A stretch of 64,000 bases of DNA, taken from Amoebophrya sp. A120. Lineage: Eukaryota > Protista > Dinoflagellata. The notes beneath the pieces are model-generated. The model was not told the DNA's origin. It did not search any database and was given only the letters and a program-made list of their open reading frames with translations. The stretch covers positions 496,001 to 560,000 of the forward strand of contig CAJINV010000020.1 of assembly GCA_905178155.1 (NCBI GenBank), in the 5' to 3' direction. Positions 1 to 64,000 of the stretch are shown here, in pieces. Numbering within the stretch: position 1 is the stretch's first letter; every line of letters starts with the position of its first letter. The position numbers and the translations under genes are program-made.

Positions 1-448
1 GCCACTTTTGACCTAATCGAGAGGCAGTTTCTCATGCAGGATAGGCATGATAGAACTCTCACAGAATCTGTCATGCTATGTCCTACATACCAGACCTCAT
101 GGGTCATGGAGAACCTGCATGACAAGTCTGCATAGCAGTCTGTAGGTCTTGTCGCAGGAGTCAGCATTTTTGTTGCTGCGCTCCTGGTTTGGCTTTCTAT
201 ATGTTTTGCGAGTAGGAATTGTTGGCTAAGGTTGGCGAAATTTGGCAAAGTGGGATATGTTGGCGTGAAGTGTGTTGGAATCGTGGCCGGGAGATGATGG
301 TGATGGCACTTCGGTGTCCGCCTGACCTACCTTCCCTGCGTGACAGCCATCTGCGGCCGTTTACAAAGGGGGAGGCAAAGTGTGCCGCACTGCTGTTTAG
401 CATGACAAGTCTGCATTCTTCCAGACCCAGACATTTTTGCATTTGATA
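1..448. mobile_element. Introner family A (left end outside window)
   Basis: Right TIR cttccagacccagacatttttgcatttgata ends at 448; bases ~8-125 are the near reverse complement of 51313-51431. Confidence 0.85.
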
Positions 449-3400
449 TGCGACGAGTTCTTTCAACCTCAGCGCAGACGAGGTGAAAACGTACGGGAGT
501 CGGTGGTTGAGCGAGATCCCGTATCAAATGCAAATATGTCTGGGTCTGGAAGATTGCGAGATTTGTCATGCTAGTTTGGTATTATTCTGCAGTCTGTATT
601 GCGTGAGTAGGAAGACGAGCTCCTCTTGTCTGTCATGCAAAGCCGCTCTTTCTCATGCGGAATACGCAACACAGAGCCCCCACGAAAAAACCTGTCATGC
701 TTGGCGGTGCATTGCAGCGTGCTTACTATTCACCGACATGCATCACAAGTTTCCAGCAGACCCAGACATATTTGCAACGCATATCCCGATCCAGAGGAAG
801 GGGGTCCTTGGCCGCGGCGGCTGTGCGATTGTGTGGCTCGGAGCCATATGGATTGCAAAAGTGTCTGGGTCTGGAAGATTGCAACTTGTCATGCTCAATC
901 CGAATCATGCAAAAATCTGTGTTGCATGAGTGCCAAAAGCTGTCCACTTTCGACCAAGATGGGAAGGAGTTTCTCATGCAGGATACTAGGCATGACAGAG
1001 ACCTCGCCGACTTTGTCATGCTAGGTCCCGCATTCCAGACCTCAAGGGTCATGGAAAACCTGCATGACAAGTTTACACTCTTCCAGACCCACACATTTTT
1101 ACATTTGATAAGCCAGTACAGACGGACAGTTATTTGCCGTGAAGCAGGTACAATTCTAAAACAACTGATGATTTTTGTGCGCAAGCAAATTGAGTTTGGT
1201 ATACTGATCTGATCGTCCTTAAAGGCCTTCTTTATCCTCAACGTCATTACAATTTTTTGACGGGCCTTCGCTCTGTTAAGTACTTCGTGACACCACGACG
1301 TCGTTTTGTAGGGCGTTATGCGACTTCTGCTTTATTCTTTGTTCATACATACGTATTTGCAAAAAACTCTTACTGATACTGATAGATACAACGAACTCTA
1401 AGGTGAGCAAAAGCGTATTGCAGCGTGGCGAGCTGGTGCCGCAGACCGGGTCGCAGCTCCGGGGTCTACTGAAAGAAGTGAAAATTCTTCAGAAGCTGGC
1501 TGCTTCTACTTCAAGGAGCAATAAAACATCAAGTTCTACACAATCAGACGGTCAACAGCACGACTACGTATCAGCAGGAACAACCACAGCGAGCTCCTCG
1601 CGGGACGACCATGGAGATCTTCATGACCACCACATCTGTCATCTTAGGGCTTTTGTGGAAAGCCGCAGCGACCTTTGGATCGTGCTGCAGCACGGGGGTG
1701 TGCCCATCAGCCGGGAGCTGTACGAGGTGAAGGGCGAATTCCAGAACAGTGCGCGTGTCTACCGCGTACTGCACGGTCACTTGATGGAAGCTTTGAAACT
1801 ACAGGACCACCATGGAGTACTAGAGGGTAGTTCTTGCTCCTTCCACACGCTGCGCGATTTCTTGCGGCAGCTCTTGTCTGCGTTCGCGTTTCTGGAGAGG
1901 GAAAGAGTCGTGCACGCGGATGTGAAACCTGAGAACGTGCTGATCGACCCAGATATCGCATGCCAATATGTCTGGGTCTGGAAGATTGCGAGACTTGCTA
2001 TGCTAGCCTGGCATGACTTAGAACTCTGTATTGCGTGGCCGCAAAGAGCTCCTTTCGCCTGTCATGCAAAGACGCAGTTTCGCATGCGGAGTACGCAACT
2101 CACAGCCACGGAAAAACTTGTCATGCTTAGCAGCGCATTGCAGTGCGCAGCTCCCTATTCCCTTCCTTGCATCACAAGTTCCCAGACCCAGACATGTTTG
2201 CAATGCATACCAGACTGGCGGTTGCGGCTGTGCGACTTCGGCAGTGCCTACCAGGAGGGGGAAGCGGCGTCGATATTGAGAGGAAAAATCCCCCCTCCCC
2301 ATATCGAAAAGGTATGTTTCCGAAAATTTGTGTTGCTGATTTGAGGTCACAAATCACATTTGTTTTGCAAGAAGACAAACGCAGAGGCTTCCGCGCCAAT
2401 ATGGAAGCGATTTGGCATGCTGTTGGGCCTAGAGGGCAGCCGTTTGTAATGCTAAGCACCTAGACCCAAATGTCCCTCCCTAGGCTGCGGCTCTGGCTGC
2501 GATGCCGTATTGCAAGACAGCGCGGATTTGTGTACACGTAATATCCTGCGTCACAGATTTCCCATTTGATATGGGGTGGGGGCTTTTTTCATTTTGATAG
2601 TCGAGTCTGGGCACTCCTGAGTACATGGCTCCCGAGCAGTTGGATAAACAGATCCACTGGACCACGACCGGAGGCGGAGGTTTCGCCGGAGCTGCATCTT
2701 CTGTGTCCACGCCAGCAAGTCGCTTGACCGCGAAACTCTTGGGTGGAGTGGGTAGTAGTAGTACTTCTAGTGCAGCCCCCGCCGCCACCGCGGCTCTTCA
2801 CCAGCACGCATCGTCCGCAAGTGCTGGCAGTACTAGTAGACGCGGGTCGGCGGACCACTTGTCTTCTTATCATTTCGGAGCTGGAAGTGGTTCTCATCTT
2901 CCGGCTTTTAAAAGCAGCAGCACTACAACTTACACGACTAGTAAACCAAGCAGGGCGTTCTCGACGTCTCCGGAGAAGAAGATGCAGCAACTGCTGCACG
3001 AAACTAAAGAACGGCGCGGGTCCGCGAACGCGACTTCGGAGGTCGTGCAACAACAGCACCTTGAGCAGAACGAGGTCGTATCTGACAAGGTTCACGTGCG
3101 CGAGAAGTCGGACGGGTTCTCGTCCGCACTCGCGGGCGACGTTTGGTCGGCAGGAATGATCTTCCTCGAGATCTGCCACGGCGTGCCGCTGTTATCCTGT
3201 CCAAAACTGTATCGTATTCGTATATTAGATGCAAGTCTTGCATCACAAATCTTTTTCTCAAGGTAATAGAGCAGCATGATAAATTGGTAAAACAAGGAAT
3301 CAAGTTGAGGTCATGGAATCAAGTTAACTGGAATCAAGTTAGGCCTGGAATCAGGTTATATGGAATCAAGTTAAACCCGGAATCAAGTTACATGGAATCA

Positions 3401-4946
3401 AGTTACTACCTGGAATCTATCAAGTGGTGGAATGGAATCAAGTAAACCACCACAACTTCATCCCCATCAGTCTTTCGCCTCGCAATGCCTCCCCTTGGAA
3501 GAATCTAGCTGCTGCGCTTTTTGTGTTTTGTGGCTGCCACACCCTCGCGCCTAAAGTTCTCCGCTATTTTTTTTGAAAGGCGGCCACGTTCATCAAAGGC
3601 GTCTGGCTTTTCTTCCTCTGGTCGATAGAGACGTGGCGAGTAATGTTATAGCTAACCTTCGCGCGCCCGTCTTGTTTTAGGGCTCTTTGCCGAAAGTTTT
3701 CGAGGCTTTCGCCTTGCGAAGTTCCAGGGAGGGATTCCATTTGTGTCTCCTTCCCTCGGAAGGGGTGTGTCTCTGGGAATTCCGTCTTCATTTCGCCTTC
3801 CCTCGGAAGATCCATCCGTCCCTCTCGGAGTTACATTCCCGCTTCGCCTCCTCTCGGGAGACCCATTGCTCATGGGATTCCGTTTCCATTTCGCCTTCCT
3901 GGGGATGGTGTCAGTCTCGGGGGATTCCGTTTTGCCTTCCTGCGGAAGGTGTCTCGGGGGCCGCCATTTCGCCTTCCTTGCCCTCTGGTAGGTCTCTCCC
4001 TGGCGGAAGGACCGCTGCTTGATTGCCTCTTGGGGGAGTGTGAGTTGTTTATTTCCTGGCTGGCGCGAAGCTTTCGCCATCGACTCCAGATTGATGAATG
4101 GCCCGAGCTTATTGACACCTCCTGCGCGACGTGGGTGGTTCGGGGTTTTTCTGTGCCCGGGCTCGCCGAGGCGTTTTGGATTCGGCTTCGGAGCGCGCAG
4201 GTTTGCGGCTGTCCGGGGCTGTGCGCGTGTGCTTACAGCTTTTGCGCCGGGGGCCCCGGGTTTTTTCTTTTGTGTCCCGGGGCCTCGTCACATCTACGCC
4301 CCGGGGCCCCGGAACATGCATGGCCCGTCGGAAGGCAGGCCAGCCTTCGGTAAAGGTAGGGAGGCGGGGGGCCCGAAGCACAGGCTGGCGCGTGCATGGT
4401 GAATAACGTTTGGCGGTGGAGGAGATAACGGGGCCCGCGCAGTGCTTCTCGCGGAAACGGGAAACGGGACACGCAACTTGATTCTAGGACCAAACCTGAT
4501 TCCAGTCAACTTGATTCCAGAGTCCAACTTGATTCCATTTAACTTGATTCCAGTTACCAACTTGATTCCAACAATTTGACCAACTTGATTCCTTGGACGT
4601 CCAATTTCATTTCTCATGCTGAGGGAAGGGGAACTTGTATAAATGCATTTATACGAGTCTACGATGCTTTTGCATTGCATAGCTGTGGCTCTCCTACGAT
4701 TGCTGCGTCGGGACCACGCGGACGCAAGGACTTCTGGGCGCCGGGGGGCGGGACTTCCGGAAGATACGGCAAAAGCAGTCCTCGGTGGTGAAAAATCTGC
4801 GCGCGCTGTTGCAGCACCACTGCTTCGGGGTCCAGATCGGACAGAACTCCGACGCTGTGGACCTGCTCGCGGGGCTGTTGCGACCAACCGTGCCGGAGCG
4901 CCTGCGGGCGAGCGCTGCACTGCAGCACCGCTTTCTCGTTTCTTGA
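449..4946 (+). CDS. Ser/Thr protein kinase (5' end outside window), multi-exon
   Basis: Exons ~449-521, 789-846, 1116-1147, 1403-1953, 2215-2273, 2605-3192, 4687-4946 join to give kinase motifs in order: LGRGGCAIV, FAVKQ, HADVKPEN, DFG, GTPEYMAPE, DVWSAG, R..A..AL.H.F; stop TGA 4944-4946. Confidence 0.93.
522..783. mobile_element. Introner family A
   Basis: TIR tatcaaatgc.../...gcaacgcata; TSD tcccg. Confidence 0.92.
847..1110. mobile_element. Introner family A
   Basis: TIR with tgtctgggtctggaag; TSD agcca. Confidence 0.92.
1148..1402 (+). other. Canonical GT-AG intron
   Basis: CAG|gtacaa...ctctaag|GTG; AT-rich; joins FAVKQ to ORF 1403. Confidence 0.75.
1954..2209. mobile_element. Introner family A
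   Basis: TSD ccaga; splits the kinase between KPEN and DFG. Confidence 0.92.
2274..2599. mobile_element. Introner family B
   Basis: TIR tattgagaggaaaaatccccc.../...ttcattttgata; TSD gtcga. Confidence 0.92.
3193..4681. mobile_element. Introner family C with nested element
   Basis: TSD gctgt; removal gives GVPLWLSY in frame. Confidence 0.9.
3286..4602. mobile_element. Non-autonomous TIR element with GGAATCAAGTT subterminal arrays
   Basis: GG...CC ends flanked by AATT (3282-3285, 4603-4606); tandem ggaatcaagt at 3296-3443 and inverted aacttgattcc at 4475-4592. Confidence 0.75.
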
Positions 4947-5680
4947 CAGAACAGGCGAGGGCATTACTTGGTGTGCTATAAAAATGCAGCGTACAAAAAA
5001 TAATTGAAAATGGAACCTTGTTCACCAACTTCGCCTATAAATAGTTCCGATACATTTCTTGTTCTTCGCTGAGCACTCTAGTAGTGATCATGAAGCGCAC
5101 AGGTTTTATTGACATGGGTTCGCCGTAGGTCGTAGCCGGTTGATATTGTTCATCGTCAAAGTTCTCTGTCAAAACGAATTCGGCGAGAGACAAGCAATTA
5201 GGGCGTTGAAAACATCAAAATGGCAGAAGCAGAGCTATGAACGAGTACCCGCCGCGAAGATGAGAGAGAAATATTTGATACGGAGTTTCCATCGAGACAC
5301 GGAGTTGATACCATATTGATATTCTTCCTTGTCGCTGCTCACCCCGTTTTCCTTTATAAACTTAGAATCCGGTCGTGTAGTTTCTGTAGAAGTGAGATCG
5401 ACATGAAAGCGATTGTCTTGCAAAGAGCTAGAGGAGGGCCGGGGAGAGTTGGAAGAAGTCTTCTACTTCTTGTTCGGGTCTAACCCACTACGAGCAGTTG
5501 TGGCGAAGTAGAGAAGTAAGGAAAAAAGCACACGAAACAAGAAAGGTGATCGATGTGATGTCGAGCGTAAATTATAATGATCAAGCTGAATAATGATCAT
5601 GTAGGTTGATGAAGTACGTAGAGGTAGAGAGTAGGCTATTAAATCTGCATCTGTTGAACAAGTAGGAGGTGAAAAGCGGA

Positions 5681-8600
5681 ATGAAGGGGGAAAATTCATC
5701 TACGTCGAACTTCTCCCGCCGCCGCTCCGGGCGGCGGTATGGGTCGTGGCCTGCTCTTCTTGCAAAGAGTCGCGGCGGTTTCGTTCTTGCTATAGCAGCA
5801 GGCGTCGAGGACAACCAGCACTACGTCGTGCGCGCGAGAACTACTACTTCGCGGTCCTCGTCGTCGTCGTCAAGCTACAATCCGCTCGAGGTGGACCACA
5901 TGAAGATGATGATGAACAGCCAGCAGCTGGATCCGGGCACGCCTACGGCTGCGAACCCGGCGCCGCCCGGCGGCGACCACGTCCTGCTGTACGACCGGTT
6001 ATCAAAAGGAAAAATCCCCCCAACTCCCCATACAAACACGAAACTTCTAATGCTGGCTTTGGATACACAAAGACAAATCAAATTTGTGCTATGCAGTAGA
6101 GGACTGCACGCCGATCCTAAGCCTAGGTAGCAGGGGCCTTTTGGTGTAGGCCTAAGCGCCTAGCATGGTAGACGGCTACACTGTAGGCGTTACAGCATTA
6201 AAAAGCGCCTACATAGTGCGGCGGACAGCCTGGATGTGCCTTCGCGCAAGACAGGCCCGATTTGTGGCTACAAATCTGCATCGCAAGGATGCGCTTTCAA
6301 TTTTGGGAGGGGGGAACTTTCCTGGCAATACCGGTATGGTAGCCCTTACTACACCGACGCCACCTATGGTAGTGTCAGGATTGAAATCGTCAAAGTTGAA
6401 ATAGTTTGTGATGCATAAAATGCAACCCACAAAGCGCCTGTCTTGCAGAGTGGGCAAGGGAGGCAGATTGTAAGCCTGGCGAGGGGTAGAAATAAAGCTG
6501 CTGAAGTAGCATGACACAAGGCGTCACTCTTACCCAAACAGCATTACAAACTGGATTTAGACACCGCCAAAATTTGTCATGCGCCACTTAGAAACTGGGT
6601 CCTAATTGGCATCCATTTTATGCATGACAAATAATTTTAACTTTGTTGATTTCAAGCCTGACGCATCCATACCACCGACACCACGGTGGAGTCTCCCGCC
6701 AAGCTGGACGCGGGGAAGCTGGCCACCTGGGCGGCCCACCTATGAACTGCAAAACAAGTATCGTACTCGTATAAATGCATTACAAATCTCCTCAGCGTGA
6801 GAAATGAAATTTGTATATGCGGATTTAGTATTGCCTTAAGAAAAAAAATTGTAATGCATGATTGCAATGCGAGTGCGATACTTTTGCAGAGCATACCACC
6901 AGGCGCGGGACAACTTTGACCGTTTGCGGGAATCCGGCCTCGTACCGGAGGCCACGCTGGTCCGGGCGTTGGCACAAGGGATCCGCACGGCGCAGGACCT
7001 CTTTCCCTTCCGCGACATTCGCATTGTCGGCCTCGACTCGGTATGCATTGCAAATAAGTATGTCATCTACTGTGTCTGGAAGGTTGCAACTTGTGATGCT
7101 GTCTTCGGATAATTCCAAAAAAAATCTGTATTGCATGACCAGCAAGAGGAGCAACCCAGGGCGTGCTACGCGGGGAGGGCATTTCTCATGCAGAATAGGC
7201 ATCAGAAAGCCCTGCTAAAATTTGTAGGGCTAGGCCTTGCATTACAGGCATCCTGCGCCATGCAACCGGTGCATGACAAGTCTCGGAATCTTCCAGAGCC
7301 AGACACATTTGCAGTGCATACTCGGACCAAAATTTGGTCTTGTCCGTAGGGGGCCACCTCCTCACCTTTCCAGAGGAGGTTCCTCGAGTGTCCGCGAACA
7401 ACGCGACCGCGTCCTCCACCGCAGTCGCTGCCGCGGTGGAGTCTGTCGCTCTGCTTCTTTCTACCGCTGCCGCGGCGCAGACCTCCTCGCATTTGGCTCG
7501 AAGTGCGCAACCCACGTTCGATATGATAATGCAAAACTCCTCCTCCCCCTCATTTGTCATGCAAAACAGCAAATCCTCCCTGTTCCCTTTGGCACTGCTT
7601 GATGAGGTCGCCGAAAGTGCTTCCTCGCCCACCCCCCGGGGAGGGGATCCTTGACCTGTGGCGCTGGGAGCGGGTGTCCACTACATGATGATGATGATGG
7701 CACTGCTTGCATGACAAATTGAAATTTCGGAAGCCGAAACAGCATTAGAATCCATCGGTCGTGAACAATTTGTCATGCAAAGGCTGCAGTGAGGCCAGGA
7801 CTTGTGTTGCTGTTCATGCAAAAATACAAATGAGAGGGAGGGGGAGTTCTTGTGTACTGTCATATTCGACACGGCGCTGGGGGAAGGCATGTTGCTCACG
7901 CTGGTCATTCTTCTGCTCCTCGGAGTGTGCCTCGCTGTCCAGCTGCCCTATCAAATGCAAAAATGTCTGGGTCTGGAAGAATGCAAGATTTGTGATGCAG
8001 GTTGTCCATAACCCATGAGGTCTGGAATGCGAGACCCGGCATGACAGATTTTTTGAGGTCTCTATCATGCCTTTCCTGCATGAGAAACTCCCTCCCAAAT
8101 TGGTCAAAAGCGGACAGCTTTTGGTACTCACGCAACACAGATTTTTGCATCGTTCAGATTTAGCATGACAAGTTCTAACCTTCCAGACCCAGACATTTTT
8201 GCACTTGATATGCCCCTCGACGAGCTGAAACCCTACAGCGAGAAACTGGAACTGAAATTGCAGAAGGCCCTGCTCGAGATGGACCGCGGCGGCAAGGTGC
8301 AGGCCATTCCGGACGACGAGCGGCCGGACCTGAACCCACTGGTGTACACGTATCACCAGTTCATTATCCTAGGCAAAAACGTCCCCACGACCCCTTAGTC
8401 AAGATGGAAAATCTGCTAGACAAATCCACAGCCTTGTTTGGGGCGACTGGCGCATAACAAGTTTTGGGACGCAGTATCTATAATGGTCCTGTGTGTGTAG
8501 GTTGTACTAGCCCAGACATCACATCACAAATCCAGTCTCTGATCCTGGTTCACGCATGACAGATTTTTACCAAGAAACACGATTCAGAAAACGTTGCCCG

Positions 8601-9762
8601 CCAACATGCGGAGCCGCATTACGGATTTTTTTGCATATGCAGATTTGCATAACAACTCTGGGGACGATTTTATTCCCTGAGGATATTGGTGCTGGAAAAG
8701 CTAGTCACGAACGCGAAGGAGGGATCAAATGCAAAAATGTCTGGGTCTGGAAGATAATTGCGAGATTTGTCATGCTTGTCTGGCATGACCAAATAAAGTT
8801 TGTGATGCGTGTCCACGAAGAGACCCTTTTGCCTGTCATGCAAAAACGCAGTTTGTCATGCGAAAAACGCAACACATATTTCTCATCATGCTTGGCTGTG
8901 CATTACAGAGCATGCACTATTCCCAACGCAGCACTACAAGTTGCCAGACCCAGATATTTGTGCATTTGATAGGAGGTGAGAGCGGAGCAAGAGGCCTACT
9001 TCGAGCAACTGCGGCAGAAGGAGGCAGAGCGCAATATGGCGTTCTCAATTGTTACATTCTCAACTGTTACATAAATTTGTGATGCAAGAATGGTAACAGC
9101 AAAATTCGGCGCAGATTCCCATGCTGTTTGGCCCTTCCAAAATTTGTCATGCGAGGCAGCTTCACTGTGTGGACGTTGATGCTCATTTTGCATGAGAAAT
9201 CACGTAACAGTTGAGAATGTGACATTTGAGAACGCCATACGCAAGCGGCGCAAAGAGGAGGCAAGGCAGGCCAGGCTGGCCGCCCGCCGCGCGGCTGGGG
9301 AAGTATCGTAAGGAAAAACCCCACCTCCCCATATGATCGAAAAGGCATCCTTTTGGAAAATTGTGATGCTGATTTGTGGTCACAAATCAGGTCTGTCTTG
9401 CAAGAGAGCAAAGCCAGAGCTTCCGCCCCTTTATTAAGTACGCAGGCGATTTGTAAGAACGCAGCTGCGCCAACAGTGCAGACGTCTGCCAACATGCTGA
9501 GCGCTCACCTCTAGCCAGCCCCTTCCCGGCTTTGTATCTGCCTGCAGTCCTAATATACTGCAAGAGAAATAAGCTGATTCGTGTACGCGAATCCCGCAAG
9601 ACAGATTGCCACTGTGATGATATAGGGAGGGGGAATAGTTTTTCCTTTCGATAGGAAGGAGAGACAGGGGACGACCCGTTTGCGACAAGCAGTAGCAGTT
9701 CTTCCTCCAGTTCTGCCGACTCATCGGACGAGTCTTCAAACGAAGAGCAGCAGTCTCCTTAG
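5681..9762 (+). CDS. Hypothetical membrane protein (~409 aa), 10 introner introns
   Basis: Exons 5681-5999, 6336-6364, 6677-6740, 6901-7041, 7326-7521, 7870-7948, 8216-8364, 8691-8722, 8977-9034, 9245-9303, 9659-9762 sum to 1230 nt, open throughout; one hydrophobic segment (MLLTLVILLLLGVCLAV) then a charged coiled-coil-like tail. Start codon uncertain. Confidence 0.82.
6000..6330. mobile_element. Introner family B
   Basis: TSD ccggt; TAT...ATA ends. Confidence 0.92.
6365..6671. mobile_element. Introner family D
   Basis: TIR tatggtagtgtcaggattgaaatcgtcaaagtt; TSD ccacc. Confidence 0.92.
6741..6895. mobile_element. Introner family C
   Basis: TIR with tgcaaaa..gtatcg; TSD ccacc. Confidence 0.92.
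7042..7320. mobile_element. Introner family A
   Basis: TSD ctcgg. Confidence 0.9.
7522..7864. mobile_element. Introner family E
   Basis: TIR tatgataatgcaaaactcctcctccccctcatttg; TSD ttcga. Confidence 0.9.
7949..8210. mobile_element. Introner family A
   Basis: TSD tgccc; interior is opposite in orientation to 847-1110. Confidence 0.92.
8365..8685. mobile_element. Introner family G
   Basis: TIR tatcctaggcaaaaacgtcccc; imperfect TSD ttcat/ttggt. Confidence 0.85.
8723..8971. mobile_element. Introner family A
   Basis: TSD ggagg; first base G instead of T. Confidence 0.9.
9035..9239. mobile_element. Introner family F
   Basis: TIR tatggcgttctcaa.tgttacattctcaactgttac; TSD cgcaa. Confidence 0.92.
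9304..9653. mobile_element. Introner family B
   Basis: TSD ggaag. Confidence 0.9.
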
Positions 9763-11008
9763 AAGATGCGGGTCACTCTTCACGAACCTTGCAGCTGGTC
9801 GTGCAAGAGGCAGTACAGGATCCTGCACCGGTCTACAGCTGCCTTGCTTTTATTTGATCATTATGTGACTAGTTCTAGTTGATCATGACCAAATTAAATA
9901 ATACCGACCGCCGGTGACGTTGAATGTACACAAGTACTTGCACGCAAGAACGAAGACGAGAACGAGGAGCTATCACTCTAAAAGTACTCTGCTCTAGTTT
10001 GGTTTGTCGTAGTCCGATGGACATGGATTCGATAGAGATAAAGTATTGCAATCCATTTGGCACAAATCGAAATCGAGGTCATCTGACAAAGAAAGTGGAA
10101 GTTGCAAAAAAGCCTGGGACGCCGCTGCTGGTCGTGTTCAGCATCTTCACTGCGACTGCTCCACTTAATAATTGCCCAGCATAAAAAATTCGATAAATAC
10201 TTGATCATACACTCACACTTAAATGCACCTGATTTTATTTCATGCACATGATGATCGGTGAAAATGGATCGAGACTTCTTCTTGTTGTCTCGTCATTTTT
10301 TATAGGCGTCTTCGTGTCCGTGTTTCGTTCTATAATTTCCCTTGATCATCTACATCTGCAGCCAAAGATGAATCTTCCACCATCCAGCCCATGCATGGCT
10401 GCAGGTGTCACTAAGTAGTACTTACCTTCATTGAAAGAAACTCAAACTGCCGCGTCTTCACTCCTGTCAGGACAAACTACATGCAAACTTTATTTTATTG
10501 CGAGTGTGTCAGTCTTTCTCTTTCACTAACGACGCACCTGTAGTTGACTTGGACTTGGTGCCCCACAAGAACGAACCCTCTGTTGACATATTCAAGGCTC
10601 TTTCTGCAGCTACTTCGAGAAGTGAAGAAAAAAATATTCTTTTCCGCACCTTCCCGTTCTGCCGCGTTGTCGTTTGTGTGTTTTTAATATTCGAGCAGCC
10701 TCCCAGTAGATGAATCGTGAGGCCGGTTGCTTTGGCTGACTCCAATTGTGTTGAGCAGGTCGGTTTTCACTTATTTTCGCTAATAAAATGGATGTGATAA
10801 TCAATGGGGCCCGGCCGCTTCTTTGAGTTTTCGCTTTTAGGCTGGTGCTGACACTTTTCTTTTATATTAAAACCCAACTTTTGCAGCCCTGCCCCTGCTG
10901 ACTAAGGCACACCACGTAGAGAGACATGTTGAACAGCAGGAGATCGACAGTACGAGCAGTCGTGTACTAAAACTCGGGCAGATATCCTCGAAGAATATTA
11001 TCAATACC

Positions 11009-14000
11009 ATGTCGTGGTTCATCGTCGTTCCACGACCTCCTGGGAGGTCGTTTTATTTGCACGACCGTCAGCACCCTTCTTGCAGCCGACGGCGTGGTGC
11101 TGTTTTTCGCGGCCACCAACCACGACTTCGACGTGCACACAGTGCTGGTGCCCGAAGATGTTTTACTTGCTTGGACCAGCTAGAAGTTACGAGGAAAGTA
11201 CTCGTTGCGCCGGGGTGGTGGTCGTGTCGCATTCGCTTGTTGATGTCGCGCCGCCTTGTTCATCTAGAAGCTCTGCCGTTCCTCATTTTCATGGTGCCGC
11301 TCATTCTCATATTCGAACAAATTTTGACTTTTATCCCGATGAAGGATGATCATGATAGACGCCCTCCCTTAGAAGAGACACCACCACGACCCACTTCTGC
11401 CGTTATTTTTGTCTCCGCGTCCATTGCGGGTTTGACCAGACCGATTTGCCCGGCTACTGGGTATGGCCATTGTGGAAATGCAACTACCGTCAGAATGAGC
11501 ACTCAAGTCAACATTTGGCAGGGCAGCCTAAAAAAGTGCGACGCGGACTGCCGGGGCCTGACGGACTGTGCGGCCTTTTCGTACGGGATGGCCAATAACG
11601 TCCGCCACAGGTGCTGGTTTTACGAAACCAGCGTCGGCTGTACTGGGGCAAGTTCCACCGCAGACGCCTACTCTTACACCACTTTCACCCTGGCCAGGAA
11701 CACGGAGGCGTGCGTGGATTCGTCCACCCTCGAGGAGCCTCCCAGCTGCCCGGTTGCGTTCGACGGAGGGTGCGATAAACCGCCAGAGCAATGGATCGCC
11801 GCGATGCACTACGATCGGACTGATTACACCATCAAGGAGGGCAGGTACCTTTGTGCGAACACGCCCGACTGTGACAGTTTCTGGCTGGTTGGGTCTTCCG
11901 CTACGTCGGGCCGTCTCGTCTTGCGGAAGGCGGGATGTACACTAAAGGCGAGTGAAGCGGGTATCAAAGTGAAAAATCTCCCTTCGCGATATTGAAACGA
12001 AAATTTCTGTTGCTGCATTTGTGTACACAAAGACAAATCAGCTCTGTCTTGCAGTGAGGCACTGCAGGCAAAGCCTAAGCCTGTGTATATGTGTTTTGAT
12101 GTAGGTGCTTAGCATAGCAGAGGCCTGCCATGTAGCCGCAACAGCATTACAAATCGCCTGCATAGGCCGGCGGTTTCTTTGGATGTGCCCTCCTGCAAGA
12201 GAGACAGGATTTGTGGCCACGAATCAGCAGCACAAATATTTAGGAACATACCTGCTCAATATGGGGAGGGGGGGTTTTTTCTCGCAATAGCGGGAAGCGA
12301 GCGGGGTTTTCTGTTAAGCGAATGCCCGCCCACCACATCAACGACGACGACCACAACGACGACCACAGCACGTGTGGACACTCTCCAGACGCCGCTGTGC
12401 CCCGCGGAGTGGGCGGGCGCAAGCTTCGGCACGAGCCTGGGTTGGTGCACCAACCAGGAAAGCAACAAGAAGCTGCATGTGAACACGAATGCCGGGAACA
12501 CGATTCTCACTTGCGACCTGGTATGCATTGCAAAAATCTCTGGGTTTGGAAGAGTGCAAGTTTGTCATGCTTCTCTGGCATAAGCATGACTCATACTTAA
12601 ATCTGTGATGCGTGAGCCAATATGTATAGGCGTGGAGTTACCCGTGCGGCAAAGAGCTCTGCCGCCGATCCAACGATGATGATGATGATGATGATGGGCA
12701 GGAATAAGCCCTCTTGCCTGTCATGCAAAAACGCCGTTTGCTATGGTATGCGGAATCCGAAACACAATAGCAGCTCAAAATCTTGTCATGCTTGGCTGCG
12801 TATTGCAATGCGCCCAGCAGTCACATTTTAGCATCACAAGTTCATGTTCATCCCAGACCCAGATCGATATTTGCAGTTGATACCTGGAGTGCCGACTAAC
12901 GCCGACTTGCACCCACTACGTCATGGACAACAGCGCGACCCCCGTCTCGTGCACCTTCTACTCCGAGGGCTGCGCCTTCGGCGACCGTCCGCACGAGACG
13001 GTGAACGACGTGGTAAAAAAGTTGATTGCGTTTTTATCATTTGTAAAAACGTCCCCACACCAGAGTCAAGATGGGAAATCTGCTAGACAAATCATCCAGC
13101 TTCGGTCGTTTGGCATGACAAGTATTTCCTCGTAGTGTAATCCTGTTTAGGTAGTTCAGCAGCATTTTTACAGATCTAGCATACCATGCGGATTATAGCA
13201 GCTCAAATTCTAAAACACCACTATAAAACGGCTCTCATGGCGCTCCGCATGACAAACTTTTTTGGCATGCAGATTTGCATGACAGCTCTGGGGTGGGGAC
13301 GTTTTTCCTCAGGATAGTTTTCCGTGGCCCGCAACGCGGCTAGCTGCATCGACATGCACGAAGTTCCACGCCTGGACGATCCGGACACCAAATGCGTGAG
13401 CGTGGTCAAGGGCTGCGCGACCGCAGCATCGGGCGCGAACGCTCGGAACACGATGACGCTGTACTCCTACCAGGACCGGGAGTACGGGTTGGAGGAGTGT
13501 CGGTACCTTTGTGCGATGACGGAGAAGTGCGTGCAGTTTCATCTGAATTCCAACTATCTGTCGGGAACCAGCACCCGGCCCGGGTGCACCCTGCTGAAGG
13601 GAAAAAGCTGCACCGAACCGGACCCTATCCCGTGCATGCAAAAGTATCGCACTCGTAGGGATTGCAGTCATGCATTGCAAATATCCACTCCAAGGCAGAC
13701 GTAAAACAGCATTGACAAATGGTCTGCGCTACTTTGTAATGCAGTATACTCGCTACCAACCGCAACCAGTATCGGATTATAGATACTTTTGCGATGCATA
13801 GACCCGGTCCAAAGCTACGACAACTGGAAAGGGTACAACTTGGACGCCTGCCCCATCCGCGGGAGCGTGTGCCCCGCGGTGGGGCAGGGGAATTACGAGG
13901 ATGGCTCGTGGTGGACCACCACGAGTATCACGCGCGTCGACCAGGCGACCTCGACCTGGGACACTTTTGTGACGGACTACGATCACTTTTGCCGGGGCCG

Positions 14001-17000
14001 CGGGTACCACCGTGTGTGCGGGACGATCATGAAGGACGCTGGCGGCGGGGGTATCGGTATCGAAAGGAAAAAAAAACCCTCCCCATATCAAAAGAAGCGA
14101 AACTTCTGATGCTGGATTTTTTGTGTAAGTACACAAATCCGAGCTGTCTTGCTGGAGAGCACTGCAGGCCCATATCAAGCGTGAGTACAGAGTTTTTGGC
14201 CTAGGTGCTTAGCATGAAAAACATCCGCGCCGTAGGCCCAACAGCATGACAAACCGCCTGCACAAACACAATGCGGCGGAGCCTGCGGAGTTGCCGTCTT
14301 GCAAGACGGACACGATTTGTGAGCACGAATCAGCAGCACAAATGTCCAAAAATGTACCTTGTGGAGGGGGGACGTTTTCTTACGATAGTCGGCTCCTTCG
14401 CGCAGACCGGCGGCCTCTGGAAGCCCGCTTCCATGTCCTACATGAAGTTTGACCTCGCCCTGTATCAAGAAGAAAAATCCCCCCTCTGTGACGCGGGATT
14501 TGTGTACACAAATCGGCTTTGTCTTGCAGTGAAAGACCACAACCAGATACAAAGCCAGAGTAGGGGCGCTTTGGTGTAGGCGCCTAGCAAGGCAGGCGTG
14601 TCCTCCGTAGGCCATACAGCATTACAAATTGCCCGCAGAACCATGCGGCGGAGTTTTTGGATCTGCCTTCTTGCAACACAGAGACGATTTGTGGTCTCAG
14701 ATCAGCATCACAAATTTTCGGAAGTATCCCTTTTTGTTATGGGGAGGAGGGATTTTTCCTCGCAATACCCTGAACGATCACAAGTGCCGGAAGTACGTAC
14801 CCCGGGTGGATCAGACCAGCTGCCCCGTTGCCTTTACCAGCCCGTGCGGAGGAAACTCTATCAACTGCAAATATCCCTGGATGTCTGGAAGAGTGCAAAC
14901 GTGTCATGCAGGTTTTCCATGGCCCATGAGGTCTGGAAGTGGAATGCGGGACCTGATATGACAGACTCTGTGGGGCGGTCTCTGTCATGCCTATCCTGCA
15001 TGAGAAATCCCCCTTTCCAACTTGGTCGAAAATGGACAGCTTTTGGAACTCATGCAGCACAGATTTTTGCCTGATTCAGATTTAGCATGACAAGTTGCAA
15101 TCTGCCAGTCCCACACATATTTCTTTGCAATCGATAAACTCAGACGGTTCCCGCAACTTGTACACCGCCACCCACACCTATGCAAGGAAAAAACTGTGTA
15201 AGTGTAACTTTGTCTTGCAGATGTTGCAATACAGTTACGCTTGTCATGCTGGATATGCATCAGATACAGAGGCTATTTTCTTACGTGTTTTCGCGTACTA
15301 GCTACGCATAGCAGGTTTTCTCTGTCGTGCAAAACAAATCTGTGATGCTGTTCCTGCAAAAAAGATACACTTACACACTTTTTTTCTTGGATAACACCGC
15401 GACCTACAACTACTAAAGCGAAAAAAGCCCCCTCCACCCCATACTCAAAGACAATTCGTGTTGCTGGATTTGTGTACACAAATGAACTAGAGCTTGCCGG
15501 CATATTCTATAGCCCATTTTTTGAAAACGCATCCGGCTAGCAGCTGCGCATGAGAAACCAGTCTGACATACACGAAAACTCATGGCAGACTGGCTGCACA
15601 ATGCGCCACATGGGTGCTGTTTGCCTTGTACGCAAGACAAAGGAAGCTGATTTGTGACCACAAATCACAAACGTCCTTTTTGTTTACGGGAATTGGAGAC
15701 TTTTCCTCACAATAACAACGGGCAGAAGTACTCCGTGGCCGACTGTCGGTATTTGTGCGCCGAAACGCCGCAGTGCAGTAGCTTCATCGTGCAAGCCTCC
15801 ACCGAGGTGTGTACGCTGTACAAGCAAGGTATGGAAGTGTCAGGATTGAAATCGTCAAAGTTGAAATAATTCCTCATGCATAAATTGCAAGGCGCGAAAT
15901 GTCTCTCTTGCAGGGGTGGCAAGTGAGGCCGACGGTCCTCCTGTTTGGGGTCTACGATATAGCTGCTAAAGTAACATGACAAAAGACACTTTCTGTCCCT
16001 AAAAAGCATTACAAACTGGATCGAGACGGTGCCGAAATTTGTCATGCGCCGCTTAGAATAAATTGGGCTTCCAACTGGGATCGATTTTATGCTTGACTCC
16101 GCGACCCGGTGGCCTGCGCCTGACCATGATCTACGGAAAGGTGCCCTATGGGCGGTTGCGTTTGTGGTTTCGGTCGGTTTAGCATTACAAGTTATTTCAA
16201 CTTTGTCGGTTTCAATACATTCCCATACAAGGCTGTACAGCGGACTCAACCGACGCGGACTACGAGGGGTACCATTTGGCTTCCTGCCACTTGAAGGACG
16301 ACGGCATAATTGGAAGCTTCGTCCCGCCCAGCGCGTTGTTGGAAACCTACCACACCCTCGATTCGTCCAGCAATGGAAGTCCCCTGTGGCGGCCTGAGTA
16401 CGATTTTGGCAGCTACTCGAAGGACACAGAATTTTTCTCGGTGAAAGGAGGCTATTGCGCGACCTTCAAGCAGTGGCACCAGGTCGAGTTCCGCGACGGG
16501 GAGGCCCATTTTGTCACGGGGATGATGCTACGCATTGCAAATATGTAGAAATATGATGCCTGGGTCTGGAAACTGAAACTTGTGATGCAAAGCAACAAAG
16601 GGAATATTAGTCAGCGCACGACATCACTACACTGGAAAAATGCGCTGCCAGGCATGACAATTTTTTCCGTGGTTCTGTGCGGCGTAGTTCTCTGCATGAA
16701 AAAAAAAATCCGTTCATTTTGCATGGCAGACAAGAGGAGCTCTTCGTCTTCGCGGGCGCGCAACACAGAGTTCAGAGTCAACAAAATTTCAGGGTCTCCG
16801 CGCGTATCCCACACCCTGTTGTCTTTGGTTATGTGAAATCTGTCCTGCGCCAATGGGGCAGTGACAGTGAGTGCGCAGCTTAATTTAGCAACTTAAGAAG
16901 GCAGGCCACTACCGGGGCCGGCAGCTTCCGGAGTCACGGACCCGGATAATTTTTGAATCTCTGGCAAACGCCTGTTCGTCTCGGAGGTACTCGTCGCAGT

Positions 17001-20000
17001 CTCAATATGCAGAAGGCCATATCTTCGCGGCCGCGCAACACAGAGTTCAGAGTCAACATGGCAGACTAGTCGCTGACAAGTTTCGCAATCTTCCAGGCCC
17101 AAACCGATATTTGCGGTTGATAGATGCTTTTCCGTAAACGCGAACCCCCCAACGATTCAGCGCGAGTAGTCAACCAAGTCGAGCACAGCCTGGACGGTAC
17201 CGGTTGGACCGCCGTAACAAGTCCAGGGGCATTGTCGCCCACGGGTACCTATGCATTGCAAATATGTCTGGGTCTGGAAGGATACAACTTGTCATGCTAA
17301 GTCTGGATAGTGCAAAAATTTGTGTTGCATGATTACCAATAGGTGTCCACTTCTGAACAAGTTTAGTGGGGGCAGTTTGTCATGCAGGATAGACATGATG
17401 TTGATGATAGATGATAGAGACTTCGCAGAACCTGTCATGCTAGGTCCTGCATTGCAGACATCATGGTTATGGGGCATGGAAAATATGCATGACAAGTTTC
17501 AGATATCCACGTATATTTACATTTGATAGTACCTGGGTCACGCTGAACCAGAATGCGAGGAAGCTCCGGGTGTCGTCGAGCACAAGCAGCGGAATGGTGA
17601 CGTACTGCGGTATTTGGGTCTACGAGACCACCACGACCACCACTACGCCTGTGTCTTACATGCCGGCAGCCACCGCCGCCCCTGTCGATGTCCAGCTTAT
17701 CAAATGTAAAAATGTCTGGGTCTGGAAGAATACAACTTGTCATGCTGTTTTTGGACTCTAAAAAATATTGGTATTGCATGACCAGCAAGAGGGGTCCGGT
17801 TTGTGGTTGTGCTACGCGGACAGGGTATTTCTCATGCAGAAGGTGCATCAGGAAGCCGTGTAAAAGTCTGTGATGCTAGGTCATGCGTTACAGGCATCAT
17901 GGATCATGAGAAATATGCATGACAAAACCCGGCAATCTTCCAGACCCAGACACTTTTACATTTCATACAGCTCCTGGTCGACCCAATCTGCGTGGCGGAG
18001 TTTGCCGGGACGTGCGTCGGCGGGCCGTTTATCAAGGTAAACGGAAACAACTACTTCAATCTAGCAGGCCAGGTGGGCGGCTTGCAGGGTTGCGACAAAA
18101 AGTGTCGCGACTTCGCTGCGTCAGGCGTTGCTGGTCAGGAGTGTGAGTCGTTCCGCTGGGACGCTGGAATACATGGGGGCAGCCGAAAGCAGCGGTGTCA
18201 CTACTTTCGAGCGGGTTGCGTGGCTGCGGGTACGCAATCCAACTCGGACTTGCACGACTTCACAATCTTCACACTCCAAAAGAACAGGGGCTCGTGCATG
18301 AGTGCGCACGAGGTGCCGGCAATCAGCACGGACGCCGGGGTATCAAATGTAAAAACGTCTGGGTCTGGAAGAATGCGAACCTGTCATGCAGATTTTACAT
18401 GGCCCGTGACGTCTGTGATGTATTCCCTGGCATCACAGATTTTCTGAGTGCTTCTTGATGCCTATTCCGCATGACAAATGGCCTCCCCGCGTAGCAGGAA
18501 CTGGGCTCCTTTTGCTGGTCATGCAATACAGATTTTTCTAGAATCCAAAATTAGCATGACAAACATAAATTCTTCCAGACCCAGACATTTTTACAGTTGA
18601 TACGGGGATTGCGACGCCGCGTACAACGGGGCGTGCACCGCGCCTGGGGACGTTGATGACGGCACGTTGCTTGCCACTTACCACTACCGCAACTTCAAGC
18701 TCTCGGAGTGTCGCTGGCTGTGCGCCATGACGGAGGGCTGCGCCTCTTTTTTTCTTAGACAAGGTACCGGCATCTGTAAGGTGTATAAAACAGGGTGCAT
18801 ATTACAAGGAAAAATGCCCCCACCCCCAAAGTTGCAATAATTACTATCTAAACTGCAGCAGCTGGTCAAAAATGCATGCGAGGGGTATGTTCGGGGGTGT
18901 GTCAGGGGTATGCAAATGGCAGTCAATCACGACCTGAATACAAATTTTTGGCGAAAAAGCAGAAGGTGGGGTATAAACATACCCCAGACACACCCCAGAC
19001 ACACCCCAGGCATACCCCAGACAGACCCCCGAACACACCCCAGGCAAAAAGTCCGAACATACCCCAGACACACCCCGGACACACCCCGGGCAGACTTTCG
19101 GACACACCCCGGACAGACTTTCGGACACACCCCGGCCAAACTTTCGGACTTTGCCACGCGAGGTTTGGCCCCGAAGTCCAGTCTGTCACGCGTCGCGAGG
19201 CGGACCGTGCGGCCACGGGGCGAAAGCCCTTTTGGGCAGTTGCTGCAGTTTAAATGAAGTTACTATTTAAACTGCACCAACTGCCCAAAAGTGATCATTT
19301 GGGGGGTGTTCCGGGGTATGTTCCGACCCATGTTCCGGGGTATCAATCACGACCTAACTCGGCCATTTCCTCATGCACCCCCCAAAACATACCCCACACC
19401 TGACTCCGGAAAAGTGACACCCGGCCCCGGAGGTCACTTTTCGAGAGTCGGGCCCGACCCCGGACCTGACTGTCGGAAAGTGGCTTTCGGGGCATGGTCT
19501 GGGGTGTGTTTCGGGGTGTGTTCTGGGGTGTGTTCCGGGGTATGTTTCGACCCCTGTTCCGGGGTATCAGACACGACCGGAACCGGCAAAAACCTCCTGC
19601 ACAACTCAAAACATGCCCCCCACCCGACTTCGGAAAAGGAACACCCGACCCCGGGGGCCGCTTTTCAAGAGTCAGGCCCGACCCCGGGGGCCAAAGGTTG
19701 GCTGCCTATTCATTGGGGGGGGCGCCCCGCCCAGGGGCGCAGAAACAGGTCTGTGCGCCCTGGTTCGGGAGAACAGGCTCCAGGAAGGTGGCCGCGCCCC
19801 CCCCTCACATGGTCGTGGGTAGTCCTTTTGGGGGGCGCCCCGCCCAGGGGCGCAGAAACAGGTCCGCGCGCCCACTCTGGTTCGGGGGAATGAACAGGCT
19901 CCAGGAAGGCCGCGCCCGCGGTTGGTCGTGGGAGGGTAGTCCTTTGGGGGGGCGCCCCGCCCAGGGGCGCAGAAACAGGTCCACGCGCCGCGCCCTTGGA

Positions 20001-23000
20001 AGGCCGCGCCCTCGGCTGGTCTTGGGTAGTCCTTTGGGGGGGGCGCCCCGCCCAGAGGCGCAGAAACAGGTCTGCGCGCCCACCCTGGTTCGGGAGAACA
20101 GGCTCCACGAAGGCCGCGCCCTCGGTTGGTAGCGGGTAGTCCTTCGGGGGGGCGCCCCGCCCAGGGGCGCAGAAACAGGTCCACGCGCCCTGGCAAGGCC
20201 GCGCCCTCGGTTGGTCTTGGGTAGTCCTTTGGGGGGGCGCCCCGCCCAGGGGCGCAGAAACAGGCCCGCGCGCCCTGGTTCGGGAGAACAACCTCCAGGA
20301 CGGCCGCGCCCTCGGCTGGTCGTGGGTAGTCCTTTGGGGGGGGCGCCCCGCCCAGGGGCGCAGAAACAGGTCCGCGCGCCCTGGTAAGGCCGCGCCCTCG
20401 GTTGGTCTTGGGTAGCCCTTTGGGGGGGGGCGCCCCACCCAGGGGCGCAGAAACAGGCCCGCGCGCCCTGGTTCGGGAGAACAACCTCCCGGACGGCCGC
20501 GCCCCGCCCAGGGGCGCAGAAAAAGGCGCATTTTTCCAGGGGGGCGCCGGCACCACGGGCGCCAAGCCACCCCGTTCTGTCGCAAAAAAAAAACCCTGCC
20601 GCATCATGGGCAAGAAAAGCCACCGCGGGTGGCCCTTCTTCGCCGCAAGGTCGCAGCGCGGGGACTCTGTCCCCGCGCCATGACCTTGTTTGTGATGCAA
20701 AGTTTTCAAATGAAAACTTTTTGTCATGCATGAAAGGAGTATGAACCTTTGTGAGGCAGAGTCTAGGCGTATATCGCATTGCTTGCATGCGAAGCGCCGC
20801 TCTTGCTGGGATCTTGCGCAATACAAATTCTTTCTATTCACGATTGGAAATCTGTGATGCTGATAGATGCAAGAGGGCGAGTGTTTCAGTTGCAAAGGTT
20901 TGCAATACAAATGCTCCCAAGTTCGGGGGTGGGCGCATTTTTCATTTTGATAGTGCACCGAAGACACCAGTCAGGCGGCCAATTGGCAGGGCTACGACCT
21001 GGCCACCTGCAAGCTGCAGGGGAAAGTCTGTCCCGCCGCCTGGGCGGGGTGGTGCGCCGAGAAGGACGCGCTGCAACTTCCCGCGGTCACGACCGTGGAC
21101 CAGTCCACTTCGCTGAAGGACACCCGGATCGCCGATTTGGACGTGTACTGCCGGGGGCGCGGGTACAACGGGACCGCCTCCAGCTCCTGCGCCTCCTTTT
21201 CGCGCAACCAGTTTACGGGCCACGTTTCCTACTTCCGAGCGGGGTGCACCCCGGATCCAAAGGCCTTCAACCAGATGCAGTGGAGCCTCACGCAGAACGA
21301 TATCAAGTGCCGCCACCCTGGGCATGTTCCAGCCCTGGGCACCTGCAACCACGCCTGGATGGGGTGGTGCTCGAACTGGCAAGACAAAAAGATTGGGGCC
21401 GGTATGTACTACAATGACCGGCCCTACACCGTCGCGGAGTGCCGGTACCTGTGCGCGGAGACGCCCGAGTGCGCCGGCTTCGCCCACAAGTTCGAGCACG
21501 GCATCAACGACTGCAGCCTGTTCCGCGCGGGCTGCGAGAAGACAGTCGAGCTGCCCCGCGCCCACCGGTTCTACCACCTGAGTGAGTGCGCCATCAGCGG
21601 GCCGGCACTGGACATCACGGGGCAGTTTGTGCACTACTCGCACCTTCGTGCCGCTGCCAGCTCTGGTCACGACCCCAAAACGGCTATCTTTCCGTACCGC
21701 CGCGCCGAGCACGACTATACCGAGCATGACTTCATGGGGACTGAAGACACCCGCATGTCTAAAGAAGGGCCTTCTGCGTGCCTCTCGATTCTGAAGGGAA
21801 CCGCTATGGACTTCTCAACTGCTACATTGTCAACTGTTACATAAATTTGTGATGCAAGACTGGCAATAAGTGAAAGGAAGAACATTCCGCGTGTTGCATG
21901 ACAGATTTGGCACAGGGACGCCCTGCGTCTTGATGAAGAGATAATTTAAACAGGGACGTCCTGCCCTTAGTCTCCCAACATGACAGATTTGGCACAGATT
22001 CTCAGCCTGTTTCCCCGTCTGCGAGTTTGTCATGCGAAGCAGCTTGATGGCGTGGATAGTCCAGGCAATTGCGCATGGCAAATCATGATGCAACAATTGA
22101 GAATGTACCGTTTGAGAGCCCCATCACCGCGCCGGCGGGTTCGTGGGAGGTGGAATTCCGCGATAACCAGTTTCTATCCTGTGCAATAGTATCGTACTCG
22201 TATTGCAATCATGCAATACAAATCAAAATGGGGATCTCACAACACAAATCTCGTTTGGGTTTCGTGAAAGAAAAATATCCGTGGGTTTTACAGGGAAATA
22301 CAGAAACACAGGTCGGTATAGACAGAATAAGTATCGGTGAGCTTGTTTTTCGATTCGTCTGCGATGCGTTGGTTTCGTGAAATAATAAACACATGGAATA
22401 GTTTACGGTTAGTTGATAGAATTTTTAAAAAAAGAAAAAAGTAGACATGCACAGACTGAAAATCATGATACAAGCACCTCCCCACTGGTGGGGAGGTGTA
22501 TCCTTGAAGATGACTTATCTTAAAAAACTGTAGCCGAGGTGTGTTTCTGTGTTTTCCTGTTTTTTTTTTGGATAACTGCACTCAGGGGAAATGAGAGAAG
22601 GTGAGAGATGCAAAAGAGACGAGAGTGCTATTAGCAGCTAAAAGGAGAAAATGCCCTTGCTGCAATTTATGTTTTCTATTGTCGAAATCTCCAGCCACCG
22701 TTGGTCATGAAAAAAGTAAATAACAGGATGGCTTATATTATCATTGGCGCATTTTTATGTGTTTCCCACGCTGGCCTCTATGCCACGTGTGCTCCCTGCT
22801 GGATTCCCTGCGAGGAAAATTGCCAAGATAATATAAATCAAAGTATTAAAGTCAGATTTTAGATCTGGCAGAATACTGGAGAACAGAGACAATAGAAAAT
22901 ATCGACGAACACCGGCACCAGAATAAATATGAGATGACATGAATTGGAATCCGAGCTATAGACTTTATTTCATTTACAACGTATTAGCTTTGCATCTTCT

Positions 23001-26000
23001 GTTACGCATAACTTTGAAGTAATGCATCTAGTATATAGAGGTGTCTAAGAAGACGGGGTTGTGAGCGGCTGGGAGTAAGTTTTAACTAAAAACGGGATTT
23101 ATGAACGGCTAGCTGCAACTCCTGAAAATTATACACGCTCTCGGAAGGCATGGAAATAGAAACTATATGCATTACAAACTAAGAAGCTCGCATGTACAAA
23201 GTAAAAGAAATAAAGAAAAAATATAGTAAGGTCTCCATATTTTTCCGATACGCCCACCCAAGACGCAGCCGGATACAGAGCGAGAGGACGCAGATGTGTG
23301 AGCGGGAGACCAGCTTAGATTAGACCAATAAACATGTATCCTGAATGAAAAGTGAATAATTATCAAACAAGAAATAGAAAGTAGATAGATTGAAAATTGA
23401 TAGAAAAATATATAACAAATTCGACAAAAAACAGAGGACAAAATGGGGAGAAAAAATCGCAGGAAGGCCCAAACGGGAACCGAAGCCGAGATTACGATAC
23501 ATCTTCGTGCCAGAATATGGAATGAGCATCTACTCAAGAACAACACGAATCTGTCGGATGCAATCAAGAAGCACCCGCACAAGGACAAAAATCAAGTAGG
23601 AAAAAAAATATACGTCTGCCGGCACTGCTATGACACCTTCCCAAACCAAACAAGACACTCGGGCCACCAGACAACATGCGGCAACGAAGATCTGATCTGC
23701 GAAGACGTCAGCAGTCTAATTCTCGATGAGAATTATTTTGAAGTCATGCATGTTGATTTTGATACTGATGAGACTAAAAATACTGGCATGACAACCATTA
23801 TCTGGGTAAATAATCCGAAAAGGGATCAGATGAAGCGTCATGGTTGTAGTGGCAAGTTTGTGTGTGGTAACTGCGAAATCGCGAACAGTAACAACTACCG
23901 CTTCTTAGTTATGCATCATCAAACCTGTCAGCGCTCTATAGATAGGGCGTTGAAGGTGCAGCGACTAGGTTTAGGTAGGAGCACCCGGCAGTGCTTTCGT
24001 TGCTCTGCAAATGTGCTAGCCCTGCGCGCCCATATTATTCAGCATAACAAACTTGATAATGCAAAATATGTCAGCACCAAGAAACTGATAAACTTAGATA
24101 TATTTAATTGGGACGAATGTGTAGCAATGTCAGATGTAATATTGGAGGAAGCGAACTGGGGCGAGTTCCTGCCGGTGTTCATGAACGCGCAGTCGATACA
24201 CACGAACGGGGTGGGGTACTACATTATTGACTACCTGGACTCCTTTGGGCCGCATGTGGTGGGAATTAACGAGACCGGGGTTTCCAACCTGGACGACACG
24301 TGGTACATCAAGCAGTTTCTCGAAATGGGGTACCGCGTCCTCATCTGCCCGCAGGTGTTGAGAAGAAAGAAGCAGGGGTGTACGATGGTGCTGATTCGGG
24401 CGTCAGTGAAACTGGTGAACATTGTGGAGATTGGCGACACGGACGGCACGGAAATGATCCACGTCCAGCTGGAGATGTGCAAGAAAATATTCGACGTGAA
24501 AGTGTTGTACGCGCAACACGGGAAGCTGGATACTACCATGATGCCAATCAGCAGTGGAGTGGTAATGGGAGACCTGAACGCACGATCGCGGATGTGGGAC
24601 GTGGAGACAAACGACAACGGAAAAAAATTGGAAAAGTTTCTACGGGGGGAAACGGGAAAGAACCTCATCTGCGCGAACGACCCGAATACCAGCACGAGGA
24701 TTAGCAAGACCGCGCAAACGTCTCCGGACGTAGTTTTGTACACAGACGACTTTGCAGATGTGGAGCATTTTGATGCTATTTTGCCTTTCTTCGAAGAAAA
24801 AATCTCTCGCAATGAGCTCCCGCTTGGAGAGTTGTCCCGCAACATGCATGACGGGGAAATGCATGACCTTCTTGTAGAGCTGGATGTTGATCCGACTAGT
24901 ACTGAAGAACCTACAGGGACTCCTGCAAACGTCTCAATCTCGCGAGGGCAACATGAGCATGAGGGACAGATGTCAATTGCAAACGGTTTGGAGTTGCTAC
25001 GGCTTGATGATGCTGAAATACCCCCTGACAGCCCCCCGCAGAGAAGAAGGTTATCTGAGGAGTCGGATTTTGCCGGTCTAAATCCTGCTGCGGAAGTTGA
25101 TGAAGATGAACTTTTTGCGCTTTCTCTAGATCAGATCCCGGAGCCAGAAAGCGACATGACCTTTAGAGGAGTATCAGGAAAGCAGAAAACAGGCAAGACT
25201 GCGAAGCAGAACATGAGCAGACCAAGGAGTAAGTCAGCTACTAGCGCCAGTGATGATGGGGATGACGCGGCGGGTGAAGAAATAGGGTCATTGAGAACAG
25301 CAGTACTATCTAGAAATAGGGGGGCAGAGTCCTCCTCATCAAGTAGTGCTAACGCTAGTAGGAATGTAATGCATGCTTCTGCATCTACTAGTGTGAACGC
25401 TGATAGCTTTGGTGACATTGTGATGGGTTTTGAGTCGATGAATATTGCGGATGTGCATGATACAGGTACGGGGGGATCGAAAAAGAAAAGCATCTCAAAG
25501 TCAAAAAATTTACAAGCAGACAATAAAAAGAAAAACAAACGGAGTACCACGCAGCCTGCCCGAGGAGCGGCGAGGACCAAGAAGGCGGAGGTGGACAATA
25601 CGGAACTGGAAGAAAGAAGGAGGGAAAGAAAAGCAGCCGCAGATCGAGCTAGAGAGAAAGGAAAAATGTGGCATAGTTGCTCCGATCATTGTCTTGTAGA
25701 AACAAGATTTGTATTGAAAAACGCCATTCCTGACATCCCGGACATGCATGAGTATGATGCTGAATGGGGGGGAGTATCTCTTGATTTGCATGATAGTCCG
25801 TGCATGAATGAGGAAGAAGTTGCAGACAGGTACGCAAAGAACCTTCCAAGATTTATTTTTGAAGAAGGGGTTGAAGTGAAAAAACAAAAATGGGTGGGGC
25901 CTTTCAATGAATCCATAACAAAGGTGATGCGGACTTCGCGGATTATGAAGGAGGGATGGACAAAACTGCGACCGGTTTTCGCGCAGAAGGAGCTACAAAA

Positions 26001-29000
26001 GTTACAGAGGGTGATCATCTCGTCTGCCAAAGAACATCTTCCAGGGAAGCGGGCTGCGAAGTCTACTGCGCCGGGAAGCAGGGATCCGAAGCGAAAGAAA
26101 GCAGCGGGAAATGGAAGTAGTGCTGTAAACGGTTCCAACGTACAGGAGCCTGCTGATGAAGGTTCTGGCGAAGACTGCGACAGCCTTGACCCGAAGAAAC
26201 GGTGGGATGTAATTAATAAAACAGTTCGGGATAAGCAGAAGTGGTCAACTGGATTTCCCTCGCAACTAATAGCAAAGGAGTGCCGGGCGAAATATTATCG
26301 ACGGGTAACAGGCGACCACTCTGTAGGAGAAGACGAGAATGAAAAAGCAGACAAGCTGATCAAGAAAAAGAAATTAACGCAAAAGCCAATCCCGTCCGAA
26401 GTAACATTAGACCACAGAAAAATTGTGTCCTACTTTCACACACAGTACAGAACGAGGCCTGAGCTTGTATACCAAAAGAATGGAATTTCTGGGGACGATT
26501 TCAAAGATTTGCAAAATAAAGCCTATGAAACAAAACGCGCTCTGCAAGAAATAGGCAAAAGGCATGTTGATGATCGGGTGGCAAGGGGGGACTATTGGCA
26601 CCTTTCCTATGTGGAGTTCAGGTCTGCACTGCGAAGACTGGGAACGGGACGCAGCCCGGGTGACGATGGCATCGCACACGAACTCATACTCGCGATGGAA
26701 GGACTACCGCTAGAGGTGTTGTACCGCATCTACTACCTGCTGCTGAAGCATTGCAGATACCCGGACGCTGCGCGGGACATAATCCTCGCCCCGGTAGCAA
26801 AGACACCACAGCAGCCTTGGGTAGAATCACTTTTCAGACCAGTATCGCTAATATCTGTATTGGGGAAAATAATGGACATTCTACTTGATAGACGATTTTG
26901 CATATACTTAGAAGGATGGAGCTGGGTTGGTAGTCAAAGGCTCGCGCGTTCCAAGTCTCCTATGTTGCCGGTCTATTCTGTTGCTTACCGTCTTGCATTT
27001 TTTAAGGAGCTATGTGCAGTCAGAATGTTGGATTTCTTGTTCTCGGACCACTTCTTTCAAGCCGTCGGGCAAGAAGCATGAAAAGACATTCATCATCCTT
27101 AATGATAATGAGGCGGGTTTCGACGTTGTCGACCACTCAACGCTCCTCAGCACGATGGTTGAGTTCGAAGTCCCTGATGATCTTGCATTATCCGCGTTGG
27201 ACTGGTTGCATGACAGGAAACAAAAAATAAGAGACCCTGACGCCCTGAGACCCAAACCAGTGAAACACGACGGCAGCGTGGTTTTCTTGTGTTTAGAATG
27301 ACGAAAAATAAATACTCATAGCATCGTGATTTCGATTTCTCTTGTTTTTTGGGGGATCCGCCTCTCCACGGGGATCCGCCCGCTCCCCGGGGATCCGCCT
27401 GTTACTCGGGGATCCGCCCGCTCCCCGGGGATCCGCCTTCGCCCAGGGGATCCGCCCGTTCCCCGGGGATCCGCCTTCGCCCAGGGGATCCGCCCCTTCC
27501 CCGGGGAACCGCCTTCGCTCAGGGGATCCGCCCGCTCCCCGGGGATCCGCCTTCGCGCAGGGGATCCGCCCGCTCCCGGGGATCCGCCTTCGCTCAGGGG
27601 ATCCGCCCGCTCCCGGGGGTCCGCCCGCACCCCGGGGATCCGCCTTCGCCCAGGGGGTCCGCCCGTTCCCCGGGGATCCGCCTTCGCCCAGGGGATCCGC
27701 CTGCTACTCGGGGATCCGCCCGCTCCCCGGGGATCCGCCCGCTCACCGGGGATCCGCCTTCGCCCAGGGGATCCGCTTGTTCCTCGGGCATCCGCCCGTT
27801 CCCGGGGGATGCGCCCGTTCCCCGGGGGCTCCGCCCGCACCCCGGGGGATCCGCCTTCGCCCGGGGGGCCCACCGGTTCTCCGGGGGATCCGCCCGCACC
27901 CCGGGGATCCGCCTGTTCTGCGGGGGATCCGCCCGCGCCCCGGGGGGTCCGCCGGTTCTTCGGGGGATCCGCCCTCGCCCCGGAGGGCCGGCCCGCCTCC
28001 CGCGGATCCGCGCGCCCTCGGGGGGTCCAGCCTACGAACTTTCTTTGGGGGGATCCTCCTCAGCTCGGGGGATCCGCCCTCGCCCCGGTGCGTTCGCCCC
28101 AGCCTCCGGGGATCTCCCCTTGCCAGGAGGGATCCGATATTCGTGCTTGCCCCTCGGACTGCGCCGGCGTCGCGGGGTTTCACTCCCTCCCCGACGGACA
28201 CCCGGCCAGCCCGGGGCGGGTGCGCCCTTGCGCCAGAGGCTCCCGCCTTAGGGGTCCTTGCCCTTGCCGCGTTGGCGGTGGGCACGGGCACCGGCACCGG
28301 CAAACCGGCGCACATTTCTTGTTTCGGCTTGGTTCTTCCAAGTTGTCAGCGTGTTGCTGGTTGTCAAAGCGGCGCGTTGACAACCAGCAGCAGGATCGAG
28401 ATGCGACAACCACACAGAAACAGGAGGCGTCCGCACAACCACCCGAGGCCTTGAGAATCGAGAGAATGCGCGCCGGTTTGCCGCGATGCCCTGCACTCGA
28501 GTGCGTTCCAAAATCTTCCAAAATGTGCGCCGGTTTGCCGCGGTGCCCGAAATCGACGCTGTGCCGGCGGGGAAAGACCGCGAAGGACGGCGCGAATCCG
28601 GCCGGAGGATTCCGGAGAGGATTTTGGAATCCTCTCAGGAATCCTCTTCCGAAATCGAGGCAATACCGCCGGGGGAAGGGCGCGGAAGACGGCTCAACTT
28701 GGGCCAGAGGGTTCCCGAGAGGATTTCGGAATCCTCTGCGGAATCCTCTGTGGAATCCGCGCCCGGAATCGAGGCAGTGCCGTCGGGGAAAGGGCGCGAG
28801 GGACGGGCCAACTTGGGCCAGAGGATTCCTGAGGGTGGGGATTTTGGAATCCTCTGCAGAATCCTCTGCGGAATCCTCTCGCGAAATCGAGGTAGTGCCG
28901 CCGGGGTAAGGGCGCGGAAGACGGCTCAACTTGGGCCACGGGATTCCTGAGAGGATTTTGGAATCCTCGGCGGAATCCTCTGCGGAATCCTCTGTGGAAT

Positions 29001-32000
29001 CCTCCCCCGAAATCGAGGCACTGCCGCCGGGGAAAGGGCGCGGAAGACGGCTCAACTTGGGCCAGAGGATTCCTGAGAGGATTTTGGAATCCTCTGTGGA
29101 ATCCTCTGCGGAATCCTCTGTGGAATCCTCCCCCGAAATCAAGGCACTGCCGCCGGGGAAAGGGCGCGGAAGACGGCGCAACTTGGGCCAGAGGATTCCT
29201 GAGAGGATTTTGGAATCCTCTGAGGAATCCTCTATGGAATCCTCCCGCGAAATCGAGGCACTGCCGTCGGCGAAAGGGCGCGAGAGACGGCGCAACTTGG
29301 GCCAGAGGATTCCTGAGAGGATTTTGGAATCCTCTCAGGAATCCTCTGCGGAATCCTCCCCCGAAATCGAGGCACTGCCGTCGGGGAAAGGGCGCGGGGG
29401 ACGGCTCAACTTGGGCCAGAGGATTCCTGAGAGGATTTTGGAATCCTCTGCGGAATCCTCTGCGGGATCCTCTGCGAAAATGTGCGCCGGTTTGCCGGGG
29501 CCGCCAGGTTGCTCGCAATCCGCAGCCGACTGTGGCGATCTGGGCGCACGAGACTGCAACGCAGACGCGGCGCGGTTGTGCAAACAAACAGCAGCGGAGT
29601 CCTTGCGCGCGCCGCGTTTTCGGTTGCATTGCAACACACTTTAGCACGAGCTAAGCCGAAGGTTTCCCGGGAAACCTTAAACGACCTTGCCCGAGCGGAA
29701 TCCATTGATTTCTGGGTCTCACAGCGTCACTTTCTCAAAAATAAAGACCGATGATAACTCGTGGAGCTTATCTCCCGGCATGCCGCAAGGCAGTCCTTTC
29801 AGTGGTTCTGCGTTCAATATCCATAGCCAGAAACTGATAAAAAAAATGGAGAAGATAAACGGCCCCCCGCTCGGAACACAAGGGCAGTATTCCGATGATA
29901 ATAATCAAGGCGGGAGCGGAGAGAAGGAGAGGGCGACCACGGTGACGGAGGAGCTGGTGAAGGAGGGAAGGGAACTATTTATTTTTTTCGAGGGTGACAA
30001 GGCCGAAGAAATTTGGTTTGAAACGAAGCAGAACAACAACAAGAAACTTCTAGAAGCCGAGGCGAAAAATAAAGAGGTACGGGACCCAAGAGAACTTGCA
30101 GGAAGTTCATTAGGATTCTTCTTCGATGGAACATGGACTATGTCGTCGCACTATCTTATCATGTCTGCTGAAGGAAAAAAAGAAATGGCCAACGTTGCAC
30201 GAATCAAGAAGCTTCGCTTCTCTTGTAGAGTTGACGTATTCCGAGCTCTTGCATACTCTGCATTTTTGTCGAATTCGGTGCCAATGTATGTCTATTTTTC
30301 GGCCGCTAACAAAGCAAAAATCCAAAAAGATGTCGCAAAAGGACTGAAATTAATGGCATTCCTACCAATGCAATGCCCAAGTGCCATCCTCTTTCATGCG
30401 GCAGCTTTACCGAGTATCACGGCGGCCTTCATTGTCGAGAACGTGATGGCGTTCTGGAAACAAGCAGCAATAGGGGCGGGAGAGATGGGAGATTATGAAG
30501 AAATAAAAAAGAAATGCATCGAGGAAAACTTCACTTCGACTTCAGCAATAGAAGCGCTCCAAAAAACATACAAACAGGCATGGACATCGATTATGCAGCG
30601 CATCTCTGTCATGTGTTTCCCGGACATACATGAAGCCCTTATGGCGCAAGGACTTAAAATTGGCAGAGTGTACTGGAAAGGGGTAAGACTCCAGGTGCGA
30701 ACGATGGCGACAGTGGCGCGGGATTTTGGGTGTAGTGACCTCACCAAACTTAACGAGGAGGAGAAACAGCATCTACGGATCAGCATCGCATGGAAGCAGC
30801 AGGAGATGATCACGGGTTTGCTACGGTCCTCGATGCATCGGATGGCTACCACAACAGACGGAACGGTGGACAATCAGAGGAACCACGGCGCTGCGGCAGG
30901 AGTAACGTGGTGGCATGATGCATATCGATTGGAGGACGTAAAAAGAGATGATGGATGGGTTCTGGAAGGTAGAGAAACATATCCCGAGCCAATTGTCGTA
31001 AGCTATGCATATGTCATGCCGCCATACCACATGTCTGACTTGGTTCGGGTAGACTGTTTCGATGCTGAAGGATTTGGCTTCATCCATCATCTCGAAAAGT
31101 TGAGACTCGCACTGCTATCCTCGGGAGCAAGATTTAGTATACGCGAATTCCATTTTTTCCTGGACTCGAACTCGTACTGCGAAGCGATGGAGTGTTTTGG
31201 GGACAAGTCAAACCCGCTGGCGATTAAGGGCATGCTGCTGATGGAGGAAATTCGGGAAATATGCCTGGGCACCGCGGGTCCAGATCCGGCGGAAGGAGAA
31301 GTTCTTTTTGCGATCTACTACACGCCAGCGCACTGCGGGAACTGGTACAACGACTGCGCAGATGCCACGGCAACTAGGGCGATGCAGGAGTGGTGGAAAG
31401 GGCACAAGTCCCATCAAGATGGAGACTCGGCACTAGGAAGCGTTTACTTGAAGCAAATCACCGCCCCGCTACTGCGCCAAGTCGCGACGAAACTTGTAAT
31501 GCAGGATGAGTTTTCACGGTGTAAATCGGTTTCGTCATACATGCTGGACAGGAGACAACGCCTTGGGCCTTATCGTCCCCCTGCGGGTTGCCTTAGATCA
31601 AGGGAGGCCGAATTGCTATACTTCTGGCGCTACCTAGGTATTGCACAGAAAGGACATCTTTTTTGCGACGAAATTCTGTTTGAAGGAGCGGATGGGCAGG
31701 GGATTTTCAAGCAAAAATGCGCAAGGTGTGGTGGGGTGTTCGACTGTGTAGTAGACCATGCTTTATTCACATGCCCAAAAATTGAAAGTGTCCGCCGGAG
31801 ACACTTAGGACAAAACGCAATACCAAAAGAATTGGGCATGAATAAGCTAGATAGTCCGAAACTAATGCTGACTTTCATATGTGACGCAGAAGCCGGACTA
31901 ACAACGGAGTACTACCGGCGGGAGGTGGCCAAGACGCTGGAAAGAACAGGCACAACTATGAACAAAACAAAAAAATCAAAACCACGGGAGCCGAACAGTT

Positions 32001-35000
32001 TCGAACAACATCTTCAGGAGATGAAAATCTTCAACGAAATGTTTGGCATGCGGAGAACCAGAACTGCAACAGCGGCGGGAGCATCGCAACAACTGCCGGC
32101 GGCGCAACCACATCTTCATCAGTCCGCACCAACGACTGCAGGGCAACAACCAGTACGACCAGCGGTGGAGGGAACATTGAGCGGCAGCTTGCGTGCAGGT
32201 ACTGGAGCGAAGACCGTGGAGGCCGGGATGACGTCTACTACTACTTCGTCGTCGATTTCTTTACCAGTGCCTTCGCTCCAGCCAAAGGTCTCAGTTTGGG
32301 AATCTGGACAGAGAAGAGAAAAAGAGCGCATGGACCGGGTGAAGAGGACCTACGGAGGAAAAAAATGGGTGTGCACAAGCAGGCTGTTAAGTGCATACGA
32401 ACTGGAAGATGACAGCAGCACGGAGTTTTACATCGAAAGGACTTTTTTCTGCGAAAACATGGGACGAGAAGAGGAACGGGTTGAGGGAGTTTGGTTTTAT
32501 GTTGACAGCACAGGACTGCACCAGCCGTCGGACTCGGAGAGAAGTGGGTGGGTTGGATAGTATGGTAAAAATAAAATAATTCTTTAAAAAGGCAAATGTG
32601 AAAAGTATAATGCAAGTCTCCACTGGTAGTTCGCTTTTGTTCTATGCTTTGCACTGCTGTTTTTTTTTCCATGCCCTGTTGCATCTCTCTGCAGCCCCGG
32701 TGTGACAGTCTCCACTCGATATATATGCTCAGGGTGGACCTCGGGCCCTGGTGGACCCCGATCACCAGGTGTAGGCTTCTTTCTACTTAGTGGTGCACTA
32801 GCTGCGATTACCAGTTGAGACCAAATCTGTAATGCAGAAATGATACATGCCTTCATTATTTGTTTTTAGGTATTACTCATGATGAGATCATGGATTACCA
32901 CGCTAGTTGACAGTAAAAAAGTAAAAAGGGTCAAAATGAAAAAAGAAATAAAGAGAGGTAAATACGCGGGGAACAGAAGAGGAGATGAATTTTATTTACA
33001 GAACAAGAAGGATCTGGACAAGAACACGGATTTTTAATGGAATCACGGATCAAGAGCATGATGACCAAGCACACGGGGGGAATTGTCGTGCTGATCCTGA
33101 ATTTGGCCGCCGACCTGTGCTCAGAATCAGGCTGGGTATAAGAAATTCGACACACACTTGTACGAAGCGATGGTGATTACCTTTGTTCCGCTGGTAGAGT
33201 GTTGGACTCGCAGACGCGGCTGAGGGGTGTTAGCGGACCGGGACGCGGAACCAAGGCTGCAGCGGGTTCAGGACTCTATCAGTCAGGGCATAGGGGGGAG
33301 TTGCTGGTGAGATGTCACAGGCGGTCGAATGATGAAGAAGAAGGTTACGTTAAAAATACAATAAAGAAATGAGTGCAAAGGGACCACTAACATGACATCA
33401 GAAAAAATCACGCAAGTCGTATATGTGCTGCTTCTCTTTGTCTTCTATGTAGCAGGGATCAGGTCCTTGCTTCTCTGTCTGGTCTGTAGATGGCTCGAGG
33501 CTGTACTGGGGGTGCACAGTCACCATTACTCATATGTTCGGTAGGATTATCTTTTTGTCTCTTGTTTTGCTCCGATCTTCTTGGATCTTTCCTTCCCCCT
33601 TTATTTTGTAGCGGCCTCTCCCCGTTCCGTAGTCTCTCTGCCGTCAGGAGCTGCTCCATAGATCTTTCCTTTCCTTTTTTTCCAGGCCGGTGTTTGTTTG
33701 TCTCTGCTGCTTGATCTAGGTTTCCTATCTGCTACGCGCATGTGTACCTTTGTGCCCGGAAGTTTTCTTTTAAACATGAAGCACGAATATGGCGATAGGC
33801 ATTGACAGACAAGACCCCTACAAAATCTTCAGTCCCGACCACCCCCAGAGTGGGACTGAAGAAATATTTTATAAATTTGCAATGCGTGGGAAAGGAAAAA
33901 ATGGCGCGAGAAAATAACGACGAAGCAGCACGAGACGAGATAGCCGTAGCGCAATATAGCGATGATATTGCGGTTGCTGTACCGATGGGAGCAAGACAAG
34001 GACCGATGGGACTGGAAATGCTGCAACACATCCGACGGGTGCTAGGACAAGCAGAACCCCAAGCACGCCCCCGACATGAAGCGAGTCATCACATATTGGC
34101 ACTCGACATCAACAACTTCTTCAACGCGGTGCCAGCCCATGAGCAACGGGCGGAGGGGGGCGGCGATGCTGAACGTGATGGGCAAGACGATGAAGATCAG
34201 GCGGACCAAATTGATGGCGCAGGACAAGCTGCAGAACATGCCGGGGGAAACCGAAACACGAGGAGAATTATGGGGAGACACAGCGTCCGATCACGAAGAA
34301 TTTAGATACCTTCATGAGATAACTTTAATGTAGAAGTGAAAAAAGAACGGCAAGGAGGCTGACATCTGGTGGGCGCTAAACGGAAACAAAATGCGAACGA
34401 AGTGACGCTGACAGTGAAAAACAAAATAGACGAATGCTGCTGGTGACATTGTACCTGCTGGAGTATAGACGATAAAGAGGTACCCCCAAAGTAAAACTTA
34501 CTCTCTTGGTGTGTTCACAAATGCTGCAATGATACAAAAACATCTACAAGAAGATAATTTATGCATGTAGTTATGGTCTTCCGCTCACACTTACCTCGGG
34601 CCGGTAGATGACCAACTGATATGGGACATACGCAATGAATCTATTAGCATAAACACAGGCTTATCATTCTGAATTCTGCATGCAGCAAGTCTTTACCTCT
34701 ATTTTCTGATGCTGTTCTTCTCGGCAGCATCTATCTCTCCTTCATGTCGATGTTCATTATGACTGAGTTTTGATAGGTATGAGATGAAGGGCGATAGATG
34801 GGCCTGCGCATGACAGAGATGTTCAAGAGGAGGTAATGCAAACATAAGTGAAGTATAAGCCGAAGAATGATAAGAAAAAGGAAATGCTAATATTTCTTTT
34901 TAGGTCTGCATAAATTCGAAAGAAAGCAAGGGCTGTGGACGGGAAAGGTATATTCTGCGTAGGTCCGCTCTGCGGTCTACGCACAACTCGACGAAGATCC

Positions 35001-38000
35001 GGAACTTTATATGCTGTTTTATATGATGTCGGTTGTGTTTTTATATGCTGTGGATCGCATCGGATCCGGCTGGGGCAATATGATTTTGCATGTGTATCAT
35101 GAGGTAGCCCACGGCGGAGAGGACCACTGTCCTCGAGTCGTTAACTAAAACGAGTGCTTTGGACGTTAACTAAAACGAGTGCGTTGCGCGGGTTTAGGGT
35201 TCCCCCGGTTTGTATCTCCCGGTGGCATGCTTTGAAGGGTTTAGGGTTTCGAAAGAATTTATACCGCATGACGCGTGACGGGAGCACGCTAAGCGCAGCG
35301 GGCGGGTTCCGTTCTCGCCGTAACACAATTCCAGAAAGAAAGAAAAAGTCTGCCCACGTAAAGGAAAACGAATCCGCGCGCTCGGCGTGGTAGCTACCCC
35401 CATGCCGTTCGGGTTTTACTTTTAGCAGCCACTGGCATCACAAATTGCGGTCTTCCGATCCTCGCCGATGATTTTCGTCTTATCTTCTTTTGTGGCCGGT
35501 GCCTTCGATTCGAGCTTGATCGCGATCTCTTGTCGACCACCGATGTCGACCTTTTGCAGCATGCACGCACAAACGGGATTTTCGAAAACGGAGGGGGGGG
35601 GGAAGGGACCCCCATTTGTTTGCCGCGGCGCGAAGCCGCAAATCTGTGGGCCACGTCTACCACCAGAAGTATTCCGCCCGGGGGCCGCTCCATGAATTGA
35701 ATTGAATTGAACTGCCCCCCAGCCCTGGCAAAAAAAAAAAAAATCATGCAATGCAAATCCTTTTTCTACGGTAAATCCGCATTACAAAATCTATTTGTTT
35801 CTCATTCCGAATGAATGAATGCTGAGGAAATTTGTAATGCATTTATACGAGTGCGATACTTTTGCAGTTCATAGCTTCGCAACCTGACCGGGGTGGTGTT
35901 CTTCGCCCACGCAACTGCTCTCCGCTGCCCTGGTGGGGGAAAACCAGACACGCTAGAGTACGAGGGCGTGTCGGATGCGGACGGGGTCACTCCCACGACG
36001 TTCTCCCTGGACCTGACGGGCTTTTCCCTGGCGACCACCGGAACCTGGATTCCGCTCGGGCGCGCGGTGCGGAAGCTCAAGATCCTGAAGACCAACAACC
36101 ACCTGTGTTTTTGTGGCCTATCACTCTACCGGCTTCCGCCACCCCCGGAGGGGGAGGACTCTGGGGGATCCAGCAGTTCGGATTCCGGCAGTACTACCTC
36201 GACCGAGACAACCACGCTATCAAATGTAAAAAAAAGACTCGGTCTGGAAGAATGCAACTTGTGATGCTAACTTTGGATTCTAAAAAAATCTGTATTGCAT
36301 GACCAGCAAGAGCCGCCCAGTTTGTGCTACGCGGGGAGGGCATTTGCCATGCGGGATAGGCATCAGGAACGCCTCTAGTTCATGATGCTAGGTCATGCAT
36401 TACAGACATCCTGAGTCATGCAAAATATGCATGACAAACCTGGTAACCTTCCAGACCCAGACATTTTTACATTTGATACACGCCGGGCGAGGACGACTTC
36501 ACGCGGATCACCAACACGTTTCCGCGGCTCGCCCCCGGTGCCGTTCCGGTGGAGAAACCGCTGAAGAGCCCCTCCTGCTACGGCGGGGTGCGGCTGGAGT
36601 ATGCCGGAGTATGGGACACGGTGGACAGCAGCTCGGAGGGCACGGACGAAAGTGGCGTGGCGCTTTTGAAAACGTACCCGGTCTCGAGGCAGGCACCGGC
36701 CACCACCGGCACGGGAACGGCCTTCTTCCTGACGCCCAACCCCGCACGTGCGGGGAGCTGTTGGGAGAGTGCGGCAGGCGATAGTAGCATCTACTGGAAG
36801 GTGGAATGGAAGGTGGGAGCGGGGAATACACATATCAACGCCCCGGCGATGATCCGTCTGTACAACTACGCGGCCGCCTACACCAGTTTGCCCGGCAACA
36901 GCGGAAAGGAAAATCGCTTGAAGAAGGCCCGGGTCAGAGTTAGTCGCACATTTAATATGTATGGATGGAGCTTTGGAGGGACTAATCCTGTCCTCGGTTC
37001 GTTGGACCCTGATGCGGACCCACCGGCCGCTTGTTTTCCACCGAGCCCTACGAGTCATTTATATCCAGACTGGGCAGCCGACAATTGCCGAGTGGTGGAG
37101 GATTTGTCTCCCCTGTACGACCCCGCCACGCGCTACATAGACATCCCGTTTATGCAGCACTGGCGAGTCGGGCTTCCCAATGGCGCGCCGGGTGTGCAGG
37201 ATAACGGGGAGGGACCCGATACGAAGGGCATCGAGATTTCCTGGAATGCCGCGCGCCATGGAGCCCCCGGGGGGAGCGATATCATCAACGTGTGTGGATT
37301 AGTGGTCCTGGAAGATTACAGCACGCGTGTCTTGGACGGCCCGTCCGAAAAGTACTTGGCGTCCGCTCTTCCAATCGACTTGTACAACGCCTCCGAATAT
37401 TCGCATGTGCTTTTCGACTGGAAAACGGAGTATGGTCCAACGCAGGAACTTTACCTGGACGGGCCCCCCTTCTACGACGACTGGCGTCCGCTGGTGGTGA
37501 ACGGGACCGCAGCGGAGTTGGCCGTACCACACGTTTCCGACGGGGAGATCCTTCCTGGGTGGTGGTTTTCGTGGTACGCGGCCCACAATGGTCCCGTGGT
37601 TCTAGCCGCCCTGCTGATCGAGATCGATTGGAAGGACCAGGGCTGGGGCAACCGCAAGGGGGGTCTGCAGCTGGAGCGGGGTGGTGTGGTCTACAATGTC
37701 GAGTTCGCGCCCAAGTCGCGCCAGAAAGAGCTCCATGTGGTCACTGGCTGTGACAGCGATTTTTCGTTTCTGACCGCGGAAGAGCTTTCCGAAGGGGCGG
37801 CACGCACAAAAATCAAGATCAATCAGCGGCTCGGGCACGGCAGCGGCCACGTGCTGCACCTGCTCGACTTGAAGATCCACGGCCTCCTGCTTCCGCAAAG
37901 AAAACGCCCCGCCGCTCGTCGAGCGCTCCAAGAAGACAGAGCACCACGTACTGGTGGACACGCGAACAAGCCAGAACAAGGCAGTAGTAATACTAGGAGA

Positions 38001-38399
38001 GCAACAAGCATGTCGAGCAACGACCGTGAGGACGAGGACAACACTGAGAGGTCAGCGCGGAGCAGCAGACATGAGTTACGCGAGCAAGACGAACAGCGTG
38101 ACCCGGATCATGCAGAAGTCTCTTCTTCGAAACCTAAGCTGCGGGGCGGGGGAGCCCCCAAAAATATGATGAGCGTGCAAAGAGAAGAACGACAAGACGG
38201 CGCGCAACTACCCCCTCCTGCACAAAATCAAAAAATGAATCAGCAGACGAGCAGAGGACAAGGACTTCCGGAAAAAGAAAAGAACAGCGAGCCTACTACG
38301 GCTGCGGCGGACCACGATGATCCCGGCGACAAGGACCGAGGCAGTGCTCGTCCTGTTGACACGGCCCGCTTGCAGGAGTATGTGATAGAGCTTGACTAG
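11009..38399 (+). CDS. Large Cys-rich PAN/Apple-repeat protein (~2161 aa), probable secreted or surface adhesin, 18 introner introns
   Basis: Exons 11009-11961, 12295-12521, 12888-13034, 13322-13625, 13806-14057, 14393-14462, 14773-14858, 15142-15178, 15399-15410, 15720-15829, 16233-16528, 17128-17249, 17534-17697, 17973-18340, 18608-18799, 20958-21804, 22131-22174, 35879-36217, 36484-38399 sum to 6486 nt, open throughout. Repeated C-x3-C-x5-C-x2-F...C-x-L/F motifs (ECRYLCAETPECAGF), Thr-rich linkers, two W.VEFRD...TG modules. Start uncertain. Confidence 0.85.
11962..12289. mobile_element. Introner family B
   Basis: TSD gcggg. Confidence 0.9.
12522..12882. mobile_element. Introner family A
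   Basis: TSD cctgg; internal (GAT)n tract near 12674-12695. Confidence 0.9.
13035..13316. mobile_element. Introner family G
   Basis: TSD gtttt. Confidence 0.9.
13626..13800. mobile_element. Introner family C
   Basis: TSD gaccc. Confidence 0.9.
14058..14387. mobile_element. Introner family B
   Basis: TSD atcgg/gtcgg. Confidence 0.88.
14463..14767. mobile_element. Introner family B
   Basis: TSD ccctg. Confidence 0.9.
14859..15136. mobile_element. Introner family A
   Basis: TSD aactc. Confidence 0.9.
15179..15393. mobile_element. Introner family H (single copy in window)
   Basis: TIR tatgcaaggaaaaaactgtgtaagtgta/tacacttacacactttttttcttggata; TSD acacc. Confidence 0.9.
15411..15714. mobile_element. 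Introner family B
   Basis: TSD acaac; starts TAC. Confidence 0.88.
15830..16227. mobile_element. Introner family D
   Basis: TSD caagg; ~90-bp extra segment near 16092-16180. Confidence 0.9.
16529..17122. mobile_element. Introner family A with nested insert
   Basis: TSD gatgc; internal 37-bp direct repeat. Confidence 0.88.
17250..17528. mobile_element. Introner family A
   Basis: TSD gtacc. Confidence 0.9.
17698..17967. mobile_element. Introner family A
   Basis: TSD cagct. Confidence 0.92.
18341..18602. mobile_element. Introner family A
   Basis: TSD cgggg. Confidence 0.92.
18800..20952. mobile_element. Introner family B expanded by a nested repeat element
   Basis: TSD gtgca; removal gives KTGCTEDTS in frame. 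Confidence 0.88.
19715..20522. repeat. GC-rich tandem array with core gggggcgccccgcccaggggcgcagaaacagg
   Basis: Core recurs about 9 times, roughly every 95-120 bp; produces long spurious ORFs. Confidence 0.85.
21805..22125. mobile_element. Introner family F
   Basis: TSD accgc; last base C instead of A. Confidence 0.88.
27350..28140. repeat. ~19-bp GGGGATCCGCC tandem array
   Basis: Alternating ggggatccgcccgctcccc / ggggatccgccttcgccca units. Confidence 0.9.
28600..29475. repeat. ~120-bp tandem repeat with GGAATCCTCTG subunits
   Basis: About 7 copies of caacttgggccagaggattcctgagaggattttggaatcctc...gaaatcgaggca. Confidence 0.9.
36218..36478. mobile_element. Introner family A
   Basis: TSD cacgc. 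Confidence 0.92.
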
Positions 38400-40449
38400 A
38401 AAGAAACCCGGCTCGTTCCCCGCCGGCAAGATCGGCCAGAAGAAGGGGGAGGCCACGAAGAGGACGAGCATGTGTGGGTACCACAGCGTGCGTTGTAGTA
38501 GTACTTCACACTGAGACTGACTATGTATCAAGAGATGTTACTGGTGTTCTTCATCGTCTTATCAGCGATCCGTTTTCGTTGTTGTTGTTGACCAGAAAAC
38601 ATCAAAACAAAATGCCGACGATGAAACAACGACTTTGGTGCCCTCGCAGGAGAAGTACGGGCACTCGCGTGGCTACGTCATCGGGAATGCAGCTTCCCTG
38701 CATGAGCTGGTAGCTCCTTCCACGTTGCTGCGCGAGCGTGGCTGAAGCGAGACCTTGCAGGACACGAAGACAAAGACGCGGAAAAATCCTGTTCTAAGAG
38801 GAAAAGATCCGGATTGGACACCAAGAATCAATTATGTTGGCGAGTGTTCAGATTGAAAAATCTTCTGTCAAGAAGCATGCAAAAATGGCGAGGAGCTGCT
38901 GTTTCTTGCATTGGAGCGCTGGCACCTCGTCGAAGCGGCAATCTCTTTTGGGTCCCGCGGCCATCGCACTCGACAGAAGATAGATTTCGAAGATGCAAAG
39001 ATTAAGATTAACTTACAGGTACATTGGATTAATAGCCTCATGCGCCGGATCGATATAATGATCAGACCGTAAACAAAAATTATGTCGGTGGTCTCGGGAC
39101 GACGGGTTTTTCTTCAGTTGCCCTTGCCCACGAAGAACCCGGTCGGCACTGGTGGTCCTGCATTTTTCCGCCTCGCTTCTGCCGTGGTGCGCCGCCCGGT
39201 GGAATCGCAGGGAGTAAATTTCGTCCCGCTGTGTTGCCGCGGCGGCCTTCATCACGGCGGATAGATCCCGTCATCCTCAGAAATTTTTCGCGCGGCCCGG
39301 CGGGCAGCGCCAAAAGAGCGGTCCCGCGTAGAAATGTGTTTCCAGCAGTTACGGTTGGGGTGCAAGAAAATTGTTCTCTTCGCGCTTGTTTTTTCTCCTT
39401 CTTGCTGAAAGTATTTCTAGACATTTTCAACACAGCAGAGAGCGCCAGCAGCTTGTTCCTGCGCAGCGTCGTCGAGAAGGTAAGGTCGAGGACTTCTCGA
39501 GGACTGCGACACCTTGACGCGCCTCCTGCTCGCTTGGGTAGAAGAAGAAGACCACGTAGAAGAAGTGCAGCTGCCACTGCACACGACGAGTCTTCAACAA
39601 CAATATCACCGGTAGCTTCCGACGCAAGTTACTCCAGTAACGGGCCCCCAAAACAGGAGAAGAAGAAACTTGAAAAAAACCTTAAAAAAACTGGAGCATT
39701 TTTGATTTATGGCATTGCAAAAAGCAGAAATCAAGAGGGGCGACCGGAGGACAAAAAAAAGGCACGGAACGGACGCGATTTCCGGTTTCTAAAAATAACA
39801 ATCGCGGCGGCGATTTTGAAAAACTAAGTTAGGTGAAGGGCGGGCGCAAATTAAAAATCCAAGGACTCGATCGGGAGGCTTTTTTTTCATTTTATAGCGC
39901 GCCAAAATCCAAATTTGTGCCGCAGGAATAGTCGTGCATAATTTTCACGCGAAGGCGCGCCATTTTCAAAACTTTATGCGTTCGACTAGGGGCAGATATT
40001 TTCCGCAGAAATGGGGCAGCATTTCGCACGAACTAGACGGTCGTGGGGCGCGGCTCTTCTTCATTTAGGTGGGGGCCGCCTCGATGCATTGGTTGCGCCG
40101 CTCGCGGGGATGTTCAAAATCCCTGCTTCGCACGGGTTCCGGCTGCCTGGGTGCCCGCGCTTGGCGGGCTGGTGGGGTTCTGGCTCTCGCGAGGCCTTTT
40201 TGTAGTGCCGAAGCGGCCCCACTCGGAGGGCTTGCCGGCACAGGCGGCGCAGCGGGCCGTCCTTCCCGGGTCCCCCCGGATGCCCTTTTATAATACGCAA
40301 AGCCCCGCGGCCCGCGCGACTCTGCGCAAGCAGCATCTGGGCCCCTAGGCTTGTATGCATAGGGGTGCCCACGCGTGTGGGCAGGCGGCCCGTGCTTGCG
40401 CGCCGTGTTTGCACGGGTTCCTTCGATCCGGTCTCGAAAATGAAGAAAA

Positions 40450-41175
40450 TCAAAAGTGTCACACCATCGGCCGGAGGGTGTGATACTTTTTGCCGCGGTG
40501 CTGTCATGGATGCAAAAAAACACGCAAAACCGGCGTCGACCATACCATTGGCTCTAGGGTGTGATACTTTTTGCCAGGATGAGTCCACGGAGGCCGAAAA
40601 TGGCGAAAGCGGCGCCGACCATGCCGTGGGCTCTAGGTTGTGATACTTTTTGCCAGGCTGCTACGGCGTTCAAACTTGCAACCCGGGGAAAGTGTTGGCG
40701 AAAATGCGCCACCTCCGCCGAAGCATCTCGGCAGCAGGCGAAAAAAACTTGGATCTGGCGACGTTTTTGGGCCAAAATCTGAAGGGCCCCGTCCACCATA
40801 CCACCGGGGCTAGCTTGCGACGGCTTCCAAGCACGCGACCCGGCTTGCAAGTTTATTCCAAGTTTATTTCAAGTTTTTGTTGCGATTCCGGCCGCCCGCG
40901 GGCGTGCCCAGTTTTGGGCCATTTCCTGAGGCCTGTCCACGAGCTGACGGAGCCGATTCGCGAGTCGCAAAAGCGGCGGCGCCTTCCGAAGGCGCCGGCC
41001 GAACTTGGGAAGGGGGGTAAATTCCTGAATTTTGGTGGTTTTCTTCGCCCATGGTGCCGCCGTGGTAAAAAGTATCACACCCTGGCGCCGATGGTACTGC
41101 TAACGCAGGTTGCCGCGATGGCGAAAGCGAAAAGCCTCGCCCGCGTGCCCGCCCTGCCAAAAAGTATCACGCCCC
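40450..41175. repeat. GGTGTGATACTTTTTGCC motif cluster in a GC-rich intergenic segment
   Basis: Three direct copies at ~80-bp spacing (40477, 40558, 40636) and inverted copies near 40452, 41067, 41156. Confidence 0.6.
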
Positions 41176-42018
41176 AGCGCCCATGGTATGGCCGGCCGCG
41201 CTTCCCGCCTGGCCGCCCGGCTGCTTGCTAAGCACGCCGCGCCCGCTGGCGCCGCCGGCCTGGGCGCGGCCGGCCCCCTCGCCCGCCCCGGCGGCCCACG
41301 GCGTTGGTTCGTGATTTCTACCGGCGCGCCGCGGCCGCACGCTCCAGGCCCATCGGTTGCGCCGGCCACCCGCCAGGGGGGGCTCCGACGAGCTGTGCGC
41401 GCGGGCGCCTTGGGCTATTCCGGACAAAGGAAAGGGCGAACCAGCGCGCCACCCCTAGCGCCCAACGCCGCCCGCCCGGGCTGGCCGGCGCGCCCCCTCC
41501 GACCGTACGGCCTGCCGGTCTTTTTGGGGTATCAGGCTCGGCGGCCTTTTCGGCATTGGCCGCCGCTGCGCGAAGCGGTCGGGCGGGCTGATTAGCGGCG
41601 GGCGCGTTTTTTTTTCTGGGTATCTATAACGAAAAAGCAGCGAAGGCGGCACCCAAAACAACCTACGCCCGGTCTGAATCTCGACAATAGGCAGCTTTGG
41701 TTGGAGCGGCCAATTGTCCGGATTCGGGTCGTGTTTTGATTTCAAAGCAAACGGGCATTGGTTCCTGGCACTAAACGTGAGAAACAGTATGAAAATGCAC
41801 AAAAAGCGTCGCACCGTTCCGCAGCTTGTCCTCCTGTTGTTGGTTTCAAAGTTGGGCGCGTCACACTCACAGGCGCGCTCACAGAGCAGCTTACGTTGAA
41901 GCTGTCGCGACCCTCGCGAATATGGGTCGCGCAAGTCTTTGGCAACTTAGTTGCAAGTTTCGATCTCCATAAAATTGGGGGTCCGTTCCACCAGTAAGCA
42001 AGAGGAACTGCGCCACCC

Positions 42019-44106
42019 ATGTTCTCGTCGCTCAGTAGAGCGAAGAAGAGTGGTCTTCTTGTCCACGACGGAACGGTGTCGACAAGAAGTGTCGTCTTGC
42101 CACCAGCACGGCGGGGGCTTAGTTCAGTAGTTGTGGATTCTTTATTCCGCCAAATCCAACCGCAAGGAGCATGCTTTGCGATTTTTCGCAAGATGAACAT
42201 GAGCAAGAACCAGTTGAACAAGATCAACATGAAGATTGGGGATGAAGCACAACATCAGGGTTCAGGACCGTACAATTCCTTTCAACATCTTCACAAGAAC
42301 ATTCTTTCCTGCTCTCTCGTCGTGCTGCAGAGCCGCGGGTTCGCGGGGCGGGCGGGCGGGCGAAAGAGGAAGCGGAAGTCGGACGTGGTGAAAACACCGC
42401 AGCTATCAACTGCAAAAATGTCTGGGTCTGGAAGATTGCAACTTGTCATGCTGTTTTTAGAGTCTAAAAACATTTGTAATGCATGACCAGCAAGAGAGGC
42501 GCAATCTGTGCTACACAGACAGGGCATTTCTCATGCGGAAGGTGCATCGGGAAGCCCTCTAAAAGTCTGCAATGCTAGGTCATGCATTACAGGCATCATG
42601 GGTCTGGGTCATGAGAAACATGCATGACAAATCTTGCATTCTTCCAGACCCAGACATTTTTGCATTTGATACCAGCAGAAGACGGAGCTCGGCAAGCGCA
42701 TGGAGTTCTACTGGCCCAAGGAGGCGCGACGGCTCCGGGTGGCACTTACAGAAAACAGTCGACTATGCATTTTTGCAATAAGTTCGTACTTATGAAGTAT
42801 GAATTTTTGCATGACAAATTTTTTCAAGAACAACAGAAATGCGATTTGTGTTGCTGGATCAGACAGAGAGTTAAATTTGTCATGCATGAAGACTGCAATT
42901 TTTACCAAGTACGAGTGCGATAATTTTGCAATGAATATCGACAGCACTTGGTCTACGACCACCGCTTCAAAACCTGGATGACGATGTGGTACAAGGACGG
43001 CATGCAGGTGTATGACACTGCACAACTCCCCCTCCCCCTCATTGGTATAATTGCATGAACAGCAACACAAACGCCAGCGACCCTGGAGCCTGTGCATGAC
43101 AGATATATCTGTGCCTACTGTAATACTGTTCGGGCTTTCGAAATTTGTCATGCAAACAGTGCCACAGCCACAGGGCAGCGACCGGATTTGGGATTTTGCA
43201 TGACAAATGAGGGGAAGGCGGAGTTGTGCACTGTCATAAAGTATTCAAGCGGCACGGGGGGAACCGCGCGCGCAGCGAGGGTTTTGAGCGGGCGCGGATG
43301 CGGGCGCTGCTGCTGTACAAGCAGCTGAAAGTGGCCAACAAGCTGGGAAAGCCAAAGCCCGACGTGACTTTCTCCGGCTATGGCGTTCTCAACTGTTACA
43401 TCCTCAGCTGTTACATGCATTTGTGATGCAAGAATGGCAAAAGTAACAGTAAGTAATAGAGAGGATCTTGCGCGTCTTGGATGACAGATTTGGCGCCGAT
43501 TGTCAGCCTGCTTGGCCCTCTGAGAATTTGTCATGCGAAGCAGCTTGATGGTGTCGCTTCTGAAGGCAATTTTGCATGACAAATCACGCAACAGCTGAGA
43601 ACGTAACGGTTGAGAACGCCATACCGGCGTGCGGGGCGTGATCTGGGACCGCGTCGAGCGCGCCTGGGTTTGCCGGTGGGGCGAGTCTATGGCCGGCAAA
43701 TATGTCTGGGTCCTCTGAAAGATTGCGAATCTTGTAATGCCTGTCTGGCACGACTGTGAAGTTTGTGATGCATGTTGCGAAAGAGCATACCTCTTTTGTA
43801 TTGCAAAATACGATTTCTCATGCGAGTACGCAAGACAGGGCTCGCCAAAAACTTGTCATGCTACGGGTCCTTTACAAAACCCAGCTTAGCATGACAACTT
43901 TCCAGACCCAGACATACTTGCAGTCGATAGAGGCCGGGCTGCAGCGATGGCACGCCTTCCCCGTCAACGCGGAGACGCCCTTCCAAGAGGCCTACACGCA
44001 AGCGGTGCGAATGCGCCTCCAAGTGCTACAGCGCAACCACCAATTCGTCATGCAGCGGACGCGCTGGAAAAACTTGCGGGACTGGCTCGGAACCAACAAA
44101 ACCTAG
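42019..44106 (+). CDS. AP2-domain protein (~301 aa), resembling small mitochondrial-type ApiAP2 proteins
   Basis: Exons 42019-42403, 42677-42763, 42943-43010, 43244-43378, 43629-43687, 43935-44106 sum to 906 nt. AP2-like repeats LVYDHRFKTWMTMWYKDG...FERAR and SGVRGVIWDRVERAWVCRW...FQEAYTQAV; R/S-rich N-terminus ending in SRGFA. Confidence 0.85.
42404..42671. mobile_element. Introner family A
   Basis: TSD gcagc/ccagc. Confidence 0.9.
42764..42937. mobile_element. Introner family C
   Basis: TSD tcgac. Confidence 0.88.
43011..43238. mobile_element. Introner family E
   Basis: TSD aggtg/aagta. Confidence 0.88.
43379..43623. mobile_element. Introner family F
   Basis: TSD ccggc. Confidence 0.92.
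43688..43929. mobile_element. Introner family A
   Basis: TSD gagtc/gaggc. Confidence 0.88.
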
Positions 44107-44674
44107 GCCCTACTAGAAACCTCCCCTAAGGGGAGATTTCTGGGAGTACTCAAATAATTTCTGGCGCGAAGATGAACTGGGGCACTACACGCGAGTCCGA
44201 AATTTTCTCTCTCTAGTGCGGTCCTCCTGTTAATATGCGACTTTTCTCGCAGTTCAGGATACTACCATTGACACTCGGAGCGAAGCCGCAACAGATACCA
44301 AAGCATGCTTGATCATCTTTTTCCGTACATAAAGTGTTCGTTACTACCAAATAAGTACTAGCACTGGCTCCATGTTGGGGGTTATGCCGATCATCATACG
44401 TGAACGTCGTGAAAACGCAATTATGCAGCTCTAGATCTACCAAGCTGTAATTGCATTGGAAAGTTCTCCTGTGGTGCGATCTGTACGGACACGATGATAA
44501 TTTTCAGACCTGCACGTGAGATGATGATGACCCCTGTCGAACTCTTTGTGAAACTAATTGCCCACCGTCTGCAGCTCAAAGTTTCGATCTGTTACTGCTT
44601 GATGATCCTGTTCTTGCAACTATCACATAGATGCAGATCTTGAGGCATCATGTCTGTGAGTATGTTTATCCGGG

Positions 44675-45214
44675 TTGACATCGGAGGAGAAGCGGCTCAA
44701 AGGGGTCAGGTGCAGATGCGACAGCTGCAAGAAGAGTAGTAAGGTTTGGAGCTTCAAGGACTTCTCTTGTCTTCGCTTGGCCTTCGTACACATGCGTGAG
44801 ATCAAGGAGCAGGCTGTGGTACAAGAATTCAAGCAGCAGGTCACCGCAAAGCTGAAGCAGCGACGCCCCCCGGAAGCTCCCCGCCCTCTTGTCCGCCGCC
44901 AGCGCGTGGACCCGCTAGTGCGTGCGAACGAAAAACGGAAATTGATCGACGGCGTCAGAGATCTTGTGCTCCCGCGCTACATTACGTTCACGAAAGATGA
45001 AAAACTCCTGGTCAAAGTGCCTCTGAAGGACGACCAAGGTGAGATGTGGCACCCGACAAAGACGCTGAAGCCTGAGGCGTATGGGAGCCCGGGCGCGGCT
45101 CTGGCGCAGGCGATCGAGTACCGGGACGAGTTTATCAGCACCCGCGACCAACAGATTTCGAGACTCAAGCGCCAGCGTGCTGCACGGGAAGCGGCGCGCG
45201 CGGACCCGCAGTAG
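44675..45214 (+). CDS. Hypothetical protein, possible divergent AP2-like domain (5' end unresolved)
   Basis: 179-codon open frame with coding-like composition; LPRYITF...KTLKPEAYG...ALAQAIEYRD resembles an AP2 helix; no ATG at the ORF start. Confidence 0.55.
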   Translation: MTSEEKRLKGVRCRCDSCKKSSKVWSFKDFSCLRLAFVHMREIKEQAVVQEFKQQVTAKLKQRRPPEAPRPLVRRQRVDPLVRANEKRKLIDGVRDLVLPRYITFTKDEKLLVKVPLKDDQGEMWHPTKTLKPEAYGSPGAALAQAIEYRDEFISTRDQQISRLKRQRAAREAARADPQ

Positions 45215-46888
45215 TAGTAGTTGCAGACGCACACGCAACACGGCCCTCACACACGACGACGGAGCAACTTTGGTAACACTAAGCCCCCCAGGATGAACAC
45301 GCGGTAAGTGATTTGTGCGTAGCAAATCACGATGCTATATGCGAGTTCAGCCTGTTCTTTTCCATCGATATGCAGATATACGAACGAGCGGACGTGAGGG
45401 CCGTGTTGCTACAGGAAAGAGGAAACTGAGGCTGGTCTAGTGTTCTACAGAAAGAGCGTCGCTTGCTAAAGTTAAATTTTCCCGCGAATAAGCCAGTAAA
45501 AACGTCTCGCCTGGTCCGCATGCTATGGTCCTAAAAGTACGCGAAAAAGTTAGTTCTCATCACTACAGAAGCTCGCCTGGTCCCCATCTAAAAATGTAGT
45601 TTTCGCCAACGAGTATAATTATTGTAACAAAAATGCTAGTTCTCAGTCAAGGGCGTAGTATGTCTTGTTTTTTCCTTTACCTTTTATCAACGTTGTTTAT
45701 CCATCTTAAGTCAAGGCACAGGTAGTGGCTCACTGTAGCTCTCGTTCCTCTTTTTCTCTCCACTAGTCCGTCCAGCTTTTTCTTTATCTATCTATCTAGC
45801 TTTCACTGGGGGTCTCTTGAGTTTCTCTCCAAAAAACTGTTGCACCGCCGCACCAACGAGTGCGAGCATACCAAACGGTAACGAGTATCCCCACCTGTGC
45901 ACGAGTATATCTCCACTTGGGGAAAGAAGCGCCTGTGTGGGCCGGGCGGTTTTGGTGCACTAGGGAAGTTTGATAGAGGGGTTCAGGGTTACTAAATCGG
46001 AAAATGAAAATGAAAAATTGATCCAGGCCGAGGTGATGTTGCATGCCGTAGTTAGGAATTTGCATACTAGGACCAAATAGTTGTAAGTGACTGATAACTT
46101 AAACAGGGTTTTAGGGTTAAAGACGTGGTGCTCCCGTCAGGCGCGTGAAGTTATTTCGTTGGCCAAGTAAAAGACTTTCAGCGTTCTTGTCGGGTTTATG
46201 GCCTAAGTTTCCCTGTCCCACCCAGTAAGCATGAGCGATTTCAGGCCGGGGTTTTGTATTATCGCGGGGGGAGGACAAGTTCGCTGTTAGCCGCCTCTAC
46301 TAGAATTTAGTATGCGTGGTCAAGTTATAGCTCATGAATAGCTCCAGCTGCACTCTTAAAGTTCTGGAACGCCGCCCGACAGCCGAGCCGAGCCGTAATA
46401 TTCTGATCTGATCTGACGTAGTATATGAAGAACAAGGAGAAACTTTAACTTTTTCAAAAACAAGAAGCAGAGCGAGCTCCTTAAGCGAGCCAAACAGCAG
46501 ACATAATTCCCTCTGGCAGTAGTACGATGCTATCACGATGCATTTTGGTCTTCCAACAAGATCTATTAGTGGACCGCATCGTCGACTAAAGTAAGAAGAA
46601 GAGGTACAGATTGATAATTAATGATGAATTAATCTTAATTATTACGCTTACCGTACTGTGAAGTTTAAGTTAGTAGATCTGATCACCGCAAGCGCAACGC
46701 GACCACTATCAATCTATACACCAGGTTCATTCTATCTCCATAATTCCGCTCTCTGCTGTCGCACGTGTCGTCGTGAGACGGGTATATTATAATAAGTACG
46801 TTACTTTTTCCAGAAACAATAATATCATCATCAACCCGCATAAAAAATACGTAAGCTTCTGAAACTAGCGTATCCTGCGAATAAAGTG

Positions 46889-49800
46889 ATGATGAGCGAA
46901 AAGATGATCTGCACGTCCTCGCACACGTCCGGCCCGCGCAAAAGCAGTTTTTTGCCGCGCGGTACCAGTACAACCGTCGTGTGGTCACTATGGCGTTCTC
47001 AAACGTTACATTCTCAACTGTTACATGAATTTGTCATGCGGAAATACCATGATCATCCACAAGATCAAGCTGCTTCGCATGACAAATTTGCGAAGGGCTA
47101 AACAGCAGCAAAATCTGCACAAAATTTGTAATGCAAAAGGCGCAATCTTCCTCCGTTGATTTTTTCCATTCTTGCATCACAAATCCATGTAACACTTGAG
47201 AATGTAACAGTTGAGAGCGCCATAGTCACGAGCGCGTCGTGCCGTTGCGCTCCTGTCCGTGGCCGGTACGACACTCCTCTCGTCCCCCTGGTCGCCTTTG
47301 TTGGAACATGAATTCGAGACCTCCAAAAATTTTGTCGGGGCCGTGCAACTGGCAGGAAAATTTTCCCCGAGATCTCGGGTCGGCGGTCAGGAAAATCAAC
47401 ATCAATCTCAGGAACCACTGAATGCTTCGCAGCTGAGCGTTCAGGGGCCGTTTCAGCTGCAGAACCCCATTCCCGCGGACCAGCACCCGGATGAGTACAC
47501 GGGGAAAGGCGACTTCAAGCTGGTGCCGCACACGCTCCGGCTGATGCAGGAACAAAAACTGCCGGGTCCTTTCTACATCGCCGCTATCCACGGGGTGCAG
47601 CGCGCGGGAAAGAGCACTTTGTTGTCCTTTCTGGCCCGCCGCATCCTGCAACTGGAGGTCGGGGAGAAGAAGTGGGAGCAGGTACCAGTATACAACTGAT
47701 GTAGTACAACTTCTGTAGACCATATTATCGGTATTCTACAGCTAAGCCTAAGAGTCGTTCTTGATGTATCTACAGCTAAGAGTGGTAAATGATGTAGTAA
47801 GCTAGTCCACACCACCTCGGCAATGGGAGATGAAGGTGTTCTTGAGATCGATGTGGTTGATCAACACCCGCTCATGTGGTTCCGCGACGAAAGTGAAACA
47901 ACGGCCCCTGGTTGAGTCACAGCTTTAGTCTTGTATGTTAAAACTCAATATAATCTGTAGTATGGCGTAGGGCCGCCAGGAGCGCGAGGAGGACCTCCGC
48001 AGGAACATACTGGTACAACAGCGGGACGAGCAGACCACTAGGTGGTGCAAATACCAGCAGATCTTCGTGAGAGCAAAGTGCGGTAGTACCAGGAGCTTCT
48101 AGCTGTACAACTTGCACAGCTTCTCTTGCACAGTACACACTTGCACAACTTGCACAAGAAGGAAGTTCTTGTGCTGAAAAATGTGCACAACTTACTATGC
48201 CAACGACGAGTACATCAACATCTTCATCAATTTGAACTTAAGTACATGATCTCTCAGGTGCCGCAGCAGGTGCAGAAGTATCGGTTCGCGACCTCCAACC
48301 AGCTGACGTCCCACACCAAGGGCCACTGGATCTGTTGGTTTCCCTTCCGCGGCGGCACCATGATTCTGATGGACAGCGTATCCTGAGTAAAAACGTCCCC
48401 ACACCAGAGTTGTCATGCAGATTTGCATTGACAAGGTCAAGGACATTTGTGATGCGCATACCCATGGTAGCCATTTCCAATCGTGTTTTGGAATTTGTGA
48501 TGCTGTGAACAGGATAAGCAGATGGATCTGTGACGCGGCTGCACTTGCTAACCTGCACTACGCTATGGAGTGCAACTTGTCATGCGTGACTCACAAAACT
48601 CCTAGGTTTGTATTGCAAAATCCCCATCCTGACTCTGGTGTGGGTACGTTTTTACCCAGGATACAGCGAAGGGGCCAGCAACCCGGGCCGCGACGAGAAG
48701 TTCGACCCCAAGCTGTTTTCTTTCACCTACGGCCTGGCCAGCGTGGTCATGTTCCGCCCCGAGAGCTATTACAATGAAAAACGCCCCCTCCGCATATCAA
48801 AATGGAAATCTGTGATGCAGATTTGGGGTCACAAATCAGCTCTGTATTGCAGAGAGGCATTGCGGCCAGATCCCCCGGCTAGGTAGGCGCGTATGGGTCT
48901 AGTTGTTCAGCATGGCAAACGGCTCCCCTTTAGTCCCAAGAGCATGACAAATCGCTTGCATAATGGGGCGGACGCTTCTGCCCTCGTCTCCTTGCAAGAC
49001 AGATGTGATTTGTGGCCTCAAATCCGCAACGCAAATTTTTGCAAACATACATTTTCGATATGGGGAGGGGGGATTTTTCCTCTCAATAAGAGCCGCATCA
49101 ACGACCGCACCGCGCTCCGCATGCTCACCGTGGGGCTGGAGGTGGCGCGTCGCGCCCTCACGGCCACCCAGGCCGCGGCCTGCGGGAAGCCGTCGGTGCC
49201 CAAGACCACGGGGGGTGGAGCAGCTAGTGCTACAGTCGACCCAGATGTAGACGAGGTGGCGAACAAGTTCCGAAAGATTTCGATGCAGACGGGTGGAGGA
49301 AGTTCTGCTGGCTCAAACGGAGCAGGAGCAGCGGACTGCGACAAGACGTTGATGATCTTGCTCCGGGATTGCGCGTGTGAAGGGGGCGACATTCCGGAAA
49401 ACTGGGTGCACCACCGCGAGGCCTGCTGCGACGCCGAGAACGGGTCCTTGTTCACCGATCCACCGGGGGAGAAGTCCTCGGCGCCGAGCGGGTGGACCAA
49501 GGTCGACGGAGTAACATCTTCGGCTCCTTCGGCCGCGACGAACAAGGCGTCCCGATACCCGCTGCATATGGAGCACATCTTTTTGTTCCCGAACCCCTTC
49601 GAGGACATCGAGACGAAGCAGTTGCGGGTCGCCGCCAAGAAGGACCTGGTGGCGGCCTACGACACGGTATCAAAGTGAAAAAAGGCCCCACCCCATATCA
49701 AAACGAAACTTCTGATGCTGGATTTGCGTACACAAATCAGATTTGTCTTGCAGTAGAGGCCTGCAGGCCCATATCATGCCAATATAGAGAAGTTTTGGCC

Positions 49801-51541
49801 TAGGCACTTAGCATGGGGAACGCCTATGCTCTAGGACCAACAGCATGACAAACCGCCTGCATAATGGGTCGGAGCCCATGCCGTTGCTTTCTTGCAAGAC
49901 AGACGATTTGTGGTCACAAATCAGCATTGCAAATTTTCTGAGACGTTCCTTTTCGATATGGGGACGAGGGGGGATGTTTCCTTACGATACACGGACCCGT
50001 CGGCCATGAGCGAGGAGTACGACGAGGTGCTCAACCGGCTGGTCAAAGAGGTGGTGAAGCACGTGCGCCCGCTCGCCCTCGGGGGCACCACGGTCCGCGA
50101 ATCCTGGCAGCTGGTGGATTTTATGCGCAATTCCCTGATCAAAGACTGCGCCAACGACGACGCGTTTCCGAACATCCCCCAGGGCGCCAAGGCCATCCAG
50201 GAGGCCTCGCAACAGAAGCTGCGACAGGAGCTGGAGGCGCTGGTGCACACCTGGTACCAGGCGGAGATCGCGCCGCACGGGGTATTTCTGGACGACGCGG
50301 AACTCGAGAAGAAGATCGAGACCGCGATCGGGCAGGCGCGCGCGCAGTGGGACGCCAAGGTCTTTGTGTACGACCAAAGCGCGGCGGAGCAAGCCTGGGC
50401 GGACCTGGTGATGAACCTGCAGGACCGGCAGTTCGCCGGGATGCGCAAGCAGAACGCGGACGCGAAAAAAATGCTGTTCCAGAACGACCTGATCGCATTC
50501 AAGCAGTCTGGCTCCGCGCTGTCGCAGGACGGAAAATATGGATTGCAAAAATGTCTGGGTCTAGAAACTTGTAATGCTGCGTTGGGATTAATGATTGCTC
50601 TGTAATGCAAAGCCAAGCATGAGAAATATCTGCGCTTCTTCGTGTTGCGTTTTTCGCATGAGAAACTGCGTTTTTGCATGACAGGAAAAAGGGTCTCTTC
50701 TTGGACACGCATCACAAACTTTTTTCTCATGCCAGACAAGCATGACAAATCTCGCAATCTTCCAGACCCAGACAATTTTGCATTTGATAGAAAGTTCGAC
50801 GTTGGCAACGGGGACTCCTGGCCGCAAGACAAAAACATGCGGGTGCAGTTGGGCCAAGGCGGGAAGGAGTCCGGTCCGGGCGAGTACACGGGTCAGAACG
50901 TGCAGATCGAAGAGCTGGGCAGCGCCCGGTTTCGGGCGGAGTGTCAGGAGGAAATGCAACAGCAGCTGGTGGCGAAATGGGAGAAGCAGGGACCATATGC
51001 ATTGCAAATGTATCGCACTAGTAGTAATCGCATTTACAAATTGGCTCAGCATGACAAATGGAATTTGTGATGCTGTTTTGCCTTGGGATGGAGATTTGTA
51101 ATGGTGCATGGCTGCGGTTACTACGAGTGCGATGCTTTTGCACAGGATAGGCCAGAATTTTTCGCGCCCAAGGACCGGAAATCTGTTACCAAATGCAAAT
51201 ATGTCTGGGTCTGGAAGATAATGCAGGTTTTGCATGACCAAGAGTGTCTGACATGCAGGACCAGCGTCACAGGTTCTTCGAGGGCGTCACGATGCCTACT
51301 CTGCATGAGAAAATTGTCATGCAGGTTTTCCATGACCCATGAGGTCTGGCATGAAGGACATAGCAGGAGAGATTCTGTGAGAGTTCTACCATGCCTATCC
51401 TGCATGAGAAACTGCCTCTCGATTAGGTCAATTGCGTCTCCGCATGACACATTGCGTCTCCGCATGCAGCAGTTTTGTATTGTGTTCCGACCATGTGTCC
51501 TAGATCCTCTCCTCATGCGTCCTTCTAGATCTGCGCGCGCT

Positions 51542-51577
<36 letters not shown>

Positions 51578-53422
51578 CAATGATCACAGTAGTTAGACCT
51601 TGGTAGGGGCGAGAGATCCTTATAAATGTTTACTAGCGTGAGGAGAAAACCTCCATAAAAAATCTTCATGTTTTTTTTTACTAGCGCTAGCTTTACTACC
51701 CTTGTAGACTTTAGATGCCGCCCCGTACATACTTTCATACTGCGTCGCCTATGTTTTGCGCGACAGCCCCTTTTTTGGCTGGTTTTCCTTGTGTTTTGCG
51801 CGGCAGCCCTTTTTTTTTTTTCTTCTGGCTGGCTGGAGATCCTTTTGCGTAGGGCCCCTAAAGTGGGCAAAAGAACGAAGAGACATACACAAAAATGGAG
51901 CGACCGAAAAGTGGAAAAGAAGACGGGGGGGGAAAGTAATAGAAGAAAAAAGGAGAAGACTTGGCTGGGCGGGGCAAAAAAGAAAAAAGGAAAGATGGGC
52001 GGGGGCATGGGTTGAAGGACAAAAAACACAAGAACTGCAAGTGTCTGGGATTTTGCATGCCAGGAGATTTATTAGTAGAGTGGCAGGGTTGTTATTTTAA
52101 AGACTGCGCTAAGGCAGCGCCCCCCTTCTCCAAGGGGTCCCCCCGGGGCGGGCGCGGTGGCGGCTCTGCCAACGCGGAGCTTCAAAGTCCGACTCTACCT
52201 ATGCGCATACAAAGGGCGCGCGGAAATAGGTCGGCAAAGTGCTTGAAAGGGGCATGCTTTGGGGTTGCCCGTCATCGTGATAGGGTCAATGTGTGTGACC
52301 AATAGGCCCCCCCTATATCTAGCGCGCAACCGACCACAGAAGCAGTAGCGTCCAAAGTTTGTAAGAATAACCCAACAGGGCAACACTGGGGCTCCACCTT
52401 GCTCGCGGGCTTGGATGGTAAATCAGGTCAGCCACATCTAGCGCCCACTGGCTGTGCGCACGCGTAAGAAATCGGAAACGGTTCGGCGGATGCGGTCGGG
52501 TGGTACCTGTAGGACGTGGAACGGGTGTCCACCTAGGGGCATTGGCAGAGGCTAAATCTGTTCTAACGCCACGGTATTGGCAGAGGCTAAATCTGTTCTA
52601 GCGCCACCCTGACAGGAGTCAAATGTCAAAGCGATGCGATGCGATACCATTGCCAAAAATAGTACACAACTTTTGCTGTTTGTGCAAGACAGATTTTTGT
52701 GTGATCTGGAATGCGCATCACAAGTTGCAACCTTCCAGACCCAGACATATTTGCAATGCATATCCGTTGAACAGATGCTGGCAGACGAGACGCGGAAGCT
52801 GCAGCTGCGGAACCAGATGTTAGGTTGAGAGTGCACAGCTCGTGGTCCCCCTCATGATCTCCCTCATTTGTAGTGCATATGCAACAAAAGTTGTACCTCC
52901 TTCACCACTTGCGTTGAAGCACTGTTCGCAGGACAAAGTTCGTAACCTGAACCAGTACACCTACAGTCCCCGGGTATAATCGAAAGTTTGTCATGCGGAA
53001 GACCATCCATTTCTGCCGTTGCTTGTGGTGCCGTTGAAGCATAATTACAAATGAGGGGGAGCAATAAGGGGTGGGGTTCTTGTGCATGGTCATAGATCTC
53101 CTGCGAGGTGCTGAAGGCTGCGGCGCGCACGCGGGACCAGGTGGAGAAAGGCCAAATTGCGGCCGAGGAGAGCCAACGGCGCCAGGAGGAAATGATGCAA
53201 CGCCAGGAGCAGATCCAGCAGCAGGCCGCGCAGGAGCGCGCGGAGGCGACGCGGCGCATGATGGACGCGCAGGAAGCCCACCAGTCGGCCATGTCCAGCA
53301 TGCAGCAGCAGCACGCGCAGGCCAACGCCGCCATGCAGCAGCAGCTCGTCGAGCTAGCCAACCGCCCGCCGCCGGAGGTCCGCGCCATCGAGCGTGGCGG
53401 CGGGGGCTGCGAAATCATGTAA
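46889..53422 (+). CDS. Guanylate-binding protein / atlastin-family GTPase (~845 aa) with C-terminal CaaX
   Basis: Exons 46889-46988, 47230-47681, 47971-48012, 48258-48378, 48669-48766, 49094-49667, 49995-50536, 50795-50995, 51155-51186, 52768-52820, 53100-53422 sum to 2538 nt. G1 GVQRAGKST, G2 HTKGHW, G3 LMDSEG, G4 LLRD; Q/E coiled coil; ends CEIM*. Confidence 0.9.
46989..47224. mobile_element. Introner family F
   Basis: TSD gtcac. Confidence 0.92.
47682..47970 (+). other. Canonical GT-AG intron
   Basis: CAG|gtacca...cgtag; followed by a 42-nt GC-rich in-frame exon. Confidence 0.6.
48013..48257 (+). other. Canonical GT-AG intron
   Basis: CTG|gtacaa...ctctcag|GTG. Confidence 0.6.
48379..48663. 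mobile_element. Introner family G
   Basis: TSD cagcg; splits the DSEG (G3) motif. Confidence 0.92.
48767..49088. mobile_element. Introner family B
   Basis: TSD agagc. Confidence 0.9.
49668..49989. mobile_element. Introner family B
   Basis: TSD cacgg. Confidence 0.92.
50537..50789. mobile_element. Introner family A
   Basis: TSD gaaaa/gaaag. Confidence 0.9.
50996..51149. mobile_element. Introner family C
   Basis: TSD gacca/ggcca. Confidence 0.88.
51187..52762. mobile_element. Introner family A with ~1.2-kb nested insert
   Basis: TSD tctgt/tccgt; insert ~51432-52635. Confidence 0.87.
51543..51575. repeat. (CA)n microsatellite
   Basis: About 16 CA units. Confidence 0.95.
52821..53094. mobile_element. 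Introner family E (degenerate left end)
   Basis: TSD gatgt/gatct; right TIR aatgagggggag...gtcata. Confidence 0.82.
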
Positions 53423-54382
53423 ATCATGATAATTTACTATTAGCGCCTGTTGTATACCTCCTCTACCGATCAGTTTTCAGTACAGCAGCTACTGTGCGAC
53501 CACGTACAGCTAGGTCTCCGGATGTCGGGCACAAACCAAAGGTAGCTGTGGTCGTATTTGATATGGTTCAGCGGTAGAACGGTATTGATATAAACGTTTT
53601 TGTTCAGATTTTTTGCGAATATCAGACGAACAAAATGTAAATGATATAGAAGTGTCACCTCCAACGAAGAATTTTTCTGGAGGGACGTCGCTGATCTAGT
53701 TGCACATAGAAAATTTTTGTTGTAACATCAATATGTTTCAAATTACGCCGTAGAATAAGAACTTTGTAGAAACAACTAGAAATATTACCCTTGTACATTT
53801 AGATTGATAGCGTAGGAATAAGCTACAAACTCACCAGTCTTCTTTCTTTGTTGTCTCTGTACGATTCACTGATGGAACAAGAAAGGACTAGAACTAGTAC
53901 GCGCTCTATAGTGTCGTGTCGAGGAAAAGTCGTTTCACGAACCCTGCTGCCGGGAAGCATGGGCGGATGGATCGAAGGGGAGCTGCACTCAGGTTTTTGA
54001 GTCCACCTTCCCCCGATCATATGTCTCTCATCTTCGCTGTGTTGAGGTGGAAATAACGAGATAGATCGGTTGTACTTTTCAGAATTGCACAACTACAACA
54101 TCCATGCCAAATGAAGATGACGCAGACAGATGAAGAAAAGTTTGTGCTGACAAACATACTGGTCGTGCTTCGCACTCAAGCAAACTTCTTTTATTTCGTT
54201 TTCTGTGTTCGTGGAAAGACATGACAAGGAAGAGAGAGATATCGTAGTTGTTGTTTTTGTTGAACTAGTGTTTTTTTTGTTCGCTCACATGAGGATCAGA
54301 AACTGAAGGTCTTTGGTCTCCCCACTGAATTATGTACGTCAATCGTTCATCAAAAGATTTTTTGTGTGCATGTTTTCTGGAG

Positions 54383-57300
54383 ATCCAGATTTCCTCCACT
54401 CGTTCGGTTACTGCTTTCATCGAAGCGTATGATTTACAGCTTGGACGCCCATTAGATATAGGGGCGGCGAATTTCCAGTGATTTTAGAGGTGGCGCACAA
54501 TTGGGGGGCTGCTCTTTCGGGTATTAGTGGTTCGTGGGGCAAGGGCTAGCAAAAATAGAGGCGATGGCAACACTGTGCTCGTCATTATCGCTCCATTACA
54601 TTGATGGCCATCCCCCTCCGCGCAACGCCCAAGCCACCACATCTGATTTCTTGTTTTTTCGCAAAGGGATTCATTTGATGGCTTCAGGATTTTCTCCTTT
54701 CCTTCTTAACCCTTCAACTTCCGTGTCCCAATTTTGGGCAACAAAAATCGCACAAAAACAGCACTTCCATCGGGAAAGGCTTCCATTCAAACATCAATCA
54801 CCATGGTGTGACGAAGATGACTTTTTTGCTAAAAATCATCGATGCGGAGTGCCGTGCTGTTTCTTTGGCGCCAAAAAGCAGGTTAAAAGCACCCCCTTTC
54901 CCGATGGTGTGCTGCGATCGGTGAATTTAGCGGTGAGTTTAGAAATGGGCGGCCGGTGAATTTAGGAAATGGTGGCCGGTGAATTTAGCTTCCCGCCCCC
55001 CACCTGATTCTGGATTCCCGGCCGCCACAAAACAAGCATCCATCTTGCCCTTCATTTCTAAATTCACCGGACCCAAAAAATCTGATCCAGAACAATGGCC
55101 GTCGCATTTGCTCAAGAAAGTGCCAAACCTTTGGAGCATGCGCGCACAAATACGAAACGACCGAAATTCTATTGCGTCTTAAGGTCGCGCGAAAAATCAA
55201 ATTAATGCCAAACAGCTGTTAAACAAACCCTCGATATCTTGGCTGCCAAACAGCTGTTAACCGCCCAGGAGATACAACAACATCGAGAGAAGACGAGCAG
55301 AACGAAGCAGCATCTCCCGGAGTTATCGCATATCCCCATCTTCTTGCATTATTGTCCAACGGTATTGATCAAGCGGGAGCGCGACCGTGAAGGGCAGGCA
55401 CTAGAAGACAGGACGCGGGGCCTGGTATTACAACATCGCTGCCGAGGACTCCAGGAATTCGCGCCATTCTTCGGGGGGTTCGCGAACTTCATCTATGAAT
55501 TCCACGACATCGACCCGCTCGCTGAGTTGATCATTGCCAGACCTACGCACAGGAAGGATCCTTGTCGGTAGTGATCGAAACAATAACGCTCTCCCAGTGC
55601 GGGAGAAGAGCGGAGACCTCATTTCTTCCGGGCCCGCCACAACGCGCTGTGGTTGAAGCACGCACACCGGCAGCAGCTCCTGACGTACAGGGTATCGCCT
55701 GACTACTACCATCTGGAACAGCGGACAGCTATACAGGACCCCGAGGTAGGAAGAACCGAGTCCGCGCAGCGGACCTAGAGCAACAGTGTGAAGCGGCAAG
55801 GAAAGTAGGCCGCAGCTTCCCACCCGAACGCAGGTGACGGAAACACCAGACACAGCCCCCAGAGGCGCGTTTGCCTCCAGACACGACCGGGCGACTCTTT
55901 GATGCCGAGGGCGCAACCCGGAGACGCAGTGAAATTGGAGCACGCCGCTGGGTCTGAAGACGAGCGGCGGAGGCTATACGCCGGCGCACATTCCGGCTTG
56001 CCGGGTTACATCTTTAGCCCCCAGATCCTGTTTCCATGTGTACATGTTTTCTGGAGATCCAGACTTCCTCCACTCGTTCGGTTACTGCTTTCATCGAACA
56101 AAGAGAGAAAAAGCGCGCAACACGAATAGAAGCGCGGAGGCCTGTTTGTTTTGGGGCGGGCAAATCGGCGCAGATGATAGCGAGAATTTGCGGCAAAATC
56201 CGGGGCCCATCATGTTGCGCTGGCTGGCACGCGGCTGCTTTGAGGGCGGAGGGCACACCACTCGAAAAGACCCCCAAGCGGCCGCGTGGCGCCGTCAGCT
56301 CGCCTACCCCTGCAGCCGAGGGGGGCTTTGCATTTGGGCGCGCGCCCCGGTCGCACAGCCGAGAAAACATCGAGGCCACTGGCAACACCTAAAAACGCCT
56401 GCGCCAAAACCCGGGCCCGACCCGAGGACTTCCGCCCAATCTAATCCCAGAAGCACAGCGACAGCGCTGCTCGCGATGTTTGGCGCGCCGGGCCCAGGCT
56501 GTGTTTCCATGTGGGTGGCTGGCGCCTGACTTGCCAGCCATAAGGGCGCAACGCCTCTGCGCAAACACATCCTCCGGGCCTGGGGACCTGATTTTCGAGT
56601 GGCCACAGGCAAGTGCCAAGCGAGGCAGCCGGAAGGCAAAAGGCCCAGTCAGTCGGAGAGGCCCGGGGCGGTGAAGTCGACTAAATGTTTTCTATATTTT
56701 GCGGGATTTTTGAAAAATGAAAAGAACGGGGATCGCGGCGCTGCCTGCGGCGCCACGGTTGGCAGGGACGCCATGCGTCCGGGCACCGCGGGGGTTCAGG
56801 CGCATTGCCTCCCGTCCGTGTGCCCGGCGGCAGTGTTTTCCCCCTGGTGTTCTCGCGTTGCCTTGCGAAAAAATTAAAATTTAAAAATTGGCAGCGTTTT
56901 GAGTGGTATTGCGTGTGCTAGGAGTTTCCCAATCCCGCAGCCTCTTGGGTTCCTCTGTGTTCATTTCCGATCGCACACACCGGGGAAGGTGTGCGTGGTG
57001 GGTTGTCCGTATTCTGCCTCCCGGGCGTGAGGTTGTTTCCAACATCGCGCTGACTTTCGTGAGTCAGTGCGATTTTGGGAAGGGGTTGGGATATGTTTGA
57101 GTTGTCCGTCGGAAGGAAAGGTCGTGGGGCTTCGCGACCGACCTTCGGCAAGATCCGCGGTCGGGGTCGCGCAACGACCTTTCCTGCGGGAAACCACCTT
57201 CCGGACCATTTCCGTTTTGATTTAGAGTCACCGGGGGGTGCATTTTCGGGAACGATTCCTGTGTTTTCGGGAATTTCGCCCGGTTTCGGGGTGGTCTGCT

Positions 57301-59519
57301 AAACCGTTTCCCCGCACGGTTTAGCAGGTTCATTTAGCATGCTGATTTAGCCTGCGACTTAGCATGCTGATTTAGCATGCCAGATAGCGTGGCACTTAGA
57401 GCCCCCATGTAGCACCCCCATTTAGCGCCCCCATTTAAAGGGGTGCGATTTAGAGCCCCCATTTAGCACCCCCATTTAGAAGGGGTCGATTTAGAGCCCC
57501 CATTTAGCACCCCCATTTAGAAGGGCTCGATTTAGAGCCCCCATTTAGCACCCCCATTTAGAGTGCCATTTAGAGCGCTTTTGGGCAGGTGCCCACCTCG
57601 TCTGCGAAATCGGCCCCATGATTTGCTTCTCCCCACCCCGCAACGCTTCTCCGGGTTTTTCCCCACCCGCAGTGCGCAGGGGGCCGCGCCGGAGTTTCTC
57701 CTATGTCTTCTTTTCCTCGGTCCCACACCATTTGCCTCTGTGTTCCCCATTTCGTCTTTGCCTTTTTCCTTCTCGCCCCTTTTCAAGTGAGGCGCCGTTC
57801 GCATATTCCCCGGGAAGGCCGTTTTTGAAAAATCCCGCAAAATTTAGAAGCGATTTAGCAGCCACCACCGCCCCGGCCCCTCCGCCTGAGCCCAGAACCT
57901 TCCGAAGGCCGAAGAGCGGGGCACTTGGTTGGGGCCGCGCCAATGGCACGGTAACAAACATTGCCCGGGGCGCAACAGATTTGGGCGACTGGGCCGCCCT
58001 GTGTGCATGCGCCCCTTTCCGGGCCAGAGCTTTCCGGGCTTGCCTTTGTCCGGTTATTAGACACAGGGCAGTGGTTGCACGGCCTCCAGTGCCAGGTGAC
58101 GTGCGGCGCGCGCAACTAGAACCCAAGGGGCCGGATCTGTCTCGGCCCGCTCCACAGGCTTTGAAAGGCCGAGGGCGCTTCTTCTAGAAGAGGCCTACGG
58201 AGGCCCCTCCGACAGGCCCCCCAAAATGGTGCCTCTTCGAAGGCCTTCCACGATGGTATGAGGCCTGCCGGGATGCCCCCCAAACAGGCCCCCCCGGAAG
58301 GCCGAATGGCCGGGGCCTTTGCCTTCTGGTGCACCTTTTAGGGCAGCCGCCCCCGATGCCCCAGTCTCATCGCGGGAGCCGGCCCGCCGGGCCCGCGCTC
58401 GCAACTGCCCGCACCGGATGATCCACGGACCGCCCGAAGCCATAGGGTGGCTGAATTAGGCTACGCGGGATCGGGGGCGAGGAAGCCTTTTTGCGTGGTC
58501 CTACTGACTGCGCACCCGGAAGCCCCCGCGCGCTGCCGGCGTGCAGCAAGGTCTGCATGGTCGGGGCTGTCCTGGGGCTTCGGCGCTAATGCTGCTAAAG
58601 CAGGCGCGATGGGGCAGCCCGAAAAAATAGCGCGAGCTCCTTCCGGCTCGCAGGGCCGGCAAGGCAGGTCGGATGATGGGCAAACCCCCGCGGCCGGAGG
58701 AACTGGCCCAGCGCATGCCATTCCCTCTGGCAATAAGCCCGCCGGGCAGTTCCGCCCTTCCGGAAAAATATGGCCCGGGACTGTCCGCTGTGGTGAGGCC
58801 AACACCGGGAACAACAGCGGTGGCGCTCCAGCAGCCGAGGGGTTGCGGGCCTTTACCACTATCGCCGCCCAGGTCTAGTTGTTTGTGAGGGCCGGAATCT
58901 GTTGCAAAATCTGAGCAGAAGGAGGCCCCCCGAGATCAATTATGCCAACAACGAGACACATATCGGGCCCGGGATGGGGCGGAGCGCTCCGCGCGGTCCC
59001 GGGGGGAAGCGGCTAGTCGCATCCGGGGCCCTCTTTGTTTTTGCGCTTTTACGAGCTAGACATTGTGCGGGGGCTCGGAGTTGCAAGCTTTTTGCCTCGG
59101 CGAAATCAGAACCCTAGAAGACCCCGGGGACTAGAAAAGTCATGGCGGCTGGCGCCAGCGCATCTTTACCAGTAGCTTTACTCGCGCTGCGCTTTTGGTT
59201 TGAGATCGCGCAGAGGCCCCACAGAACTTGGGCGGCCCTTTGGTTGCTATGCCGAAAAATAAGGAGCCAGTTGAATTGCCCGGCTGTGGCCACGACCTCG
59301 GTTTTGCGCCGGGCCTTGATTTCAGACCGGGGCGGTGTGGTTCATTCGGAGCATGTTTACGCCACATTAACCAAAAGAGGCACGATATGTGCGCAAAATA
59401 GTTCTTGCTTTTCTATGCTGATGAAAATTTTTAATTCAGCGCACAATTATTCATCTTTTCGCGCCATAATCCAGATTTCCTCCACTCGTTCGGTTACTGC
59501 TTTCATCGAAGCGTATGAT
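54383..59519. mobile_element. ~5-kb insertion bounded by identical 51-bp direct repeats
   Basis: 54383-54433 equals 59469-59519; third copy at 56037-56098; GC-rich interior with no recognisable ORF. Confidence 0.55.
57330..57578. repeat. ATTTAG-based tandem array (~41-bp unit)
   Basis: Repeated gatttagagcccccatttagcacccccatttagaagggg. Confidence 0.85.
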
Positions 59520-59523
59520 GTAG

Positions 59524-59766
59524 ATGCTTCGGAATTTATTTCCGCGAATAACAGCTGATGCTGATGCTGATCTCCAGCAAGAACTACAGAGGTATAATCT
59601 ACAAGTTGTTCCTTCCTCTACATCTAGTACGCATAGAAGTCATTTGGCAAGCCAAAGTGTCGAGCAGTGGGCAACTTTCGTCAAGATTATTGTCGTCCCC
59701 ATCGTGATCGTTTTGTGTGTGTACTTCTCTGTGAAACTACGTAAACCTCTAATGGAGGTAAAGTAA
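59524..59766 (+). CDS. Possible small membrane protein or upstream exon
   Basis: 80-aa ORF with hydrophobic FVKIIVVPIVIVLCVYFSV; I could not splice it in frame to the downstream gene. Confidence 0.35.
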   Translation: MLRNLFPRITADADADLQQELQRYNLQVVPSSTSSTHRSHLASQSVEQWATFVKIIVVPIVIVLCVYFSVKLRKPLMEVK

Positions 59767-59886
59767 AAGTTTTTGAAGTACTAGGTGTCCTCTTGTGCCA
59801 CTTGTTTGATCTTGTCCCAACAACTCCAAGCCTAAGAAAAGTAAAACACTCCTGCTACAGTCGCTGGAGAAGTAGATCCACTTCGC

Positions 59887-62800
59887 ATGACTTCTTCCTC
59901 GTTTAGTTGTCTGCCACTGAAGCCCGGCGACCACCTGATCAAAGAGGACCACGGGGGCCGCGTTACGCATGCTCTATTTTGTATGGAAGCGTCAGGTTTG
60001 AAATCGTCAAAGTTGAAACAATTTGTAATGCATGAAATGCATGGCCTTGGCCTTGGCCCGAGGTACGTGTGTTGCAGAGCAGGCAAGTGAGGCCGATTGT
60101 AAGCCTGTTTGGGGTTACAGCTCGAGCTGCTAAAGTAGCATGAGAAAATCACTCTTCTTTACCTAAACAGCATGACAAACTGGATTTAGGGACCACCGAA
60201 ATTTGTCATGCGCCACTTGGAAACTGGGTTCCAACTGGCATCCATTTGATGCATGCCAAATTATTTCAACTTTGTCGATTTCAACTCTGACACATCCATA
60301 TTTTGCGGGCAGGCCAGCTTGCGAGCGGGGGACGGCAGCAGTTACAACTTGCAGCACAACAAGTTCAGAACCACGACTGGTGGTTCTACAGTCGCAACGA
60401 AAGAGGTGGACACAAAGGTTGTAGGTAGTCAGGAAGAACTGGTATGGCATTCGCAAACGTTCCATTCTTGTTCCCATGTGTCAGATTGTTTCTTGTATGG
60501 TCGCTGGGACCACGGAGCTACCGCAATTCGTCCTTTGTTTGCCACTGTTGACTTCCATGCTTTTTCTTCTGGCGTTTGAAACTTGATTGTTGTCGTCACA
60601 AATGATGATGGCAAAGGCAAGAACTAGAACAGTTGCGACGGCCATAACAGGAGGAAGACACTTTTTTGCAGGACTGCTGTCCGGAGCTGGAGCATTTTGT
60701 CGTTTTTTTGAAGCAAGTGGACTCCTCTACTGTGGCCGTGTGGAAGCAGACGCTGAGGGAATGGTGCCAAGACTTTCAATTTGCGGCTGCGTCGCCGATT
60801 TTCATGGGGGGTCAACATGTCAGAACAACCGGCGAGGACCACCCCGAGGTCGTGATGCGGGGGTCGTTATCGGGAGATGAAAGACATTCTATTTCTCCAA
60901 CAGGAGAAATAGCAGTTGCTGATGAAGCAGCAGCAGGCAGCTCTTCTATAATACCGCAAGAAGTTCAAGATGAGCTTGACAAAGAACACCGCAACAGCGA
61001 CGGCTTCGTTCCGACGGACCTCTCTGTGAAAGAAGAGATAAGACATGATATGCAAAACCAAGACCAGCTCTCGGGGGTGAATGATTCTACCGAGTCAAGA
61101 CGTGGTAACGAAAACGAGCAGCCTGCGGAAGTGAATACTAGGGAGCCCCCTTCATCTGGTAGCCTGCAAAACAAAAATCCTCGACCATCACCAGGGAAGA
61201 TTTTTATACCGGAGGAACCAGGAGAAGTAGACCAGGACCGCACAGCACCTCCCGTGGTCACGACCTTTCCCTCTGTTGGCCTAGACGAGAAAGCTGAATC
61301 ATTCGACCCTGAAGTATCAAATGTAAAAATGTCTGCGTCTGGAAGAATGCAACTTGTAATGCTGTCTGCGGATTCTAAAAATATCTGCGTTGCATGAGCA
61401 GCATGAGGAGTGAGTTCTTGGCACGCGGAGAGGGCATTTCTCATGCGTAATTAGCATCAAGAAGCTCTCACGGGTCATGCAAAATGTGCATGACAAGCAC
61501 AAGTCCAAACTCTTCCAGACCCAGACATTTTTGCATTTGATATGAAGAGACGACGAACAACAAGCCGAACGACCTCTCGACCACCCGGCTCGTGAGCGTG
61601 CGGTTCTACCTGAATCGTCCGTTTTCGCGGCGGCGCGCGGTGTACGTGGCCTTGCGCGCGCTGACGGAAACGCCGCGCATCAAGCTGCACGCCAGCCTGG
61701 TGCGCGAGGTGTTGGAGTCCGACGTGTTTCCCTGGCACTGCCTCTTCCAGGACGAGGCCCCCGCCTTTGACCCGGGCGTGGCCCTGTCGCACATGAAGGC
61801 GAAGCGGTACCGGCGACAGCCCTACCAGGAGGGCTTTGTCAGCGAGAACCTGCTGGAGAGTCTGCAGCAGGGCACGGTCCTCATGTCCCACGGGGCCGTG
61901 GTGGTGCGCGGGGCGCGGATCGCGCGCTTGTTGCGGTTCTCGACCGCGGCGGTGGGGAGCTGGGGCCGGCTCGGGGCGCTCATGGGCGCGAAGTTATCCG
62001 AACGTATCTTCACGCAGGACTCGCCGCGGAGCGCCGGGGCCGCCGCCGCGGGAAGCTGGATTGGGTATAAGTACTTACTCTCACAGCTCGTATGGGTGGC
62101 AATTTAAATTCTGCAACACATTGCGGTTCGTCGTCTATCGAACCTTCTATGTACAATTTCAGGATCAGGTCACCTGTACTCGAGGCCGTGTTCTTGTTTT
62201 GTTGATAAGTAGTTTTTGGAAGCCACGTTGTCGTTGAAACACGATTTGACGAAAACGAAAATCGAAACCAATTCTCCAGTTCTGTGGCTGGCGCGAGCCT
62301 TGGCGCGAGCGTTGCCTCCACGACCGGCACAGCGGCCGCCGCGAGCTACAGCGCCACCGCGTCCGCGCACTTTGGGGCCGCGGCGTACACTATCGAATGC
62401 AAATATGTCTGGGTCTGGAAACTTGTGATGCTGAATGGTCGTGATTGACTGCGCCTCAAAGTGCAGTATAGCATGACAAATGTTTCATACGCTTTGTCAT
62501 GCGCAGAACGCATTACAAACTGCGCTTTCATTGCATGACGAAATTCTGGCGCTTTATTTGCTGCTTATGCATTACAGATTTTCATTACGAATGCGAAACA
62601 TCCAATACAGGTTCAACCTTTCCAGACCCAGACACACTTGCATTTGATATACACGCTCGGGGCGGTGGAGGGCGGGTCGATCGCCACCAGCATCTATCAA
62701 ATGCAAATATCCCTGGATCATGTCTGGAAGGATGCAACTTGTCATGCTGTCCTTGGATTCGAAAAAAATCTGTATTGCGTAAGCACCAAAGAGGCATCTA

Positions 62801-63433
62801 CTTCATGAGGCCCTGCCTCAGAAAATCTGTGATGCTACCGCATACATCACAGACGTCATGGGTCATACAAAAGCTGCATGACAAGTCTTCCCATCTTCCA
62901 GACCTCCAGACACATTTGCATTTGATAGCATCCTTGCCGCCACGTCGCTGGGGGCGGCCGGGGCCGTGGTTGGCGCGGGTATCCTCTGCAAAAGTAGCGT
63001 ATTCGTATTGCAATCATGCATTACAAATCTTTTTGTTAAGTCAAATCCGCATTACAAATTTTCTTTCTCATGCGGAGGGAATTTGTAATGCATTTATACG
63101 AGTACGATACTTTTGCAGTGTATAGCGGGCGCGGCGCTGCTGATCAAGAACCACCTGCTCGCGCACGAGGCCGGTAAAGCAGACCGGACGAGCCAGTACT
63201 TGGAATCCGCTCTACACCTGTTCGAGGACTCCCAGGATCCGTTTGGGCACCTGGACGTCATCCTGGGCTTCGACGATGTGGAAGAAAATCGTCAAGCCGC
63301 GCCGAACACCAGTACAACTAGCGAAACTTCCGCTCCTCCGCAAGTGGCGCTGGGCTGGTACGCGATACCCATTTCGCCCGCGGAAGCTGAACGGAGCCAC
63401 AACACAGGGGCAGCTGCACAACCTGGTGGTTGA
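59887..63433 (+). CDS. LRAT/NlpC-P60-like domain protein (~630 aa) with Gly/Ala-rich hydrophobic region
   Basis: Exons 59887-59981, 60306-60441, 60672-61314, 61548-62064, 62280-62390, 62655-62694, 62933-62979, 63130-63433 sum to 1893 nt. LKPGDHL...THALFCG resembles the LRAT N-terminus; glycine-zipper-like GAAGAVVGAG. Start uncertain. Confidence 0.72.
59982..60300. mobile_element. Introner family D
   Basis: TSD ttttg. Confidence 0.92.
60442..60671 (+). other. Canonical GT-AG intron
   Basis: CTG|gtatgg...ttttttgcag|GAC. Confidence 0.7.
61315..61542. mobile_element. Introner family A
   Basis: TSD tgaag. Confidence 0.92.
62065..62279 (+). other. Canonical GT-AG intron
   Basis: GG|gtataag...ttctccag|T. 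Confidence 0.7.
62391..62649. mobile_element. Introner family A
   Basis: TSD tacac. Confidence 0.92.
62695..62927. mobile_element. Introner family A
   Basis: TSD gcatc. Confidence 0.92.
62980..63124. mobile_element. Introner family C (145 bp, shortest in window)
   Basis: TSD gcggg. Confidence 0.92.
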
Positions 63434-64000
63434 GCTGCAAGTTATTGGACGTCGTTCTCTCTGTCGATAGAAATAATAGAATGGAGTTGTATAAAAATGC
63501 AAATGGCTCGCATGATCATCGATGTACATCTGTGTCGAAAGAAGAGGCACGACTAGGTTTTCTTGTGACCACCTCGAGTCGACTTTTTCTTGATTAAGCA
63601 GTGCACAGTGAGCACGACAGACATTCCTGCCAGTCAATCGCTTATCGTCCATCCAATGTTGCGTCGTCAACGTATCGTACATGGTATTTTTTGTTGCAGA
63701 AACCATAAAGAACATGCACATGGCTTCAAGTATGCAATTCGTTCGTAGGAGTAGGGCAAATATTTGCAGCGTCGCGATGAATCGTATATATTCGTTTCCG
63801 TTCGTGATAGTGATTGACGTTGACAGTGAGCTGCCTGCGTGCCCAAGGAAGATACTCATACGGATGTGTTCCACAACTATTGCAATCCTAAGAAAGTATT
63901 TTGTATTCCACATTTATCCATACCACAGGATCTTTTGAATTTCTTACACTTGGGCTTTGTACAAGTAGTTCAGGATTTGTACTCTTCTAGGTTTCACCTC

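Follow-up and report, generated by a model that had tools for sequence, protein, structure and literature searches.

Inverted-repeat elements that interrupt genes of Amoebophrya sp. A120 leave transcripts precisely and without GT-AG splice sites. In the 64,000-nt window (the whole stretch of DNA analyzed here), five informative imperfect target duplications all agree with one junction, after base 4 of the 5-bp repeat. The elements are the published introners of this strain (Farhat et al. 2021, PMC7789003), and the phenomenon itself is already known; what is new here is that five imperfect repeats, serving as built-in junction markers, fit a single junction. The first-pass annotation, made from the sequence alone, had pointed to introners reported from Amoebophrya, and this was borne out: two window exons showed 100% identity to proteins that carry the name Amoebophrya sp. 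A120, which places the window in this strain, and the elements agree with the introners published for it.

The window contained 51 complete TIR elements and one partial element clipped by the window start. An end profile, together with clustering and end assignment, reproduced both this count and the eight families given in the first-pass annotation: sequence clustering yielded groups of 20, 9, 6, 4, 3, 3 and 2 plus four singletons, three of which were assigned to families B, C and G via their ends. As had been claimed, nearly all complete elements started with TAT (46/51; TAC in three, GAT in one, TAG in one) and ended with ATA (50/51; ATC in one). A strict scan, in which the 5-bp repeat had to be perfect and no fewer than 9/14 end bases complementary, found 31 TAT..ATA pairs in the window versus 0–1 per shuffle (five shuffles). 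The claimed 5-bp direct repeat was present at each complete element but was perfect in only 41/51 (one mismatch in eight, two in two). Four elements were long (1.5, 1.6, 2.2 and 13.7 kb, the longest containing a retroelement-like insert), and 43 of the 47 short ones could pair their own ends. Both insertion orientations occurred in the window (36 versus 32 in a related assembly), no target-site preference was found among window and related-assembly elements, and residual AG or GT enrichment was absent at every target position. Short length, TIRs, a constant-length target duplication and insertion in either orientation are traits of MITEs. Pfam revealed no transposase among the eight non-host window ORFs; it matched 3/20 translated window stretches, none of them a transposase, and in the ORFs of element 32 it found an endonuclease domain only and no integrase-like domain. 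An Rfam scan of the window gave no matches. A candidate with a 3-bp repeat at 21716 and candidate matches at 39708 and 39896 were discarded as chance. Among the 25 longest matches between the window and fetched loci there was no homology outside the elements, and therefore no presence/absence comparison was made.

The host genes all lie on the plus strand. A protein kinase gene (1..4946, PF00069, its 5' part beyond the window) carries a GT-AG intron from ∼1148, the partial element (1..448, family A, 3' end only, downstream repeat TGCGA) and elements 1 (522..783, family A, repeat TCCCG), 2 (847..1110, A, AGCCA), 3 (1954..2209, A, CCAGA), 4 (2274..2599, B, GTCGA) and 5 (3193..4681, C ends, 1.5 kb, GCTGT). 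Ten elements (6–15) interrupt a membrane protein gene of unknown family (5900..9762), which has a poly(A) loose end at 10082. The gene for a 2051-aa cysteine-rich PAN-repeat-like protein (11339..38399) harbours 18, namely element 16 and elements 17 (12522..12882, A, CCTGG), 18 (13035..13316, E, GTTTT), 19 (13626..13800, C, GACCC), 20 (14058..14387, B, imperfect ATCGG/GTCGG), 21 (14463..14767, B, CCCTG), 22 (14859..15136, A, AACTC), 23 (15179..15393, H, ACACC), 24 (15411..15714, B, TAC start, ACAAC, with a micro-exon just before it), 25 (15830..16227, D, CAAGG), 26 (16529..17122, A, TAC start, GATGC), 27 (17250..17528, A, GTACC), 28 (17698..17967, A, CAGCT), 29 (18341..18602, A, CGGGG), 30 (18800..20952, B ends, 2.2 kb with tandem arrays, GTGCA), 31 (21805..22125, F, ATC end, ACCGC), 32 (22175..35873, C ends, 13.7 kb with the nested retroelement-like insert, imperfect GTTTC/GCTTC) and 33 (36218..36478, A, CACGC). 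Five elements lie in a gene at 42193..44106, which we take to be AP2-like from the first-pass annotation and a motif, its exons having no Pfam match: 34 (42404..42671, A, imperfect GCAGC/CCAGC), 35 (42764..42937, C ends, TCGAC), 36 (43011..43238, G, imperfect AGGTG/AAGTA), 37 (43379..43623, F, CCGGC) and 38. The gene for a guanylate-binding protein (GBP; 46889..53422, 831 aa, PF02263) combines a GT-AG intron (47682-48257) with eight elements, 39 (46989..47224, F, GTCAC), 40 (48379..48663, E, CAGCG), 41 (48767..49088, B, AGAGC), 42 (49668..49989, B, CACGG), 43, 44, 45 (51187..52762, A ends, 1.6 kb, TAC start, imperfect TCTGT/TCCGT) and 46. A second membrane protein gene (60807..63433) carries elements 48 (61315..61542, A, TGAAG), 49 (62391..62649, A, TACAC), 50 (62695..62927, A, GCATC) and 51 (62980..63124, C, GCGGG). 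The claim that removing an element with one repeat copy restores the frame held at 50/51 junctions, which long stop-free frames spanned once the element and 5 nt were removed; element 47 (59982..60300, D, TTTTG) lies within a stop-free stretch of only 237 nt, and its host frame is putative. In protein alignments, the AT5.2 orthologue had no gaps across 5/5 junctions, and paralogues had none across the 2.2-kb and 13.7-kb elements (main alignment with P0004).

Removal was observed in assembled cDNA-derived contigs from four runs, X3–X6 (two samples from one study), whose RNA nature was guessed. All 11 elements tested were absent from these RNA-like contigs, each joint skipping the element plus 5 nt in both orientations and none using GT..AG; ten were skipped in 4/4 runs and one in 2/4. 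The ten were elements 6 (6000..6330, family B, repeat CCGGT; 336 nt skipped), 7 (6365..6671, D, CCACC; 312 nt), 8 (6741..6895, C, CCACC; 160 nt), 9 (7042..7320, A, CTCGG; 284 nt), 10 (7522..7864, G, TTCGA; 348 nt), 11 (7949..8210, A, oriented opposite to 9 and 13, TGCCC; 267 nt), 12, 13 (8723..8971, A, GAT start, GGAGG; 254 nt), 14 (9035..9239, F, CGCAA; 210 nt) and 15 (9304..9653, B, GGAAG; 355 nt), and the remaining one was element 16 (11962..12289, B, GCGGG; 333 nt). A GT..AG pair at the element edge was available in two cases, elements 15 (352 nt) and 16 (330 nt), and was unused in both. Elements with only 3/5 matching repeat bases were still removed exactly. In addition, the annotated A120 GBP protein was identical to our spliced model at 831/831 aa, and precise removal without GT-AG, as first proposed, is thus supported. 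The raw RNA runs X10 and X11 contributed 50 and 19 reads, respectively; every one of these fell on element fragments, and the locus was not covered. At any register within the repeat, GT..AG was available in only 1/51 elements (element 25, at register 4), indicating that these are not canonical U2-type donor/acceptor introns. The prediction that sliding the junction would yield no shared dinucleotides was correct in that no common pair emerged, but single elements did offer familiar ones, GT..AG in element 25 and GA..AG in two others.

Where the two repeat copies differ, the transcript reveals which bases each exon keeps. Element 12 (8365..8685, family E, TTCAT/TTGGT) is joined at 8363->8690 in 4/4 runs; the joint retains upstream bases 3–4, with one base of sequence shared between both sides, which sets the register at 4 or 5. 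Upstream base 4 is kept at element 38 (43688..43929, A, GAGTC/GAGGC; a transcript contig begins at 43934 and annotated protein P0002 reads ESG) and at element 46 (52821..53094, decayed G, TAG start, GATGT/GATCT; annotated protein P0001 reads QMSC), giving a register of at least 4 in each. The contig piece 50790-50992, with no extra letters, keeps upstream base 2 of element 44 (50996..51149, C, GACCA/GGCCA), giving at least 2, and downstream base 5 of element 43 (50537..50789, A, GAAAA/GAAAG), giving at most 4. This sole upper bound comes from one contig in one run at depth 7, and from piece boundaries rather than a listed joint; for two lower bounds the source is transcript-built annotated proteins, possibly from the same RNA as X3–X6, and these bounds are thus non-independent. 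All five outcomes agree with a junction after repeat base 4, and by our own arithmetic the chance of this under a uniformly random register is ∼0.02. The bracketing elements 38 and 43 both belong to family A and have opposite orientations. We infer that the intron is N-TAT...ATA-NNNN, the upstream exon keeping repeat bases 1–4 and the downstream exon beginning at base 5, and that the cut is likely made at a fixed distance from the element ends. At register 4, 50/51 introns begin with N-T and 51/51 have A at both +3 and −7; element 13, with its GAT start, lacks the U at +2 yet is skipped like the others, and offers GA..AG at another register. Two other routes to the register were abandoned. The polarity of A/T versus G/C mismatches in the DNA was 6:1 in the window but vanished in 245 related-assembly elements. 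In the published splice-site tallies, the nine top A120 classes (Table S4) all start with N-T, but these tallies, including those by family, also had a 3' A-N excess, pointing to placement by a motif-seeking aligner. We found no mapping of the A120 junction register in the literature.

The ends were compared further in the related assembly, where 239/322 elements were kept for end counts (mixed-family pairs, one visibly false pair, elements ≤15 nt from a locus end and those with an orientation score ≤5 were left out) and gene orientation was predicted (41/42 correct in cross-validation). Among these 239 elements the outer base varied 0 times at the 5' end versus 7 at the 3' end (p = 0.016), while the window showed no asymmetry (1 versus 1). 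The third base varied in the opposite sense, 12 versus 3 in window and related assembly together (p = 0.035), which divides into 4 versus 0 in the window and a non-significant 8 versus 3 in the related assembly alone (p = 0.23); the contrast of outer and third base was significant in the 239 alone (p = 0.004). Five of the outer 3' variants retain a U-G wobble, and pairing alone could explain part of the outer-base asymmetry. At the third pair, A-C mismatches outnumbered G-U wobbles (9 versus 2), and therefore the 3' A is conserved for its identity and not for pairing. A−7 was conserved in 287/290 elements of the window and related assembly, its surroundings matching YUNAY in some families only. 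No selection for RNA pairing was seen along the stem (G-U 211, A-C 212), and repeat bases 1 and 5 could pair at an unremarkable rate (105/296 including G-U). A GCATBACAR motif occurred in all short elements but two, across every family, about 40 nt inside each element end.

We tentatively favor, at a little under an even chance, a model in which the introners are excised at fixed spacing by a relaxed ordinary spliceosome with an N-U-A donor and a branch A at −7. The known A120 introners are non-coding transposons with inverted repeats that interrupt exons in both orientations, and transcripts lose the element along with one copy of the 5-bp target duplication, the cut likely keeping a constant distance from the paired TAT/ATA ends. 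The cell's own spliceosome, its site requirements relaxed, would probably carry out the removal, with fold-back of the element, perhaps aided by a factor on the shared GCATBACAR motif, drawing the ends close to each other in place of U1. The donor would read N-U-A, a GUA donor minus its G; the branch point would be the first A of ATA, 7 nt upstream of the junction; and the acceptor would be set by distance from the branch A, not by AG. A branch at −7 would leave the edge AG too close for use, matching elements 15 and 16. In A120, U2, U4, U5, U6 and nearly all spliceosomal proteins are reported as present and U1 as not detected (PMC7789003), and precedents both for a CT donor and for an acceptor at a set distance from the branch are described in Giardia and Trichomonas (PMC6679479). 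Spread may have depended on an integrase-like (Ginger-like) transposase, presumably encoded elsewhere. A bolder version, which we consider possible and hold with slightly more reserve, is that the A120 spliceosome no longer requires G+1 or a terminal AG and instead recognizes a palindromic code, N-UA...AU(A)-NNNN, in which the branch A always lies at −7. Since such a code would lie wholly within the terminal inverted repeat, any copy, in either orientation and at any site, would be a perfect target-restoring intron, in a geometry convergent with Euglena.

The first-pass annotation had postulated a dedicated, end-recognizing excision machinery. Its end recognition fits our data, as the junction appears to be fixed relative to TAT/ATA whatever the orientation and target sequence; its dedicated, non-spliceosomal part fits less well, the strand-asymmetric ends leaning slightly toward a relaxed spliceosome. 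In that alternative, the main rival, which we regard as less likely, the same fixed junction would be cut by a separate nuclease and ligase measuring from the stem base, as proposed for euglenid introns, with a circular or linear product. The lack of G at +1, of AG and of any target preference would be expected from it, as would the neglected GT..AG pairs and the ends that fold together in most short elements; moreover, the geometry resembles the Euglena code, a paired trinucleotide with fixed spacers, of which the one preceding CAG is 3 nt long and the one following CTG 5 nt (PMC12501133), and Euglena introns are described as leaving as circles (PMC11282704). However, end conservation tracks transcript direction and base identity (U+2, A+3, A−7) over pairing, along the stem G-U is no more favored than A-C, A120 has the core of the spliceosome, and the same genes also carry GT-AG introns. 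We consider it improbable that real RNA splicing lets the junction slide within the repeat by element or molecule, guided by the duplication and with no fixed code. The informative elements are five with a single upper bound, the bracketing pair is oppositely oriented, rare variants are lost from contigs, and the published text terms the position variable (PMC7789003); against this stand the agreement of all five on one register, the identical element 12 joint in every run and exact removal even with 3/5 repeat bases matching.

Two further explanations dispense with splicing altogether. Template switching classically occurs where a hairpin is combined with a direct repeat, and reverse transcriptase jumping the hairpin between direct repeats could produce the skipped form as an artefact, all the RNA evidence being cDNA-derived, assembled and from runs guessed to be RNA. 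We judge this very improbable. If the polymerase stalled at the base of the stem, its product would contain the downstream repeat, whereas transcripts keep upstream base 4 in three elements and base 2 in one; only one base is shared at the element 12 joint; and the skipped form predominates there (depth 31–59 versus 6–8 for the retained form, which also assembles, in X3 and X4). The host frames are intact over 50 junctions and conserved with the orthologue, and therefore removal in vivo is required. Excision from DNA in a transcribing life stage, like that of ciliate internal eliminated sequences, would make RNA splicing unneeded and would suit TA-bearing transposon ends and precise removal with one repeat copy, but strikes us as hardly credible. 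In the DNA-like run X1, of unspecified life stage, element retention was judged from the contigs and from the joints listed in a table dominated by repeats, beyond which rare empty sites may exist; contigs cross element junctions at depth 29–31 (unique sequence 15–43), and a DNA-like contig contains all of element 35, with the depth of a single copy. Furthermore, an unspliced contig covers element 12 in RNA-like runs, and end conservation depends on transcript direction.

Should the fixed register apply to all the ∼30,000 repeated introns that have been described in A120, it would provide an explicit splicing code with a branch-point prediction, correct all ambiguous annotated intron borders and explain why these transposons can insert at any coding position without harm to the host gene. 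The window elements share with the A120 introners of Farhat et al. (PMC7789003) the strain, the many families, the non-canonical ends, RNA-supported removal and inverted repeats of TAT, seven variable bases and an A-run; the direct repeats are 3–5 nt there and 5 nt here. According to that text, where splicing occurs with respect to the hairpin is variable and unknown, whereas the five imperfect repeats of the window indicate one register, and the cross-family internal motif, the strand-asymmetric ends and the ignored edge GT..AG are findings made here that are absent from its available text. Gozashti et al. 2025 (PMC12130899) likewise class A120 introner families as TIR DNA transposons of unknown superfamily, with automated TSD lengths of 2 to 6 and splice sites taken from annotation. 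Among 40/58 of their A120 rows, family 38 is a Ginger element with a 5-bp TSD, TA/TA termini and integrase-like ORFs; the window elements match its TSD and termini and have no integrase-like ORF, as expected for non-autonomous copies. Euglenid nonconventional introns, as described, also combine a paired end trinucleotide and fixed spacers, the 3' one longer, with slidable direct repeats, no GT-AG and a likely MITE origin (PMC12501133, PMC11282704). Their trinucleotides are CAG/CTG with spacers of 3 and 5, compared with TAT/ATA and inferred spacers of 1 and 4 in the window, the lineages are unrelated, and a circular product was shown in Euglena (PMC11282704). Thus, the window elements work alike but, having no CAG/CTG, are not euglenid nonconventional introns. 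In Giardia and Trichomonas, introns with the branch point fused to the 3' site are reported to have a fixed branch-acceptor distance, intron halves that pair with each other, and a CT donor; unlike the window elements, they have retained AG together with a conserved branch consensus, and they are no transposons (PMC6679479). Finally, the introners described from Micromonas and Aureococcus are, like those of the window, MITE-like, with TIRs, a target duplication and intron gain by insertion, but they rely on canonical sites, of which the element brings one and the duplication supplies the other (PMC11282704, PMC7789003). Because of this second, co-opted site they need particular targets, whereas the A120 elements need none.

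TIR transposon-like elements with a 5-bp target duplication leave transcripts of Amoebophrya sp. A120 exactly, in either orientation and from any target. We examined the assembled contigs of four runs guessed to be RNA (two samples, one study) over positions 5850-12420. All 11 elements in this interval were skipped, each as its own length plus 5 nt, as the first-pass annotation had claimed (10 elements in 4/4 runs, one in 2/4). That these contigs are transcripts is supported by the loose poly(A) end found at 10082 and by the absence of cover between genes. The raw RNA runs X10 and X11 gave no cover of this locus. The flanks of elements 15 and 16 (G-TAT..ATA-G) offer an in-frame GT..AG intron that is 3 nt shorter, and this was not used (skipped lengths, 355 and 333 nt). 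Element 12 (within 8335-8719), the poorest repeat match among the tested elements, was also present in a fully retained contig in two of the RNA-like runs, at depth 6-8 compared with 31-59 in the adjacent spliced contigs (runs X3 and X4); it may be spliced more slowly, or may be the sole element unique enough for assembly.

The annotated proteins gave the same picture. The guanylate-binding protein (GBP; gene at 46889-53422, + strand) matched the spliced model at 831/831 residues, and the paralogue P0004 of the 2051-aa host protein (11339-38399) aligned gap-free across a 2.2-kb and a 13.7-kb element. In the AP2-like gene (42193-44106), the orthologue P0003 from strain AT5.2 aligned gap-free over 5/5 junctions with 85% identity. 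It did so despite the canonical introns reported for that strain, which suggests that the five insertions may postdate the A120/AT5.2 split. Element 46 (52821-53094) is decayed, with weak TAG/ATA ends and two internal GT..AG look-alikes. The annotated protein here matched excision of the entire element from its TAG/ATA ends and not the look-alikes.

Self-comparison of the window revealed repeats of ∼150-350 bp throughout its genes. A strict scan found 31 TAT..ATA pairs with a perfect 5-bp flanking repeat and at least 9/14 complementary end bases, while each of five shuffles yielded 0-1. The final list, which combined the strict scan with a relaxed one and with a profile of the ends, reproduced the earlier totals of 51 complete elements and one partial, the latter cut by the window start; the eight families were likewise recovered by clustering, after three singletons had been assigned from their ends. 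The TAT start and ATA end previously described were present in 46/51 and 50/51 elements. The 5-bp repeat was perfect in 41/51, with one mismatch in eight elements and two in two. The reported lack of GT-AG ends held for 50/51, as sliding the junction gives GT..AG in one element (and GA..AG in 2/51). Removing the element plus 5 nt left long open frames over 50 of the 51 junctions, in six host genes, all on the + strand; the frame restoration earlier claimed for every element was unverified at element 47. These + strand genes hold family members in either orientation, the RNA-tested elements included, and the ends fold together in 43/47 short elements. A 12-nt micro-exon (15398-15409) lies in frame between elements 23 and 24, and several further exons have just 25-35 nt. 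The long elements 5 and 30 contain inverted arrays of short tandem repeats, perhaps other nested repeats (3293-3448 and 4475-4595 in element 5, 18841-20527 in element 30). Between genes, 40460-41203 and 56649-57889 hold G+C-rich segments of a different kind, repeated and inverted but lacking TAT..ATA ends.

No transposase was found in the window. Element 32 (13.7 kb) carries a degenerate non-LTR-retroelement-like insert (23416-34305) with a 1221-aa ORF containing an endonuclease domain (PF14529) and a second ORF of 959 aa, split by G+C-rich tandem arrays at 27347-29503. We take the end of the 1221-aa ORF to be RT-like and that of the 959-aa ORF to be RNase H-like, without a Pfam match for either. 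The 3' end of this insert has two short runs of telomere-like GGGTTTAGGGTT close by, at 35190-35250.

Imperfect repeats served as markers of the junction, as the retained letter shows which repeat copy the transcript keeps; we call the repeat base after which the cut falls the register. The two copies differ in 49 of the 290 elements considered here, which would mean thousands of such cases over the whole genome. At element 12 (TTCAT/TTGGT) the contigs join 8363 directly to 8690, one base of the joint being ambiguous, and the cut therefore falls after base 4 or 5. At element 38 a piece from the RNA-like run X5 begins at 43934, the downstream base 5, giving a register of at least 4; E-S-G in its annotated protein, and likewise in the orthologue, and Q-M-S at element 46 also give at least 4, although annotated proteins are transcript-based and may share RNA with the runs used here. 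A piece stopping at 50992, the upstream base 2, sets a register of at least 2 at element 44. The one upper bound came from a single contig at element 43, where the piece begins at 50790 with no other letters and base 5 is the downstream G (register at most 4). A single register suits all five, and we infer that the intron consists of base 5, TAT...ATA and bases 1-4, with spacers fixed at 1 and 4 nt.

We obtained 136 loci of a related assembly by a pattern scan of metagenome contigs. The detector, which leaves the terminal triplet out of its score and recovered 39/51 window elements, found 322 elements in these loci and 0 in 80 shuffled loci; gene direction was predicted by a coding model (41/42 confident window cases correct). 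Filtering left 239 elements, in which the outer T of the 5' end was invariant and its 3' partner varied 7 times (p = 0.016), five of these variants preserving a U-G wobble. At the third base, 5' and 3' variants numbered 8 and 3 (p = 0.23), or 12 and 3 with the window added (p = 0.035), and the outer-base versus third-base contrast gave p = 0.004. In the window alone the outer base varied once at each end, without asymmetry. Because transposition is blind to transcript direction, the asymmetric end conservation, small as the counts are, points to an RNA step. No preference for G-U over A-C was seen along the stem, which, like the wobbles and the window count, cautions against a strong reading. 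The targets examined had no base or GT/AG preference, and orientation was 36 versus 32 in the related assembly.

In the short elements, 13.1 kb in total, a motif, GCAT(G/C/T)ACA(A/G), has 126 occurrences; the 31.6 kb outside has none. It was present in 45/47 short elements, in all families and either orientation, usually 33-45 nt in from each end. In the related assembly it was found in 240/245 oriented elements; 370 more copies outside detected elements probably sit in missed ones. Its role may be as a site for the transposase or for a splicing factor, and its symmetry is compatible with both. The accessible text of the A120 introner literature contained no mention of this cross-family motif.

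Proteins labelled Amoebophrya sp. A120 match two window exons at 100% identity, and the elements fit the introners published for this strain, in line with the link drawn in the first-pass annotation. According to the accessible text of Farhat et al. 2021 (PMC7789003), A120 introners are inverted repeats starting TAT with 5-bp direct repeats, >60% of introns are non-canonical and the border position "remains unknown". Most A120 introners are classed as TIR DNA transposons by Gozashti et al. 2025 (PMC12130899), who list family 38, in the 40 of 58 A120 rows available, as Ginger-like (5-bp TSD, TA/TA termini). In the part seen of a G3 2025 paper (PMC12005148), another strain's introns are reported as canonical. 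The phenomenon and the elements are thus already known. In a search of openly accessible text we found no paper fixing the A120 junction register; the value of the present result is a concrete, cheap route into the removal mechanism, not discovery of the system.

How are the elements removed? Our favoured reading, held tentatively, is that a relaxed spliceosome, directed by the fold-back, removes them, because in A120 U2, U4, U5 and U6 are present while U1 was not detected (PMC7789003, text in part) and fixed branch-to-acceptor spacing is known from Giardia and Trichomonas (PMC6679479, likewise). At this register the donor would be N-U-A, which resembles GTA, the donor of GT-AG introns in the window, minus the G. 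In A25, where the elements have TTA ends, such a donor would place the intron start at the first T. The conserved first A of the terminal ATA, 7 nt before the junction, could act as branch point, and a branch there would leave the edge AG too near for use. A junction that slides within the repeat seems improbable, as five imperfect repeats fit one register, an outcome with a chance of ∼2% by our arithmetic if the register were uniform and random. We give very little credence to a skipped form produced by reverse transcriptase template switching, as the letter polarity in transcripts would be opposite to that left by an enzyme stalled at the stem base. Excision from DNA is just as hard to credit: among the matches listed, contigs of the DNA-like run X1 span element junctions with a depth of 29-31, comparable to the 15-43 of unique sequence.

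The main rival to the relaxed spliceosome is removal by a separate nuclease and ligase, which we consider rather unlikely; such machinery is considered for Euglena in the available text of two papers (PMC12501133, PMC11282704). In Euglena the introns are coded by paired CAG/CTG with spacers of 3 and 5 nt (PMC12501133), whereas the A120 elements have TAT/ATA ends and spacers that would be 1 and 4 nt.

Follow-up and report, generated by a model that had tools for sequence, protein, structure and literature searches.

One short internal sequence box recurs in all 13 families of the TAT...ATA introners that crowd this DNA, and it is almost the only internal sequence that these families have in common. 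In most families it occurs as a same-strand pair 31-32 bp, or three helical turns, apart, and this module we regard as established. The box array is real and, for this known class of elements, apparently had not been described before. On balance, we consider it likely that the boxes are duplex-DNA sites of the subterminal type, on which a single protein builds the transposition complex of every family; the binding, the chemistry and the protein itself, a putative transposase or its cofactor, are what we infer from the arrangement of the boxes.

The window, by which we mean the whole 64-kb stretch that was analysed, is densely populated by elements of 110-400 bp that start with TAT, end with ATA and are flanked by a 5-bp duplication (Table 1). 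They fit the published description of the introners of Amoebophrya A120, with its TAT start, seven looser bases, A-stretch and boundary direct repeat of 3-5 nt (PMC7789003), as well as its non-canonical junctions, many families and lengths of 110-330 bp (PMC7789003, PMC12130899). Judged by this resemblance, the genome is likely that of an Amoebophrya dinoflagellate. A second sample came from metagenome contigs scanned with the end pattern of family A, and comprises 150 loci (734,593 bases, overlaps included) of one other assembly, which have no long match to the window. The search for elements was independent of the internal motif, requiring TAT and a match of at least four of the five bases of the duplication; it returned 433 distinct elements from both sources, 40 of them in the window, with no false positives in eight shuffled windows. 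Their ends cluster into 13 families, with 4 elements unassigned. Since family A makes up 204 of the 433, a bias stemming from the end pattern used for the scan, statistics were weighted by family or computed with one element drawn per family or lineage. Families H, J, K, M and N share a layout by which they look related and are thus counted as one lineage, giving nine lineages in total.

The duplication is a perfect 5-mer in 363 of the 433 elements and carries one mismatch in the remaining 70, four of five being what the search required, and the sixth base beyond it matches at chance (0.21-0.23). At end positions 11-13, A has a frequency of 0.86-0.92 over 866 ends (TAT itself was demanded by the search), the A-stretch being absent in families D and F. 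Being short, bounded by terminal inverted repeats and a duplication, devoid of coding capacity and present in many copies, the elements are MITEs by all of these features. The end pattern had no match in viral and prokaryote collections, and Rfam had none in the window.

Table 1. Introners and boxes in the window (window coordinates; signed numbers are offsets of the first box from the element end; "nt skipped" equals element length plus 5).
Feature	Position	Strand	Remarks
Element set, about 55 TAT...ATA introners	1..63124		40 strict; others partial, degenerate or with inserts; boxes on both strands
Family A	847..1110		boxes at 885 (+39), about 916 (+31 further), mirrored 1062-1071
Family A	1954..2209	+	removed with 5 nt in putative RNA contigs, by piece-coordinate arithmetic
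Family C (B type of the first-pass annotation)	2274..2599	+	first boxes about +54 and +43 from the two ends; removed with 5 nt
Family I with 1.3-kb box-free insert	3193..4681	+	removed whole with 5 nt
Ten elements, one gene	6000..9653	+	removing each plus 5 nt gives exactly the 808 nt found between the two listed pieces of contig X4 record 17
Members within 6000..9653	C 6000-6330, D 6365-6671, I 6741-6895, A 7042-7320, E 7522-7864	+	
Members within 6000..9653	A 7949-8210, G 8365-8685, A 8723-8971, F 9035-9239, C 9304-9653	+	
First box of D element 6365-6671	6405..6414	+	+41
First box of E element 7522-7864	7553..7562	+	+32
First box of F element 9035-9239	9076..9085	+	+42
Element cluster, one long gene	11962..18602	+	members in the next three rows
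Members within 11962..18602	C 11962-12289, A 12522-12882, G 13035-13316, I 13626-13800, C 14058-14387	+	
Members within 11962..18602	C 14463-14767, A 14859-15136, H 15179-15393, degenerate C near 15415-15714	+	ends of the degenerate C read off the sequence
Members within 11962..18602	D 15830-16227, A 16529-17122 (with insert), A 17250-17528, A 17698-17967, A 18341-18602	+	ends of 16529-17122 read off the sequence
First box of H element 15179-15393	15209..15218	+	+31; start of a triad (box, inverted weak box, box at +31)
Family C with 1.8-kb tandem-repeat insert	18800..20952		
Family F	21805..22125		one altered terminus
Family I ends around 13.5-kb secondary insertion	22175..35873		non-LTR-retrotransposon-like endonuclease ORF; not a candidate mobiliser
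Family A	36218..36478	+	
Five elements	42404..43929		A 42404-42671, I 42764-42937, E 43011-43238, F 43379-43623, A 43688-43929
Family F	46989..47224	+	241 nt skipped
Family G	48379..48663	+	first box 48409 (+31); boxes mostly on one strand; 290 nt skipped
Family C	48767..49088	+	first box 48809 (+43); 327 nt skipped
Family C	49668..49989	+	327 nt skipped
Family A	50537..50789	+	first box +32 at one end, +41 at the other; mismatched duplication, cut at most 4 nt into it
Family I	50996..51149	+	159 nt skipped
Family A, TAC start, 1.2-kb insert	51187..52762	+	1581 nt skipped
Degenerate family E, TAG start	52821..53094	+	279 nt skipped; cut at least 4 nt into the duplication
Family D	59982..60300	+	324 nt skipped
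Box-less family F	60443..60646	+	209 nt skipped; readable as canonical GT...AG intron 60442-60650
Family A	61315..61542	+	233 nt skipped
Two family A elements	62391..62927		62391-62649 (first box +32), 62695-62927
Family I	62980..63124	+	first strong box inverted at +39 (63018-63027); 150 nt skipped

Exact matches to the decamer YTTGTVATGC number 105 in the window, where 1.16 would be expected, and 101 of these lie within the 13,660 of 64,000 bases that are homologous to elements; of the remaining four, three belong to the large insert 22175-35873 and one to an element that had not been fully masked. De novo motif discovery, which the first-pass annotation had called for, returned TGTCATGC as the commonest internal 8-mer. 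The refined box reads YYTG(T/C)(C/A/G)(A/T)TGC, with the consensus written YYTGTSATGC, and its density is 20.5 per kb inside elements (280 in 13,660 bases) compared with a background of 1.0 per kb outside them (49 in 50,340), which bears out the claim that the motif is rare outside introners. Across the window and the second assembly, 428 of the 429 family-assigned copies carry at least one box (mean 5.2), 416 carry at least three and 377 have a box within 62 bp of both ends. The claim that the decamer is common to all families thus holds for the families as such, with an exception at the level of single copies in the box-less window element 60443-60646. Masking the boxes reduced the cross-family BLAST pairs from 668 to 3, a drop that is to be read with the loss of power that masking also entails.

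The seven first-copy positions named at the outset (885, 6405, 9076, 48809, 7553, 48409 and 15209) are all boxes, at offsets of +39, +41, +42, +43, +32, +31 and +31, respectively, those at 48809, 48409 and 15209 being variants and not the exact decamer. With the decamer start taken as the box centre minus 6, the first-box centres of 858 ends fall at 28-35 in 8, 36-40 in 184, 41-44 in 43, 45-50 in 461, 51-56 in 64 and 57-62 in 41, with 55 beyond 62 and 2 ends having none. Their maxima are at 37-38 and 45-50 and a further group lies near 57-60, so that the decamers start at +31/32, +39-44 and about +54. The first-pass annotation had proposed two offsets about 10 bp apart: the two main peaks, at +31/32 and +39-43, are indeed 8-11 bp apart, but a third group near +54 exists, the trough between the main peaks falls short of significance with a single drawn element for each lineage (median p 0.08), and the offsets are not fixed by family, both of them being used within family A. 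In family I the first box is inverted and stands at those same two main offsets, and families A and I together suggest that the position of a box matters more than its orientation.

Same-strand pairs 31-32 bp apart occur in 44-100% of copies in 12 of the 13 families, compared with 3-12% under random placement, family F mostly doing without them (12%). The tandem module often contains a weak inverted box, put at 7-8 nt past the first box in one reading and at 14-15 bp in another. As an observation in its own right, this tandem rule is stronger than the end offsets, and it was absent from the first-pass annotation.

When all spacings were fitted with one period and one orientation shift, the optimum was 10.4 bp (mean cosine 0.37, against 0.09 at 11.0), with a positive value in 13 of 13 families and a median p of 0.005, the floor of the test, in a jitter test with one element per family. 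The same optimum was obtained with a plain regular expression and without family A, whereas the window alone gave a period of 10.6-10.7 and a different orientation shift. This fit rests largely on the one 31-32 bp module: once the second member of each such pair is dropped, the median p becomes 0.14, and the signal between modules peaks at 10.5 with a p of only 0.096. Divergent box pairs had no period, and element lengths no periodicity (p 0.46). The shortest convergent distance per lineage, with R 0.82 at 10.4-10.5, was not counted as independent support because six of the nine lineages lie at 44-47 and the resampling median p is 0.11. Hence the fit to the expected periodicity of about 10 bp is positive in every family while leaning on a single module, and phasing beyond that module is suggestive. 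The module may have been inherited from one ancestor instead of having evolved many times.

We can picture how such an array might work. Several copies of the protein would bind one face of the helix, three turns apart, and together build an end complex that could span the 30-55 bp to the TAT terminus. The stretch of the inverted repeat that is peculiar to each family (+16 to +28) would matter less to the protein, so that inverted repeats of unrelated sequence could all be served by one factor. Copies that transpose again, and not every inserted copy, would be those in which selection maintains the box, while splicing would be distinct from all this and guided by the termini. The earlier proposal of a binding site for one trans-acting factor is supported insofar as one motif is shared by unrelated ends in a geometry that points to duplex DNA, although no binding factor was identified.

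The elements are apparently also removed from transcripts. In putative RNA contigs, which represent one sample and whose RNA status is a software prediction, 25 elements are missing together with 5 nt, at non-canonical sites; 12 of these removals are junctions listed directly, 3 follow from piece arithmetic and 10 from one summed length (808 nt). Contigs from run X1 agree with the window, with no mismatch, up into the ends of elements, and the 220 partial reads of the raw-read run X9 match element DNA only and are uninformative; no run that contains this DNA is recorded as RNA. Five junctions with mismatched duplications constrain the cut site, and the only register allowed by 12 of 12 junctions lies 4 nt into the duplication, 1 nt before TAT; if one register holds, the intron would be N-TAT...ATA-NNNN. 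This register agrees with the published donor counts, in which every predominant A120 site in Table S4 has T in second place (PMC7789003) and 892 of 1322 donors of family 1 are GT, CT, AT or TT (PMC12130899). At the positions that matter here, the duplication is not enriched for G or AG.

These removals raise the question of whether the boxes serve splicing instead. The array would then mark the element for a host factor, acting on DNA or on nascent RNA, that recruits a spliceosome devoid of U1, with cuts set 1 nt ahead of TAT and 4 nt past ATA; that factor could be the mobilising protein itself. We think this unlikely, even though several observations speak for it. The reverse strand of the box, GCATGAC, is what we take to be a loosely branch-point-like sequence. 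The sole box-less element of the window (60443-60646) is the very one that can be read as GT...AG, and every other element that was both scored and tested in RNA carries boxes. Removal stays exact even where an element has a kilobase insert, which makes recognition a local matter of the ends, and U1 snRNA was not detected in A25 or A120 (PMC7789003). Against these stand the copies with GT...AG potential in the register of 60442-60650, which are not significantly poor in boxes (6 of the 316 elements for which a transcription strand could be inferred, out of 433; relative box density 0.79 versus 0.99, p 0.24, driven by the one box-less case), and a GT donor alone (95 copies) or an AG acceptor alone (26) makes no difference (p 0.95 and 0.28). 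The canonical intron 47682-48257, too, has no strong box. Asymmetric families have no orientation bias, family G standing 9 versus 8 in its two orientations relative to inferred transcription, and a best period of 10.4 is not expected of single-stranded RNA. Finally, the boxes of older copies decay as fast as other internal DNA. Baseline divergence is 0.028 in box cores versus 0.063 in other internal DNA (376 copies), while the excess of private divergence in older copies, defined as those with a mismatched duplication, is +0.010 and +0.012, respectively (98 copies), with a wide 95% interval for the difference (-0.009 to 0.014); 474 of 490 pooled elements had three neighbours, and the pool includes 24 copies with 3-of-5 duplications that may comprise mispaired ends. 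Selection of boxes in those copies that transpose on, followed by freedom to drift, would produce such a pattern, although the redundancy of boxes could hide selection for splicing in this test. Given that boxes, once inserted, decay no more slowly than the internal DNA around them, the suggestion that the box is the true excision signal is doubtful if splicing is meant; for DNA excision in transposition it is plausible.

It is also conceivable, if rather improbable, that the boxes are inverted-repeat modules descended from one ancestor and kept for transcript stems that join the ends, with no sequence-specific protein involved. Boxes are paired more often than other positions in predicted RNA folds (0.75 versus 0.61, 91 elements), which speaks for a role in RNA more generally, 54% of their pairing partners being other boxes, and both the weak inverted box inside the tandem module and the common layout of H, J, K, M and N would suit this origin. 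Yet stems would tolerate any complementary sequence, whereas the sequence of the box is fixed across families that otherwise do not align, and at those positions where the box varies, copies at opposite ends of an element are no more complementary to each other than to random partners (0.29 versus 0.45 for position 4 of family A). The boxes of family G, moreover, lie mostly on one strand, and the best-conserved distance is a same-strand spacing, which is irrelevant to pairing. We give still less credence to a host chromatin or DNA-bending protein whose phased sites would provide access to genes or escape from silencing while a separate enzyme reads TAT and the A-tract. Helical phasing and a T-tract alternating with GC half a turn apart would suit a protein that bends or wraps DNA, and no transposase is known in A120; but with the box at background outside elements, such a protein would have few host sites. 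Taken together, the geometry of the boxes, their non-complementarity, their occurrence in both orientations relative to transcription and their decay favor duplex-DNA transposition sites over a splicing signal.

The first-pass annotation had also proposed a search for TAT...ATA elements that encode a transposase. Neither a transposase nor an autonomous element was found among nine long end-matched candidates in about 0.8 Mb (overlaps included). Two ORFs were scanned against Pfam and seven candidates were judged by their longest ORF, three of the latter having 3-of-5 duplications and thus possibly mispaired ends. As autonomous parents we rejected the 13.7-kb element, whose endonuclease ORF is typical of non-LTR retrotransposons and whose second ORF has no Pfam match, and another long element (L017 505-1608) that contains a repeat insert. 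This is in line with the available text of PMC7789003, which reports no putative transposase in A120. In supplementary file 8 of PMC12130899, A120 families are mostly filed as "TIR DNA, Unknown" among 56 of 58 rows; A120 family 38, filed as "Ginger, 5-bp TSD, TA/TA termini", is the nearest published lead to a mobiliser.

How A120 introners are mobilised, and how they are spliced without GT-AG or U1, are questions left open in the literature (PMC7789003, PMC12130899). A motif common to all families would turn the about two thousand reported families into one system and offers a concrete bait for the mobilising protein, and a way to look for the autonomous parent, among long TAT...ATA elements in which both ends carry phased boxes; that there is one cut register, in turn, makes the splicing question testable at base resolution. 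A far bolder version, which we hold to be improbable, is that one protein from outside the known transposase superfamilies binds the phased boxes in tens of thousands of introners, mobilises them all whatever their inverted repeats and also marks them at the DNA level for exact removal by a spliceosome devoid of U1. If true, this would amount to a DNA-level system of intron definition common to transposition and splicing.

The published A120 introners have the same TAT start, looser bases, A-stretch, direct repeat and non-canonical junctions as the elements analysed here. The available text of the papers on them describes termini and hairpins and no common internal motif or spacing rule: the text of PMC7789003 and of its supplement has 0 matches for the 8-mer, although its logo figures might show the motif, that of PMC12130899 has 0 matches for "subterminal", and that of PMC11282704 describes neither motif nor spacing; Roy et al. 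2023 stands outside this comparison. As to other systems, membership in Transib, Ginger or hAT was rejected on the termini (PMC1131882, PMC2836005). The arrangement of end, spacer and box had earlier been likened to RSS/Transib ends, which likewise combine a 5-bp duplication with a conserved terminus and a second block at a set distance (PMC1131882). In the elements described here, however, the terminus is TAT and not CAC, about five boxes fill the interior in place of an A-rich nonamer at 12/23, and both ends often have the same offset class (124 of 204 copies in family A, 9 of 11 in D and 3 of 3 in O), so that no 12/23 rule applies and the likeness does not hold. Ginger2/TDD elements offer another 5-bp duplication, made by TDD-4 and TDD-5, with Ginger termini of TGTNR (PMC2836005), as opposed to the TAT termini here; no integrase-like ORF was found in any element of the present sample. 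The hAT elements have G at the third terminal position, where the introners have T.

The boxes appear more like the subterminal repeats of hAT or pogo elements. A repeated, oriented internal motif in a conserved arrangement, as in arrays bound by transposases, is present here, the binding being putative in our case. In Emigrant/Lemi1, the transposase binds oriented subterminal repeats of a MITE (PMC1636448), and both there and in the hAT element Hermes (PMC10368747) short internal repeats in both orientations occur whose number and arrangement matter for the protein-DNA complex. What sets the introners apart from these two systems is that one motif, not copied from the family-specific repeat, recurs throughout the length of the element in 13 families whose inverted repeats are unrelated, and that the elements carrying it are also spliced.

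Introners serve as shelters for subsequent insertions of 0.3-13.5 kb, and exact removal, seen as the absence of the element plus 5 nt from putative RNA contigs, persists in the insert-bearing copies at window 3193-4681 and 51187-52762. The insert of the former, a family I element, spans 3287-4602 and carries its own array of 12-bp repeats, which lie in opposite orientation at its two ends; it represents a second type of repeat-array element, devoid of the box (YYTGTSATGC). A block of tandem repeats at about 27300-29650 seems to break up the non-LTR-retrotransposon-like ORF listed below, and a second ORF there (959 codons) had no match in Pfam. Furthermore, a sequence of ~45 bp was seen by eye in three copies (about 54380, 56057 and 59470), and since these bracket a 5-kb intergenic stretch without boxes, nested insertions of another element are suggested.

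Insert-bearing introners and retrotransposon-like sequence (window positions unless a locus is named)
Feature	Position
Introner with later insertion	3193-4681
Introner with later insertion	16529-17122
Introner with later insertion	18800-20952
Introner with later insertion	22175-35873
Introner with later insertion	51187-52762
Introner with later insertion	L017 (outside the window) 505-1608
Non-LTR-retrotransposon-like ORF with endonuclease domain (PF14529) and second ORF	23416-27081 and 29681-32560

A decayed family F element without a box is likewise spliced in the putative RNA contigs and, because one copy of its duplication has changed, can be read as a canonical GT...AG intron (60442-60650). 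It possibly illustrates a path by which an introner turns into an ordinary intron.

In all families, inverted-repeat positions 4-7 are variable, and the two ends of the same element are no more complementary there than random partners (in family I even less so); the outer hairpin is thus imperfect directly inside TAT. The third base of this end is not essential for splicing, as elements beginning with TAG (52821) and TAC (51187) are still removed exactly from the putative RNA contigs. The sole register compatible with 12/12 junctions in these contigs (46989-63124) places the cuts 1 nt 5' of TAT and 4 nt 3' of ATA; the acceptor dinucleotide is arbitrary, and the donor reads N-T-A-T-(C/G), which resembles GTAT, but with its first base free.
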